A stretch of 63,975 bases of DNA, filler included, from Rhizaria sp. SCN 62-66 (lineage: Eukaryota), in NCBI GenBank assembly GCA_001724265.1. It is 4 parts of 4 records of this genome, joined end to end, with 100 filler letters (N's around TTAATTAATTAA, not from the genome) between each part and the next. Parts side by side here need not be neighbours in the genome. Positions count along the whole stretch, not along the records: positions 1 to 14,431 come from MEDY01000508.1; positions 14,532 to 29,543 come from MEDY01000509.1; positions 29,644 to 58,171 come from MEDY01000511.1; 1 more part is not named here. One strand, written 5' to 3'. Below, piece after piece: positions 1-63,975 of this stretch (position 1 is the stretch's first letter; every line of letters starts with the position of its first letter). A program made the position numbers and the translations under genes. The notes under the pieces are model-generated. The model had not been told where the DNA came from and made no database searches. It saw only the letters and a program-made list of their open reading frames with translations.

Positions 1-92
1 ATAAACCACGTAGTTTGATAACTTCTACGAAAGTGCGCCAAAGTCGCAAAAAAAGCGCGAAATCGCGTTTTTTAGTTGACGCTACATAGGGG
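1..92 (-). repeat. Probable dispersed-repeat / transposon end, related to 58078-58171
   Basis: The reverse complement (CCCCTATGTAG..AAAAAACGCGATTTCGCGC..GCGCACTTT..ACTACG) aligns by eye with 58078-58156. Confidence 0.45.
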
Positions 93-3000
93 TTACATGT
101 ACATGTCATCGTCGCTACCATCGTGACCATATATAGCCTCAGCAGCGCTTGCCTCGGCGTCAGCAACTGCGGAAGCAACAAAGCGCGCGCCGCTGCGCCC
201 GGCGCCACGGCGCGTAGGGCGGTACTCATCATGCGCAATCCACTCACGCTCGCGGTTCTCCGCCGCCGCCGCCGTCGCCGCGGCCTCAGCCTCAGCCTCA
301 GCCGCCGCCGCCGCCGCCGCCGCCGCCGCGGCCTCGGCCGCCGCCGCTCCAGCCGCGCGCTGCGCCGCGCCCCGGCCGTCCCCGCTGCCTCCTAACCCGC
401 GCGGTCCCCGGCTGTGGCCCTTGCCCCTGCTGCTCTTGTGGCCGCTGCCTTTGCTCTTGCTAGCACGCAGCCGCGCCTTGACCTCCGGCCGCGGCGGATG
501 GCGGATAAGCACTGGCAGAGTGGAGCAAGGCAGCGGCCACTGCTGGTCCATGAGCGCCCCGCCGGCGCCGAGCCCCAGCGCCGCGCCTGCCGCAGCAGCG
601 GCTCGATCAGCGGCGCCGCGCGCGGTGAGTCGCGGCGGCCGCTGCGCAGGGGCAAGCTCCCGGGTGCCGGCGCCCGCGGCGACTGCCAGCGCAACCAGCT
701 TGTGCACGCCTGCGGCCGGGAGAGCCAGGGGCGCGCCGGCACCCGCGGTCACACGCACCGCGCGCGTTCCTTTGCCGTCAGTTGTGCGAGCGTCAACAGC
801 GAGCGCGGGTGCACCGAGAAGCAATTCGCATGCAGTCGCGACGGCGCGCGCCTGCCCCAACGCCACGAGGGTGCGGAACAGCCTGCCCAGCGCGTGCACA
901 TGCGCAGGTCCAGTCGCCGCTGCACAGTCAGCAGCGTCGGCGTTCCCTTCACTGTCGGTGTACGGCGCTACGGGGTCGTAAAGCCCTGCGCGCATTGAGT
1001 CCTCGGCGACAAGCCCCGCGGCCGCAGCGCGCGCAGCCGCTGCACCAGTAAGCATCGCCGCGCGCTGCTGCGCCGGCGCCGCCCCGGCCGCCGCGCTGGG
1101 CGGGGATACCGCGGTGGCAAACACTTGCGCCTCGAGCGTCGCAGTTGAGACGCCGGTGAGTCGACGGCCGGAGAGGGCGAACCCGCCGTCGCCGTTGCCT
1201 GCCTCGCGCGCGCAGAGCGCCAGCCCCGCAGCGCCTGCGGGGAGGCTGGTGCGCGGGAACAGCATCGCAGCGACCGCGCCAAGCGCGGGCGGCGGCGCGC
1301 GTTGGCCCCCGCGCTGCGCTAACGCAGTGCCGGCGGCCGCGACGTCCGCCAGCGCGGGGCCCAGCCCCATCTGCGCAGCGCGCGCGGCCGCAGAGGAAGC
1401 CTGCGACGGCGCGAGCAGAGTGCGCACGGCTTCGCTCACGCGCGCGCCGCGGCCAGGGCCGCCCGCGGCAGTGTCGGCGGCCGCGACGGCCGCGAAAATG
1501 GCTTCGTCGGCCACGGCGGGCGCAGTCAGTGAAGCCAATACCAAGGGGGCGCGAGAGCCGCCGATGAGAGGCAGCAGCGGCGCGCGCGGCTGGCACTCGC
1601 ACGCGGGGATCACGGTTGGCGCGATCACCAGCGCGGCATCATCTGCGGCCGCAGTGGGGAGACTGCTCTGAGCGCAAGAGCAGCGCGCGGGGGCCGGCGG
1701 CAGCGGTTCCAGTTCAGCCGGCGACACGACGGCAGGCGCGTTCGGGCGCAGTGCGGCGAGAGCGCGTGCTGTGTGCGCGTCGACCGCAACAGCGTCACGC
1801 CGGAGCGCAGTCGACACGGCAGCATGCGCAATGGCACTCGCCTCACTGCCCGCGTCGTCGCTGCACTACACAGTCATGGGCGCAGTCACGGTGTGAGGGG
1901 CAAGCAGCGCCATGAATACAGCGCGCGCGGCGAGCGCGGTGGACGCCACAGGCACTGGCGGCGCGTTCGGTGGGTTCATGTCAGCGTTTGAAGCGGAGAT
2001 CGGCGCAGTGTGTGCGAGCAGCTGCGCAGCGCGCGCGGCCTCAGTGGCGGCGGTCAGTAACCACGCCTGCGACAGCGCGGGGTCACCGGCCGCCGCAGCC
2101 GCAGCCTTAGCCGCCTCGGCCGCGGCGTCAATGGCTGCCGGTGGTACAGAGGCGGTGTCGGCCTCGGTCACGGCTGTCGGCGCGGCGGCGGAGACTGCGG
2201 CGCGCGCGGCAGCCACGGCGGCGGCGGACGCGCGGAGACGCCGGTGCGCGCGCCGCCGGGCCGCAGCGGCCAGCACTGCCTGTTGTAACGCGAGACTGCG
2301 CAAAAGCAGAGGAACCCACGCACGCGGTGGCGCTGTGACAGCAGCTGCTGCTGCAAATGCTGATGCTGGTGCATTTGAATGCGCATCTGGTGCAGTGTGA
2401 GGCTGGTGTGCGCGTGAGTCAGTTGGAGCTTGCTTCGGCGCCGCCGCAGTCACTCCGTTGACCGTTGTCGCGTTGTGACTGCTGCCAGAGGGGGGCCGTT
2501 GCGCGGCAATGCTCGCGGGGCGGACCGGGGCGGCCACAGTCCTCGCAGCGCCAACAGCACTCGAGCAAAGGCTTGAGTTGGCGCCTGTGTTAGCGTGTGA
2601 GTGAGCGTTTGTTGCAGCGTTGTTGCTGTAACGGGTTTGCCGCGGCACAGCAACAAGTCCGCGTCCGCCTGAACTGCCACTAGATCCACTGCCGTTGTTG
2701 TTGCTGCAGACTGAGGGAGCATCGGTGTCGTTCTCAGCAGCGGGCAGAGGAGCACACAACAGCGCTCGGATGGCGGCCAATGACACCGCATCCTCACCCT
2801 CCGCACGCACGCTCGCAGCGGGAACAGCGTTTGCTCTTGGATTCACAGCAGGCGCTGGGGATGTATATGTCGTTCCGGCCGCACTGGGATAGCGCGCAGC
2901 TGCGAGACCGTCGAGTGAAGCGCGCGAGTAGCGAGCCAAGCCCTGCTGTTGTTGCTGCTAAAGCTGTTGTTGTGGCTGGTGAAACTGTTGTTGTTGCTGA

Positions 3001-4289
3001 TGCTGTTGCTGTTGCTGTTGTTGTTGCAGTAATGACGCAGAGGTTGAGCTCGAGCTCGCGCTTGGGGGCCCAGTCGGACGCGGCGGCAGCGGAGGCGGCG
3101 GAATCGGCCCATAGCGCACGCGGCCACGCACTGCAGCGGCGCCCCCGGCGCCTGACGCTGCTTGCGCGCTGCTGTTGCCATAGGCGGCCGGACCTGCCCC
3201 GGCGCTGTTGCCGCTGTTGCGGATGGTAGAGTTGCCGCGTACGGCGGAGGCACCGCGCGGCCTCTGCTGCAGCTGCTGTTGCTGCTGATACGCCGCCGCA
3301 GCAGCGTTGGCAGCGCTCGCCGTGTGCGCGTTGAACTGCGCGTTGTTGGCGTGGCTGGAGGGGCTGGGGTGCGTTGGCACTGCAGAGCGTGCGCGGGACA
3401 GCAGCTCATCGACTGCAGCCACCGCCGCGGGGGCCGCAACAGGCGCCAAAGCAGCTGCCGCAGACCGCGCTCCGGTCGCAGCCACAAGGCCCTGGGAGCT
3501 CATGTGAGAGTGAGACTGTCCCTGTGCCTGTCCCTGCGAATGTGAATGTGCCTGTCCCTGCGACTGCGACTGGGACTGGGACTGTGGGGGAGCGCGGGCA
3601 CGGACGGGGGCTTGCATGCCAGCGCTAGAAACATTATGAGTAAAATGAGCTGCAGTCGTGTGGTGGCCAGTGGCGGAAGCGACACGCGTGCGGTTGCGGG
3701 GAACGCTGTGCGCAGCCGCAGCGGCGGCGGCCTCGGCGGCAGCGGCCTCGGCGGCAGCGGCGGCCTGGAACGCAGCGCGCGCGGAGCCCAGTGGCTGCGC
3801 AAACCCCAGTCCGACCGTGCTGGGCTGCGTCGCAGCAGCCGCGGCGGCAACGGCGGCGTCGGTCTCGGCCTCGGCGGCCGCTGCGAGCGCGGCGGCGGCT
3901 GAGGCGGCGGCACAAAGGTCACCTACGAGCGCGTCGCACGCCAGCGCCACGTGCGGCCACGCGCCAATCGATAGCCAGCGCGGGGCGCGGCTCGCGGCGT
4001 CGGGACTGCTTGCAGTCGCGCGGTGTGACTGGGAAGGTATAACGGGCTCTGGCTCAGGCTCCGGGTGGTAGGGGATCAGAGGCGACTCTGGGCGGGAGAG
4101 TGAGGGACCGCCAGTCGCGAAGGACGTGTTGTGCGAGTAAGGTGCCGGGTCGTACTCGCGTACGGGCTGAATAGCGTCCAAGTATCGCTGCGAAGCTGTG
4201 TACTGCAGCCCGAGCTCGCGCAGTGACGCGTAGGCCGCCGAGCGGTCGGGGGAACCATCGGCTGCGGGCGGGGCTGCGAACGGATACAT
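93..4289 (-). CDS. Hypothetical Ala/Gln-rich protein, ~1398 aa, single exon if in-frame TAGs at 2958-2960 and 1866-1868 are sense
   Basis: ORFs 2958-4289, 1866-2939 and 93-1817 share one frame and are separated only by TAG codons in GC-rich sequence with no intron-like stretch. ATG at 4289, TAA at 93. Confidence 0.75.
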
Positions 4290-4837
4290 CGATACCGCAC
4301 TTCAAACAAGGACACAGCGCCAGGAAAAGCCTGTCATAAAACACAAGTCAAATTGGGAGTATATTAACACGTGTTCAACTCCAAAATACCATTGATATTC
4401 ACAATAACTGATATAGCCATTCACGAGTTATCAGACAGAAACCTCCCTCCCTGCTTCACCACACTCGACAGCAGCCACCTTGCTGTCCACAAACGAGTGG
4501 ACAGCAAACGCATTTCTGCGAAACTCACTTAACTTTATAAGGCATTGTATATGTTATGTCGTGTTTCAAAACAAGCAAAATGCTGTCCTTGCTTTTTGTA
4601 GTTGTTTTTAACTAGATTCTCAAACTCAAAGAACTTGAAGTCGATTAGATATGGTCAAAAGTACAAAAGACTCACTTGAAGTTCACTCGTCACTCATCAG
4701 CGGGATTGAGAGTAGAGATTATGCATAACGCACGCTCACAAAGCAATGGATTTTCTGATATAATAATTGACTTTTGGTTGTACTTAACAGTTTCTGTTAA
4801 GCTTCCTTCCGTAGGGCGACAACTTTGAACAGAGAGC

Positions 4838-7143
4838 ATGGACTCGCACATGCAGCTAACAAGTACGCCGTTGACACACGCATCAGGATGTGGTCCACGT
4901 TCATCTGAATCTTTATATTCTCACACCAATTAGTCTTATTTGTTTGTTGATATGTACATTTTACTGGTCAAGAGCGCCAAGAGGTGCAAAGCAACCCATT
5001 TTCGCTTGCCTTTGCAAGTCCACTGCCACACTTGGCATTACCACATGCGCAATCACTTTTGAACGCCGAATTTGTCTTCAGGCCGCAATATGGCCTTTCA
5101 CCATTGGGTCCTATCCAGTCGGCCGAGCTCTTTATGCGTCCGCTCTATATGCAGCTGCAATGGGAGTCCTTGCCTCCTCCAGTCCGCGACGCTACACACC
5201 CTCGCGATATGATGACGGCTCACACCTCGTTGCAGTTTCGAGATGTGATGGCGGCTCGGGATCCAACCTAGAATACATCACATGCGTCCAAGACGCGTGT
5301 GCCGGCAACAGCGGGGCCCGCGCAAGAATATCACGGCCGTATCCGACCGAAACAGACGCAGGCTCAGTCACTGAAGAAAGTGCAGCCATAGGCGAAGCCC
5401 TTGGCGTCACCACTTGCTGAGACGCCACTTGAGCAGAGCCTGAATCAATACTCATCGACGCATATCAACTACAAACGGGTCGCTAGATCCTGTTCTATCA
5501 AAAAGCCCAAGCTGTCGATCGAAAACAAGAGCTCTCTGCTTCAGCCGCAATATCCCTAGTCGCAGACATCTACTAGTACATCTTTGAATGCTCCGATAAC
5601 GCTAGGGTTACCGGTAGCGATGTCTGCGCCAACCTCCGACTCTTTGACTGTGGCGGCTGCCACAGCAGGGGAAATGCATAGGCGCCGCGCGCGGGGGCAG
5701 TCACAACAATTGCCGCGCTCAAAACAGCTACCGGTCTCGTTTTCAGAAGCGCAATGCAAGCTGCCGCTGCTGTACAACGATGACAATCAAGTATCTGCCG
5801 CCCGCGTTCTAAAAGTCCCCGTTGAAGCATTGATTGGTTTCCCGCCGGTAATTGTAAGACTGTTGTGCGAAGCAACGCGCCCCTCCTTCTCCGTGTTCGT
5901 TGTGAGTCGACTCGTCGACCCGGATACTGTGCCGCCATACGTTTCCTCACGTGGCGACCTTGACACATCGACAGCTACGCCCATTCCAGCGTCTGTGAGT
6001 GGTTACAGTGGTGCGGAATTGTTGAGTGAAAAACAACTGCGCGTCTTTTGGTCTCTCACCAATTATCGCTGCATGCTTTACTATCGTACATATGCTTTTG
6101 AAAATCCGTGTACACGAGCAAAATTTATCAAGTCTTGGCAATCCAGGGCGCTGGTTTGGCAGGCACAGAACTCTCAACCTAAGCCTTCTCTCTCCAGTGC
6201 GCCACCTCAATCCGTCACTCGATCTGGAGCTGTTTTCGATTCTGCACATCCGTCAGGGCGTGCAGTAGTTCCAAAGCAAGAGATGGATCTGCCGCCCGAT
6301 TTAGAGCCCGTCTCACCTGTCGCTCAACGTGTGCAGACCGCCACAAAGACAGATGACAGTGTGCATAAAGTCACAAAGAATGATGACCGTGAGCATATAG
6401 CCATGTCTGAACGTGGTTACGTTCTGTCACGCAGTCGCAGTGTGATCAAGCCCACGGGAAGCGCGATGGCGAGCGAGACTCACCGTGCCGCGTTGGTCGG
6501 TAGTGACAACAGCCTTGCTTTTAGTGGCAGTGACTATGAAAGCTGGGTGGCAACAGGCGGCGCACGGTACAACAGCAGCAGTAGCAGTGGAGACAGCTCC
6601 AGCAGCAAGACTGGTGTTAGCAGTGGCAACAGACCAGATCCTATTTGTGGCGTTGCTTCTAAGAGTGAGACCAACACGACCCCAGTCGCAGTTGCTGCTC
6701 GCGGGTTTGCAAAGAGTAATGCCCCAAGTTGCGTCACTCCGATATTCGCGCCCACTCTTCCAAGAGGCCCCGTTGCTGTGCACGGCACAGTCTCTAGTGT
6801 GGTCTCTGGCGCAGTCTCTGGCACGATCTTTCGCGCTGTTTCTAACACGGTCTCGGGCGCGGTCTTTGGAGCCATCACAGGCGCTGTTACTGGCAGTGTT
6901 GCTGGCGGAGTTACTGGCAATATTGCTAGCGGATTCACTGGGTAGACAGCGCCGCGCGCGCGAGTGGACGGCGATGACTGTGAGAATGAGCGCCAATGTG
7001 TGCCACGGTCGAAGCGCACTTGGCAGTCTGTGGCGGGCCATCATCAGCGGCGGCAGCGGCGCAAGGTGGTTCTTGGTCGGGCGGGCATTGCATCTGAAGA
7101 TGAGGATAGTGACGTGAAGGAGTCTACCTTGGAGGCGCAATGA
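4838..7143 (+). CDS. Hypothetical protein, ~731 aa (exons 4838-4862, 4973-7143), four in-frame TAGs
   Basis: ATG 4838 and intron 4863-4972 (GTACG..AAG) restore the frame. The frame stays free of TAA/TGA for ~2.2 kb, with TAG at 5269, 5389, 5557 and 6943, and ends at TGA 7141-7143. Confidence 0.65.
6784..6942 (+). repeat. Degenerate 12-bp coding tandem repeat (GTVS/GAVS/GAVT tetrapeptides)
   Basis: ggcgcagtctct-like units repeated about 13 times within the CDS. Confidence 0.55.
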
Positions 7144-7646
7144 CAAAGTTGAATTCAATCGTGGCGATGATCACAATCAAGGCCACTCGATGTTGACAAC
7201 AGCATTGATGTGTGGAGATAAAATTTAATGAACTGGTGTGATCACATAGTCTGTGATATATATTACTTGATTTATTATTTTCAAATAAACAATTCTTAGA
7301 ACTGAAAACGATCGCTCCGTAAACACAAGCAGAGTCGGCAACAATCATATTGGAGTGGAACAATAAGCATATATGAATAGACGTGTGTTGCTGGAGAGAG
7401 TATGATACTATGTGTATTCAATTATGAACAAAGCTTATTAGGGCGATTTACAATAGTCTGAGATCCGTCGCCGAGAGTCGTGCGCTGGAAAGCACTCACG
7501 AAGCACTCGACTGCGATAACTCAATAACATTTTGTTGCAATTTTGAGAGAGGTTGTTGTTGGTGATGAGGTTGTTGTTGGTGATGTGTGTTTTGTCATTG
7601 CTGACCGCATGCGTGCGTGCGTGTGTGCGCGTGTGCGTATGTGACT

Positions 7647-8912
7647 TTACGCCTGCTGGCACGCGGGGCCGCCGCCTTGGTGCGAGCGGCCGCCGCCTTG
7701 GCGCTCGCGCTCTTCCTCCTCGGCCTCCTCCTGCATCTCGCGCTCGCGCTCGAAACGCGCCTGCTCCTCCTTCATGTCCACGTCCTGGACGTCGACGACC
7801 TCGACGTCGTCGCCCGCGGGCAGCGCCTTGGCGGGGAACAAAGCCGCCGGGAGATTACCGGCCATCGCGGCCGCCGCAGCGCCCTTGAGCACAGTGCCGG
7901 GGAAGACGATGTCGAACTCGACGTAGAGATTGCCGTTCTCGTGCGCGCCGGGGACAGTCATGCCCTCGTCGACGATCTTGCTCACGGTGCCCGGCTTGAC
8001 GACGGTCTTGGAGTGGTCGATGACAAGCTGGCGGCCGTCGAGGTGCGTGAGACCCATCTTGAACCCGCACAGAGCCTCCTGCAGCGAGATCTGGCGCTTA
8101 ACGAACAGGTGGTTGCCCTCGCGGCGGAACGTGTCGTGCGCCTTCATCTGCAGCACGACGACGACGTCGCCGGGCATCGTGCCGGGAGTCTCGTCGGCCT
8201 CGCCCTGGAAGACGATACGCTGCTCGTGGCGAGCACCCTTGGGCACGTAGACGTCGAGGTTCTTCTTCTCCTTCTCCGTCTTGGCGCCATCGCACTGGCG
8301 GCACCGCGCAGAGGCCGGAATGACCGAGCCCTGGCCGTTGCACTGCGGGCACGGCACCTGCGACTGCGCAACCATGCCGGGGCCGATCTGGCGCATCACC
8401 ATGCGCACGCCCTGGCCGCGGCACGGCTGGCAGGCCGCGACCGTAGAGCCGCCCTTGCCGTCGCAGCCCTTGCAGATGATGTTGCGCGTGAGACGGAGCT
8501 TCTTGGTGACGCCCTTGTACATCTCCTCGAGCGTGACGGGGAGGGGGAACATGACGTCCTCGCCACGACGCTTCTGCGCGGGGCCACGACGACGGCCGCC
8601 GCCGCCGAAGAGGTCGAACATGTCAGACATGTCGCCGCCGCCGCCGCCGCCCTCAAGGCCCTCCTCGCCGCCCTCGTCGTAGAGCTGACGCTTCTCCTTG
8701 TCGGACAGGATCTCGTACGCACGGTTGATCTCCTTGAACTTCTCGGGGTCACCGCCCTTGTCAGGGTGATGAGTCATCGCCATGCGGCGGAACGCACGCT
8801 TGATCTCGGACTCGTCCGCAGTGGGCTCAATCTCGAGAGCCTTGTACAGGCCCTTGTTGTCCACCTCACGCTTCGCGGGACGGCCACCGCCGCCGCCGCC
8901 CATGCCGCCCAT
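7647..8912 (-). CDS. DNAJA: DnaJ/Hsp40 type I chaperone (DNAJA/Ydj1 family)
   Basis: J-domain with HPDKGGDPEKFKEI, G/F region, four CxxCxGxG motifs, C-terminal CaaX (CQQA) followed by TAA. The true start may lie upstream (see findings). Confidence 0.96.
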   Translation of the reverse strand: MGGMGGGGGGRPAKREVDNKGLYKALEIEPTADESEIKRAFRRMAMTHHPDKGGDPEKFKEINRAYEILSDKEKRQLYDEGGEEGLEGGGGGGDMSDMFDLFGGGGRRRGPAQKRRGEDVMFPLPVTLEEMYKGVTKKLRLTRNIICKGCDGKGGSTVAACQPCRGQGVRMVMRQIGPGMVAQSQVPCPQCNGQGSVIPASARCRQCDGAKTEKEKKNLDVYVPKGARHEQRIVFQGEADETPGTMPGDVVVVLQMKAHDTFRREGNHLFVKRQISLQEALCGFKMGLTHLDGRQLVIDHSKTVVKPGTVSKIVDEGMTVPGAHENGNLYVEFDIVFPGTVLKGAAAAAMAGNLPAALFPAKALPAGDDVEVVDVQDVDMKEEQARFEREREMQEEAEEEERERQGGGRSHQGGGPACQQA

Positions 8913-9500
8913 GCCACCAAAACCGAAGTTGAACTACGAGAGGGCAACATCGAGAGCGTGGGGAGAAAGCAATAGTCCGGGCGGAAAAGCAGTCAACAGA
9001 GTGATGGTAGCAGAAGAAACGGGAGTCATGGTGGGAAAAGTGTGGGAACGGCGGTCGAAAGCGGGGAAGAGAGGAAGATCAAAGAAAACAGGGAGGTTGA
9101 GTGGTCGGAGAGAGTGTGTGTGGTGAGCGTGGGTGGATGGGGGGAAACGAGCGATCGTTGTGAGGGAAAGAAACGACGGAAGAGCAACGAGAGCGGAGTG
9201 GAAGGGCTCTCATCATGGTTGTGGTAATAGTGGTAAGGATGAAGAGTGCGCGTTGCGGCGGCGGGGGGCATCAAGACCAGTCCGAAGAGGTGAGAGTGGC
9301 GAGCGCAACTCGGTCTGGACTGTCAATCCGCAACGCGGGATATGTGCGCATCTATACGCAAACAGAAAGACAGCATCACGAAAAAGAAACCTGGTTGCGC
9401 AAACTACCCGAAGAGAAACGTACCATTTTAAATAGATCCCTATAAGTTGGTCCAAAGAACGAAATCGCACCGACCATGGGTGCTGAGGCGGCGTTCCGCA

Positions 9501-9514
9501 CAATATTCTCGAAT
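9501..9514. promoter_or_regulatory. Possible heat-shock element upstream of DnaJ
   Basis: cAAtaTTCtcGAAt is an imperfect three-unit alternating nGAAn array, ~300 nt upstream of the putative first exon. Confidence 0.3.
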
Positions 9515-10758
9515 TCGGACTCGGACAGAGACCGAAAAAAGATTTCCACCACAAACGGAAAACGCATCCCCTTCTTGTCGCACTCGATCCCACTTACACA
9601 TATATCTACGAAAACAAATGGTCATTGGTTGTGTACTGTACTATGTGCATTTCGGTGTTATATTCACACTCATGGTATTCCATCTACTGCAACCCGATTT
9701 TACTACGAAACATTGTACAAACAATGCTCTTTAATGGCCTGTCATCTTTCTTCGCTGACTTGTCGAAGCTGATGAGAAGCTTTGAGTGTATGGTGGTAGA
9801 TAAAGACGCAATAGTGCGTCGTTGTGGTGACGTAATGCTGACAGCCATGAACAACGCATTGTGAAGATGTGTCATCATGAAGGCCAGAGCAACACGGCAA
9901 CTGGCAAACACGTTGCATGTGCCAGTGAAGAGAAAAGCAACTAAAAATAGCAACTAACCGCAAAACGGCACTGATTCGAAGCAAAAACAGTGAGAAACGT
10001 GAATACAAAATCTAAAATAAAAACCCACAAGAAGAAGACCAGCAATGTCAACCTAAGTAAGCAGAATCGTGCCTCGCCAAAGCCTACTCTCACTTTGCAC
10101 ACATTATAAATCCGATAAACTGTGTGATTTGCTACAATGAATGTGAAAAACAGCAAAACACAAAGTCGTGGATAGCAATTCCAAACACAAGCACAAAAAT
10201 GCCGACAAAACAGGGGCAGCACTCGTAACTGATTCGCCTTTACACTGCGCAGGGTTGCGGATGAGATCTTCGCGGATCTGGTAGGTATGGTAGACACAAG
10301 AGACGGTGCGATCGCTTTCATATTCTTATGAGCAGAAAAGAGTCGCGCGTCCTTATGAATACATATACAAGCAGCGGCGCACCGATCGACCACACGCCAA
10401 ATGCACGATATTGTGGTTCAGTTGCTAGTTTGTTCTTATGTTGATGATTGTCATGCTGCGTTGCGACTGCCGCGAAACAATTATTTGCGCAAGAGTCGAA
10501 GCCGTAATGAAAGCGAAAGAAAACTGGCCCTGCACAAAGCCAAGTGGTATTAGAATCTAATGAAGTCCGTCAAAAAGAATGAAACAAACTGTACAAGACA
10601 TAAACGCAGAAATAATGAAGCATAAGACTCACGCAAAATAACAGGAAACTATCTCGCAACTAGACAATTCTCTCCGTCACTCTGCGAGTTAGCTTCACTC
10701 CAGTATAATGCACTTTGCACCATTAACACCCGCGCAGCAGCGGGCTTCGCACCCGCTT

Positions 10759-12526
10759 TTACGCGTTGATGCTTGGTGCAGCGTCGCCGCCATTAACACC
10801 GCGCAACAGCGGGCTGGTGGCGGCGGACCGCGCCCTCTCCGCACCGGCAGCGCCGGAGCCGTCAGCGGCCGCAGCGATAGACGCCGGGATTACCACGGCG
10901 TCCGACATCGCGGACTTGACGACCACGGCCTTGACATCGGCGTCGCTGTTGGCGGCAGCGGCGGCGGCGTCGGTGGGCTCAGTGGCGGAGGGGGTCGTGC
11001 TGATGTTGACGAGAACGAAACCGGCGACAACGCACACTGCGCCGCCGACGTAACTCGCGCCGTAGCGCGCAGAATGCACGATTGAGTCACTGATCATCGC
11101 GCTAGGGATATTAAGCGTCGTGCCCAGTGTGGCGACGAGCGGGGAAGTTAGCAAAAGGCCCTGTGCCCACACATAGTCGCCTAGGGGCGCGCCAACGATG
11201 GCACTCGCAACAAGCACACTGTGCGCGGAGAGAAAATTAATAAAATAGATGAGTGCAAGTTGTCGGTAAGATATTATCAGTGATATGGTGTGATATGAGA
11301 GATAATGTGGAGCTTGGGCATAACAGAGCGCATCGCGTCTGTTGTGTGTTCTGTAAAGAGTAAAAAAGAAGCGATTGTGAAAGTGAGTATATAAATTTGA
11401 CGTACAGGACAGTGTGGTCAGAGGGAATGAAGAGCTTCTGCACGCCCGCAAAGTGCATCGACACGACACCAATGAGCAAGTACAAAAAGTTGAACATCCC
11501 CATAAAGCCGAAGATCATCAACATGTTCGCTTTACCGGGGCTGCGCGTGAAAAACCGTGCCAGCGGACCCTTTTGCGCGTCGGCCGCCTCCACAGCCGCG
11601 ACCGCGGCGACCGCGCTGAAGTGGCCGGCCTCGGCGGCAGAGAGCCCGTCGTCCGAGAGAAGCGCCACCGACATACCGCCCTTCTTGCTTTTCACAGCAA
11701 CAGCAGCAGCGGCTGCGGCGGCCTCAGCCTGAGCGTCCGCGTCGGTCGCCGCGGCGCCGGCGGTCTCGTCGCCCATGAAGCGGTCGAGTGACAGCGAGTA
11801 GACGGCGTAGACAAGCGCGGACGTCGCGGCGGCCGCGTCGCCGGGCAGCGACTGCTTGGGCGCGTCAGGGTCGCTAGTCGGTGGCGTGGAAAAGGCGACG
11901 AGGATAGCGCCGCCAAGCGTGCAGATCATGGCAAGCGCGGGCCACATCTGGAGCCGCGTGCCTTGGAAGATGAGGCCAAGCACCATGACCCAGAGGCCGG
12001 AGGTCGCGGAGAGAATCGTGTTGGACGCCATCGACGTGTGGCCAAGAGCCAAGTTATACAGCACGGAGATAAGGGACCAGAGCGGGGCAAGGATAAACGC
12101 CGTGTGCAGGTGGCCGCGCAGGGTCATCATACCGGGGTCGCCGGCGCCGGAGCCTTCGCCAGCGCGAAGCGGAGTGGAGCGGCCGCGCGTGCACACGTTT
12201 CGCAAACAGCACTGCTGGATGAGATAGACGACCAAATACAGCGAAAACACAAAGGTCTCCACGAGCGTCACCACGAAGGGGCGCTTGAACTCCTTGAAAA
12301 CCTCCTGCACCATGAGCGCGCCGAAGACGGCGATGAGCACGAAGAGACCGATGAAGAAGAGGCCCAGTGCATACAGCCATGAACTCTGCGCGGCTGCAGT
12401 GGCGCTGCCGGGCGGGGCGGGCGCGGAGGGAGGGGCGGGGACCGTGGAGTTGTCGACCACTATGGAGTCGCTGGTCACCAGGAACGGGTCGGAACCGAGC
12501 TTTTGGTAATGGGTAGCGTCCGACAT
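10759..12526 (-). CDS. DMT/EamA-superfamily transporter, SLC35F5/Thi74-like (exons 12526-11406, 11218-10759)
   Basis: Multiple TM helices; motifs TSMASNTILSATSGLW and DYVWAQGLLLTSPLVATLG; GTACG..CAG intron 11405-11219 joins the two ORFs in frame; TAA stop. Confidence 0.85.
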
Positions 12527-13554
12527 TGCGCGAGTGAAGGGAAAGGAGAAGTGGGGAGCTGCGGTGTGGCTTCTGACGCGGTGTTGTTGTGCAAGATAAA
12601 ACTCGGTCGGGTGCTACAAGGGTGGGTAGTGGATATGGTGCTCGTGCTCAGAGCAGGATAGCCGCGACTGTATCGGCAGGGCGGTGCCGCGAGCAGACCA
12701 AGGGGAGCAGGAGGTGCCCAAGGAATCGAGGGGAAGGAAATGCATTCAGAAAAAGGTGTGGACATTAGATGAGCAGGCATCCCAAATAGGAAATAATATT
12801 CGTCGAGTATTCAATCTAATCAAAGTAGTATCATGACTAACGACGATCCCACCATTGAGAACAGCGTCGTCTGAATTCGGCTTTCTGAGGCCTCGGCTAA
12901 GACGCTCCTCGCGGCCAGGATTTTCGGCAGTCGGTGTATGCGACACAGAAAGCCTCTATCGAGTATGCTGCGACGGGTTTTGCTTGAGCGTTAAGACTTT
13001 TGCGCGTTTTTCACTAAGCGCACTTGAGAAACTGCGGTATACTCTGTATTCAAGCCTGTTTCAGCAACTGCGCCGACTCGGTCGGGCCGAGCCGAGCCAG
13101 GGTCTGCTGCCCACGGTCAGTACAGTCACGGCCAGGAGATGTTACCGCGCATCTTGACAGACAACACAACAGTAAGTCGATCTTGCTCAACCAACAACTA
13201 ATAAGCGTTAAAACAAGCACTAACTGGACGAGCATAAACATTTCGATGCATACCAATTTGTATTTATGCATAGAATGACAGTTGACGCGAGCTCTGACTG
13301 TGAGTGCGCGTCTGCTGCGGCACGCAAAATGGCAACATGTGGGTTAAAGGCATGCGTCCTGTGGGCCCAGCAAGGGTGACACTCTGCATGCATGTAAATG
13401 GGATAAATCTCGCGTGCTGATTGTGGGGGTGACAACAGTGATCAAGAGCATAACAGGAAACCATGTGAGCGAGTGTTGGCTCGAAAAGCGACGACAAAAT
13501 GAAAATAACTTTAAGCTTAAATGGCTTTATGTTACACTTTACACCGAACAGATC

Positions 13555-13800
13555 TTATAAAGTCAACGACAAGTGCTTGTTGCAGCTTGCAGCAGGACAA
13601 CGCCCGGCCGCGCAGAGCGACTCAAACCAGCTCACAAGGCTCGTATCAAAGGGCGGCTTTACGGAGAGCAATGTCATCGTCATTGTCACAGTGAGCAACG
13701 CGGCCGACGGGCACGGCGCTGTGCCGCACAAAAAATGCGCGGCGCATGGCTTGAAAACAAGGAATATCAGTGTGTCACATGGAGGCTCTCCCTTCCAGTG
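13555..13800 (-). pseudogene. Diverged tandem copy of the Cys-containing domain at 14122-14397, with two compensating frameshifts
   Basis: Encodes DTLIFLVFKPC..(shift)AVPVGRV..(shift)KPPFDTSLVSWFESLCAAGRC, matching DTPWFIVFKPC..AVPVGRV..KPFDSTVLQWLEKHCKAGKC. Confidence 0.6.
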
Positions 13801-14121
13801 TTCTACGCATTGTCACTCCCCAATTTTAGCGGTCCAGCTTTTTTCAAGCTAAAAGGAAATTATTTATAACATACATTTCATCGAGATTGAGTGGTATGAA
13901 TGCCAGCTATTGGAATTAAGTATGAAAAACAATATATGTTCTATATTCACGAGGTTTTCTACATAAAGTGGGAATCTGTGCATATGTGACCTGGTTTCCG
14001 TCTTATGTGACGCAGTCTTGCTGAGTTGCTGACACGCCTTGTAATCACAATTTCAAGGTTTCATTTTATTTTGGGTTATAAGGAGCTCTATAGAATCATA
14101 AAGCAACATATAAAACATGTG

Positions 14122-14397
14122 TCACCTCGGCCTGAAAAGTGAGAAGAGGATGAGTGAGTGCGTTGAAGTGCCGTCACTCTTACTGCACTTGCCCGCCTTA
14201 CAGTGCTTCTCAAGCCATTGAAGCACCGTAGAGTCAAACGGCTTGCTTCCGCTGTCGTGCGTCGCCGGCTCCTTCCCGGAAATGCACGACGTCACGCGGC
14301 CAACGGGCACAGCGCCGCGCAGCAGGCTCGCCGGACACGGCTTGAAGACGATAAACCACGGGGTATCGTAGGTGCCCGCGTTATTTGTCAACTCCCT
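14122..14397 (-). CDS. Probable 3' exon of an unknown gene truncated by the assembly gap
   Basis: GC-rich open frame after a pyrimidine-rich CAG acceptor; protein-level similarity to the neighbouring copy supports coding origin; TGA at 14122. Confidence 0.5.
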   Translation of the reverse strand, partial: RELTNNAGTYDTPWFIVFKPCPASLLRGAVPVGRVTSCISGKEPATHDSGSKPFDSTVLQWLEKHCKAGKCSKSDGTSTHSLILFSLFRPR

Positions 14398-14431
14398 GGA
14401 AACAGCAGCACGGGGATACATCAGCACCGTA

Positions 14432-14531
14432 NNNNNNNNNNNNNNNNNNNNNNNNNNNNNNNNNNNNNNNNNNNNTTAATTAATTAANNNNNNNNNNNNN
14501 NNNNNNNNNNNNNNNNNNNNNNNNNNNNNNN
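14432..14531. other. Artificial contig spacer (N..TTAATTAATTAA..N)
   Basis: Six-frame stop linker inside Ns; the same design recurs at 29544-29643 and 58172-58271. Confidence 0.97.
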
Positions 14532-14532
14532 A

Positions 14533-14605
14533 TTCCCACTACGGGACTTGAACCCGTGTCTCAGCAGTGAGAGTGCCGTATACTAACCACCTATACTAAA
14601 TGGGA
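14533..14605 (-). tRNA. tRNA-Glu (CTC)
   Basis: Cloverleaf TCCCATT..AGTGGGA, anticodon arm CGGCA-CTCTCAC-TGCTG, T arm CACGG-TTCAAGT-type loop. Confidence 0.93.
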
Positions 14606-14684
14606 TGCTTGTTGTACACGAGCTTGCTGAAGCTTGTTACCTGTTAGAGTTGAGCAGGCAAGGAGAAGGGAAGCAAAAAAAAGG

Positions 14685-14756
14685 TGCGCTATCCGTGAAT
14701 CGAACACGGCTCTAATCGTTGGCAACGATCAATCATAACCACTAGACCAATAGCGC
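14685..14756 (-). tRNA. tRNA-Gly (GCC)
   Basis: GCGCTAT..ATAGCGC acceptor stem, anticodon arm GATCG-TTGCCAA-CGATT, GTTCGATTC T loop, downstream oligo-T Pol III terminator. Confidence 0.93.
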
Positions 14757-15244
14757 AACTGAGCTTTGCTGCTTCTGATGGTGCATGGAGCCCAAATCTG
14801 TAATACTTCAGCTACACAAAAACAATTATCTTTGCGTGAGTATCGAGGTCGCGCAGCTGGAATCAGTCAAGGGAAAGTGTACCCACCAGTGCCTGAGGAG
14901 CGCGGGGTATAAATGTGGGGTCAAGTTGTTTCGAATGCTGAGTAATCCGACAAAAGTGATGTTTACTCTTGGTGGCTTGACATCAGCGAGGTATGCGTTT
15001 TGTTCGGGACTGCTGCACACGGAGTAACTGGACGCCGTCACGGGCTTAATGCATCTGGAAGGGGGTATATATGGCTGGTGAGTTCAAAGATACAAGGATA
15101 TGTTAAAAAGACAGACCTTTTAAAGCATTTTAATAATTTTTGATAGAAAATGCCAAGGTTCAAAATGAGAAAACATATATTTATTTTTTCCTAAATAGAT
15201 ATAATATAGGTAAAATTTTGCAGAGAAGTCTATCTGTTTGATCG

Positions 15245-15317
15245 AACTTCGTGGCGTAGAGGTTAACGTACAAGGCTCATAACCTTGGGATCCCAGGATC
15301 GAAACCTGGCGGAGTTA
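15245..15317 (+). tRNA. Initiator tRNA-Met (CAT)
   Basis: A1-U72 pair, CAT anticodon, ATCGAAA T loop (A54/A60) typical of eukaryotic initiators, followed by an oligo-T terminator. Confidence 0.9.
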
Positions 15318-15667
15318 CTATTTTTTTTGATTCTTTTTAGGCCCGTTCGCGGGACACCGGCGTCATGCACAATATGGCTTTTTTTTGCTTCCATGCGATT
15401 CCCTGCGCCGTCCTGACTGCATCGAGCATTTAGTCGGTACCGCTGCTCTGGTCAAAACGTTAGACAGCGTTAAAACAGCTTCGATAAGTGTCGTTATGCA
15501 CTTCCAGCATCACCAAGCACGGACTCGTTGTTGTAGAAAGATCAACTAGTTGTATTATGTAACGTCAATTTAGACTAGATAAAACATGAAATAGTTATTA
15601 CAGGCTTAATACATTTGTACAGTTAAAAACGATTGTAAAGCGAATGATCATGATCACGCTGTTGTAC

Positions 15668-18600
15668 TTACCTCAGCACAACACCTTCCTCATCCAAGTA
15701 CTTCAAAAATTTACTCCTCGAGATCTGAATTCCTTTCCTCCCCACCCCTGCCACCATTACGGACCCGCCTGCCTCAGCGGCGGCTACGGCAGCCTCTTCC
15801 TCGGCCTCGATGTCGCACGCCCAGCGTGCTCCCGCGCCCGCGCCGCGCCGCTCCAGCACGCGCAGCCCCGAGGCGCGGAGGCGCGAGAAGGCGGCGTCGA
15901 AGTAGATGGGCTCGAACGACGCGGCGCAGTCGAGGAGATCGACCTGCTCCGGAGCAAGCAGCCACGCGCGCAGAGCGCAGCGGTGGCAGCAGAACATCTC
16001 GGGACGCTCGGCGCGAGGCCGACCATGCTTGCCTTTCTTCCCCAGAGCAATAACAGGTGCTGCAGCGGAAACAGCCTTTGCTACTGCTGCTGCTGCCTGT
16101 GCCTCGTATGCTGTTGCTATGTTGCGCACCGTTTGCACTGCTGACGCTGTGCGTTGCGTTGAGACAGTTTGAGGCAAAGCAGCATCAACACTGACGTTAC
16201 TGTTGTCTGCGTTCGTCGTCGTAGCACTGCTAGCGTTTACAGCGGCGTTGAGTGCAGCGGCAGCGGCGGCTTGCGATGCAGCAATGCGCTCACTGAGAGG
16301 CGCAATCGGCTCGTCATCCGAGGACTCTTGACTGCAGAAGCGCAGTTGCACGCGCACCACATTATCGCGGTCTCCTGCGCCGCTAGAGCTCGAGTCAGCG
16401 GCAGTGTTGCTGCCATTGCAGTCGTACTCTTCGTCGTCTTCCTCCTCATTCGTATCTTTACAGTCGCCAGCATCAACACCAGCGTCAGCCCTAAACTCAG
16501 CTTTAACGACTGATTCAGCATTCGCAGCGCTTTCGTTATTGTCTCTGTCAATCGCAGAGATGGCCGCCACGGCCGCGGCCTGCGCCCGCGCCTGCGCGGC
16601 ATCAATCGCGGCCATGAGCCTCTGCAGCGCCGCGACATTCTGCTCGGCCGTGGCCATGGGGCGCATGCCGTAGGACATCATCGCATTCCGGAGCTGTGCC
16701 ATGCTCATGCCGCCCAGAGCTGCGGCGCTGAGACGTGGCACCACTGGCGTCGGCGGGGACATGACGCCCATCGCCGCCGCAGTCAGCACTGACACGCCTG
16801 CCGCGGCGCCGGCCGCCGCCGCTGCTGCCGACGTCGCCGTGTGGGCGGCGCGCAAGAGCTGCGGGGTGCGCGGGCCGGACGACTGCCGTGACAAAGCATC
16901 CGCCTTGGACGCGGTTTGTGCTTGGGTGGCCACTGTGACAATGTTATTCGTGTTAGTTTGACCGGAGGCGGGCTGCGAAGACGGGGCAGAGTCGTCGAAA
17001 AGCAGAGGCACTGGCGGCGGTACAATGGGTGCGTTGATGTGACCAGAGGCAGGACGTTTAACAGATTGAAATGGTGACGCATGTGCAAAGGCGAACTCGC
17101 GTGGCGTTGCACTTGCATTGTTTTTAACAAACGAAGATGCACGGTTACTCAAGCCAGGAGTGCTTAAGTGGGCGTCGCCAGAGTTGCTGGACTCTGTCTT
17201 GACGTATTGGACTCGCGTCACCACACGAGCGCTCTTGTGGTGAACAACTCCAACTAAACGGGGTGTCTGTTGCTGCTGCTGCTGCTGCTGCTGCGGCGAG
17301 CATGCTGCGCTGCTGTTGTTGCTGTTGATATTAATCCTGGTGTCAGGCGTGCGAATCGTGACCGAGAGCACTGTGCGCAGCGAGTGCTTCCGCAGTGGTG
17401 GCCTTGGCGGGGACAGTGGCACCAGAGGCGGGGGCGACGCCGGCGACGTCAAACCAGTCAGTGTGCGAAGAGCGACGTTACAGATCAAGTTATCAACCCC
17501 TCCCGTCTCATTCGCTGCTGCTGTTCGCGCGCTTGCAGGCGAGTGTGCCGGGGAAAAGAGCGGTGTAACGGCCGGCGACTGAGCAGGCGTGATAACAGGC
17601 GTCAGTGCAGTTGATTCACTCGCAACAACACAATTTGCGACAACGTTGCCTTCGCTACTGTCGCTATCAGTGTTGTTGTTTGCAACGAAATTGGGCTGTA
17701 AAGCGAGTAAGTACGCGTCCATAGGATCCATTTCAACTGTGACAGTCACAGTAACTTCATCATTCTGCGCACCAACAGCACTGTTCTCTCCTGAACTCAC
17801 AGAGTCGACGTTAGCATTTGTGCTGCTATTGATGTTATAATCGTCACTGTTCACGCGGTTGTGAGAGCTACTGAGGCGATTCTCATCAGTATTGTTGCTG
17901 GTGCTGTCCCTCTCGGAGTCAGCAATCGTGTTCTCGTTGATGTTGTCGTCGCTATTGTTGTTATTGTTGTTCTCGTCACCAAAGTCGCCAAGACCTTCGA
18001 GATCATCGTAGTCGTCACGGTACTCCTGCAGGTCCTCGTCTTCAGCATCGCTGTTCGCGCTACTTGCAGGAGCGCTCGCGCCACTCGCAGCAGACTCAGC
18101 AGCAAAATCATGAGCAGCAGAGGAGGCGCTGTTGTTTGCAGCGTCGCTGTCGTCGTCACAGTCTCGCATTGCGACAGCCTTGCTGTTACCGTGATCGTTA
18201 CCATCGTCGTTGATACCGTGGTCGTTGTCATGAGCGACAGCTGATGCGCTGTCGTTGAGCAGACACTCAGCCACAGTCGCCAGCGGCAGCGAACCCAGGT
18301 TCGGCTCACACTGGTCATTATCCAACGCAAAAGCAGCAACAGTACCTTCAGATTCGGCAGCAGCAGCAGTGCTCGTCATGTTTGTCGCGGTTGAGTTGTT
18401 GTGATCATTAAAGTTAATGTCACTCTCCGCAGTCGTGTCACAGTCCGCGGCCGCAGTCATGGAGGCAGCAGCAACGGAATCACGGTCAAAGGAGCCAACA
18501 TTGCCAGCATTGTGAGTAGTGAGGTTATCGCAATCCTCGTCGTTGTTGCGGTTTATGTCGTTGTTGTTGTTGCTATCACTGAAAGAAACATTCGTCAAAG

Positions 18601-21600
18601 TTGTCGTCGACGCAAGCGCGGTCGTCGACAACAATGACGCGGACGGGGAAGAAGACTCAGACTGCAGTGACGCTGGTAACAGCGACACAGCGTCAGATTC
18701 GTCAGCAGCTGCAGCTGCAGACGCTGAAGCAGAGGAGGATGACGTGGTGTTGTTTGAGTGCCCTAGAGAGAGACTTGCAAGACGAGAGCGCTTGACACCG
18801 CCTCGAGGGCTGTCGATCACATCATCATCTGCGCCTGCCTCGGCCTCAGCCTCTGTCTCTGCTACAGACTTTGCATCAACATCATCAGTTAGTGCATCTG
18901 CCGCCGTGTCTTTCGCAGTGCCAGCACTCGCGTTGTTGCTATCGGTAGCTGACAACGCGGCATCATAACCACTTTGCTGTTGTTGCTGCTCGTGATTGTT
19001 CGCATCGTTTTCGCTCACACCCATCAGCTCCAGCAGCATATCCATGCGCATCACGCTCTCGGCGCGCGTCACAATCAAGCTACCGCGCGTCGAGGCAGCG
19101 ACTGCGGGCGAGGACGCGATCAGCGACAGCGGCGTGCCAGTGCCGCTGCCGCCGATCGCAGCGGTGCGGGCTCGCGAGAGCCGGACCGGGGACGTTACGC
19201 TGCCAGGACTGGAGACAGACTGTGTCTGCGACTGTGAGCGGCTGGGGGACTTGGTCTGACTCAGCGCTTGAGCCTGCGCTTGCGACTGTGATATTGCTTG
19301 CGAGCGCAACGGTAAGAGCTGTTGTGAGGGCGACGCTGCTGTGTTGTTATTGCTGCTGATGACGTGTGTAGCTGTTGTGACAGCATCGTTACAGATGTCA
19401 TCTTGAACAGAAGACGCACTCTGCAGAGAATCAGCAGCAGTAGCCTCGGTCTGCGCAGTGTTGTCCGCATTGTTGTCGTGGACAGCAGCGGCGCTGTGTG
19501 TGTGCCCAGCGGCAAGAGCCCACTCCGCCCCGCGCCACTGCGCCTCAACATCGCTGTCACCGTCATGAGATTCAACAAGACACACAGAGCCAGTGGTAAA
19601 CTGACTGCTGCGACTGTGGACGTTGTTGCGACGCGTCGTTGTCACGTTTTGCTGTGGGACGATAACACGCTCGTTGCGGTCAATGAAGCCGTTCTCAAAG
19701 AGCTGTTCGTCGTACTCTCCATTGTACGCTGCTGACGCGTTCGCACTCGCACTGTCACCGCCGTGTTGTAGCTGCAGCAGCTCATCGGTCGCAGGCGTGC
19801 CCGTCTCGAACCCGGCCGCCAGCGCGTCGGCGTCCGCCGCGACGGGCGCAATCTCGAGCGCGCACTCGGCGGCCACCACGTTGGCGGCGCACGATAACAC
19901 CTCGGCCATCATCGCGCGCGCACGCAGCTCCTCCCCGCTCAACCCCGCGGCACCCGCACCCGCGTTCGCATTCGCGTTCGCAGCGGTTTGAGCAACGGCG
20001 GAGGGAGACTGGCGGCCTGAGGTGCTGTTGCGGGGCCGCTTCGGCGCCAGTGCCGCGGTGCCTGCTGCGGCGAACGCGCGGCTGAGCGCGAACGCAAGCG
20101 CGCGCACAGCGACGCCGTCTCGCATCCTTGGCACCGCGCGCGGGGCGGCGCCTGTGCCCGAGACCGAGGCCTGTGCGGCGCGGACAAGCGCGGCGCCGGA
20201 GGGCTCGGCGCCAGCGACGGGCGCGAGCGCGGTCGCGAGCGCGTGTGCGGCGACGGAGTCGGCAACGGCCGAGAGAGACTGCGAGTCGACAGGCGGCACG
20301 CTCGAGCCCGCACTCGCGCTAGCACCAGCACTCGCGCTTGAGGCTGGGGCAAATTCAGTGTCAGTCGCGTTCATGTTCGTGTTGTGTGTGTTGTGGAGGA
20401 GTTGCACTGCCTCCATCGCGGCAGAGAGCGCGGAAGACAGGCGCGCGTTTTGCAGTGCTTCAGTCGCAGCAGCGGACAAGGCAGCAACAGACACAGCGCT
20501 GGTATTCCAGCCGGCGCTGTTGCTGCCGGAGTTACCGCTGCTGAGGAACGCAGCGAGCGTGCCAGCGCCAGTCGCACTCACAGCCTCGCCCCCGCCCACA
20601 GCAGCTGCGGCAGCGGCGGCGGCGGTGGCGGCGGCCGTGCCCGCGAGGCCGGCGCGCGCCTGCGCCCCGCGCTGCATGGGCATCGCGAAGCCGCAGGGCG
20701 AGACCAGCACAGGCGTCCCGCCCTGCACGCCGCCCACGAACACGGCCCCCGCGCGCGCGCCGCGGCCGGCGGCGCCCTTGCCCTGCGGGGCGCCGGACAC
20801 CGCGCTGATCACGACGCCGCCGCGGCCGGCTGCGGTCGCAAACGCACTCGAGCTGGCACCCGCGCCGGCGACTGAGAACGTGAGGGCGTTGCTGTTGCTG
20901 CTGTTCCTGTTGGTGCTGCGGATCGGTGAAAAGGCAGAGGCAGCGCCGCTTGTTGTGGCAGCAGCAGGAGTAGCGGCGGCAGTGTGCGCGGACACAGCGG
21001 GGGCGGCAGCAGTGTGCGCGCGCAAGAGAGCAGCCGTGTACACACGGTGACGCGCGTCAGCTTCCGCAACAGCCGCCGCAGTTGCAGATACCGTCGTCGC
21101 AGTTGTCGAAGCAGCAGCAGCCGCGCCAGAAGCCGCGTCGGGAGCAGGAGCAGCAGCGGCGGCGGCGAGCTGTGTGAGACATCGCGCGGCCTCTGCGTGT
21201 ACCGCGGTGGAGAGCTGCAGCAGCGCAGTGAGCCGCGCGTACGCCGCGGCGGCCTCGCGCTGCCGGCGCCGCTGCTCGCGCCGCTGCGCGCGCTGCCGGT
21301 GCCGCGCGGCGCGCTGCTGCTGCCGCTGGGCGCGCGCAAGGCGGCGCTGCTCGCGGCGCTGGGCCCTGTCAGCGTGGGCGCGCGCGCGACCGGCGGCGGC
21401 CTCGTTGGCGCCCTCGTCGCCCATCGCGGCAACACTGGCACTGCTGTCGTCCGCGGAGTGATCCGAGGCCGAGTCGGAGTCCGTGGGAATGTCTGGCTGC
21501 GAGGCGGCGTCGGAGGCGGAGACAGTGTCGTCGGAGTCAGCCGCAGCGCCAAGAGAGGATTGCTGTTGCTGTTGCTGCTGCTGCTGTTGCAGGAAAGCCA

Positions 21601-24600
21601 GCACGGCCTCACTCGCAGTCAGCGGTGCGGCGGGCGGCGGCGAGGCAGCGGCTTTGCGACGGCTGCCGGCGCCATTGGTCCTCGCACCCGCAGCTGAGTC
21701 CGCAGTTGCCAAGGCAAACACCGTCGCGGCGCCGCGGGATACGGCGGCGATCCTGCTCCCGCCCCCACCACGGCCTCGACCGCGGCCACGGCCTGACGAG
21801 GCGACATCAGCGGCAGCATTGAACCGGGCAGAAGCTGTTGTGCGTGAGGAATCTTCCTTGCTCGCGACGACATCATCGTCGTCATCGTCGTTGACTTCAC
21901 CCGCGACAGCCTTCGCTTTGGTCTCGGCCTTCAGCTTTGCACTTGAACTTGCGCTCGCGTTCGTGTCCGTGTCAGACTCGTCACTGACACTCAACGCACT
22001 CTCGTCACCCTCGTTGTCAGCGTCGGCGTTGCCGCGAGTCGCGCCGGGGGTGCCGGCCGCCTTTGTCTGCCGCCGTATCGCCGCAGTCGCTCCTGTCGCA
22101 ACGGCAGTCGCTGAGGCAGCAGCGCGGGACTTCTTCGTCGCAGCCACAAGGACAGCAGCCGTAGCAGCCTTCCGCCGGCGCGACACCGTTGCAGTCGCAG
22201 AGCCAGAGCTTGCACCCGCAGCCGCGGCGGCAGCACCTGCAGCGGCGGCGGCGGCGCTGGCCGCGGCGGCAGTGGCCTTGGCGTTGCCGGTGTTGCCGTC
22301 CAGCCAGCCTGCCAGCGACGGCGCCCCGCCGCGAGACGCAGCACTCGCGCCCACGGAGTCAACGCTAGATTTCCTGTCGTGTGACGAAGTGTCGGGAGAA
22401 GAAGCGCAAGCGTTAGAGCTGCTTGAGATATCGTGGGAGTCATTTATGTCGTTTTTAGAAGTACTAGAGATTGCGATCCAGGCAGAGCGAGACTTGACAG
22501 TAGTACCAGCCTTCGACTTCCTGCTCGTGGCAAGCGTTGTGTTGGAGAGATCGACGACAACGTCGTCATCGTCGTCGTCGTTGTCGTTAGAGCCCCGCAA
22601 ACCAGTTTTGTTGTCCGAAGCAGGAGTCTTGGACTTTGTGTTTGAGTCTGTAGCGTCGGTCTTGGCGTCATTGTCATGATCAGCATCGTGCATGCGCTGC
22701 TGCTTTTTGCTTTGCTGCTTCTGCGACAAACTCAAAGTAGAGACTGCGCCATTGTCAGTGCGCGCGCCATCGTTTGAGCCATCATTGAGTTGTTGTGACA
22801 TGAGACTTGGAATATTGTCAGGAATGAAAAACTCGTTGTCAAGCATCTGCATCACACCGTGAGGGCTCTTACCGTTCGCAACAGAGTCTGCTGCTTCTGC
22901 ATTTGCTGCCGGTGTTGCCTTGGCCACGATTGGCGTTAATTTGCGCGATGATGAGCGCGACTGCGGGCGTGAGCGCACGGAAGACTCTTGCTCTTGCTCC
23001 TGTTGTTGCTTCTTCTTTTTCTGTGCTTTGGCAGAGAGCGAGGGTAGTTGCTGTTGATCCTTGGAGACAAGCGAAAGCAAAGAAAGATGATCATCATCGT
23101 CACAGGCAGAGTCATCATCATCCGCAGATGCCTTAGCCACAACGACACTCTTCGCATCCGGCTTACCCTTGTTGCCATGCTTCGAAGACGTTTCACGGTC
23201 ACGACCACTTTCAGCCTTGGGCTTCGTCGCAGTCTCAGCTTCATCGCTGCTGCCGTCGCCGTCAGTGTCACTGTCAGTCGCGCCGTAGTTGTAGCTCGAC
23301 ACGGCCGCGCGCGCGCGCCCCGACGTGCGCAGCGGCGTGCCCACCGCACTGCGCGGCGCACTGCGCGGTGGGCTCTGCGACGGTGTGCGTGGCGCAGCGT
23401 GCGGCGCGGTATGCGGCGCAGTGCGCGACGGCGTGCGCGGCGGCGAGGAAAGCGGTTTCGCAGCAGCGCGGGCGCGCGAACGCACAGAGACACTATCGCC
23501 GTCGTTTTTGCCAGTGGGCTTCGCACTCTTGCTCTGCTTGCTCTTGTCGCCGTCCTCGTCTTCACTGCTCACAAGAACGATGTCGCTGCCGTCGCTGCCG
23601 TCGTCGCCGTCGTCGTCTTTGGTTTTGTTGCTGCTTTTGTTGTCACTGTTGCGGCCGCGAGCACTGCGCTTATCTGCAGCAGCGCCAGACGCAGTAGCAG
23701 AAGTATGCGCACCAGTTGCCGCAGCCGCTGCTGCTGCTGCTGCTGCTGCTGCGGTGAGTGGCTTGGGTTTCTTGGCCTTCGCTTTTGAAGAGCCATCAGT
23801 ACCAATAAAGTCATACACGGAGACAGACGCAGACGTTGAGTTTGGCTTCGCTTGAGAAGTGTTGGCAGCGTTTCCGACATCACTATTATCGGAGAGATCA
23901 GTTTCACCATCGTTTTTCTTGCTCTTCTTGTCCTTGTCACTTGAAGCAAGCTGTTGCGCTTGATCTTGTCGGCTCAGCTTTTTCTGAAGCCCGCCGTGTT
24001 CTTGATCGAGAGCGGCAGCAGAGCCGAGGTCCTTCTTGTTCTTCTTCGCCTTGCTAGCATTGCTGCTGTTGCTGCAGTTGCTGTCGTCGTTCACGGGGGC
24101 GGCTGCGGCAGTGAAGCTTGCACTGGTGGTGCGAAACAGGAAGCCCATGCCGCCGCCGTCACCGCCGCCGTCGCTAATATCGTTGTTATCGTAGTCGTAG
24201 TCGGCGTCGTCCGCGTCCGCCCTCGGCTTCGGCGCCGCTTTGCCGCTAGACTTGAGCTTCGGCTTCGTCACGATCGGCGTGCCGAGACTAGACCTACCTA
24301 CGCTCACACCAGAGCTTGCGCTCGCGTTGCTTGGAGCGCAATTCGGCATTTTCGCACCCACCGAGCCTGACTTGGCATCGTTAGCAGCACTGTCAGCAGG
24401 GCCAGCAGCAGCGGCAGCAGCAGCAGCAGCAGCAGCAGCAGCGGCAGCAGCAGCAGCAGCAGCTGCAGCGGTAGCAGCGGCGGCAGCAGCAGCAGACTTG
24501 TTCTTGCGCTGCTTCTGCTTGCGCTCGCTCTCGCTGTCGTCGACACAGTCGTTGCCGGAATCGTTGTCGTCATTCTTGCTACTCTTGCTCTTGTGAGCGT

Positions 24601-25309
24601 TCTTGCTTGCATTGTTCTTCACACCAGCAGTACCAGCAGCGCTGGAGTCAGCGTCTGCGGCTGCATCTGCGCGAGCGTTTCCAGCTCCAGCGTCGGTGCC
24701 AGCGGTAGCGCCAGCGTCGGGCTTCTTGCGAGAGGACGGCCGCTTCACTGCCACGGCCGCATCCGCATCATCGCCCGCGCCCGCGCCCACGGCCACTTTG
24801 TCAGCGCGAGCAGCTGCAGCATTCACTTTGCCGCTGCTCACGGTCACGCCTTCGTCTGTAGCGTCAGGCTTTGTGCGCTGCTTCTGTGCTTTCAGCGCCG
24901 AGGGCTTCTGTTCCTGCGCGGCCTTCTTCTGTTTCTGTTCCAGCCTCAGCTGCTTCTGCTTCTGCGCTGCTGCTGCTGCTGCAGCTGTAGCCGTTGCTTT
25001 TGAGGTAGTGCCCCAGTCGGAGTCAGTGTCACTGCTGTCGAGCACAACCTCCTCGAGCTCAGAGTCAGAGCCGGCGTCGGACGAGGACGAGAGCTAGATC
25101 ACGTCGTGCTCACCTCCGCGCCGGGCGGGCAGCGCGCGCGACTTGGACTGCGACAGCTGCGCCGCCGCCGCCGCTGAGGTGTCCAGGCCTCGCGGCCGCG
25201 TGAGGCAGTTGTTGACGTGCCGCTCGCGCACTGCCTCACTCATCTTGCTCAAAGAGACATAACAGAGCGGACAGGTAATAGCGCGCGTGTCGCCGGGCTT
25301 GCGGGACAT
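15668..25309 (-). CDS. SLX4: SLX4-like structure-specific endonuclease scaffold, ~3213 aa, intronless, one in-frame TAG at 25094-25096
   Basis: N-terminal UBZ-type zinc finger (CPLC..RERHVNNCL), SIM-like motifs (DIVLVSSEDED, DVVVDLS), SAP-like domain (MSMAQLRNAMMSYGMRP) and C-terminal SLX1-binding-like end (FEPIYF..ISRSKFLKYLDEEGV). Confidence 0.72.
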
Positions 25310-25851
25310 CGGGCGCGCGCTCGGGGTGGCGGGACGCCAGCGTTGGAGATAAGGTGAAGGCTGAGGGCGAGGAGGTGTCGTATAGAGGGAGGGGTGAGCG
25401 CTTAAGCGGTATAATTTAAAATCAAAAGACTTCAAAACAAATATATAGGTTAAACCATGTTTAATTCACAATATAACGATGATCATGTTGTCGAAATCGA
25501 GGTTTTGAATCTGTGTTTGGGCGCGCAGCGAAGATGCCCAAGACGTGCCTCCGACAAGCCAAGATCTATGGCCGAAGTTACACCCTCTATATCTCACTAC
25601 ATTTTCCGTCGATAGAATTAATTCTACGTTAATCTATATTAAAACTAGCTTATGTCTGTTATATCTTTGTGTTGCATTCGTTAATTGACGAATTGCTAAC
25701 GAAATCCTCATTTTTCCCCGTCGCTCTTGCACACGCTCCTCGCTGTAACGCCCGCCCCCAGCGCCCATCGTTTCATCCTATTGGCGCGCCTGATTCCCGC
25801 TGTTCTTTTTTTGCAAAGACTCCCGCCGTCTTGACTGAGCGAGCCAGCCCC

Positions 25852-28800
25852 ATGTCCGCCGACGGCATTCGCGTGTACTGCCGCATCCGGCCTTTCAACG
25901 CGTCCGAGTCTTCCTCCGATGCGGCCGTCGCGGCCTCGGACGACGGCACGCAGATCAAGCTCATCGGGCTCTCGGACCGCGACAGCCTCGGCGGCGGCGC
26001 CTTCCCGGGCACCCCCGCGCGCGCCCCCAGCCTTGGCGGCGCCAGCGCGCCCGCCACGCCCCTCGCGGCGGGCGCCAAGTCGCGCCAGTCGGCCGCCGGC
26101 ACCCCAGGCTTCGCGTCCCCGCTGCCGGGCGCAGGCGCTGGTGGCAACGCGCAGACGCCGTCGTCGTTCAACTTTGACCGCGTGTGGCCGCCGACGGCGA
26201 CGCAGGCCGAGGTGTTTAACGCGGCCGGCCTGCCCCTGGTCAAGGACCTCATGGAAGGGTACGTGCTTGCATCATAACGTATGGCGTGATAACTCGCTTG
26301 GATTTTTGAACCCACGTTCAATCACTTACTATTAACACTTAAATATTCCATTGGTAATTATCTCTGTTGTATACCAAACAAAAATCTCACGCAATTGTAT
26401 CCTTGATGCCACCTCTTGTTCAGCTTCAACTGCACGATCTTCGCCTACGGTCAGACGGGCTCCGGCAAGACCTTCTCCATGTCCGGCCGCCCCGGCGGCC
26501 CCAGCGAGGGCGACAACGAGGTCCCCTCCCCGACCTCGACACACGGCGTGATCCCGCGCCTCGTGTCGGCGATTTTCGACTATATCTCCGACGCCGACGA
26601 AGAGATCGACTTCACGATCAAGGTGTCGATGATGGAGATCTACCTGGAGAAGGTGCGCGACCTGCTCAACCCAGCGAAGGACAACCTCAAGATCCGCGAA
26701 ACGCCCGCGGGCGTGTGGGTCGAGGACGTTACAGAGCGGTATGTTGCGGGCGAGGAGGACGTCGAGTCGATTCTCGCCGCGGGCAACGCCGCGCGCGCTG
26801 TGGGGGCGACCAACATGAACGAGCAGTCTTCGCGCTCCCACTCCGTCGTCATCATCACCGTCGGGCAGCACGACCGCCGCACGGGCGAGAAGCGCGGCGC
26901 CAAGCTCACGCTTGTCGACCTGGCCGGTTCCGAAAAAATCGTCAAGACGGGCGCCGAGGGCGTTCGCCTGACGGAGGCACAGCACATCAACAAGTCGCTC
27001 TCTGCGCTGGGCAACGTGATCAACGCGTTGACGAGCGGCGCCGCGCACGTGCCGTACCGCGACTCAAAGCTGACTCGGCTGCTGACCGACTCGCTGGGTG
27101 GCAACAGCAAGACGGCGCTTATCGTCACCTGCTCGCCCGCAGCGATCAATGCCGAGGAGACGCTCTCGACGCTGCGCTTTGGCCGCCGCGCCAAACATAT
27201 CAAGAACAAGGCCATCCGCAACCTCCAGCGCTCCGCCGAAGAGTACCGCCGCCTCCTCGCCGAGGCGCTTAGGCGGCTTGACTTCCAGACGCGGCTTATC
27301 GCGCGCCTCCGCGCGGCGCTATCGGCGCGCACCACGGGCGCGGCCACGGGGCCCGCGACCGCGGCCGAGGCTGCGCTGCTGGGGTCCGCCTCGGACCCGC
27401 CTGCCATGGGGGCCGCCCTGGCCCGCGCGCTCGCGGAGGAGCTGGAGGCTCTGTCGGCTTCGGGCGCGCTCGCCGCCGCCGGCACTGCTGCTGGTGCTGC
27501 CGGCGCTGCGGGCGACAACATCAAAGCTGCCGACCTCGACGACGAGGAGGATGACGACGAGGACGAGGACGACGGCGCGAGCAGCAACAACAAGCACAAC
27601 CGGCTTCCCCTGTCCGGCGTCGCCACCGTGGCCGAGGGTGCCGACGAGGACGGCGGCGGCGCGGCCGAGGACCAGGAGCCGCTGGGCGCGGCGCTGGCCC
27701 GTGTTTTGTCGCTGCAGGACCTGCCCGCCGCCTGGCACGGGCTCGCCGACTGGCGCGAGCGCGCCGAGGCCAGCGAGGCCGCGCGCGCCGCGCTCGCAGA
27801 GCAGCTGTCTGCCGCCGCCAACCCTGGCGCCAGCAGCGGGGCGAACGATGAAGTTGTCGCCGCGCTGCGCGCCGAGCTCGCCGCCGCGACGGCCGCCGCC
27901 GCCGAGGCTGCCGCGGCCGCGGCCGCGCAGGAGGCGTCGCTGCGCGCGCGGCTGGACGGCGCGACGGGCGCGATCAAGGAGCGTGAGCGCGCGCTGCAGG
28001 CCGCCGTGGAGGCCGCCGAGGAGAAGCTCGCGCGCTCGCAGGACGCGCTGGCCGAGGCGCAGAACGAGGTCATCACGCTGCGCCGCGCCGTCGAGCGCAC
28101 GCAGGAGCAGGTTCTGGCGCAGGAGCGCGCCGCGCGCGCCGCCGGCAAGGCGGCCGACGAGGCCGAGGCCGCCTTGGCGACAGAGCGCGGCGCCGCCAGG
28201 GACGCCGCGGCGCGCGCTGACGCCGCCGCCGCCGAGGCCGCGCGCGCCGCGGTGATGCTCACGGCGGCGCAGAGCCGCGCGGAGCAGGCCGAGGCCGCGG
28301 CGGGCGCGGCGGGCAAGCGCGCCGCCGAGCTGCAGTCCGCGATAGCGGCCAAGGAGAGCTCGTTTGCCGCCGCGCAGCAACAGAAGGGCGACGAGGCCGG
28401 CAAGGCCGTTGCCGCCGCCACCGCCGCGGCCGCCGCGGCCGCCGAGGGCGAGCGCCGCGCGCGCGCGGCCGCGGAGGAGGCCACTGTGGCGCTCGCCGCG
28501 GCACGCGCGCAGGTCGCGAGCCTTGAGGGCGCGCGGTCGGGCGCCGACGACGAGGCCGTGCTGCTGCGGGAGCAGGCCGCGCACCTCAAGGCCGTGGCCA
28601 AGACGCTGCGCGAGGAAACGCAGGCCGCCGCGCAGCGCGCCGCCGCCGCTGAGGAGGCCGCCGCCGAGGCGCAGCGTCGCGCTGGGGCCGCTGAGGACCG
28701 TGCCGCCGCCGCCGAGACCGAGGCCGCCGCGCACGCCGCCGCCGCGCGCGCCGCGGCCACCTCGGGGGAGCAGGGCGCCGCCGCTGCCGCGGGCCGCGCG

Positions 28801-29543
28801 GCCGAGGCGGAGACGCGCGCACTGCAGGCCGAGGCGCGCGGGCAGGAGCTCGCCGCCGCGCTGGCCGCTGCGCGCGCGGAGGCCGCCTCCGAGGCCGCCG
28901 CGGCCGCCGCGCGCGCNNNNNNNNNNNNNNNNNNNNNNNNNNNNNNNNNNNNNNNNNNNNNNNNNNNNNNNCGGAGCTGGAGACCGCGACGCAGACGGCC
29001 GAGAAGGCTCTGCGCGCGGAGCGGCTGCTGCGCGCGACGGCGACCGATGAGGCCGCGGCGCAGACGGCCGACGTGCGCGCGGCCGCCGCCACCGCTGAGG
29101 CCGCGCTGAGCGAGACGCAGGCCGAGCTCGCCCGCGCGCGCGCCGCCGCTGTGGCCGCCGAGAAGGAGTCGGCCGAGTCCGCCGCCGCCGCCGAGGCCGC
29201 CTCGCGCCGCGCCGCCGCTGCCGACGAGGACGCCCAGCGCGCGCGTGCCGCCGCCGCCGCCGCGAGCACCGCGCAGAGAGCCGCCGAGGACGCCGCTGCG
29301 GGCGCTGAGTTGCGCGCTGCCGCCGCCGAGGCTGCGAGCGCGCGCGCCGAGGCCGTCGCCGCGGCCGCGGGCAAGGCTGCTGACGACAGCGCCGCGCGCG
29401 CCGCCGCTGCCGAGGCCGCCCGTGCCGCCGCCGAGGCGCGCGCTGCAGGCGCGACCGAGGACGCCGGCTCCGCTGCGGCGGAGGCTAAGACGCGCGTCGC
29501 CGCCGCTGAGGGCAAGGCCGCCGCCGCCGAGGCCGCTGCGGAG
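25852..29543 (+). CDS. N-terminal-motor kinesin (kinesin-1/KHC-like) with long Ala/Glu coiled-coil tail; 3'-truncated at gap
   Basis: IRVYCRIRP, AYGQTGSGKT P-loop, NEQSSRSH, LVDLAGSE, HVPYRDSKLTRLL; intron 26259-26423 (GTACG..CAG); internal N gap at 28917-28971. Confidence 0.93.
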
Positions 29544-29643
29544 NNNNNNNNNNNNNNNNNNNNNNNNNNNNNNNNNNNNNNNNNNNNTTAATTAATTAAN
29601 NNNNNNNNNNNNNNNNNNNNNNNNNNNNNNNNNNNNNNNNNNN
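29544..29643. other. Artificial contig spacer
   Basis: Ns with TTAATTAATTAA core. Confidence 0.97.
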
Positions 29644-29686
<43 letters not shown>

Positions 29687-29690
29687 GTGT
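29644..29690. repeat. (TG)n microsatellite
   Basis: About 23 TG units (one CG interruption) at the contig start, just 3' of the Serinc gene. Confidence 0.95.
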
Positions 29691-29700
29691 ACAAGCGCAC

Positions 29701-31296
29701 TCAGTCGAACTCGCGGTCCTTAAGCATCACGGGCGCGACAAAGGTCCAGATGTAGACGAGCACGACGGCCCACTGCGAGGCGATCTTGGCCCAGAGCGTG
29801 GCGCGGCCGGCGTCCTCCAGGTCCGTCACGCTGTCGATCGAGTCGAAGCCCCACGACGTGAGCGTGGTCGCGATGCTGAAGCAACCCAGCGCGAGGACCA
29901 GATGCGCCAGCGCCATCGAGCGCGCCTTGCCAGAGGCCGAGGCGCCGTCGAGGTCGTCGTCCTCGTTGTCACTGTCGTCCGCGTCGTCGTGGGCGCTGTC
30001 GGAGCTCGCACTGGCGCGGGGCACGCGTTGGCGGCCGGTGCCGCTGCCGTTGCTGGCGCCGTGGCTGGTGGTCGCCCCGTACTCGCCGTCCTCGTTGGCG
30101 GCGCCGCCGTCCGAGACTGCGGCGGGCTTGGGGGCCGTGTACGTAGCCGCCGCACCCTTAGACGACGACGAAGAAGAAGAAGAAGCATCCGCAGAGTCCT
30201 TGGAGGCGTACGCGGCGGAGTCAGAGACGCCGGCGGACGACGGGTTAAGGATGGCCTCGTTAAGGGAGCCTGCATCGTTGCGGCGACTGCTGGAGGGGAT
30301 GTTGGCCTCAATGTCGCCGCTGCGCTGGCCGAGGGAAGAGCGGCGCGAGCTGGACAGTGCGGCGTGCGAGCGCTTGACCTCGGAGGACGTGCTGTAGGCG
30401 GCATAGGTGACAGTGAAGATAGAGAGGAGCATGCCGAGCACAACCTGGAAGGGGGAGAAGGCGTTCTGCTTGTACCCGAACGCGTTGCAGGGGTCGGAGC
30501 CGGTGGTCATGATGGTCGTCAGGTCGAAGTCGCCCATCATGGCCGAGAAGACAATGTAGAAGCAGTAGGTGCCCAAGACGGCGGCCGGGAGCAGCCCGTT
30601 GCGTGACAGCGGCGACAGAGACAACGCGGTGAATGCCACGACGGCGATGATGGTAACCGTGAGCAGCCCGGTGTGCAGCGAGCAGGAGACGGCGCGCGAG
30701 GTGAACCACTTGAACGCGAGCACGCAGAGAGTGATGGAGGCGGCGATGAAGAGGGTGGAGACGGCGAGGATGCCCTTGAGCCAGCCGCGCTCGAGCCAGG
30801 TTTCGTGGACGTTGTGCACCGAGTGGATCAGCGCGGCGACCTGGAACAAGATAAACGCAGCGCCGCAGATATAAAGCAGAGTCGTGTAGAAGCCGCTGTT
30901 GTAGAAGGTGTGGGGCAGGAACCAGGCGGCGACGAGCATGCCGATGAAGAAGACGGCCTTAATGGGCCAGTACTGCTTGTCGAAGCGCGTCGGGTTCTTG
31001 ACCACCATGGCGGCGAGGCCCAGGAGCAGGAAGAACAAAGCGGTGCCGAACGTGAGGCGGAAAACGGCTGCGGAGCCGACGCAACGCGAGGTGTCGCAGA
31101 CGTCGAACTTGTAGACGTAGATGTTGACGGTGAGGCCAGACCAGTATCGCGCGACCAGGGTAAGCAGTGACATGATGAAGAAAATTGCCATGTACATCAT
31201 TGTGCCCGACTTGGCGCACAGGAAGGCCTTAGCGCCGGAGCAAGCGCAACTGGCGGCGATACCGCCTAGGCATGAGCTGACGCAACCGCCGATCAT
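29701..31296 (-). CDS. SERINC: Serine incorporator (Serinc/TMS1) family membrane protein
   Basis: Cys-rich N-terminus (GCVSSC..SCAC), C.G..AVFR, GLLPAAV...YC.Y, and C-terminal WAKIASQW....YIWTFVAP....DREF followed by TGA. Confidence 0.92.
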   Translation of the reverse strand: MIGGCVSSCLGGIAASCACSGAKAFLCAKSGTMMYMAIFFIMSLLTLVARYWSGLTVNIYVYKFDVCDTSRCVGSAAVFRLTFGTALFFLLLGLAAMVVKNPTRFDKQYWPIKAVFFIGMLVAAWFLPHTFYNSGFYTTLLYICGAAFILFQVAALIHSVHNVHETWLERGWLKGILAVSTLFIAASITLCVLAFKWFTSRAVSCSLHTGLLTVTIIAVVAFTALSLSPLSRNGLLPAAVLGTYCFYIVFSAMMGDFDLTTIMTTGSDPCNAFGYKQNAFSPFQVVLGMLLSIFTVTYAAYSTSSEVKRSHAALSSSRRSSLGQRSGDIEANIPSSSRRNDAGSLNEAILNPSSAGVSDSAAYASKDSADASSSSSSSSKGAAATYTAPKPAAVSDGGAANEDGEYGATTSHGASNGSGTGRQRVPRASASSDSAHDDADDSDNEDDDLDGASASGKARSMALAHLVLALGCFSIATTLTSWGFDSIDSVTDLEDAGRATLWAKIASQWAVVLVYIWTFVAPVMLKDREFD

Positions 31297-32188
31297 GCGC
31301 TGAGGGAAGAATGAAAGTGTGTGAAAGAGGGAGAGAGAAGAGGGCGAGGCGAGTGGCGGATTTGGAGAAATATGAGATACAAAGTGCATATCAAAAAATA
31401 ATATCAAGTATTCAAATGTACATTACTATTTAAGATGTAACAGTTGATTAGCAGCTCAGTTGACAAAGATTGTGGCTGGATCAAGTAGTTTGAAATCGAG
31501 CCCAAAGCTTCGCCACAAACGCGCTCGGGCCAACCACGTCGTCGCAAAAGAATCGTGAGAGGTCGCCTACTCCCGGAAAACACGCAACTTTAATGGCTAT
31601 ATCGTGCAGCTGCGCGACAAACCAACTTAAAGGGTGATTTATGTACTTGAAGGTATACCGTGAAAATAGTATTATTGGCCTCCGTGACTAGGTTGTGTGT
31701 ATTCTATACACCTGAAGTTTGTCTGCTCGGAGTGAGCAGCTGTGAGCAAATCAGGGTGGAGAATCATCAAATGACTGCTGCATTTAGTGAAATTTGGCGA
31801 GCAAATGTTTCACATTACTGTCCTGTGGATGGCATAGTTGTACTAACATGTGACAATGTTAGCTTGGTGTAGACGACAAAGATTCGTACGATAGCTCCTT
31901 TATGAATCACATGAATAGATTGCATATATCAACATCTCAGCACCCGGGTCAACAATATATTTTAAAATGTGTGTGTTCACCTAAATGTATACTTGTTTTT
32001 AGCGCATTTTCCTTGATATAACGCGCGTATACACCCTTTTCAATGCTCACCACAAGCGAAATGTGGGGCATGTGACACCACAGTCTGCGAGGCAGAGAGA
32101 GACGTCCGAAGCTGCCTCTAAAAGGATCTCGTGTAACACGCAAGTCCGTCAGTATAAAAAACAAAGCGCATACCTGGTGTTGAAAATT

Positions 32189-35100
32189 ATGCGGGTGAAC
32201 GTGTTTCTTTTTACGCTGTTCAGCGTGGCCATCTTGGCGCTTTTCTCGCACCATGCGCGTGCCGATTTAAGCACCGACGCCATCCAAGGTCCGTCACACA
32301 TACGCGCCTCTGTCACAGCCAGAATGCATTCCTAAGCCATGAAACCCACTTCTCATATGTATCAAATACGTGTATATTCTGCCCATGTGTCACCACTCTA
32401 TAGCGATTCGTGATAAGCCTGAGGCCGAGCTCTTAGATGACGACTGGTTCATCGACACCTTCGTACGTCCCTTGCAACGAAACAAGATATAACTCATCAA
32501 AATCAACGTTTAAAGATATAATGGTGTACTAACATATGCTGTATTAGCATTCGCGCTGTATATGTTTTTCATGATTTATTCACTGCTTATTTTGCGTTTG
32601 TAGTACGATGTTCTGCACGTCTACCTCCCCGAGACTGCCCTTTTCGAAGTGCCAGCCCGATACCTCTCTGCCTCCAGCACTGCTACAGCAGCTGCAGCGA
32701 CCGCCGGCGTAGTGTCATCGCTTACTCTGACGCACTACACACCGCTGCACGTTGCGCTTGTCTTGCGCAAACATCAACTCGCCTCCGCGATCCTTACGAG
32801 TAAGTAACACAGCCACATACAACGCACTAAATCATGGATATCTTAGCCGTATCAACATCAGATGTTAATTCATTTCAGTACTCAATACTTCATGTAGATT
32901 TATTTATGTCTGGTGATTTTCTTCAAATCAATCGTGATTTACCCATTATATCTTATGTTTTTTGTCTATCATACGCACATGTGTAGCGTGCACGCAAGAC
33001 CAGGACCACCCCGCGTACGCCCAATCGCTCCTCCTGGATCACAAAACGGACCCTGCGACGGGCCGCTGGCTTAGCGCCGGGGCCGAGCCGCTGCCCGTGG
33101 AGCTGGCTGCCCCCACGGCGGCCGAGTGGCAGGCCCGCAACTTCGTGGAGAGGCAGTTCGTCTCGATCGCTGGAAGGTACCTTCGCTTAACTTAAACAAA
33201 ACCAGAGATATATCATGATATCACTGTCATTCATCATGAATTCACTGCATATTGTTAAACTATGTTTGTATTTTGTTTCTGTTATGTTTCGTTGCGATAT
33301 CATTTCACTAACTCCGTTTTATCTGCATTTGTGTCGTTGCACTTTTGTTGTTTAGGTACAACCTGCCTATGCTGTCGCTGCTGACCCTGCCCGTCCTCAC
33401 CGGCGACCTGCGTGGCCTCACCCTGGTCCACTCGCATGGTCACCGCGCGGGCCTCACCGACGCCAAGACGGCCCAGATCGACGCTCTGCTGACCGCGATC
33501 GAGCTCGGCAATGTCGCAATGACGCGGGCATTGCTTGCCCCGCCGCTGTCCGCACCGCTGCTCCCGGCTGAGCGCGGACACGTCACGTCGGGGCAGCAGC
33601 CCATCCACCTTGCCGCCGTGGTTGGCAGCGTACCCATCGTGCGCATGCTGGTGAAAGAGTTTAAGGCGGATGTGAATGCGCAGGCCAACGGCGACGGCGA
33701 CACGGCGCTGCACGTGGCCGCACACGTACGTCAAAATAAAATCACGTAAAAATGATGAAATAGCTGCAAATCTTTCATAATACTGCGTTAGATTTGCAAT
33801 ATAGTTTTATTTCTTTATTTGTTTGTATTCTCTATCAATTTGAGACATTGACAAGTTAACCATCGTGTCAATGATTGAAGTACCTCAGAACACAATCAGC
33901 TCACGAACGGAACATGTGCTGTCTTGGGTGCAACATTGTTTTGTCAATATCGAATGTATAGTATGGGCACTTGCGGTTGACGCAGTGTCTCGTTGACGAG
34001 CTCAACGCGCTCTTGGACATCGAGCACGGCCAGGTACGGAAAAGCATCTTAGTCCTAGTCACAATACGATTGACAAATCTCGTAAAGTTTCATGAATAAT
34101 GAAAATCGACTCTTGTATGGTGTATTCTTCTTGTTTATATCAATCTCCTTTGGTTTGGGCCAATTCGATCTCATCCATGTCTATCTCTCATCGATGTCAA
34201 ACTTGTGCTTGTCTTCGCTTGTCTGTGCTTGTTTTGTGTATTTTGCGCACGTCTTTATAGGACCACCATACGGCCTACACACTGGCGCTGCACTGGGACC
34301 GCGAAGACGTCACCGACTACTTAGAATCTAAGTACGCCGAGCGCGGTCTCCCTCTGCCACCGCTACCCGAGTACGTGATCGCCGCAGTTAGACAACCGCT
34401 GCATACACACCACGCCTGGTGTCACTCTCACAAATCATATGTCTCGGTAACGACTTAAAACTGCTATAATGTAGGATCATGCACCATATTTTATTATTCA
34501 TTGTTTTCTTTGATAATTATCTCACCCAACTTTGTTTATGTTTATATATCCCCAATATCTTATCTCACATTTATTCAGCGACTCGCACGTGGCCCGCGAC
34601 CACAAGAACCCTGCGCAGACGAGCATGACGCTCCGCAACCGCCGGCGCGCGCGCAACGCCGCCGCCGCCGCGGGCGCCCCCGAGCCCTCGTCACAAGTCA
34701 TTCCTGGCGCGAACACTGGTGGCACTGGTGACGCTAACGATGACACTGACGACAACGACGCGAATACGAACAACAACAAGAATAAGAAGAAGAGTAAGAG
34801 TAAGAGTAACCGGATCAAGACCGACGGCAGTCAGCAGTCGCCCGCGCCGCGCCACAAGGGCGCGCCCATCCTTGAGCTGCCGCCTCTGGCCATCGACCGC
34901 GCGGCTGAGCGGCTTAACTTAGTGCACCGCGCAGAGGCGATGCACTTACGCCGCGCGCACACGGCCAAGTGGGAGCGCGCGGTGAATGAGGCGAACGCGA
35001 GGCGGCTTGACTTAGAGAAGGAGGGCCACTCGCAGGCGCAGATCGACCGGGAAGTGGTGATGCCAGCCCCCAACGACGTGGTGTTGAGCGAGGAGGAGAA

Positions 35101-35497
35101 GGAGGCCGTGCTGACTTCGCAGCCCTTAGTCGATCTAAGGGCCCGCGTGCAGCTGATGACGGACCGCGACACGGTCATCGTAGATCAGGGTCTAAGTACC
35201 CCCCTAGACTCCGCCGCCGCCGGTTCGCAGCACGGTGGCGTGGTGAGCGCGGAGGAGTTCCTCCAGCTCAGTCTGTGCGCCAACGAGAAGGGCTCGAAAT
35301 GTTCGGCGGCGCGCGCGCAGGCCGCGGTTATGGCCGGGGCGCGGCGCGCTGAGGCTGCGACAATGCAGCGCGAAATTGACGCCGCGGCCACTGCTGCTGC
35401 TGCTGCTGCTGCTACTGCGGAGACCAAGACAGTCAAGGTTGCAGTTGGTGCGGAGAGCAGCAGTGACAGCGAGGGTGTTGACAAGGACGAGCTGTGA
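32189..35497 (+). CDS. Ankyrin-repeat protein with signal peptide and C-terminal KDEL, ~671 aa, 8 exons (32189-32288, 32404-32462, 32604-32799, 32987-33176, 33356-33725, 33962-34033, 34261-34370, 34579-35497)
   Basis: Seven GT-AG introns give one continuous frame; ankyrin motifs TPLHVA, QPIHLAA, DTALHVAA, HTAYTLA; hydrophobic N-terminus ending ARA-D; ends KDEL-TGA. Confidence 0.85.
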
Positions 35498-37040
35498 GAG
35501 CTAAAGTTGCCGATATGTTTTCCAATTATTGCCATAATTTGGGTTTTAGTCTGTGTATGCAATGTTATATAGCGTATTAATCTTAGTAACTCAATTGATG
35601 CCATTGTATGGCGTATTAGAGTGTTTTGTGAATGCAAGCGTGCAAGTGTACTGTACAGTGTTTTAGAGGTGACCGCTTCGCTTGTTTGCCGATGTTGATA
35701 CAATATCAAGTTCTTGAACACGACACATACCCTAACTTTGTTGAATGTACTGAGATATTGTGTGCGTTCTCTTTCATTAACTAGCAGTATCCTTCTTAGA
35801 TACTGCCTGTTACGCGTTGGTGTAGCCATTACTACCAGTCTCACGAATGTATGTATCTCTTTGAATGTGCTGACAGAACAAGTTGGATGGAACTACGCTA
35901 TATATAAACCATAATAGTTAATAAATACGTTGTCTTGTTGTGCAATAATACAAATGTTTACTGTTGTATGGAGTCAATTGTAACGCTAACATGCGTAATA
36001 CTCTGAAAATGTCGTTCAGGGTTAGAGGCGTATACAGGCAGAAAAGCCGACCATACAAGTAGCAGCATGTGTAATCTGCGTTTATGAATCACATAGTTTA
36101 GCCTTAAACCTTGTGGTCTTGTTTTAGTCAAGATATGTTGTGAAGTGTGTCGATTTTGCACCTCTTGGTAACGGCACGCGCCAACTAAAACACGCAGCTA
36201 GCACATCATAGACAGCACTTTGAAAGAAATATAGTCAATCATGTAGTCCGAGTAAAAGCTTAATTTAGCATATCAGAATTTCACGGCATATAAAAGTGGT
36301 TTTGCTTGAATAAAGCTGGGAATTATGGTAAGAATTGGGGTCCTTGTCGGTGGTCTGATGCAAAGTGACCGTGAGCAGTCGACCAAATCTACATCATAGT
36401 TGTCAACACAAAGAACAATGCAGGGATCTAATAACGCGAAATATTAGATGCGCCATCAGTCTACCTTCATGTTTCATAGCACTCTCTGAAAGTGTGACTA
36501 CAGGTCAGACTTAAACGACCGTTGGTCGGCTCCCAGGGCTAAGGGGGTCCGACTGACTGACCGAGCTCTCGCCCACAGCCCCTTAAGCGGCAGTCAAACT
36601 GAGGGTTTGTTTGCGCGCCAGAGATATCACGTGGGACTGCTTATTTTCAAAAGATAACGATTTGGCTTTGCAAAGTGCTTCTGTACTGCTTTTTGCGCGT
36701 GTGTCTTCCTTGTGGCACCAGGGAACGTGCATGCACGCGGTGCTGGACGCTCGAGAGGATCTGAGACGGTCAACGGCACCCAGCCCGGGGTCCCGAGGCC
36801 TACCCTACCGTTGCACGCGGTCACAATAACCCATCTTGACGTGCCCGTATTGCATTATGTTATGTTCTACTACAGGCACTTTAGATCAAACGTATCACAC
36901 CTTTCTTTGCCCCTAAACAAGCCCTACTTTCCCTCTCACCACTCTTCTCTCATCATCATCCTCACCGTCCGCCCGTTTGTCTCTCTGCCTCTCTCTTTCT
37001 CTCGTCCCGTCCTGCCTCGCCGTACTTGCAGTTAGTTGAC

Positions 37041-38210
37041 ATGTCCAACAGTCTGCTGAACATTGACGACGCCCTCCCGGCCGACCCCAAGGAGCGCATG
37101 GCCCAGCTTTCTGGCCTTGCTCGTCTCGCTGAGGCCTCCGAGCGCTTCGAGGACATGTGCAAGTTCATGAAGGTACGCTTCCTATCCACCATATTTTCAC
37201 CCGCTTCCCAACGCGTGACCGAACTGCCACTGAATGCTACCACAGATCTCTTGGTTTAGTAACTATTTATTCACTCTTTAGCTCAAACTAGCTCATCCGC
37301 TCTCTACTATTTCGCCTTGTTTTCACAGCTTCTCGTCGAGACTCTCGGCCGGAACGCCAACCATGAGGGCCTCCCCGTTGAGGAGCGCAACCTCCTTTCC
37401 GTTGCCTACAAGCACGTCATCGGCACCCGCCGCGCCACCTGGCGCACCCTCAACGCCGACGAGGGCCGTGATGCCCCCCTGATCGCTGAGTACCGCCGCC
37501 AGGTCGAGGGCGAGCTTCAGGTACGTATCCGCCAGAAGTAGCCTAGCGTTCAGCAACTTTGACACAAATACCACTCCCTATTTGAGCTGACTCTTACTTT
37601 TTCTAAGTTAGCTTTAGTTCAACTACCAATCCGTCTTGGTTTTACTTCTATACTGCATCATCTCACTCCGCTGTAATCCTTGCCAATTCCCGCCTCTTTC
37701 TTCGCCTTTGCACCCGTGTAGGTCATCTGCCTCGAGGTCATCTCCCTGATCGAGAACGTCCTCCTCACCGGCCAGTCCTCTGACGAGGCGCGCGTCTTCT
37801 ACCTCAAGATGGCGGGCGACTACTACCGCTACCTGGCCGAGTTCCTGGACCGCGCCGCGGGCTTCCACGACAAGGCCAAGGAGCGCTACCAGCATGCGCT
37901 GGACATCGCCACTGGCGACAAGCCCGGCTCGCAGGCGTTGCCCTCGACGCACCCCATCCGCCTCGGTCTCGCGCTCAACTACTCGGTGTGCTACTACGAG
38001 ATCCTTGGCGAGAAGGCGCAGGCGTGCAAGCTCGCCAAGAAGGCCTTCGAGGACGCCATCAAGAAGCTCGACGAGCTCGACGAGCACTCGTACAAGGACT
38101 CGACTCTCATCATGCAGCTGCTGCGCGACAACCTCACTCTCTGGACCTCTGACTCGAACTGGAGCGAGGATGGCCAGGAGGTCAACGTCCAGAACGTCGA
38201 CGCCGAGTAA
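37041..38210 (+). CDS. 14-3-3 protein (exons 37041-37172, 37329-37520, 37722-38210)
   Basis: [61 protein letters not shown] stop. Confidence 0.97.
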
Positions 38211-39095
38211 GCAAGCAATCCGGCAAACTTGACTGCTGTCTCTGCTGCAGTCGAATCAGGCGTCATCATCGTCGTCACAAGCATAGATGGGCTCAAGCGA
38301 GGCGAGGTTAAGCCGGCGCTAATGCGGGCTCTGCCTTTTTTTGTTTTTGCGTTGGCACTTGTACGTACACACCGCAACGAATACTTGAATGTTATTAGTT
38401 TGTATTGTAGTTTAGAGTGAGTCGTGTTGTATCAAGACAAGCTGCCTCACAGCTCTCTCGTGTCGTTACTGCACGCACTGTAGCACGGCTGCTTGTCTAT
38501 CTGTACTAACACTGAAACTGCCGCGTCGTTCCTGCTGGCGCCCGTGCTGGCTGTTGATGCCAGACGCAGACACAACAGCCGCAACGCTCATGACGGCAGT
38601 TGGAGGATGAAAAGGAGGAGGCAAAAAAAGATTTATAACAAACAAAAATCGGACACAAATCCCCCCCAAAAAAATCAAAATCGCGAAGGGCTGTCGCTGC
38701 TGCTTCACGCAGTCGCGGGAGGCAACTCGCAAGCACTGTGTTGTTGTGTTTATTGTTCCTGCATTGATAGCTACTTCGAGCTGTGGAAAAACACTGTTGT
38801 TAGAGACTGTGTCGTCTCATATAGCTTGGATATCATCGACAAAACACGAAGTAATGAATACACGCACGCACACCATTGTATATAACTCACATCAATAGAA
38901 CCATTGCGATCCGAAGCTTGATGAACGTGAATGAAATTAGGAAACGAAATAAAGGTTGTACTGTATGATTGATTGGCGAACCTATCGTGTTCGCTCTGAG
39001 AGCTAAATAGATCGGTGTTGTTAAATATTACTGACTTGAGATTACGTTTTCGGATCGGTAGTTGTTGCGAATGTTAATCTGCGAAGTGACTCACC

Positions 39096-42000
39096 TCACA
39101 GTTTGAACCTGTCGCCGAAGATCACACCGACGAAGTCGTCGTTTTGGTTCGGCGCCGCCAGCTGCTGCTGCTCGCTGCCAGCTGCAGCAGCCGCCTTGCC
39201 GTCGCTACAAGTACTGTTGTTGTTGCTGTTGTTGCTCTGAGAGGTGCTTGGGAGCGCAGGATTGTGCTGTTTGATGCCAACGCTTGTGTTGCCCTTGAGG
39301 TCGAGTGCAGCAGTGTCACCCCTATCGTCTGCAGCGGCACTCGCACTCGCAGCAGACTCGGCGCCCCTGCTCGCATCGGTGTTCTCAGTACCGTTGCTGC
39401 TAGGACTCACAGCGACACTGGCGGAGCTGCTGCTCGCCGAGGCGCCATGGCTGAGGATCGCAAGCTCCTGGCGGCGGCGCTTCGAGCCCTTGGCCGTGCC
39501 CGGCGCGTGCGCAGGCGCCTGCCCCTTAGACTGGCCCTTAGACTTCTGCTGGCCCCTTGAGTGATCGCCGCCCTTAGACTCGGAATCACCAGCGTCAGCG
39601 TTAGCAGAGCACTCGCCCTTGCACTCGTCGTCAGCAGCATTGCCGTTGCTGTTGTTGTTATTGTGGTGATGATGCTTAGATTTGCTGTTTGCGGTACTAC
39701 TGCTGCTCGCGTCGCGGATGCGGGCAGCTAGAGCGTCGGCCGCCACGGCCAGCGCAACCTCTCGGCTCCTGCCGCTGATGTCGCGGTCAGTGCTGCAAGG
39801 GTCGGTGCTCGTGACGGCGTCTTTGTTGGGGAGCAAGTTCGCATCGTAGGTGTAGTCGTAAGTGCTACCGGGTAAGGGCCTAGGCGCGAACGCGGACACG
39901 CGCATCGGGTTTAAGTACCCATACGCGAGACCCTTAGACTCTAGCTCAGATGTGAGGATCTCCTGGCCATCCACACTAGAGCTTGGCTGAGAGTCTTTGG
40001 CACTGACACTGCTGTCTGAGGGGTGAGCCTGTTGCTGTTGCTGCTTCGCGAGCAGAAGTTGCTTGATAATGAACTTCTCCTCGTACTCGACATCGTTGAG
40101 CGGGTTATCTTTCGCGCACGCCACGATACCGCGCAGCGTGCCGACAGTGGCCACCACTTCGGTGATCTCCTTCACCAGGCTGGCGACCGTCGCGGCCTTG
40201 TGTATCCGTTGCCATGCCGCCACCGTGGTGACCCCGGCGTGGGCCTTCATCATCTCCATCGCGTTGTAGCGAATGTTCTTGACAGCGTTCGTGGTGGCCA
40301 CGGCCGCGGCCAAGTACCGGCTCAGCGTCTCGGAGACGGGCGCCATGTAAGGGGCGCGGGTAAGGGGGGACGTGTAAGTGGCCTCGTCGCTGAAGCGCCA
40401 CACCCAGCCCAGGTCCGCGGCCGTGTAAGGGGGCGCGACACTTACACTCGAAAGCTTTTGTTTGGCACTTAAATCATCCGAGGCACTTACATTGTCCTTG
40501 TTGGCGCTCACTGTGTTGGCACTTACACCACCAGTCGAGCCAGAGTCAGTGCTGTTCTGTGCAGCGCTCGCGTCCGCACTGGGGCGAGCATCAGTGCTCT
40601 GCGTTTGTTGCTGCTGTTGTTGCTGTTGTTGTTGCTGCTGCTGTGCCTTTTGCGCCTGCGCCATCGCCCGCGCCTCCGCCTTGGCCTTCGCGGCCTCGAC
40701 GACGGCGGCCCGCGCCTCGAGCCATAGCGCAGTCGTCTCGTCGCGCGCGGCGTCCGCCCTCGCGGCCTCACGGCGCGCAGAGTCTGTCCACCAGTAAGGG
40801 AGCCCGCCGCGCGGCTCTGAAGTCACGCCGCCCTGGTCCGCAGCAGTAAAAGGACTCGCGGTTGCCGCATCTGTGGCAAGCGCGCGAGTAGTCTTGCTTT
40901 GACTGAGGACATCACGCCAGATCGGCTCATACGCGTTGATCCATGCCCCGCCCTTGACGGAAGCACTGACAGGGTACTTACTCTCAGCAGCAACAGCAGC
41001 AGCAGCAGCAGAGTTGCTGCGACTGTCAGCGCCAGCAGTGACAGCTGCATCTGTGCTGTTGCTGTTACTGTTGCTGTCCTCGGAGGGCAGGTCGTGGTAA
41101 GTTAGGCCGCCGTCGCTGGAAGTTAGGCCGCAGTACGCCGAGGGCAGCGCGAGCGGCACGTCACGCAGCTTATGCGAGACGCCTGCGTTGCCGAAGGAGT
41201 CGGTAAAGTGCCACGGAACCAGGTGGGGGTTGAAGGCGCAGATGGTGTCGACGGAGGCGCGGCGGCAGCCAACGAGGGAAGTTACGCCGCCAGTGGTACT
41301 GCTGCCGCTGCTGCTTGTGTTCCCAATGCTGTTCGCGTTGCTGTTGTTGTTGAAGTGCAAGTCGTAGCTACTCGTGTAAGAGGAAAACCCGTCGCCCTGA
41401 TCATAATCACGATCGTCACCATGAGCGTTGCGAACGCCGTGCTTACCGTTTTGCCGCAGGAGATACTCGTTCAAGTCGACGCCGTGGCCACAGTCGTCAA
41501 AGTAGTCGTGCCACTCTCCCGGAGACAGAGGCGACGCCCCCTTAGACGCCTCGGCCTCGGCGGAGGATCTAAGGGGCGCGCCGAAGACGGACGGGTTCCA
41601 CATGGCGCCGCGGCCCACAAGCACGCCCGCGGCGCCCGTGACCTGGCGGTAGCGCTGCACATCCTCGAAGGTGAACACGTCGCCATTGTACAGCAGCGGC
41701 ACGCGCGCCGCGGACTGCAGCAGCGGGAACTGCAACAGCGGCAGCGCGCGGAACCGCGGCCGGTCTGCGCGGAAGCGGCAGTGGACGCCAATCGCGGCCA
41801 CTCCCATGGCCTCAAGGCGGCGGACCAGCTCCAGCGTGTCGCGAGGGTCGGCCAGCATGCGGATCTTGGCCGTGAAGGGCAGCGCCGCGGGCAGGTTGCG
41901 CTGCAGCGTGGAGAAGATGTCCGCCACGTGTTCCGGACGCGTGAGCAGCGCGGCGCCCATCGCGCCCTGCAGCGAGAACATCTTCGGACAGCCCATGTTG

Positions 42001-42758
42001 ATGTCGATGGCGCGGCAGTCACGTGCCACCACTGTCGCCGCGGCCAAGGCGTCGACGCCATTGCCCGCGCCCAGCTGCACCACAAGCCGCTCGCCGCGGT
42101 AAGTCTCGAGCGTGTGCTGCTGGTCGAAGCCGACAACGTGTGCGGGGCCGTCTAAGGGGGTACTTACATTGCCCGAGGCGTGGCCGCCCGTGAGCGCGTT
42201 GTGCGGGGAGGTCTTGGTGGCGAAGCGGACGATGCGCTGGTTGTAAGGATCTCCGGTCTAAGGGTCCGCGACAACGTAGCGGCCACATGTCAGTAGCTTG
42301 CGAGCGACGAGCTCCTCCGAATAGAGCACGTTGCAGCCGTAATCCTTCGCGACGAGGCGCGTCGCGAGCGTGGAGACGCGCACCATGGGCGCCAGCGCGG
42401 CTTGACTTCGGTACTCCCAAGGAGCGAAGTCGCTGGGGTGGGACCAAACGCTCTGTTCAGCTGCGTTGTTGTGGTAGCGGCCGGTGTTATTGAGCACGGA
42501 GCCGTCGCCAAGCTCGTTGCACTCGACCAGCGCGACCTTACCATCGCCACCGCTACTACTGCTGGTGTGGTTCGAGAGGCGGGAGAAGTGGCAGAAGACG
42601 CCGCGGGTGTTGCGGATGCGGTTCACGCCGCTGCGAAACGCGCGGGGGCCGGTCAAAACAGGGCTGGCATCAGGCTGAGGGGCGGTGGCGGTCGCCTGCT
42701 GCTGCTGTTGCTGCTGTTGCTGTTGTTGCTGCTGGTTGAGTTGGTGGAGGTGGGACAT
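39096..42758 (-). CDS. DUS2: tRNA-dihydrouridine synthase, DUS2-like, ~1220 aa with low-complexity expansions; in-frame TAG at 42258-42260
   Basis: LAPMVRV..YSEELVARKL lies upstream of the TAG; VVQLG, DINMGCPK..GAMGAALL, TAKIR, GVHCR, NGDV, GRGAMWNPSVF lie downstream in the same frame. Confidence 0.88.
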
Positions 42759-43206
42759 CGTTTGTGACGTGACAATCACGAGCAAACGCTCAGACCGCAA
42801 TGAAACTACGGCGCCTAGCTAGTAAGAAAATAACTATAATGGCTGGAACGTGCGCTTAGTGTGTCGGGTGAACGCTAAGTGGTGTCTTAGTTGAAAACTA
42901 AGGAAAGTGCGGAGGTTGTCGGGCAAGGGTCAGATGGAAAAAGTGCGAAGAAGAAGTTCGTGAGGTTAATGGGCAACTTAGGCAACACAATTTAAATAAG
43001 ATGTACAAAGCACTATTTAGATATCCTCATGTTTAACCCGACGCTCGTTGACGATCATACCACGATTTTATTATTGTTTTCCTTACCCGATCGTGCCGAA
43101 GACCTCGAGTCCACTGTGCAAGTGGCGTTGCGTTGGACTGGTCGAAATCCTCCTTTACACCATCACACAAACTTGATCAAGCTCCACTTTTGCTCTACCT
43201 AGCAAC

Positions 43207-43919
43207 ATGGAAGGGAAGTGGGCTTCAAGGCAGTACCTGCTGTTCGCGTTAGCCGCGGCAGCGCTGGGCACAGCTGGCGCTGCTGGGGTGAAGGCGATAT
43301 TCGCCGCTGTTGTCACGGACGCAATCACTGCGCTCATGTGCAACAATTCGGTTCTTCCAGTGACTTTAGCTCAATCGTGCTCTAGCGTACGTGTATTTAT
43401 CTGTCATATCCACCTCGTGATAAACTTGGTGTTTATTACAATGTGTAATCAGTATAATTCACTTGAGTCATTGAGACAACAATATCTCTGCTTCTGGACG
43501 ACGAACCATCGTATAACGCACGCAAACATCGTTCACTATATCTAAAATTGTGTCGGGCGACGTATACCATGTAGGTTCTATCTTTTCTGTTGCCACTGTT
43601 GCAATTCCTAGCCGTTATCACCGTTAACGGCCTCGCGTTGCAGTTCTCGCTGCGCGCAATGCACGCCGCCCCCTCGACCCCCATCGCGAGCTTGGCCACA
43701 AACGCGTTCGCCTTTCTTTGCGGGCTTACTGTTACCGCATTTGCCAACATGCTTACTGCCACCAACACAGACACCGCTAGCGCTCACTCTCAGGGCAACG
43801 CTGATCTGGTTAGCGACACAGTGTGTTGGTTCGATGTGCGCTGTGGCGTGTGGCGTCAATCTCTTGGCGTCATCTGTATTGCTGTTGGTCTCGTTTTTGT
43901 TGCATTTGCAGATACGAGC

Positions 43920-44010
<91 letters not shown>

Positions 44011-44242
44011 CAACAACAACAACAACAACAACAACAACAGCAACAACACGAGTGACCGCAGCAACAAAATCACTGCTGAGCGCGACAGTGTCGAGACGGC
44101 CGCAGAGACTGACAGCGCTGCTGCTGTTGGTACCACAAGAAACAATTGCACGTGGAGTGATGTGCAGCGCTACGTGGCTGTTGCAACTATTGCTCTGGTG
44201 CTCGCAGCAGTGGTTGCTGGTGAGCTTGCACTCGTGCTCTAA
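43207..44242 (+). CDS. TMEM42-like small DMT membrane protein (exons 43207-43386, 43575-44242; 1-nt indel in AAC repeat at ~44010)
   Basis: Hydrophobic helices, VNGLALQFSLRAM..STPIASLATN..LGVICIAVGLVFV; GTACG..TAG intron; the frame after the indel gives a TM helix and TAA. Confidence 0.55.
43920..44047 (+). repeat. (AAC)n coding microsatellite (poly-Asn)
   Basis: (AAC)30, AC, (AAC)9, then AGC and two more AAC. Confidence 0.95.
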
Positions 44243-44771
44243 CGGGAACAAGACCATGGATATAACTACATATATCAATAGATACATAGCCAACCTTTCG
44301 TTTTTACGTGTACCATTGTATGTCAAATTGTATATGTAAACTCCGCTAGTATAGATTATTATACAGGCGAGCGATACACTGTAATGTAAGTTCGTAACGT
44401 GCCTGCGGTCGGTCTGTTCGGTCCTTGACCAAGACTGCAAGTCGACCGTTTCCCAAAGCACTATATAAAACCACTCAGAGCTCGTGATTCTCATCGTCAA
44501 GGACAAAATGTGATGCTTATTGATAATAACGGTGCATGATTCTATTGATTCATAATATGTTATTTTCTGAATCTCTCTTATTTCCTTCAAAGTCCCTCCT
44601 AGCAGAGAGCCTCGTCTAAGAGCAAAGCTCGACACACAATTTTCTCTTCTCGGTCTTTGCACCGCACATAAACCAACTTCTCTACAGCAAAGCTGAACTT
44701 AGTAGCAAGAACCCGCCTTGTTCTAGCCGTTTTCCTGCTGCTGCGCTGCCTTGCGCTAAAATCATCTCGCC

Positions 44772-47700
44772 ATGAGCTACAACAACGGTGGAGGCTCCGT
44801 GCCTCGCCAGACTGGTGGCAACGGCAACGGCAGCGACCCCACCTCGCACTGGGACGCGCGCTTCTCCGCCGACTCCGCCCTCTTCGGCATCACCGACGCG
44901 GCCGACGTGGACCTGACCGCCGCCGAGCTCCGCGAGCTCGGTCTCTCGCCCCCTGCGAACAGCATCAATAACAACAACGGCAATAATGGCAACTCTGGTC
45001 CGTCCGGCAGCAACGCGGGCGAAGAAGACAGCGACGTGCGTCTCTGGGCGCAGAACCAGCGCTTTCAGGCCGCTGTGATGAAGGCCATGGAGCATTCGGT
45101 CGGCATCCTCCAGGACAAGCTCCGCGAGAACCTCTCCACGCTCGCGACGAGCGAGAAGAGCCGTGAGGATCTCGGCATGGCGCTGCACACTATGCGCACC
45201 GAGCTCTCCCGCGCATCGGCCGGGCTCGCGCGCACGCGGCAGGACCTCTCGGACGCCGTGTCGGCGCGCAAGCTTGCCCTGGCCGAAGCTGCCGCCGTGG
45301 GCGCAGAGCTGGTCGCGGCGCGGCGGCGCGGCGCAGACCTCGAGGCGGAGCTGCTACGGGCTCGTGCCGAGGCCGTGACGGCGCGCGACGCGCAACTGCG
45401 AGGCAAGCAGCTGTACGGCGTGCTTGAGGCTGAGTACAAGGTCGCCGCGAACCAGATCTCGGGGCTCCGCAGCGAAGTCGAGGCCAAGGCCGCTGAGCTG
45501 CGCAACCTCAAGACCAAAGACGGCGACAAGAGCACAGAGCTTGCGACTGTGACCAACCAGCTCGCCGCCGCCAAGGAGCAGCTGACCGTGGCTGCGGCGG
45601 CGGCGGCGCGGGCGGCCGCGGAGGCGCGTGGACAGGTATGTCACGATATTTAATGGCCCCGCTGATTGCACTCAACCTAACATCTCGCGCTATATTCCTG
45701 GTGTGCGATCGTGAACATTGTCTTGTTTATTTTTGAGGGGTTGCATCTTTTTATCCACACGTCATTTGCTCTCACGTTGATAACCGTGATGTATGATATG
45801 GTTTTGTCTCTGTTGAATAGGACGCCGAGCTGGCCGCCGTCACCGCCAAGCACACGACGGCGCTGAAGCAGCTCTCGGACGCCGCGGCCGCGATGCAACA
45901 GCGCGACACGGCGCTGCGCGTGCTGGCCGAGCGCCACGCCGCCGTGAGCGACCAGCTGCGCACCGAGCAGGCGCGTGCCAAGCGCGCCGAGAGGGACGCA
46001 GACAACACGGCCGACGCAAAGGCCGACCTCGCGAGGTACGTATTGTGGCTATTCTCTATGTACTGACAAAAAAAAATGACAAAATCATTCAATATTCACA
46101 TGCATCGAATTATTTTTAAATCTTACTTTATCATTTTATTCTTGTCTTCTTTAACAACCTATCCAGGGCTGCTGCGGCCGACTCGGCCAAGCTGGCCTCG
46201 GCCGCTGCTGGCCTCGCCGCCGCCGCGGCCGCGGGCGACAAGCTCTCGGGCGACCTGGAGCTGGCGCGCAAACACGTCAACGTGTTGACTGAGGAGGCGG
46301 CCGGCCTGCGCCGCGCCGAGGCCGTGCTGACGGACCAGGTCGAGACGCAGCGCGCGCGCGCCTCGGCCGCTGCCGCCGAGTGCGACTCGCTGAAGCAACA
46401 GCTCGCCGAGGCCAGGGCCGAGGCTGCGCGCGTCGATGCGGCTGCCAAGGCGAGCGACGGGAAGCTCCGCGCGCAGCTCGAGAAGGGGCTGTCCTCCGCG
46501 CAGCAGGCCGTGGCCTCGAGCGAGAACGGACGGCTGCGGACCGACGCGCGTCTGTCGGAGCTGGAGCAGGAACTGCGGCGCGCCGTCAGCGCCAAGGAGA
46601 GCGCCGAGAGCGAGCTTGCGTCGCTACGGGGCCGCTATGAGGAGGTCTACGGGCAGGCCAAGTCGCGCGAGGACGCGCTAGAGAGGGCCACGCACCGCGC
46701 TAACCGCTACCAGGTGCGTTTACAGAGTTTATGCGATAACTAAGTGAGAATCCGCAATGCTTGAGTGAAACATTACATTTTTGAGCAGTTTTAAAGGATT
46801 CAAGTCTCGCGTTAATAACTTCAGCTCAATTTGTATTTTGTCTTTCACGATTCTCATTAATTCATCTCACTTCTTCATTTGTTTGTTTTCTTTGCTTTCA
46901 GGGCGAGACCGTCGGCGTAGAGGCGCGCGCCGTAGCCGAACTGGAGCAGTACAAGACGGCCGCGGACGCCGAAATTACAGCCCTCAAGAGCCAGCTGCGC
47001 GACAAGTCGAAGCAGTACGACGCGCTGTCGATGGCGTTCGTGGACGCGCAGCAAAAGGTGCTGCAGACGACGCAGCGCGAGCAGAGCGGCGCCGAGTCCG
47101 TGTCCTCAGCCAAGTCGCAGCTCGCGCTGGCGACGGCGATGCGCGATCGGCACCAGCGCGAGGCCTTGCGCGCCGCACAGGAGACCGTGGTGTCTGTCAA
47201 AGAGGGCCAGGAGGCGAAGCTGCTGCAGAGGCGCGCCGAGGGCACCGTCGCGGAGCTGCAGGAGACTGTGGCCGTGCTGCAAGTACGTAATATAACAAAA
47301 CAATAATCATATCAAACAACAACTGTCGCTTTATATTTGTCTTTATTATTCCATCAAACTCATCCACATTCTGTAAACGCTCATTTTTCACATTTTTCTC
47401 ACAAATTTGCAGGGCAAGCTGAACGACGCGATGTTTTACGAGCGCGCTAAGAAGGCCGCCTACGACAGCGAGATCACGGAGCTGCGCGGCGAGATCGCGC
47501 GTCTGCGCGCTGACGGCCACGGCGTGACGGGCCTGGTGATCGCGTCGCAGCGCGAGCGCGCCGCGGCCGAGGCGCAGGCGCGCGTGCAGCAGATGAAGCT
47601 TAAGGTGGCCGAGGACAAGCTGGAGCGCGCGCGCGAGGAGATGGGTCAGCTGCGGCAGCAGGTACGCGCGCAGGGCGCCGCGGGCAGCCTCGTCAGCAAG

Positions 47701-49665
47701 CAGTACAACCTGTGGAGCAAGCAGTTCGAGGTCGTGGTCGGCAAGGAGCTGGCGCGGCGGCAGAAGGAGATCGCCAATATCGTCTCGCAGCAGCACCTGC
47801 ACTCATCAACTTCCAACGCGAATAGCAGCAGCGGCGCCAGCGGGAACGTGAACAGCGCTGGCGCGGGCCCCGGCTCTGCGGGCGCGAACGGCGCCAGCGG
47901 CGGCGGTGGCAGCAGCAGCACCGACAGCGCATTCATGTCCGAGCTCATCAGCACGCTGCGCGACGAGCTACACCAGTCGTCGACGCTCAACGCGACGCGG
48001 CTGCAAGAGATACTCGCGCTGCGGCAGCGGCTCAACGCCGTGGCGCTTTCGGACCAGGAGCTCGGCGACCGCGAGTCTGCCTACGTGGGCAAGGTGCAGG
48101 AGCTCATCCTCTCCAAGAAGAACCTCAGCAGCCTGTGTCAGAGTCTGCGAGGCAAGGTCGTGCGGGCCGAGACCATCGCGGCGGCGCTTGAGAACGAGCT
48201 GATCAAGGAAGTTAATCCGCCCGCGGGCAGCATTGATTACAGCCGCTTACTGTCGAGTGCAAACTCGAGCAGTGTCCGTGATGCTGAGATCAGCGCTGCT
48301 GCTGGGGCTGGTAATATTAATACCAACGCCAGTGATGTCATTGCTGCGTCTGCTGCGCTAAAGGAGTTGATTCATGGACCTGGCTTTGAGAATCAAAGTC
48401 AAGTTGCGGCGGGGCCAATCAAGCCTCACAGCAATAACTACAGTGGCAATAGCAATTACCCGAATGCAAGCAGTAGTTTGGGTGGCGGTATCACCAACAA
48501 CAATAACAACAACGCGTCTCTGCCCTCGCTGCTTCCGCTGCAAGCTCCAACTAGCAGCCGCAACAACGCTACCAACAGCAGCGCCAACTACTACAACAAC
48601 AACAGCAGCAGCAGCAGCAGCGCGTCGTTGCTGTCGAATTCGAGCACGTCTGGGTTGTTTGCCCTCAGTCTGCAGCAGCAACAACAGTCGCAGTTCCCGC
48701 TCGACCTTGCTTCCGTCAGCCCCAGCCTCCCCCACAATCAAGGCTACGGCCACGGCCCCAATCAGCAGTACAACAGCGGGTTTGTGGTCAACTCCGGCGC
48801 GACGGCATCTGCGCTGGCCTCGCAGTCCGCGGCGTCGCTGGCGGCTCCCGCCGCCACCAGCGTTGCCACCAGCGGCGGTGCGCAAATGCCGAACAGCACC
48901 AGCATGAGCAACTTGCACGGCACGGCTGCGGCCAACAATAGCAGCGGCAATCTGTTGCTACCGTCATCTTCTGCTGTTTCGCTCGCGCAGGCGATGCGTG
49001 TTGTCTCGACGGGCCTTGGAAACAATAACAACAACAGTAACAGCAGTATCAGCAGTAGCAACAGCAGTGCGAACGTCGCCACGCCCAACGCCAAGGGTCT
49101 GCTCAGTAACAAGAGTGCCGCCTCGCTCCAGCGGCCGCGCGCGAGCAACCCCCCGGGTGGGGCGTACGCTGGTCATGTGGGCGCGTTCAACGCGGTGACC
49201 CTGGCGCCAGGCGCGAGCTACAGCTACGCACAGCCGCCGCTGGCGCAGTCGCAGACACAGCTGCTCGGCAGCGGCAGCAACGGCGCCCTCGCGGCCGCCC
49301 TCGCCGCTGCGAACAGTAACATTGGTGTCAATGCCAGCGCGAACGCGAGTGCGAGTGGGAGTCTGGGCAGTGGCAGGGGGAAGCAGTCGTCGGTGCTTGC
49401 GGGGGCCGCGGCGGCGACGCTGACGCCGACGCCGCGTCGGACCAAGCCTCAAACCACCACAAACGCGATGGGCGCGATGAACTACTCTGGCGCTGGCGCT
49501 GCCGCTGGCGCAGGCGTTGGCGTTGGCTACGGTGCAGGTGCGAGTCTGGGCGCGAGCGCTGTTGGTGGCCGGGAAGGGGGGCCGAGTGCGGCGATGCTTC
49601 GGGCGATGGCAACCGCAGCTGGCGCAACTGTGAGTAATGACCATTCCACAGCCAACAAATACTGA
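44772..49665 (+). CDS. Long coiled-coil protein with Ser/Asn-rich tail; N-terminal segment reminiscent of CCDC40 (exons 44772-45635, 45821-46035, 46167-46713, 46902-47282, 47413-49665)
   Basis: Four GT-AG introns preserve the frame; heptad-like Ala/Glu/Leu sequence; RFQAAV..REDLGMALH motif; TGA stop. Confidence 0.75.
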
Positions 49666-50251
49666 AAGCAGCCCAGGTGTGATCTCAACTTGACGAGCTG
49701 GTCAAAAGATTGAGTAATTTAAACAATACATGTACTTGTCATATACTGTACATGTACGAAGATGTACGTGTACTAGTATATGTCCTACTAGTAGTATTAA
49801 TCCCCCGTGTTATTAATATATAGTTATTATTTGCAATGCCAGTGTCAAACGGTTAATACAAGTCGAGGATATTGGAGTACTGTATGCCAAAGAGTGCGTA
49901 TGTCACCTGGTTGGAACTGCTTCGAGGTAAAAACCCTGTGCAAAATCAATATGACATTCAAGTAATCAATCTGTTTGGATTTCGGAAACGCTCCCGTAGC
50001 CTTAGAACTATGATAATCAAGATACACCAGAGGCAACGGCATTCAAGTTTAACACTTACGGCTGGTTTTCTTCGGAACCGTTGCGACCCCACTCATGAGT
50101 GAGTAATAAAGGCATGTTGATTGCCAACTTCAAGTCGCTTAATAAATCGCAAGCAATTCGTAAACATTATATGAAAGCTATTGTCGTTTTAAACTCACGG
50201 TGACCGTTGATGCTCCGTTTTGTTTGGGACAGCTTGAGGCGTGACTCCGGT

Positions 50252-50413
50252 TCACCGCCCCATCTTCTTGAAGTCCCTGAACGACTTGAGGTCGCTCGAC
50301 GGCCTGCTGTCGTACATCATCGCCTTCTCTTTGGCCCGCTCGAAGTTAAGCCGCCGCTGCTCGAGCTCGGTCGCAGTCGCACCAGGGCCGTTCTGAGCGC
50401 CACTGCCGCTGCC

Positions 50414-50444
<31 letters not shown>

Positions 50445-51887
50445 GACAGAGGCCCGAGCCACGCGTCCTGGTTACGGAGATCATCATACGCGCTATAGAT
50501 ACCAGACAAAGCGCTGCTGCTGCTGCTTACACCGGGCTGCTGTGGCTTCCTCCTTTCGCCATCAAACGCACCACTAGTACCCGCAGCACCCGCGCCCGCG
50601 TGCGCCCCCGGCCCTGCCATACTGCGCGGCGGCGGCGGCAGCGGTAGCCCCTTCTTCCTGGCGATCTCGCACTGTTTGGCGTACTCCGCAGCCTCCTCTT
50701 CTGCCCGGGCGCCTGCGCCCCACTCGCGGCGCAGCTGCTTGTAGTTGGTGCTGAGGTTTGCCATGCCCACGCCCGAGGTCGGAAACGCCGCGGCCTGACT
50801 TAAATACACCTCGCGCAGACGCGCCTCTTTGTCCCGCTGCAACTGCGCGTGCGCCGCGGCCGTGCGGTCGATGTTGCGCAGCTTTTCGCTCAGCGGCAGC
50901 GAGATCTCTTCGATGCCGCTCAGCCAGCGTTCGCCGCCCTCGAACGCGTCCGCGGTCGCCGCAGCGGTCGCAGCTGCGGCAGCCGGAGCCGCACTCACAC
51001 TCGCACTGGCGCTGGCGCTGGCGCTGGTGCTGGTGCTGGCGCCAGAGCTAAAGCTAGAGCTCGAGTCAACAGCGCTGTGGCTAACAGCATTCGTGTTCTG
51101 CGTCGGCGCCGTCGGCGATGTCGGCGACTGGAGGGCCTTGTTGGCGCCGGCGTTCGCTGTCGCGCGCGCGAGCTGCAGCTGCTCCCGGATGAAGGCCTCC
51201 TTGGCCGACTCGAGGCCGGCCGCGGCGGCCGCGTCGCTCGCGCTGCCGGTGCCTACGGTCGTACTCTCGGTCTTGAAGTTAAGCCGCGCAGAGTCGCCAC
51301 CGGCACCGGCGGCGGAGGAGGAGGAGGAGCTGCTGCTGCTGTGTCCAGAGCCAGAGAGGGCGCCGATGCTGCCGCTGGCGCTGCCGGATGTGAGATATGA
51401 GGGCGCGGAGGCGACGCCGGAGGTCTTAGCGCGCGAGCGCTGTAAAAGCTTGATGTCCTCGAGAGATAAAGCGCTAAAACGAACACAGAAGTTGGGTGAT
51501 ATCATTGCCTGTGAACACACAGGTACAATAAAAATGCTACGGTCTCAATAAAATGCGTGATGTGTCAGGTATTCGTTAGAATATGCTAAATACAGTGAGA
51601 TATCGTGTGTTTTGATAGATAACGTACGCAGGCTTGTCGCCGCTGTCGGTGTCGTCAGCAGCAGCCGCGCCGGCGCTGTCCGCAGCCGCAGTCGCCTCCG
51701 AGCTCAGAGATAGGGCGACGGAGGTGCGGGCAGCGGCGGCAGACGCGCCACGCTTCTTGACCTTGAAGGCGACAGGGGCAGCAGGGGCGTCGGCCTCGGC
51801 GGAAGGCTGCTGACCGTTGACGACGGCAGCGGCGCTATTACTCACCGCAGAGAGAGCGTCCTTAATCGCGTCTGACGAAGCGGACAT
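50252..51887 (-). CDS. C9orf78/TLS1 (HCA59) family splicing-associated protein (exons 51887-51628, 51473-50252)
   Basis: LEDIKLLQRSRAK..GV, WLSGIEEISLPLSEKLRNIDRT, and terminal SSD....FKK motifs; GTACG..TAG intron; TGA stop. Confidence 0.75.
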
Positions 51888-52534
51888 GTGCTGGAGTCGT
51901 GGGAAAGCGCTACGGCTAACTGATAGTTGCAGTGCTGTGACGAGAAAGCGCGAGGATCTGGTGCTGAAACTGGGGAAAGACTGTGGCCGAGAGCGCCTTG
52001 CTTTGGGCTGTGGGGATCCTGAGTCAGCTGAGCGAGAGTGAAAATGATGTGTGTGAGCTTGAAGAAGTCATTTGTAGATGTGTAAAAAAACCAAGACATT
52101 TTAAATTAGCGCATATGATTGGTGTTAAAACGCCACTACTAATAGCGGTCGCTGGAGCGCATACTATACTTTGCAAACCAACCTCACACCGATGGATCGC
52201 AATCTCCCCGTCTCCAGCCTCCTCTGCCTTTTTGCAATGGTTCACAACAAAGATACACTGGAGTTGAGTGTATTTTGTGCAAACATAAGTCTTATTTTGT
52301 TCAGATTCTCTTTTTGTTAACCATTTTCTTGTTTTCCTCGTTATTGTGCACCAAACCGCCATCCTCGCCCTTCATTGCACGCCAGCCACGACCACACCCC
52401 ACCTACAAAGCAACACTGTAGCAGAGTCAAATCAGTACTTATCGAAACCCAGCCTTGGCATTCAGCCACAATCATTCCTTCTAGTACCACTTTGCAGCCT
52501 TAACAAACCACACGCTGCTCTTTGCTCTCAAAAC

Positions 52535-53050
52535 ATGTTCTCCCGCACCTGCATCCTCCCGCTCCTCACCAAGCACGCTAATGCTAACGCCGCTAACGCT
52601 GCCCACCTGCACATGACGCCCCGCGGCGCCGCGCTCCCCGCCGCGGGCTTGCGCGCCCCGCTCTCCCTTGCCGCGACCGTGGGCGGCGCCCTCCGCCGCG
52701 GCTTCGCGACCACCAACGGCGCCGCCGCGGCCGCCGCCGTGGCCGCCGCCAACGCGCGCGCCCGCGTCGGCGCCAGCGGTCTGACTCTGGAGCAGGGCGG
52801 CCACTCGAGCTCGTCGGGCATTCGCAACACGGCGCTGTTCTTCCTGATGGCCACGGCGGTGGGGCTGATTGCGTACCACTCGTTCACGCAGCTGCGCACG
52901 AGTGATATCTTCAACGACGAGAAGGAGCATATCGCAGACGTCGTCGCCGAGCTCAAGAAGGAGGAGTACGTCGAGGAGGAGAGGCGCCTTGCCAAGCTGC
53001 GCCAGCAGGCGTACGCTGCCAACGTCAGCAAGGACGGCAACAAGAAGTAA
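52535..53050 (+). CDS. Small probable mitochondrial single-pass membrane protein
   Basis: Acid-free Arg/Ala/Leu-rich N-terminus ending RRGFAT, one TM helix, charged C-terminus, TAA stop. Confidence 0.6.
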   Translation: MFSRTCILPLLTKHANANAANAAHLHMTPRGAALPAAGLRAPLSLAATVGGALRRGFATTNGAAAAAAVAAANARARVGASGLTLEQGGHSSSSGIRNTALFFLMATAVGLIAYHSFTQLRTSDIFNDEKEHIADVVAELKKEEYVEEERRLAKLRQQAYAANVSKDGNKK

Positions 53051-53723
53051 GTGGAAAGCCACGCGAAGCCACGCAATGCAAAGCTGGGTGCAGTTTTGGA
53101 CTTCAGCTTTAGTAACCCTGTGCCAAATGTGCATAGTGCTGGCGAATATAACGAATATATGATACCTGGTGGTGTGTACTCATATATGCTGTTTGTTATT
53201 GTGAATGTGTGTATTTATTATTTCATTCCTGTATGATTTAGATATGTTTTGTGCGTCGAATTTAATGTTGCATCAAGCCTCCGAAGATACAAAATAGTTT
53301 AAGAACATCGCAACGCACGAGTATTTCGACTCAAAACCCAATGCTGTCGCATTATGATATTTATTTTTAACTCGAATGTTATATATTTGATATTTGTCTC
53401 CATAAAATATCGCTAATGATGCTAATATATGGCACTTAGACGTTCGAAACTTGTTTGCGGTGTGTCGCCCGCAAGTCAGACCCAAAGCCAGGAACTCCAA
53501 CGGCTAGAGCCTTCTCTTAAATTGTCTGTAAGTCAAAACTCCGACGTGCCAGTATTAGTTACCAACTACTTTTGGTAACCAATAGAAGTATTTTATTAGT
53601 TCCTTTAATTATTTCTTAAAAATTCTTGTTTTCACGCCGCCATATCCATATTTGTAGGATCACTCTCGCGCAGCTTCCTCGACCCTTCCCGACTCTCATT
53701 GCGCTGCCTGCCACTGTGTACCG

Positions 53724-54858
53724 ATGGAGTTGGCCACTCTCCACACGGCATCCCTTGCCGCGTCCGCCAATTTCGACCACGTTACCGCCATCGCCCTTGC
53801 AGAGCACCTCTGCGCGTCGCTACGTTCCCTGCCCCCAACAGCTTCCAATGCGAGCAACGTTAACGCTCCCCTAAACACGCCCGGCCCTGGCTCCGGCGCC
53901 GCGAGCGCTCGCCCGACAGGCCCGTTTACCGGCTTTAACGCGGGCCCCGTGCCGCCCGCGCTGCTGCACGCCGCCGACACGGCGTTGGCGCGCGTGGTCC
54001 TGGCGTCGGGCGACGCCGCGCGCGCGCTGGCACTGGCGGCAGCGGTCCCCACGCCCGCCGCGCGCTACGTCGCGGCCAAGGCGGCCTGCCTGCGGAACAA
54101 GTACGCCGACGCCGAGCGGATCCTGCTGCAGCCCCCCGTGGACGGCGTCGGCGCGCCGTGGTGGGACGCGATGGCGCAAACGACCTTCCCGTCGCTGGAC
54201 ACTGCGGCGGCGACGGCGACGGCCGAGGCGGCCACTGCGCTGGTGGCCACTTTCCCAGGTGCGTAACAAAAATGATCATCTTTAAACCAGCTAACCTCAA
54301 ATTCGGTCATGTTTTGTGTTTATTTCATACTTTTTTTGCTTTTATTCGTGAAATCTCACATATACCTCGTCAAATCGCTTGTTTTGTGTTGACGTTGATG
54401 TGTTTTAAGGCGGCGTCGCCGGCGTGCTGCTGCTGGGCCAGGCGGTGCAGGCCGGCGGCGACTGCGAACGCGCCGCCGCGGCCTACCGCCTCTGTCTGCG
54501 CGCGGACCCCTGGTGCTGGGCTGCGGTCGAGGGGCTGGCGAGTCTGGGGCAGGTCGTCCCGGTCGGCTACGCCATTGCAGCCACGAACGCTATCGCTAAC
54601 ATAAACAACAATAGCGGCTGTGCGGGCAATGCGGATGCGACTGAGGGCGACGGCGTGGACAAGGGGAGCGTGGTTGCGGCGGCGAGCGCGGCTATCAAGG
54701 CTTCGACAGCGCAATCATTCACTAAAGCATCGAACGGCAACAACACCAACAGTAGCAGCAGGAGCAGCGGCAGCGACAGCGCAACTGCCAGTCCCGGTGC
54801 CAGTGCAGCGAGTCAGGACCAGGGCCTGTTTGCGCCGATCACGACATCGAATCACGCC

Positions 54859-54889
<31 letters not shown>

Positions 54890-56026
54890 GTAGCAGCAGC
54901 AGTAGCAGCAGTGCCGTCGTCGAGGGTCTGGTACGCCTCTTCCCAGCCGTCACTTCGACGCAGGGCTCACTCGTCTTGGTGCCGCCAAACCCCGTACACG
55001 GTATAAGCAGCAGCGGCAGCGGCATTGTCGGCAGCGGCAGCAGTGCTCATCAAGCCTTATCTAGTGTTAGTGTGAATGTAAGTGTGCGCTTAGCCGACGT
55101 GGCAGTGGTAGAGGTGATTCCTGGCCAGAGTGTAGCTAGCCAGGCCGTTGCGCAGGGGACTTCGGGCGGCGCGGGGACGCATGTAAGTATATGGTACGGT
55201 CCCTCTAAGGGCCTCGTCGAGGAGAGTGTTAGTGCATCGCTGCATGCCCATCTAAGTACCCACAGTATCAACACTGACAGTGACAATGACGACAACGGGA
55301 ATCTGAGCTCTAGCGACGACGACGAAGACGACGACGACAGCAAGGATGAGGAAGAAGAGGAGCCGGACGGCAGTCTAAGTACCTCTACCAGGCCGGCGTC
55401 TCGGCGCGGCGCCCCGTCTAAGGGCCGCTCCTCCGCGGTTGGGAGTGTTGCCAGCACCTCTGGCAACAAGCGCGCGCTCTCGCAGCTGCTGACCGCGGCG
55501 GTGACGGCCTCGGCGCCGACCACGGCCGCCGCGCCCGCTGCCACGGAACCCGCTGCGACTGGGATTGCTGCCGCTGGCGCTGGCGCGATGGCTGGCAGCC
55601 GGGTGACGCGCTCCCGTCTAAGTACCCAGCCGCAGCAGGGTATTTACACTGATGATAGCCGCGGCCCACGATCACGCCGCGCGCGTACCTCGTCCGCGTC
55701 CCCCTTACATCACGCACAGAGCCCCTTAGACTCGCTCTCCGCCGCGAACAACAACAACAATAACAACAACAACAACAACAACGACGACGACGCCATGAGC
55801 AGCGGCAGCAGCGACCTGAATGACAGCGAAGACGACCTTGGCTATCACGGCGGCGACAACGGTGCCCGGGGGCTGGTCCAGCTGTCGCAGCCGTCGTCGG
55901 TCGCCACGGTGGCTGTTAAGGCCAAGACTAAGGTCAAGGCCAAGGGAGGTGCTGCGCGCCTGAAGTCTCGCACCAAGCAGAGCAACAGCGGCCGCAGCCG
56001 CGCTAGCCGCACCCACAACAACGACG

Positions 56027-56113
<87 letters not shown>

Positions 56114-58013
56114 GCAGCAGCTCTGTGGGGGCCGACATCCGTGTGGGCGTTGTCGCAGCCGCGGTCACGGCCGCCGCCGCAGCCGCCGCGGCGCCCGCTG
56201 CAGTGGCCTTAGCCAAGCCGCTGCGCACGGTAGCCAAGGCGGCGCTTACGCTCGGCGAGTTCAAGGCCAAGGTACGCCGCACATATGTCTCGCGTTCGCT
56301 TAACAAAGCTCAAATACGCCATTCCAACTGCGTCCTGGATTGCTCTCTTTAGTCTCCATGTAATTTTACTCTTCTATCAATTGTGATATGATGATTTAAC
56401 TTTCGTATATCTTTCGAAATGTATCTGGTATCGTCTCACTCACGATCTGTGTCTGTGTGTACTGAACGCCTTCCCCTCGCCCCACCGCAGAGCACGCAGA
56501 TCCTGTTATCGCAGCTACCCTGCAACTACAAGACCTCGACCGCACTCGCCCTCGCCGTGCGCGCGCACTCCGAGGCCGGCGCCGCCGCCGCCGCCGCCGC
56601 CGCTGCCACCGCGGCCGCCGCGCATGAGCCAGGTTGGCTGGGCGCGGCCGACGTGGCGTCCACGGCGCTCTGGCTGCTCGGCGACGGGCCCGCGCTCGCC
56701 GCGCTCGCGCACCGCTGCATCGGCATCGACAAGTACGTATATAGCGCAGTCTTCAGAGCAGATTACTGCAATGGCATGAGTTTAGATCATCTCGTTTGTA
56801 TTTCAAGTAGACTTAGAAACATATTCCTTTTTTTAAGTTGAGACGCGCCAAGCAACGTGTATAGTTTCCTTCACCAATTTTTTCTCACACTTGACTTGAC
56901 GCACGTGTTTTTTTGCTTTTTCTTCTTAGACACGCCGCCGTGACGCTGGTGGTGACGGGCAACTTCCTGTCGTTCCAGCGGCGGCGGCCCGACGCGCTGG
57001 CGCTTTTCGCGCGCGCCGCGGCGGCGGCCCCGCGCTACGCATACCCGCACTCGCTGCGCGGCGCCGAGCTGGCGCTGCTGGACCGGCGCGGCGAGGCACG
57101 GCAGGCATACCGCGCTGCGCTGGCCGTGGACCCGCGCCACTACCGGGCATGGTGCGGGCTGGCCGCGCTGTGCGAGGGCGCGGCCGAGGCGGCGCAGGCG
57201 CAGAGCTACGCCACCGTGGCCGCCAGGACGCACCCCAACTCGGCCGCGGTGCGCATCGCGCTGGGCAAGACGCTCGTGGCGCGCGGCGCGCTGGAGGACG
57301 CAGCCAAGGTCTTCGACCAGGTACGTGGCGCCAAACATGACTCAAAACATGTCATGACAGATTTTACAATGGATATAACGCCTACTAAGCCAGAAATTTT
57401 GCAACCCTGTTGAAGTTACACATTTCTCACGAATGATTTCATGATTTTACCATTTTTGCGATATTATGTGAATCTGGACATCTAGGCGCACACGTTGGAC
57501 CGCCGCAATGCGACGGCGCTGCTGCACATCGCGCACGTGGCGCGGCGCCTGGGCCACCTGCCGCAGGCCGCGGCCGCGCTGACGGCGGCGCTGGCGCTGG
57601 CACCCAACGAGCCGGGGCTGCACTACGACCTGGCTGAGGTGTTCGCCGAGGCCGGGCTGCTGGCGACTGCGCGCGGCAGCTTCATGACGGCGTGGGCGCT
57701 GCAGCCGCTGCTGTGGGGACACGCCAAGCGGCGCGCAGACGAGGTCGAGGGCGAGGGCGACGAGAACAACGGCGGCGGCGGCGGTGGCGGCGCGGGTGAA
57801 GGGGCCAAGAGGCGCGCTGCCGCGATTGCGGCCGTGATGGCCAATGTCAAGAGCTACAACTACAGCAGCAGCAATTGGAGCAGCAGTGGCAGCGCTGCGG
57901 CCGCGACGGTGGGGATGGGCGGGGCGAGTCTGAGGGGTGAGGCGGCGGTTACGGCCGAGAAGGAGGCCGCTAAGGCCCTGTGCGAGGCCGACAGGCGGTA
58001 TGCCATCGTGTGA
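53724..58013 (+). CDS. CDC27: Anaphase-promoting complex subunit CDC27/APC3-like TPR protein (exons 53724-54258, 54410-56271, 56491-56732, 56930-57320, 57486-58013)
   Basis: N-terminal AIALAEHL and CLRADPWCWAAVEGL; long disordered loop; C-terminal TPRs STALWLL, GNFLSFQR, YAYPHSLRGAE, DPRHYRAWCGL; TGA stop. Confidence 0.8.
56030..56112 (+). repeat. (AAC)n poly-Asn tract within CDC27 loop
   Basis: About 28 perfect AAC units; shorter tracts occur near 54859 and 55747. Confidence 0.9.
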
Positions 58014-58077
58014 ATGCAAGAGTCAAAGTAACTGGTGTCACAGATCGTAGAATGTTAGGCCGACCATCATATTAGTA

Positions 58078-58171
58078 CCCCCGATGTAGAGGTTTATGAA
58101 AAAACGTGTTTTCCGCGATTTTCGCGCCTTGGTGCGCACTTTTCTATTTCACTACGAGCGAAATAGTCCAT
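58078..58171 (+). repeat. Probable dispersed-repeat / transposon end at contig break
   Basis: Similar to the reverse complement of 1-92; begins TA|CCCCC and runs into the gap. Confidence 0.45.
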
Positions 58172-58271
58172 NNNNNNNNNNNNNNNNNNNNNNNNNNNNN
58201 NNNNNNNNNNNNNNNTTAATTAATTAANNNNNNNNNNNNNNNNNNNNNNNNNNNNNNNNNNNNNNNNNNNN
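58172..58271. other. Artificial contig spacer
   Basis: Ns with TTAATTAATTAA core. Confidence 0.97.
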
Positions 58272-58893
58272 CCCGTTTTCCACACTGCGACAACATCCTG
58301 TTCGCGAATGGCTGAATAAAGAATAACGTCGGGTTGAACGCCGCGAAAACTAGGAACTTTGAACGCCAACGCCATCATGTAACGGTGCTTCTCCAAGTGG
58401 ATTTCCTCTCGTGACGTGACAACCGCCGTGACATGGTGAGCGCCGGCGGCATTGTCAATGGCGGACATGGCTCCTCACAAAGAAAAAAAAACCAGTACAG
58501 GAAGCGGCCTGGCGGAAAGGAAATGAATACGAAAACCATGGCAAATAGTTTTTAACCGCCGTGGGATAGCGTTTAGATAGTCCAAGGATTGTAAACGGAG
58601 GGTTGGTGATTAGCGAAAGAGTCTCCTATTTGTGATATACAGGGGTGGACTCTACCCTTAACATTGGGTAATATAAGAAGCGCAAAGAACGCGTAGCTTT
58701 TATTATTACTCTCAACAACAGGCTGTACAACGGCTTGTTCAGGTTGCTTTCCAAGCGTAGCATCCATTTGTTGAAAGAGCTTAATACTCGCAGCCAACCC
58801 TTCACTTGTCAAGCTCTCCCGCTTGTTCTTAGCGTCCCTTGCCTTAATGCGTGCCAAGGAGAAGAACAAAAAAAAAGCTTTTCCGAGAACAAC

Positions 58894-59210
58894 ACCGTAA
58901 AGTGGTGGGTTGACGAACTGTCGAAGATCATCGGCGCGTACAATAAAACACTTCATTCTGCACTCGAGGGGTTGACGCCAAATGAGGCCGTAGTGAAATC
59001 GTCCATCGTGTTGAACATAAACTTAAGGAACAAGGAAGGAAACACGATGAGTAAGTACAAAGTGGGACAACTGGTGAGAAAGAGGCTGAAGAAAGCGACA
59101 TTCGCGAAAGGGTATAAACAGCAGTGGAGCACGAAGACGTACACCATTAAGGAAGGGCGCGTAGCGCGCGTAAACGCTACCCTCGAGACGACAAGGTATG
59201 ATCTCCAGGT
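58894..59210 (+). pseudogene. C-terminal remnant of a Polinton/Maverick-type (retroviral-like) integrase
   Basis: WVDELSKIIGAYNKTLHSAL..LTPNEA and YKVGQLVR....TFAKGYKQQWSTKTYTI; no recognisable catalytic core upstream. Confidence 0.7.
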
Positions 59211-59757
59211 AGCGTCGGAAGATCAGGCAGTCCATCGTGCCGAAAAAGTCGCGCGGGTTGAGCGGGCGCTTGTTCAAGAAGGTGAACAGGATAGCCCGAC
59301 CACAAACACGAAGCGCAAGAGTACCAAAAACAAGTTAAGAAAAACGATTTCGTGCATCCTGTCGATGGCTACCCGTTGGCGTTGTTCAAGGTCATTGATC
59401 AGAAAACTAACCGACCGCGTACACCCCCATATAACCCACGCAAAAAAGGAGCAGCTTAAGAGGCTGCACCATGATGCCGTGCGGAAAAAGCTCTTACACC
59501 AACAGCGCAGGACCAGCGCTCAGGAAAAACAGGGCTCAAACCGACCTATCGCAAAAGCGATCAGTATGATTTTTCTGATTGTCTGATTTGAAGATTGGGA
59601 AATTTGATTTGTCCAATCATGTCTGGTATTTTGATGATTTGACCAATAAACAAGCTCTATTCAGTAAACCAGACTTTTATGACAGTTTCTCGTATACAAC
59701 CCGCCTTTTTTATGGCGGGAAACGGTTCAGCGCGAACAACTCGCCTAGAATCCACTT

Positions 59758-59795
59758 TTGAGCTGCCTTGAGCTGCCTTGAGCTGCCTTGAGCTG
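59758..59795 (+). repeat. 10-bp tandem repeat (TTGAGCTGCC)x3.8 upstream of the transposase ATG
   Basis: Directly visible in the sequence. Confidence 0.9.
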
Positions 59796-59826
59796 TGCAT
59801 GGTCGCCAAGATCAGGGAAGATCACC

Positions 59827-62739
59827 ATGCCGCCTGTTCGTGCGGGTCGAAGAGAATGCGTTTGGCCCGCTCTGCATGAGTGCGTGGCAGGCTCTCGTAG
59901 GGCCTTGACGCACGGCTCGACGGGGCTGTCGGTCAACAGCATCTTCCTTGGGAAGATCGTTTGCACGACCGTCTTCCATGCCGTCAAGCGGAGTTGCCAG
60001 AGGAACAAGGCATTCGCCTTGACGGTCGATTCGCTTGACCTGCCTCCTCCTCTATGCCCAGACGCGCCGGCGCCGCCGGTTCAGCTGAGCGCCCTGTTGA
60101 ACGAGCTGAAAGCCATGCACGACGAGCGCGACTTGCTGCAGCAAGAGTATAAAGCGCAAATGTCAAAGTTGATTGATGAGTGTACTCTATTGCGCGCGGA
60201 GGTGCAGGATTTGAGGGAGCGGCTGAGATCGTCGCAGGACGATCATATTGCCACGTCCAAAGCGCTCACCTCGCTCCGCCGTTCTGCGTCTGCTCTGCGC
60301 AAGAGTAATGCGCCTTGTACGAGAGTTGCATTAAAATTCTTCCGGGGCTCACGCATTATTGCAGTGATTCGGTTTCGTCAAGGTATCAAAAATTTTGCGA
60401 CTTTCATGATAAAAGAACGCGATTCGCCATTTTCGCTTTTTGATTTTGAGGAGGTTGTGGCCGCTTTGAGGAGGCGTCCAGGGTTTCAGAGTACACTGGA
60501 CGTACTGCAAACTCTGGCATCTTGCCATTCATCAAAAAGCAAGGCTCTTGGCGCGGCGCACATTCTGGCCAAACTGGTCAACCAAAACGCCAATGCGCTC
60601 TCGAGCGAGCTGGCGTTGATTCTGCATCTACGCGGTGCCACTGACCGCGCCATTGGCATTCTTGCCACGGCCGGCATTACTGACACCCCGTCAGCTATGC
60701 GGCTCCGCATGGACCGCATCTTCAAGGACCATAAAAAATTTTGCCTGACTAAATTGTCGGCGGCGCCATGTCGTCTTAGAGTAGTCAACATCGACGACTA
60801 TCATGCCGGAGCAACCCTTCGGTTCGTCTCGATATTGATGATTTCATTTTCTAATGTATTTTTTTTAATGACAGGAGACCCGACAAAACCTCGAGCAGCG
60901 CGTTCTGCCACATGGCCACCGAGCTCATCTCCATAGGTACTTTGGATGCGCCCCGCCACGGCGGCGTTCGCGTTGATCCGCACGTCAAGGCGAGCGTGAT
61001 CAACGATTTTATTCGCCATTTTCAGGAGGAGTTGAGCCAGACGTATATGGCCACGAACGTTGGCAAGCGACGCGACGAGGGCGACATTACGGGCAAAGTG
61101 CGTGTCCACGACTACGACGGCGACGTTCATGGTTCGCTCCTATGCGCCATTCGCGGGCTTCTTACCCACTCTTCTTAGCACGTCACAGCGAGCGCACGCT
61201 TGCGAACTGCCTCGTTGTTGGATGCCGCGAAAAGCAGCTCAAGAACGCGCAAGCATATGCCGATTCCATCAATCACGTTTATCAGTATTTGGCCGACCAT
61301 GTCCGTCATTACAATATTGTTGGCGTTTTTGATGGACCCGGCTTTATGTTTTTGTCGCGCCTTGCGGCACAGCGCGTTGCCCCTATGGTGCTTTTTATCA
61401 TTGCTGTGTCGCAGTTGACTAACGTAGATAATAGATTTTGGACCACATGGTCGTTCTTATCGACCCTCTGCATATCTCTTTGAACGCAAATGAAGGAGTC
61501 ATTGTGAGACATCATGCATTTTTTAGCGCTGTTTGGAAAGGACTCTTTCCAAAGGCGTTGCCTCTCGCCAAAAAACCGCAGGCGTGGCGAACAATGTTTC
61601 TGCTCTGCATCATCGATGAGGCCTACATGCGCATCCGCGACGACCTATTGCGGCGGTTCCTGCCGCATGCCAGTCACGAGATGAGGTGGCTTTTGATTCT
61701 TCTTGAAGAGGAGATACCCGCGGCGCTCGATGTTTTTTCAGTATTGCACAAGGCCGGAAATGTGACCGAGATGCTGAAGGTGTGCACACGACTGTGGACT
61801 ACTTTTGCCCACCAAAAGCGTACGAAGTACCAGTGCAACATGCTTCATTATATATATGCACATCTATTATCGTCTCCAACGTCGCGCGTGCTCTCGGAGT
61901 CGATGCCTGTACGAATTATTCCATATTCAGCTACACGCTGACATCGATCTAGGGTGTCAATGCTCAGTTTGTCGAGCTTCACCATGGACAGCTACGGCAT
62001 GCATCGAGCCCGCAAACATCCCCTGCACACTTGGGCGTCATTTCGAGCGTGCTCAACTCCGCCGCTGACCGACTTCACGATTTCTACAGAGCCTTCCCTC
62101 CTCGCGAGCCGAGTCGCTTCGACGGCAAAAACATGCCTCAGCAAATTCTCCGTACAGCCCGTGTGCTCGTCGATTTGTTCGCGGCCGTCGACGCTCACGA
62201 CAGGTCTAATGTGGCCGAGCTTAAGGTATGTCTGACATCACTTGCGAGTTTGCTGACGTCTCGCCTTGTAGTACAAGAACCTGAAGAACGGCACAACCCG
62301 ACTTGAGGGTTTAGAACCCTCCTACATAGAAGGCGCGTTCATTCCGGTCAAGAATATGTGCCTAGCATATTCGTCGGCCGTGGAGCCCCAGCCAGCCGTG
62401 CGGCTATGCGACGACGTGATGTGCCACAAGCCGAACGATGTAAGCCCGCTCACGCTTCTCGCCTGCGGTCACCGCCTCCACAGCCGTTGTCTGGCCGTAC
62501 GTGAGGGTGTGTGCAAACCGTGCAACACTCTTCGGGAAGATCTTCTATTTTCCAACTCTCAAAAGTGGAACGACTACTTGGACCGCCCTTTTGTGGATGG
62601 CGATCTTCAGAAGGAAGATGAGGACCTCGACGACGAGGATTTAATCGATGTTGCTGAGGAGGAGGAGGAAAGTATTCAAGAAAGCTCTCAAAAATACGAC
62701 CTGGCGCATGAGTGGTCTGTACTTAAAGCATGTATTTAG
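59827..62739 (+). CDS. Putative DDE transposase with C-terminal RING-like finger (introns 60317-60364, 60822-60874, 61132-61178, 61388-61434, 61909-61952, 62226-62271)
   Basis: Removing six 44-53 nt GT-AG introns gives one ORF with VVNIDDYH, VGVFDGPGF, LIDPLHISLNA (DxxH), FVELHH and C..C..CGHRLHSRC..CKPC. Confidence 0.75.
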
Positions 62740-63180
62740 TGTATTCTTTGAAAATTTTTGTAAATATACGTTGGATTGCCCAAGGATTTACACATGACGA
62801 TGCTGGGCAGCCGCTGCCAGCCGCCAGCAGCAGCAGATTGGAAATGCTGACAGATCTTTACGGTAAACATTTACCGGATTAGTCGGTTTGAGCCCTGTTG
62901 CGCTCAGGAATTGCGCTCAGGATCTTCGGAGCAAAATCGCATGCTGGTAGCGCATGCGACAGAATCGGGATTGAGGCGCTTTTGAGATTGAATCAATCGC
63001 GAAGTAAGGGGAGCCATATTAGCCCATGTTGAAGGTTGCTCAGGGTTGTGAGATATTGCTCTGATTGGCCGATGGCGGTTTGTTCGGATGCCTGCTTGCA
63101 GCGCTCTTGCTTTTTCCCCCCCACTCGCTTTTCCCTCGTCGGTTGTTTCTGCGTTGCGGGATCTTGTGGGCTTTAGACAG

Positions 63181-63567
63181 ATGGCCAGCGATCTCGTCGT
63201 GATGGGTAACAAAGCCATGCTTCAAACCTACCATGACTTTGCCGATGGTTTCGAAAGCGTCTTCGAGGTGACCGCGAATGGCACGCTGAGGGCTGATCGC
63301 GCTCGTCGTGCGGCCGTGAGTAATTGGGTCAACAGCAACTTGATCATGATTCAGTTGATCACGGGTGTGGTTGTTAGTCCGGTGAGCTTTGCCACCCCTG
63401 CATATGGCGACGCCCATGTGACTAACGCGAACCATCAGAAGATGCTCAGCTACTACGCACTGTCTTTCACTGCCTATGTTCGTTACTGCCAGACTGTCAA
63501 CCGTCTCCCCCATGGCCGTTATCTCCCCATTACAGATGTTGCTCGCGTTGAGGAGGTAGATGAATAA
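63181..63567 (+). CDS. Hypothetical protein (128 aa)
   Basis: ATG-to-TAA ORF with globular-like composition; no recognisable family. Confidence 0.4.
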   Translation: MASDLVVMGNKAMLQTYHDFADGFESVFEVTANGTLRADRARRAAVSNWVNSNLIMIQLITGVVVSPVSFATPAYGDAHVTNANHQKMLSYYALSFTAYVRYCQTVNRLPHGRYLPITDVARVEEVDE

Positions 63568-63763
63568 AATCACTGAATGCTAGGTTGCTGCTATAGAGGG
63601 GGTGTTTGGGGGGTTGAGAATTTCAGAAAAGGCTGGGTCTAAAATGAGAAAAGTACTTGTCTAAAATGAGAATCAATCCAGATCGATGTCGATCCAGATC
63701 CATAAAATTGTTTCCGCCTTTCCCGCCACTTGTTTCCCGCCAAATTTTCGGCCGCACGGCACG

Positions 63764-63975
63764 ATGGCGGAGAACGCAGATGAAGCCGTCGGCGCAGAAA
63801 ACGACCAATCGTTTGACGACTTAAGCTCGCCTGACGAGGAGGAGTTGGTAGTCGATGAGCAGGAAACTGGTTTTGCCGCGGTCTTGGATCTTGGCCCATT
63901 CCCTTCCAAGGATGCTGCGATCGCCGCCGCCCACGAGGGTGCGCGAACCCAGGGATTCGCGCTTGCGATCAGCAA
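63764..63975 (+). mobile_element. 5' end of a MULE/FAR1-like ORF (truncated by window end)
   Basis: MAENADE..GPFPSKDAAIAAAHEGARTQGFALAIS fits the start of the FAR1/MULE N-terminal domain (F.S...A.......A...GF.L.I); a G-rich possible TIR start lies near 63596. Confidence 0.5.

Follow-up and report, generated by a model that had tools for sequence, protein, structure and literature searches.

Eight in-frame TAG codons lie within four genes of an uncultured eukaryote found in wastewater and bioreactor communities, and TAG is very probably translated there as an amino acid. We put at roughly 0.7 the probability that this organism is a new case of the known class of codes in which UAG is sense and UAA and UGA are stops (NCBI table 15 type). 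The DNA analysed, referred to hereafter as the window, is 63,975 nucleotides long and consists of four contigs (1-14431, 14532-29543, 29644-58171 and 58272-63975) with N/ttaattaattaa spacers between them. The contigs belong to one bin but may not all stem from a single genome, and all window tallies refer to these 64 kb, four contigs and about 16 genes. Exons are GC-rich; spacers and the spliceosomal introns (GTACG...CAG, about 140-190 nt) are AT-rich. Multi-gene contigs of 14-28 kb, GTACG introns of 140-190 nt and a GC3 near 0.86 are features that we take to be not ciliate-like. The features discussed are listed in Table 1.

Table 1. Coordinates of genes, in-frame TAG codons and control features in the window
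Feature	Position	Strand	Remarks
Orphan gene rich in Ala, Met 4289 to TAA 93	93..4289	-	no Pfam match
In-frame TAG, gene 93-4289	1866..1868	-	open flanks of 363 and 590 codons
In-frame TAG in CAG/CAA polyglutamine tract, QQQL*QQQQQ	2958..2960	-	open flanks of 447 and 363 codons
TGA-terminated orphan gene, four TAGs, low GC3	5134..7143	+	open frame with TAG as sense
In-frame TAG, weaker site	5269..5271	+	within GC-elevated gene body starting near 5000-5100
In-frame TAG, weaker site	5389..5391	+	same GC-elevated body of gene 5134-7143
In-frame TAG, weaker site	5557..5559	+	Met 21 codons on
In-frame TAG, or standard-code terminator	6943..6945	+	both readings possible
Control: DnaJ-A gene, CQQA-TAA end, no in-frame TAG	7647..8912	-	three Pfam DnaJ domains
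tRNA cluster Glu-CTC, Gly-GCC, Met-CAT	14533..15318		ARAGORN; Rfam found two of three
Long low-complexity gene ending TAA	15668..25309	-	no Pfam match for the whole protein
In-frame TAG, 72 codons after start Met of 3,213-codon gene	25094..25096	-	no Met for the next 248 codons
Verified spliceosomal intron, kinesin gene	26259..26423	+	GTACGT...CAG, GC 0.38
Control: KDEL-TGA gene	34538..35497	+	GC 0.62 before stop, 0.35 after
Dus2-like gene, single exon, Met 42758 to TGA 39096	39096..42758	-	Pfam Dus, E 1.9e-42
In-frame TAG inside Dus (dihydrouridine synthase) domain	42258..42260	-	alignment; both sides conserved

In-frame TAG codons and the genes that carry them

An initial annotation, made from the sequence alone, had reported eight in-frame TAGs in four genes on three contigs, and this held up: each of the eight is a TAG on the strand given, with open reading on both sides, and the genes lie on contigs 1, 2 and 3. 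With TAG read as sense, the open frames extend over 1402 codons (93-4301, minus strand, 2 TAG), 730 codons (4951-7143, plus strand, 4 TAG), 3265 codons (15668-25465, minus strand, 1 TAG) and 1277 codons (39096-42929, minus strand, 3 TAG, two of which are 5' of the first Met). The single-exon models comprise 10,086 codons with 8 in-frame TAG, 0 TAA and 0 TGA, as had been claimed for internal TAA and TGA. The four TAG genes, of about 16, have low codon bias, and the conserved, high-GC3 genes contain no TAG; among those free of it are DnaJ, the kinesin motor, Serinc and 14-3-3. One TAG of the eight falls inside a conserved domain, and the other three TAG genes have no Pfam family.

Judged by the length of the open frames, the TAGs exceed chance only in part. 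With open frames of 300 codons or more required on either side of a stop, TAG qualified twice and TGA and TAA never. Lowering the requirement to 150 codons gave TAG 3, TGA 1 and TAA 1, and lowering it to 100 gave TAG 8, TGA 19 and TAA 5. Short merges are chance events in GC-rich DNA, and the case therefore leans on homology, absent start codons and composition rather than on ORF length alone.

The strongest homology evidence comes from TAG 42258. The Dus2-like protein has 496 homologues at E ≤ 1e-5, the best of them 53% identical. In an alignment of 15 sequences, 12 invariant columns of the Dus domain lie 5' of the TAG and the rest of the domain lies 3' of it, all in one frame. The piece upstream of the TAG matches Dus N-termini on its own (E 2e-18 and 5e-21), and the first Met past the TAG, at codon 88, is within the invariant motif DINMGCPK. 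After TAGs 2958, 1866 and 25094 the first Met is codon 327, 166 and 249, respectively, and the stretch between each of these four TAGs and the next Met is 62-74% GC. In control ORFs, the first Met was found at codon 5-83 in nine of ten cases, and the remaining control exon had none.

Composition carried on across the TAGs. Over the 150 nt downstream, GC was 0.33-0.53 after the 14 accepted terminators versus 0.50-0.72 after the eight TAGs (Mann-Whitney P = 9.8e-5); at TAG 1866 it was 0.67 upstream and 0.72 downstream, and at TAG 25094 it was 0.72 and 0.61. The codon-position periodicity of gene 93-4289 holds one frame across both of its TAGs, with G at position 1 in 0.40, 0.45 and 0.54 of codons in the three segments and 0.16-0.38 in other frames. 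Likewise, in the 248-codon stretch after TAG 25094, G at position 1 was 0.56 in frame 0 and 0.16 and 0.27 in the others. The gene concerned, 15668-25309, is possibly SLX4-like, judging from a C-x2-C...H-x3-C pattern read by eye at the N-terminus, 5' of the TAG, and a Slx4 match at the extreme C-terminus that fell below the cut-off (E 0.14). TAGs 1866, 2958, 25094 and 42258 are thus well supported as coding-internal codons.

The four TAGs of gene 5134-7143 are weaker evidence, since a reading from Met 5620 to TAG 6943 is also possible. A homologue search against 1.84 billion representatives returned the protein itself as the only real match, the 4 others being low-complexity, and its codon usage is unlike that of the other genes, whose bias it lacks. 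The pieces of 39 and 55 codons that follow TAG 5269 have no start codon, and Met 5620, after TAG 5557, could serve as a start under the standard code. Gene callers do start there and end at TAG 6943, giving a 441-residue product (P0247) that is recorded from 6 contigs, each with a stop directly after ORF end 6942. Standard callers split or truncate genes in this organism, as this product would exemplify, and proteins of the clade are therefore likely to be fragmented in public catalogues.

Terminators and alternative readings of the TAGs

TAA and TGA are real terminators. Each accounts for 7 of the 14 recognisable gene ends and TAG for none, in agreement with the initial count; if 20-30% of terminators were TAG the chance of finding none in this small sample would be 0.044-0.007. 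Besides gene 5134-7143, which could end at TAG 6943, contig 4 has an unexplained ORF that ends at TAG 60937. Two of the examples put forward earlier for true stops also stood: DnaJ ends in CQQA-TAA, with C417, Q418 and Q419 invariant in 6 aligned sequences, and the 34538-35497 gene has the tail ...VDKDEL followed by TGA.

If the standard code applied, the TAGs would truly end translation early, in genes that are decaying or dispensable, or the open frames would have run on by chance in GC-rich DNA. Three of the four TAG genes have no known domain, and in antisense frames TAA or TGA codons are bridged by chance merges 200-300 codons long, but the frames of 1402, 730, 3265 and 1277 codons contain no frameshift and no TAA or TGA. 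In this GC3-rich genome 55-64% of new nonsense mutations would be TAG, and under this null eight of eight has P = 0.009-0.03. The Dus domain is intact on either side of its TAG with every invariant column kept, neither GC nor periodicity breaks off at the TAGs, and the identical sequence is found in several independent metagenomes and an RNA library. We regard the standard code as a poor explanation, with odds well against it. It is less probable still that the TAGs are assembly or base-call errors, or are absent from the mRNA through RNA editing or through unusual introns that use the AG of TAG as their 3' AG. At TAG 42258 a sequencing error, raised initially as a possible refutation, is excluded, the region being identical in DNA contigs of metagenomes from three other studies (X3, X4 and X5); the stop after 6942 on 6 contigs speaks likewise against error. 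The view that no intron is involved was correct in that none explains the eight TAGs, but it overlooked that the organism has spliceosomal introns, one of which splits the Pfam kinesin profile into 36-74 and 71-327. Some real introns even end in TAG (43387-43574, and the acceptor before 57486), and TAG 42258 itself closes an in-frame GT...TAG string of 18 nt, yet excising this string would lose residues kept in homologues. Verified introns are 140-190 nt long with a GC of 0.38 and a GTACG start, whereas the TAGs show no such donor or GC drop: for five of the eight there is no GTACG within 600 nt upstream, and near the other three are two donor-like sites, at 3242 in GC-rich coding sequence and at 4863 in a spacer. 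As to splicing or editing at 42258, a 197-nt contig from a polyA metatranscriptome (X6, record 31) matches 42171-42367 without a difference or gap and so retains the TAG and its flanks, although it is a single contig of low depth, its library may contain DNA, and neither splicing nor translation is visible in it.

A further alternative is that UAG is formally still a stop but a leaky one, read through by near-cognate tRNAs such as tRNA-Gln(CUG), with neither a dedicated suppressor tRNA nor full reassignment, and that a few weakly expressed genes tolerate TAGs. The rarity of TAG (8 in 10,086 codons), its restriction to four low-codon-bias genes and the reading of gene 5134-7143 as ending at TAG 6943 would fit, as would the lack of a tRNA(CUA) among 22 tRNA genes. 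Against this, TAG terminates none of the 14 genes, a gene with four leaky stops one after another would make hardly any full-length product, and coding-like GC persists past TAG 6943 (0.66 over 150 nt), dropping to 0.33 only past TGA 7141. The base immediately 3' of each TAG (T, C, C, A, A, G, T and A) points to no shared read-through context. We consider leakiness unlikely, if somewhat less so than the standard code, and favour translation of TAG as a sense codon.

Proposed decoding of UAG

If TAG is sense, the decoder of UAG would be either a CUA-anticodon tRNA or a near-cognate one, and recognition of UAG by eRF1 would be weakened. The window contains no eRF1 gene. The tRNA genes in the window (3) and in six related loci, L081-L086 (19), included no tRNA(CUA); their anticodons were CTC, GCC, CAT, GTC, ACG and CCC. 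Gln is our leading guess for the residue, at a little under even odds, because one TAG lies in a CAG/CAA tract and the published reassignments often lead to Gln. Of the contexts offered for Gln in the initial annotation, the polyglutamine tract gives a hint. The column of the sole conserved-domain TAG has G in 11 of 14 homologues and K, R or Q in one apiece, and it borders a lineage-specific insertion.

TAG occurs at 0.8 per 1000 codons (CAA, 4.2 per 1000, in the training set) and is about five times rarer than the rarest synonymous Gln codon. This rarity, together with its absence from the most conserved genes, suggests that the reassignment is young or inefficient; UAG is still disfavoured as a codon. 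We entertain, with considerable doubt, the more specific proposal that reassignment is at an early or incomplete stage, UAG being gone as a terminator and translated yet kept out of highly expressed genes, in a GC-rich, non-ciliate, unsampled lineage. If so, the organism would offer a natural snapshot of an ambiguous-intermediate or unassigned-codon stage, one that arose under mutational pressure towards GC and not AT. The sparing use of TAG may in any case expose an intermediate stage of reassignment, and AT-driven codon capture is not obviously applicable to such GC-rich coding sequence.

Comparison with known UAG-only codes

Until 2017 the separate reassignment of UAG and UAA was believed to be under mechanistic constraint, and every new lineage is a test of how freely it evolves. 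The present candidate stands apart from the published cases in its very GC-rich coding sequence, in its sparing use of TAG and in coming from engineered wastewater systems that have been sampled repeatedly. The best named homologues of the Dus2-like protein are from plants and green algae (about 40-44% identity) and those of DnaJ from alveolates (45-48%).

The initial description of UAG-only reassignment as rare is dated, since a 2024 paper records it for a rhizarian, Iotanema, Scotinosphaera, Protocruzia and three phyllopharyngean ciliate lineages (PMC11687900). In the green alga Scotinosphaera UAG encodes Ser and UAA is a stop (cited in PMC11687900). The present organism resembles it as a non-ciliate with a probable UAG-only change and in its Dus2 homologues, but because the DnaJ homologues are alveolate, nothing puts it among the green algae. 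UAG became Leu once and Gln twice in phyllopharyngean ciliates and Gln in Protocruzia tuzeti; in these ciliates UAG occurs in 78-91% of genes and UAA ends 87-98% of them (PMC11687900). Those ciliates, too, were recognised in metagenome assemblies and keep UAA as a stop, whereas in our window TAG is found in 4 of about 16 genes and TAA and TGA ends are equal.

In the fornicate Iotanema spirale UAG encodes Gln while UAA and UGA are stops; a transcriptome supplied the many conserved sites from which the residue was derived (PMC5304391). Both organisms are non-ciliate protists in which UAG alone is, or here probably is, reassigned and UAA and UGA terminate, and Gln is the leading guess here as well; they differ in that our 8 sites include none informative on the residue and that TAG is sparse in GC-rich exons. 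In the rhizarian exLh (Sainouroidea), UAG encodes Leu, terminators are exclusively UAA (56) or UGA (15), and UAG is scarcer in highly expressed genes (PMC5304391). The present organism probably likewise uses UAG as sense, and its 14 recognised gene ends are UAA and UGA (7 and 7), but it has 8 in-frame UAGs in about 16 genes compared with 384 in 71 genes of exLh.

In-frame TAGs and gene ends

The eight TAGs that the initial annotation had placed in frame (minus strand 1866, 2958, 25094 and 42258; plus strand 5269, 5389, 5557 and 6943) are all present and all in frame. We put at about 0.7 the probability that TAG is translated in this organism and that TAA and TGA terminate. As had been claimed, TAA and TGA do not occur in frame (0 each, versus eight TAGs, in 10,086 codons of single-exon models), and the 14 recognizable gene ends comprise seven TAA, seven TGA and no TAG. 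If 20-30% of ends were TAG, the probability of finding none in 14 would be 0.044 to 0.007. TAA and TGA are both true stops, TAA after the CaaX box CQQA of DnaJ, which is invariant in six aligned sequences, and TGA after the KDEL of another gene.

Reading through TAG yields the four long frames listed in the table. In a symmetric control, each type of stop was counted where long open frames flank it on both sides. With flanking frames of at least 300 codons we found TAG twice and TGA and TAA not at all; at 150 codons or more the counts were 3, 1 and 1, respectively, and at 100 codons or more 8, 19 and 5. The TAA and TGA cases sit on antisense frames of GC-rich genes, and the merging of open frames is therefore insufficient below about 300 codons, where evidence is needed site by site. 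In a transporter-like gene, a Met at 12745 is followed by 43 codons, a TAG at 12614-12616(-), 29 codons and the usual start Met, and until about 12750 GC does not leave the range 0.50-0.68. This TAG is possibly a ninth in-frame one, or equally part of a 5' UTR. Another candidate for a ninth sense TAG, 43572 directly after an ATG, was rejected, since an intron that starts at GTACG 43387 ends with it.

Read-through frames and introns in the window
Feature	Coordinates	Strand	Details
TAG-read-through frame	93-4301	-	1402 codons, 2 TAGs
TAG-read-through frame	4951-7143	+	730 codons, 4 TAGs
TAG-read-through frame	15668-25465	-	3265 codons, 1 TAG
TAG-read-through frame	39096-42929	-	1277 codons, 3 TAGs, two upstream of first Met
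Kinesin intron	26259-26423		GTACGT...CAG, 165 nt, GC 0.38
Further intron	37173-c.37320		GTACG donor
Further intron	37521-c.37710		GTACG donor
Further intron	43387-43574		GTACG donor

Exons in the window are GC-rich (GC3 = 0.86 in 1,903 training codons) and both spacer DNA and introns are AT-rich, a contrast by which base composition by itself reveals the gene bodies. As a test across all sites, GC was compared over the 150 nt that follow each stop; it was 0.33-0.53 (median 0.415) after the 14 accepted terminators versus 0.50-0.72 (median 0.62) after the eight TAGs (Mann-Whitney P 9.8e-5). None of the eight TAGs resembles a gene end. Contig 4 (58272-63975) is lower in GC (0.46-0.52), and its ORFs lack Pfam families, with weak RING-like and coiled-coil matches only. 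In the standard code one of these ORFs, 59782-60936, is terminated by TAG; with TAG read through it would extend to 60999. Contig 4 may come from the host of the other contigs or from a mobile element; if this TAG truly ends a gene of that host, it would argue against TAG as a sense codon.

Evidence at individual sites

The strongest support comes from TAG 42258 in the Dus2-like gene, whose product matches Pfam Dus over residues 276-453 (E 1.9e-42). Aligning the product with 14 homologues places 12 invariant columns before the TAG (Y20, A27, P28, M29, V30, R31, R38, G45, Y50, E52, E53 and R64), and the other invariant Dus columns follow it without a change of frame. The 166-residue piece upstream matches Dus N-termini on its own, with E 2e-18 (61% over 49 residues) and 5e-21. 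After the TAG, the first Met is codon 88, within the invariant DINMGCPK motif, and the conserved stretch from TAG to Met can therefore be made only by reading through. Contigs from three metagenome data sets (X3 record 8, X4 record 15 and X5 record 21) cover the TAG without differences, as does a 197-nt contig from a polyA-RNA library (X6 record 31, 42171-42367; 0 differences, 0 gaps). This concordance excludes a base-call or assembly error at 42258 and argues against splicing or editing there, with the qualification that the X3-X6 contigs are of low depth and that the X6 library, in which no spliced joint was seen, may contain DNA. X6 lacked cover over parts of the compared stretch and showed no joint at the 14-3-3 introns; neither observation was taken as evidence.

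After TAGs 25094, 2958 and 1866, the first Met is found at codon 249, 327 and 166, respectively, and the intervening DNA is 62-74% GC. In nine of ten control ORFs the first Met lies at codon 5-83, mostly after AT-rich sequence, and the tenth is an exon without Met. In the Ala-rich gene 93-4289(-), the frequency of G at codon position 1 picks out one and the same frame in all three segments (0.40, 0.45 and 0.54; other frames 0.16-0.38), and it does so again over the 248 codons from TAG 25094 to the next Met (0.56 versus 0.16 and 0.27). Inspection by eye shows a start Met upstream of TAG 25094, with an N-terminal C-x2-C...H-x3-C motif between the two. The 3,213-codon gene that holds this TAG, 15668-25309(-), encodes several hydrophobic-then-acidic/Ser stretches and has a sub-threshold Slx4 match at its extreme C-terminus (E 0.14), a lead that it may possibly encode an SLX4-like scaffold; Pfam searches at E<=10 with the segments around the TAGs gave nothing beyond this match. 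Codon-usage scores (log-likelihood and RSCU) set the Dus and conserved genes apart well. For gene 93-4289 they could not tell the coding frame from the wobble-sharing antisense one, and they were left out of the support for genes 93-4289 and 5134-7143.

The four TAG sites of orphan gene 5134-7143(+) are less secure than the others. A HMMER search against 1.84 billion representatives returned the gene itself and four low-complexity matches, hence no homologue, and orthologues therefore provide no test of its TAGs. By log-likelihood and RSCU the gene shows no coding signal, nor does it share the codon bias seen in the rest. Under the standard code it could be read from Met 5620 to TAG 6943, a 441-residue product that is recorded from six contigs. 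The GC-elevated gene body, which extends from about 5050 to 7143, is in favour of read-through: GC is still 0.60-0.61 past TAG 6943 and drops to 0.33-0.43 only past the TGA at 7141.

Introns or gene decay as alternatives

TAG does end true introns elsewhere in the window, both that at 43387-43574 and the one whose acceptor precedes the last TPR exon; those TAGs were therefore left out of the count. Introns of this genome, about 140-190 nt in length and AT-rich, keep strictly to GTACG at the 5' splice site and end in CAG or TAG; two in the 14-3-3 gene are like that of the kinesin gene. Removal by splicing is argued against by the lack of a GTACG donor within 600 nt upstream of five of the eight TAGs. 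The remaining three do have donor-like sites, at 3242 and 4863, but introns starting there would be GC-rich and 280-700 nt long, and no verified intron is of that kind.

Another alternative keeps the standard code and takes the TAGs for nonsense mutations in decaying genes. In a genome this rich in GC3, 55-64% of random nonsense mutations would give TAG, and under such decay all eight stops being TAG has a P no lower than 0.009-0.03, which limits the claim of a sense TAG. Decay is argued against by four very long frames free of frameshifts, TAA and TGA, by a Dus domain that is intact and by independent samples in which the same sequence recurs.

Residue, source organism and known UAG-only codes

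The eight in-frame TAGs of the initial annotation are confirmed, and its variant code is partly supported: the best reading has TAG translated and TAA and TGA as stops, with Gln as a tentative residue. The Dus column at the TAG is G in 11 of 14 homologues and K, R and Q once each, but it borders a lineage-specific insertion, and there is one polyQ context. There, TAG 2958 stands within a CAG/CAA tract (QQQL*QQQQQ) and would be explained by a C-to-T change from CAG, a hint for Gln. The context of TAG 25094, DVI*LSSSSD, we take to be a SUMO-interaction-like motif, in which Gln or Leu would be tolerated. Provided that TAG is sense, Gln is put at slightly below even odds.

The tRNA genes in the window (Glu-CTC, Gly-GCC and Met-CAT) are clustered; contig 2 starts inside an array of Glu-CTC and Gly-GCC, then Met-CAT (14533-15318). 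Scanning metagenomes for the 3' half of tRNA-Glu gave six short loci (L081-L086) that hold 19 further tRNA genes (Glu-CTC, Asp-GTC, Gly-GCC, Gly-CCC and Arg-ACG), arranged in arrays of 2-4 genes per 1.7-2.7 kb at GC 0.41-0.45. They may be paralogous arrays within the host, or they may belong to close relatives. None of these 3 and 19 genes is a tRNA(CUA), which limits the claim of a sense TAG, although the genes are far from a full tRNA set.

The DNA is eukaryotic. Its contigs (1-14431, 14532-29543, 29644-58171 and 58272-63975, with N/ttaattaattaa spacers between) carry recognizable genes for DnaJ-A, kinesin, Serinc, 14-3-3, a Dus2-type dihydrouridine synthase, a Hep_59 protein, a TPR protein and a KDEL-ended protein, and also several orphans rich in polyA, polyQ and polyN. 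The proteins often contain long homopolymers (about 40 consecutive Asn, 13-residue polyQ runs, long polyA; c.43920-44040, 54409-56391, 39096-42929 and others), and the Asn run is coded by AT-rich repeats (GC 0.33) within otherwise GC-rich genes. A (TG)n microsatellite at the very start of contig 3 (29644-29680) probably caused the assembly break there. The stretch 41300-43000 was found in bioreactor, wastewater, microbial-fuel-cell and activated-sludge metagenomes of several studies and in one polyA metatranscriptome, which makes the source an uncultured eukaryote from systems of this kind. The closest relatives of DnaJ are metagenome proteins (76% and 67%; the rest at most 56%), as are relatives of 14-3-3 (83% and 69%), and a small clade of uncultured relatives is therefore indicated. 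The best named matches are Vitrella (48%) and coccidians (45-46%) for DnaJ and plants and green algae (about 40-44%) for Dus, and the nearest cluster in Atlas is dominated by oomycetes. A scan of GTDB genome contigs with the DnaJ alignment for mis-binned relatives gave 80 loci, all of them bacterial or archaeal MAG DnaJ at 29-39% identity, and viral-contig scans gave one unrelated giant-virus contig and nothing further.

In the literature searched, no eukaryote from wastewater or activated sludge was found to be reported with a reassigned UAG. The rhizarian exLh (Leu) and Iotanema spirale (Gln) were the first organisms in which reassignment of UAG alone was shown (PMC5304391), and further cases are Scotinosphaera (Ser), Protocruzia tuzeti (Gln) and three events in phyllopharyngean ciliates, to Leu once and to Gln twice (PMC11687900). 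In the window, TAG is rare (8 in 10,086 codons; CAA, 17 in 4,003 codons), and DnaJ, the kinesin motor, Serinc and 14-3-3 are without it, both of which limit the claim of a sense TAG. Off-frame counts in 11 single-exon models were 88 for TAG, 117 for TAA and 385 for TGA despite the GC-rich composition, TAG being depleted in every frame and not just in the reading frame. In contrast, UAG is abundant in exLh, with 384 in 71 genes (PMC5304391), and is present in 78-91% of genes in the phyllopharyngean ciliates (PMC11687900). Sparse use of TAG and a very high GC3 set the present organism apart from the published UAG-only cases.
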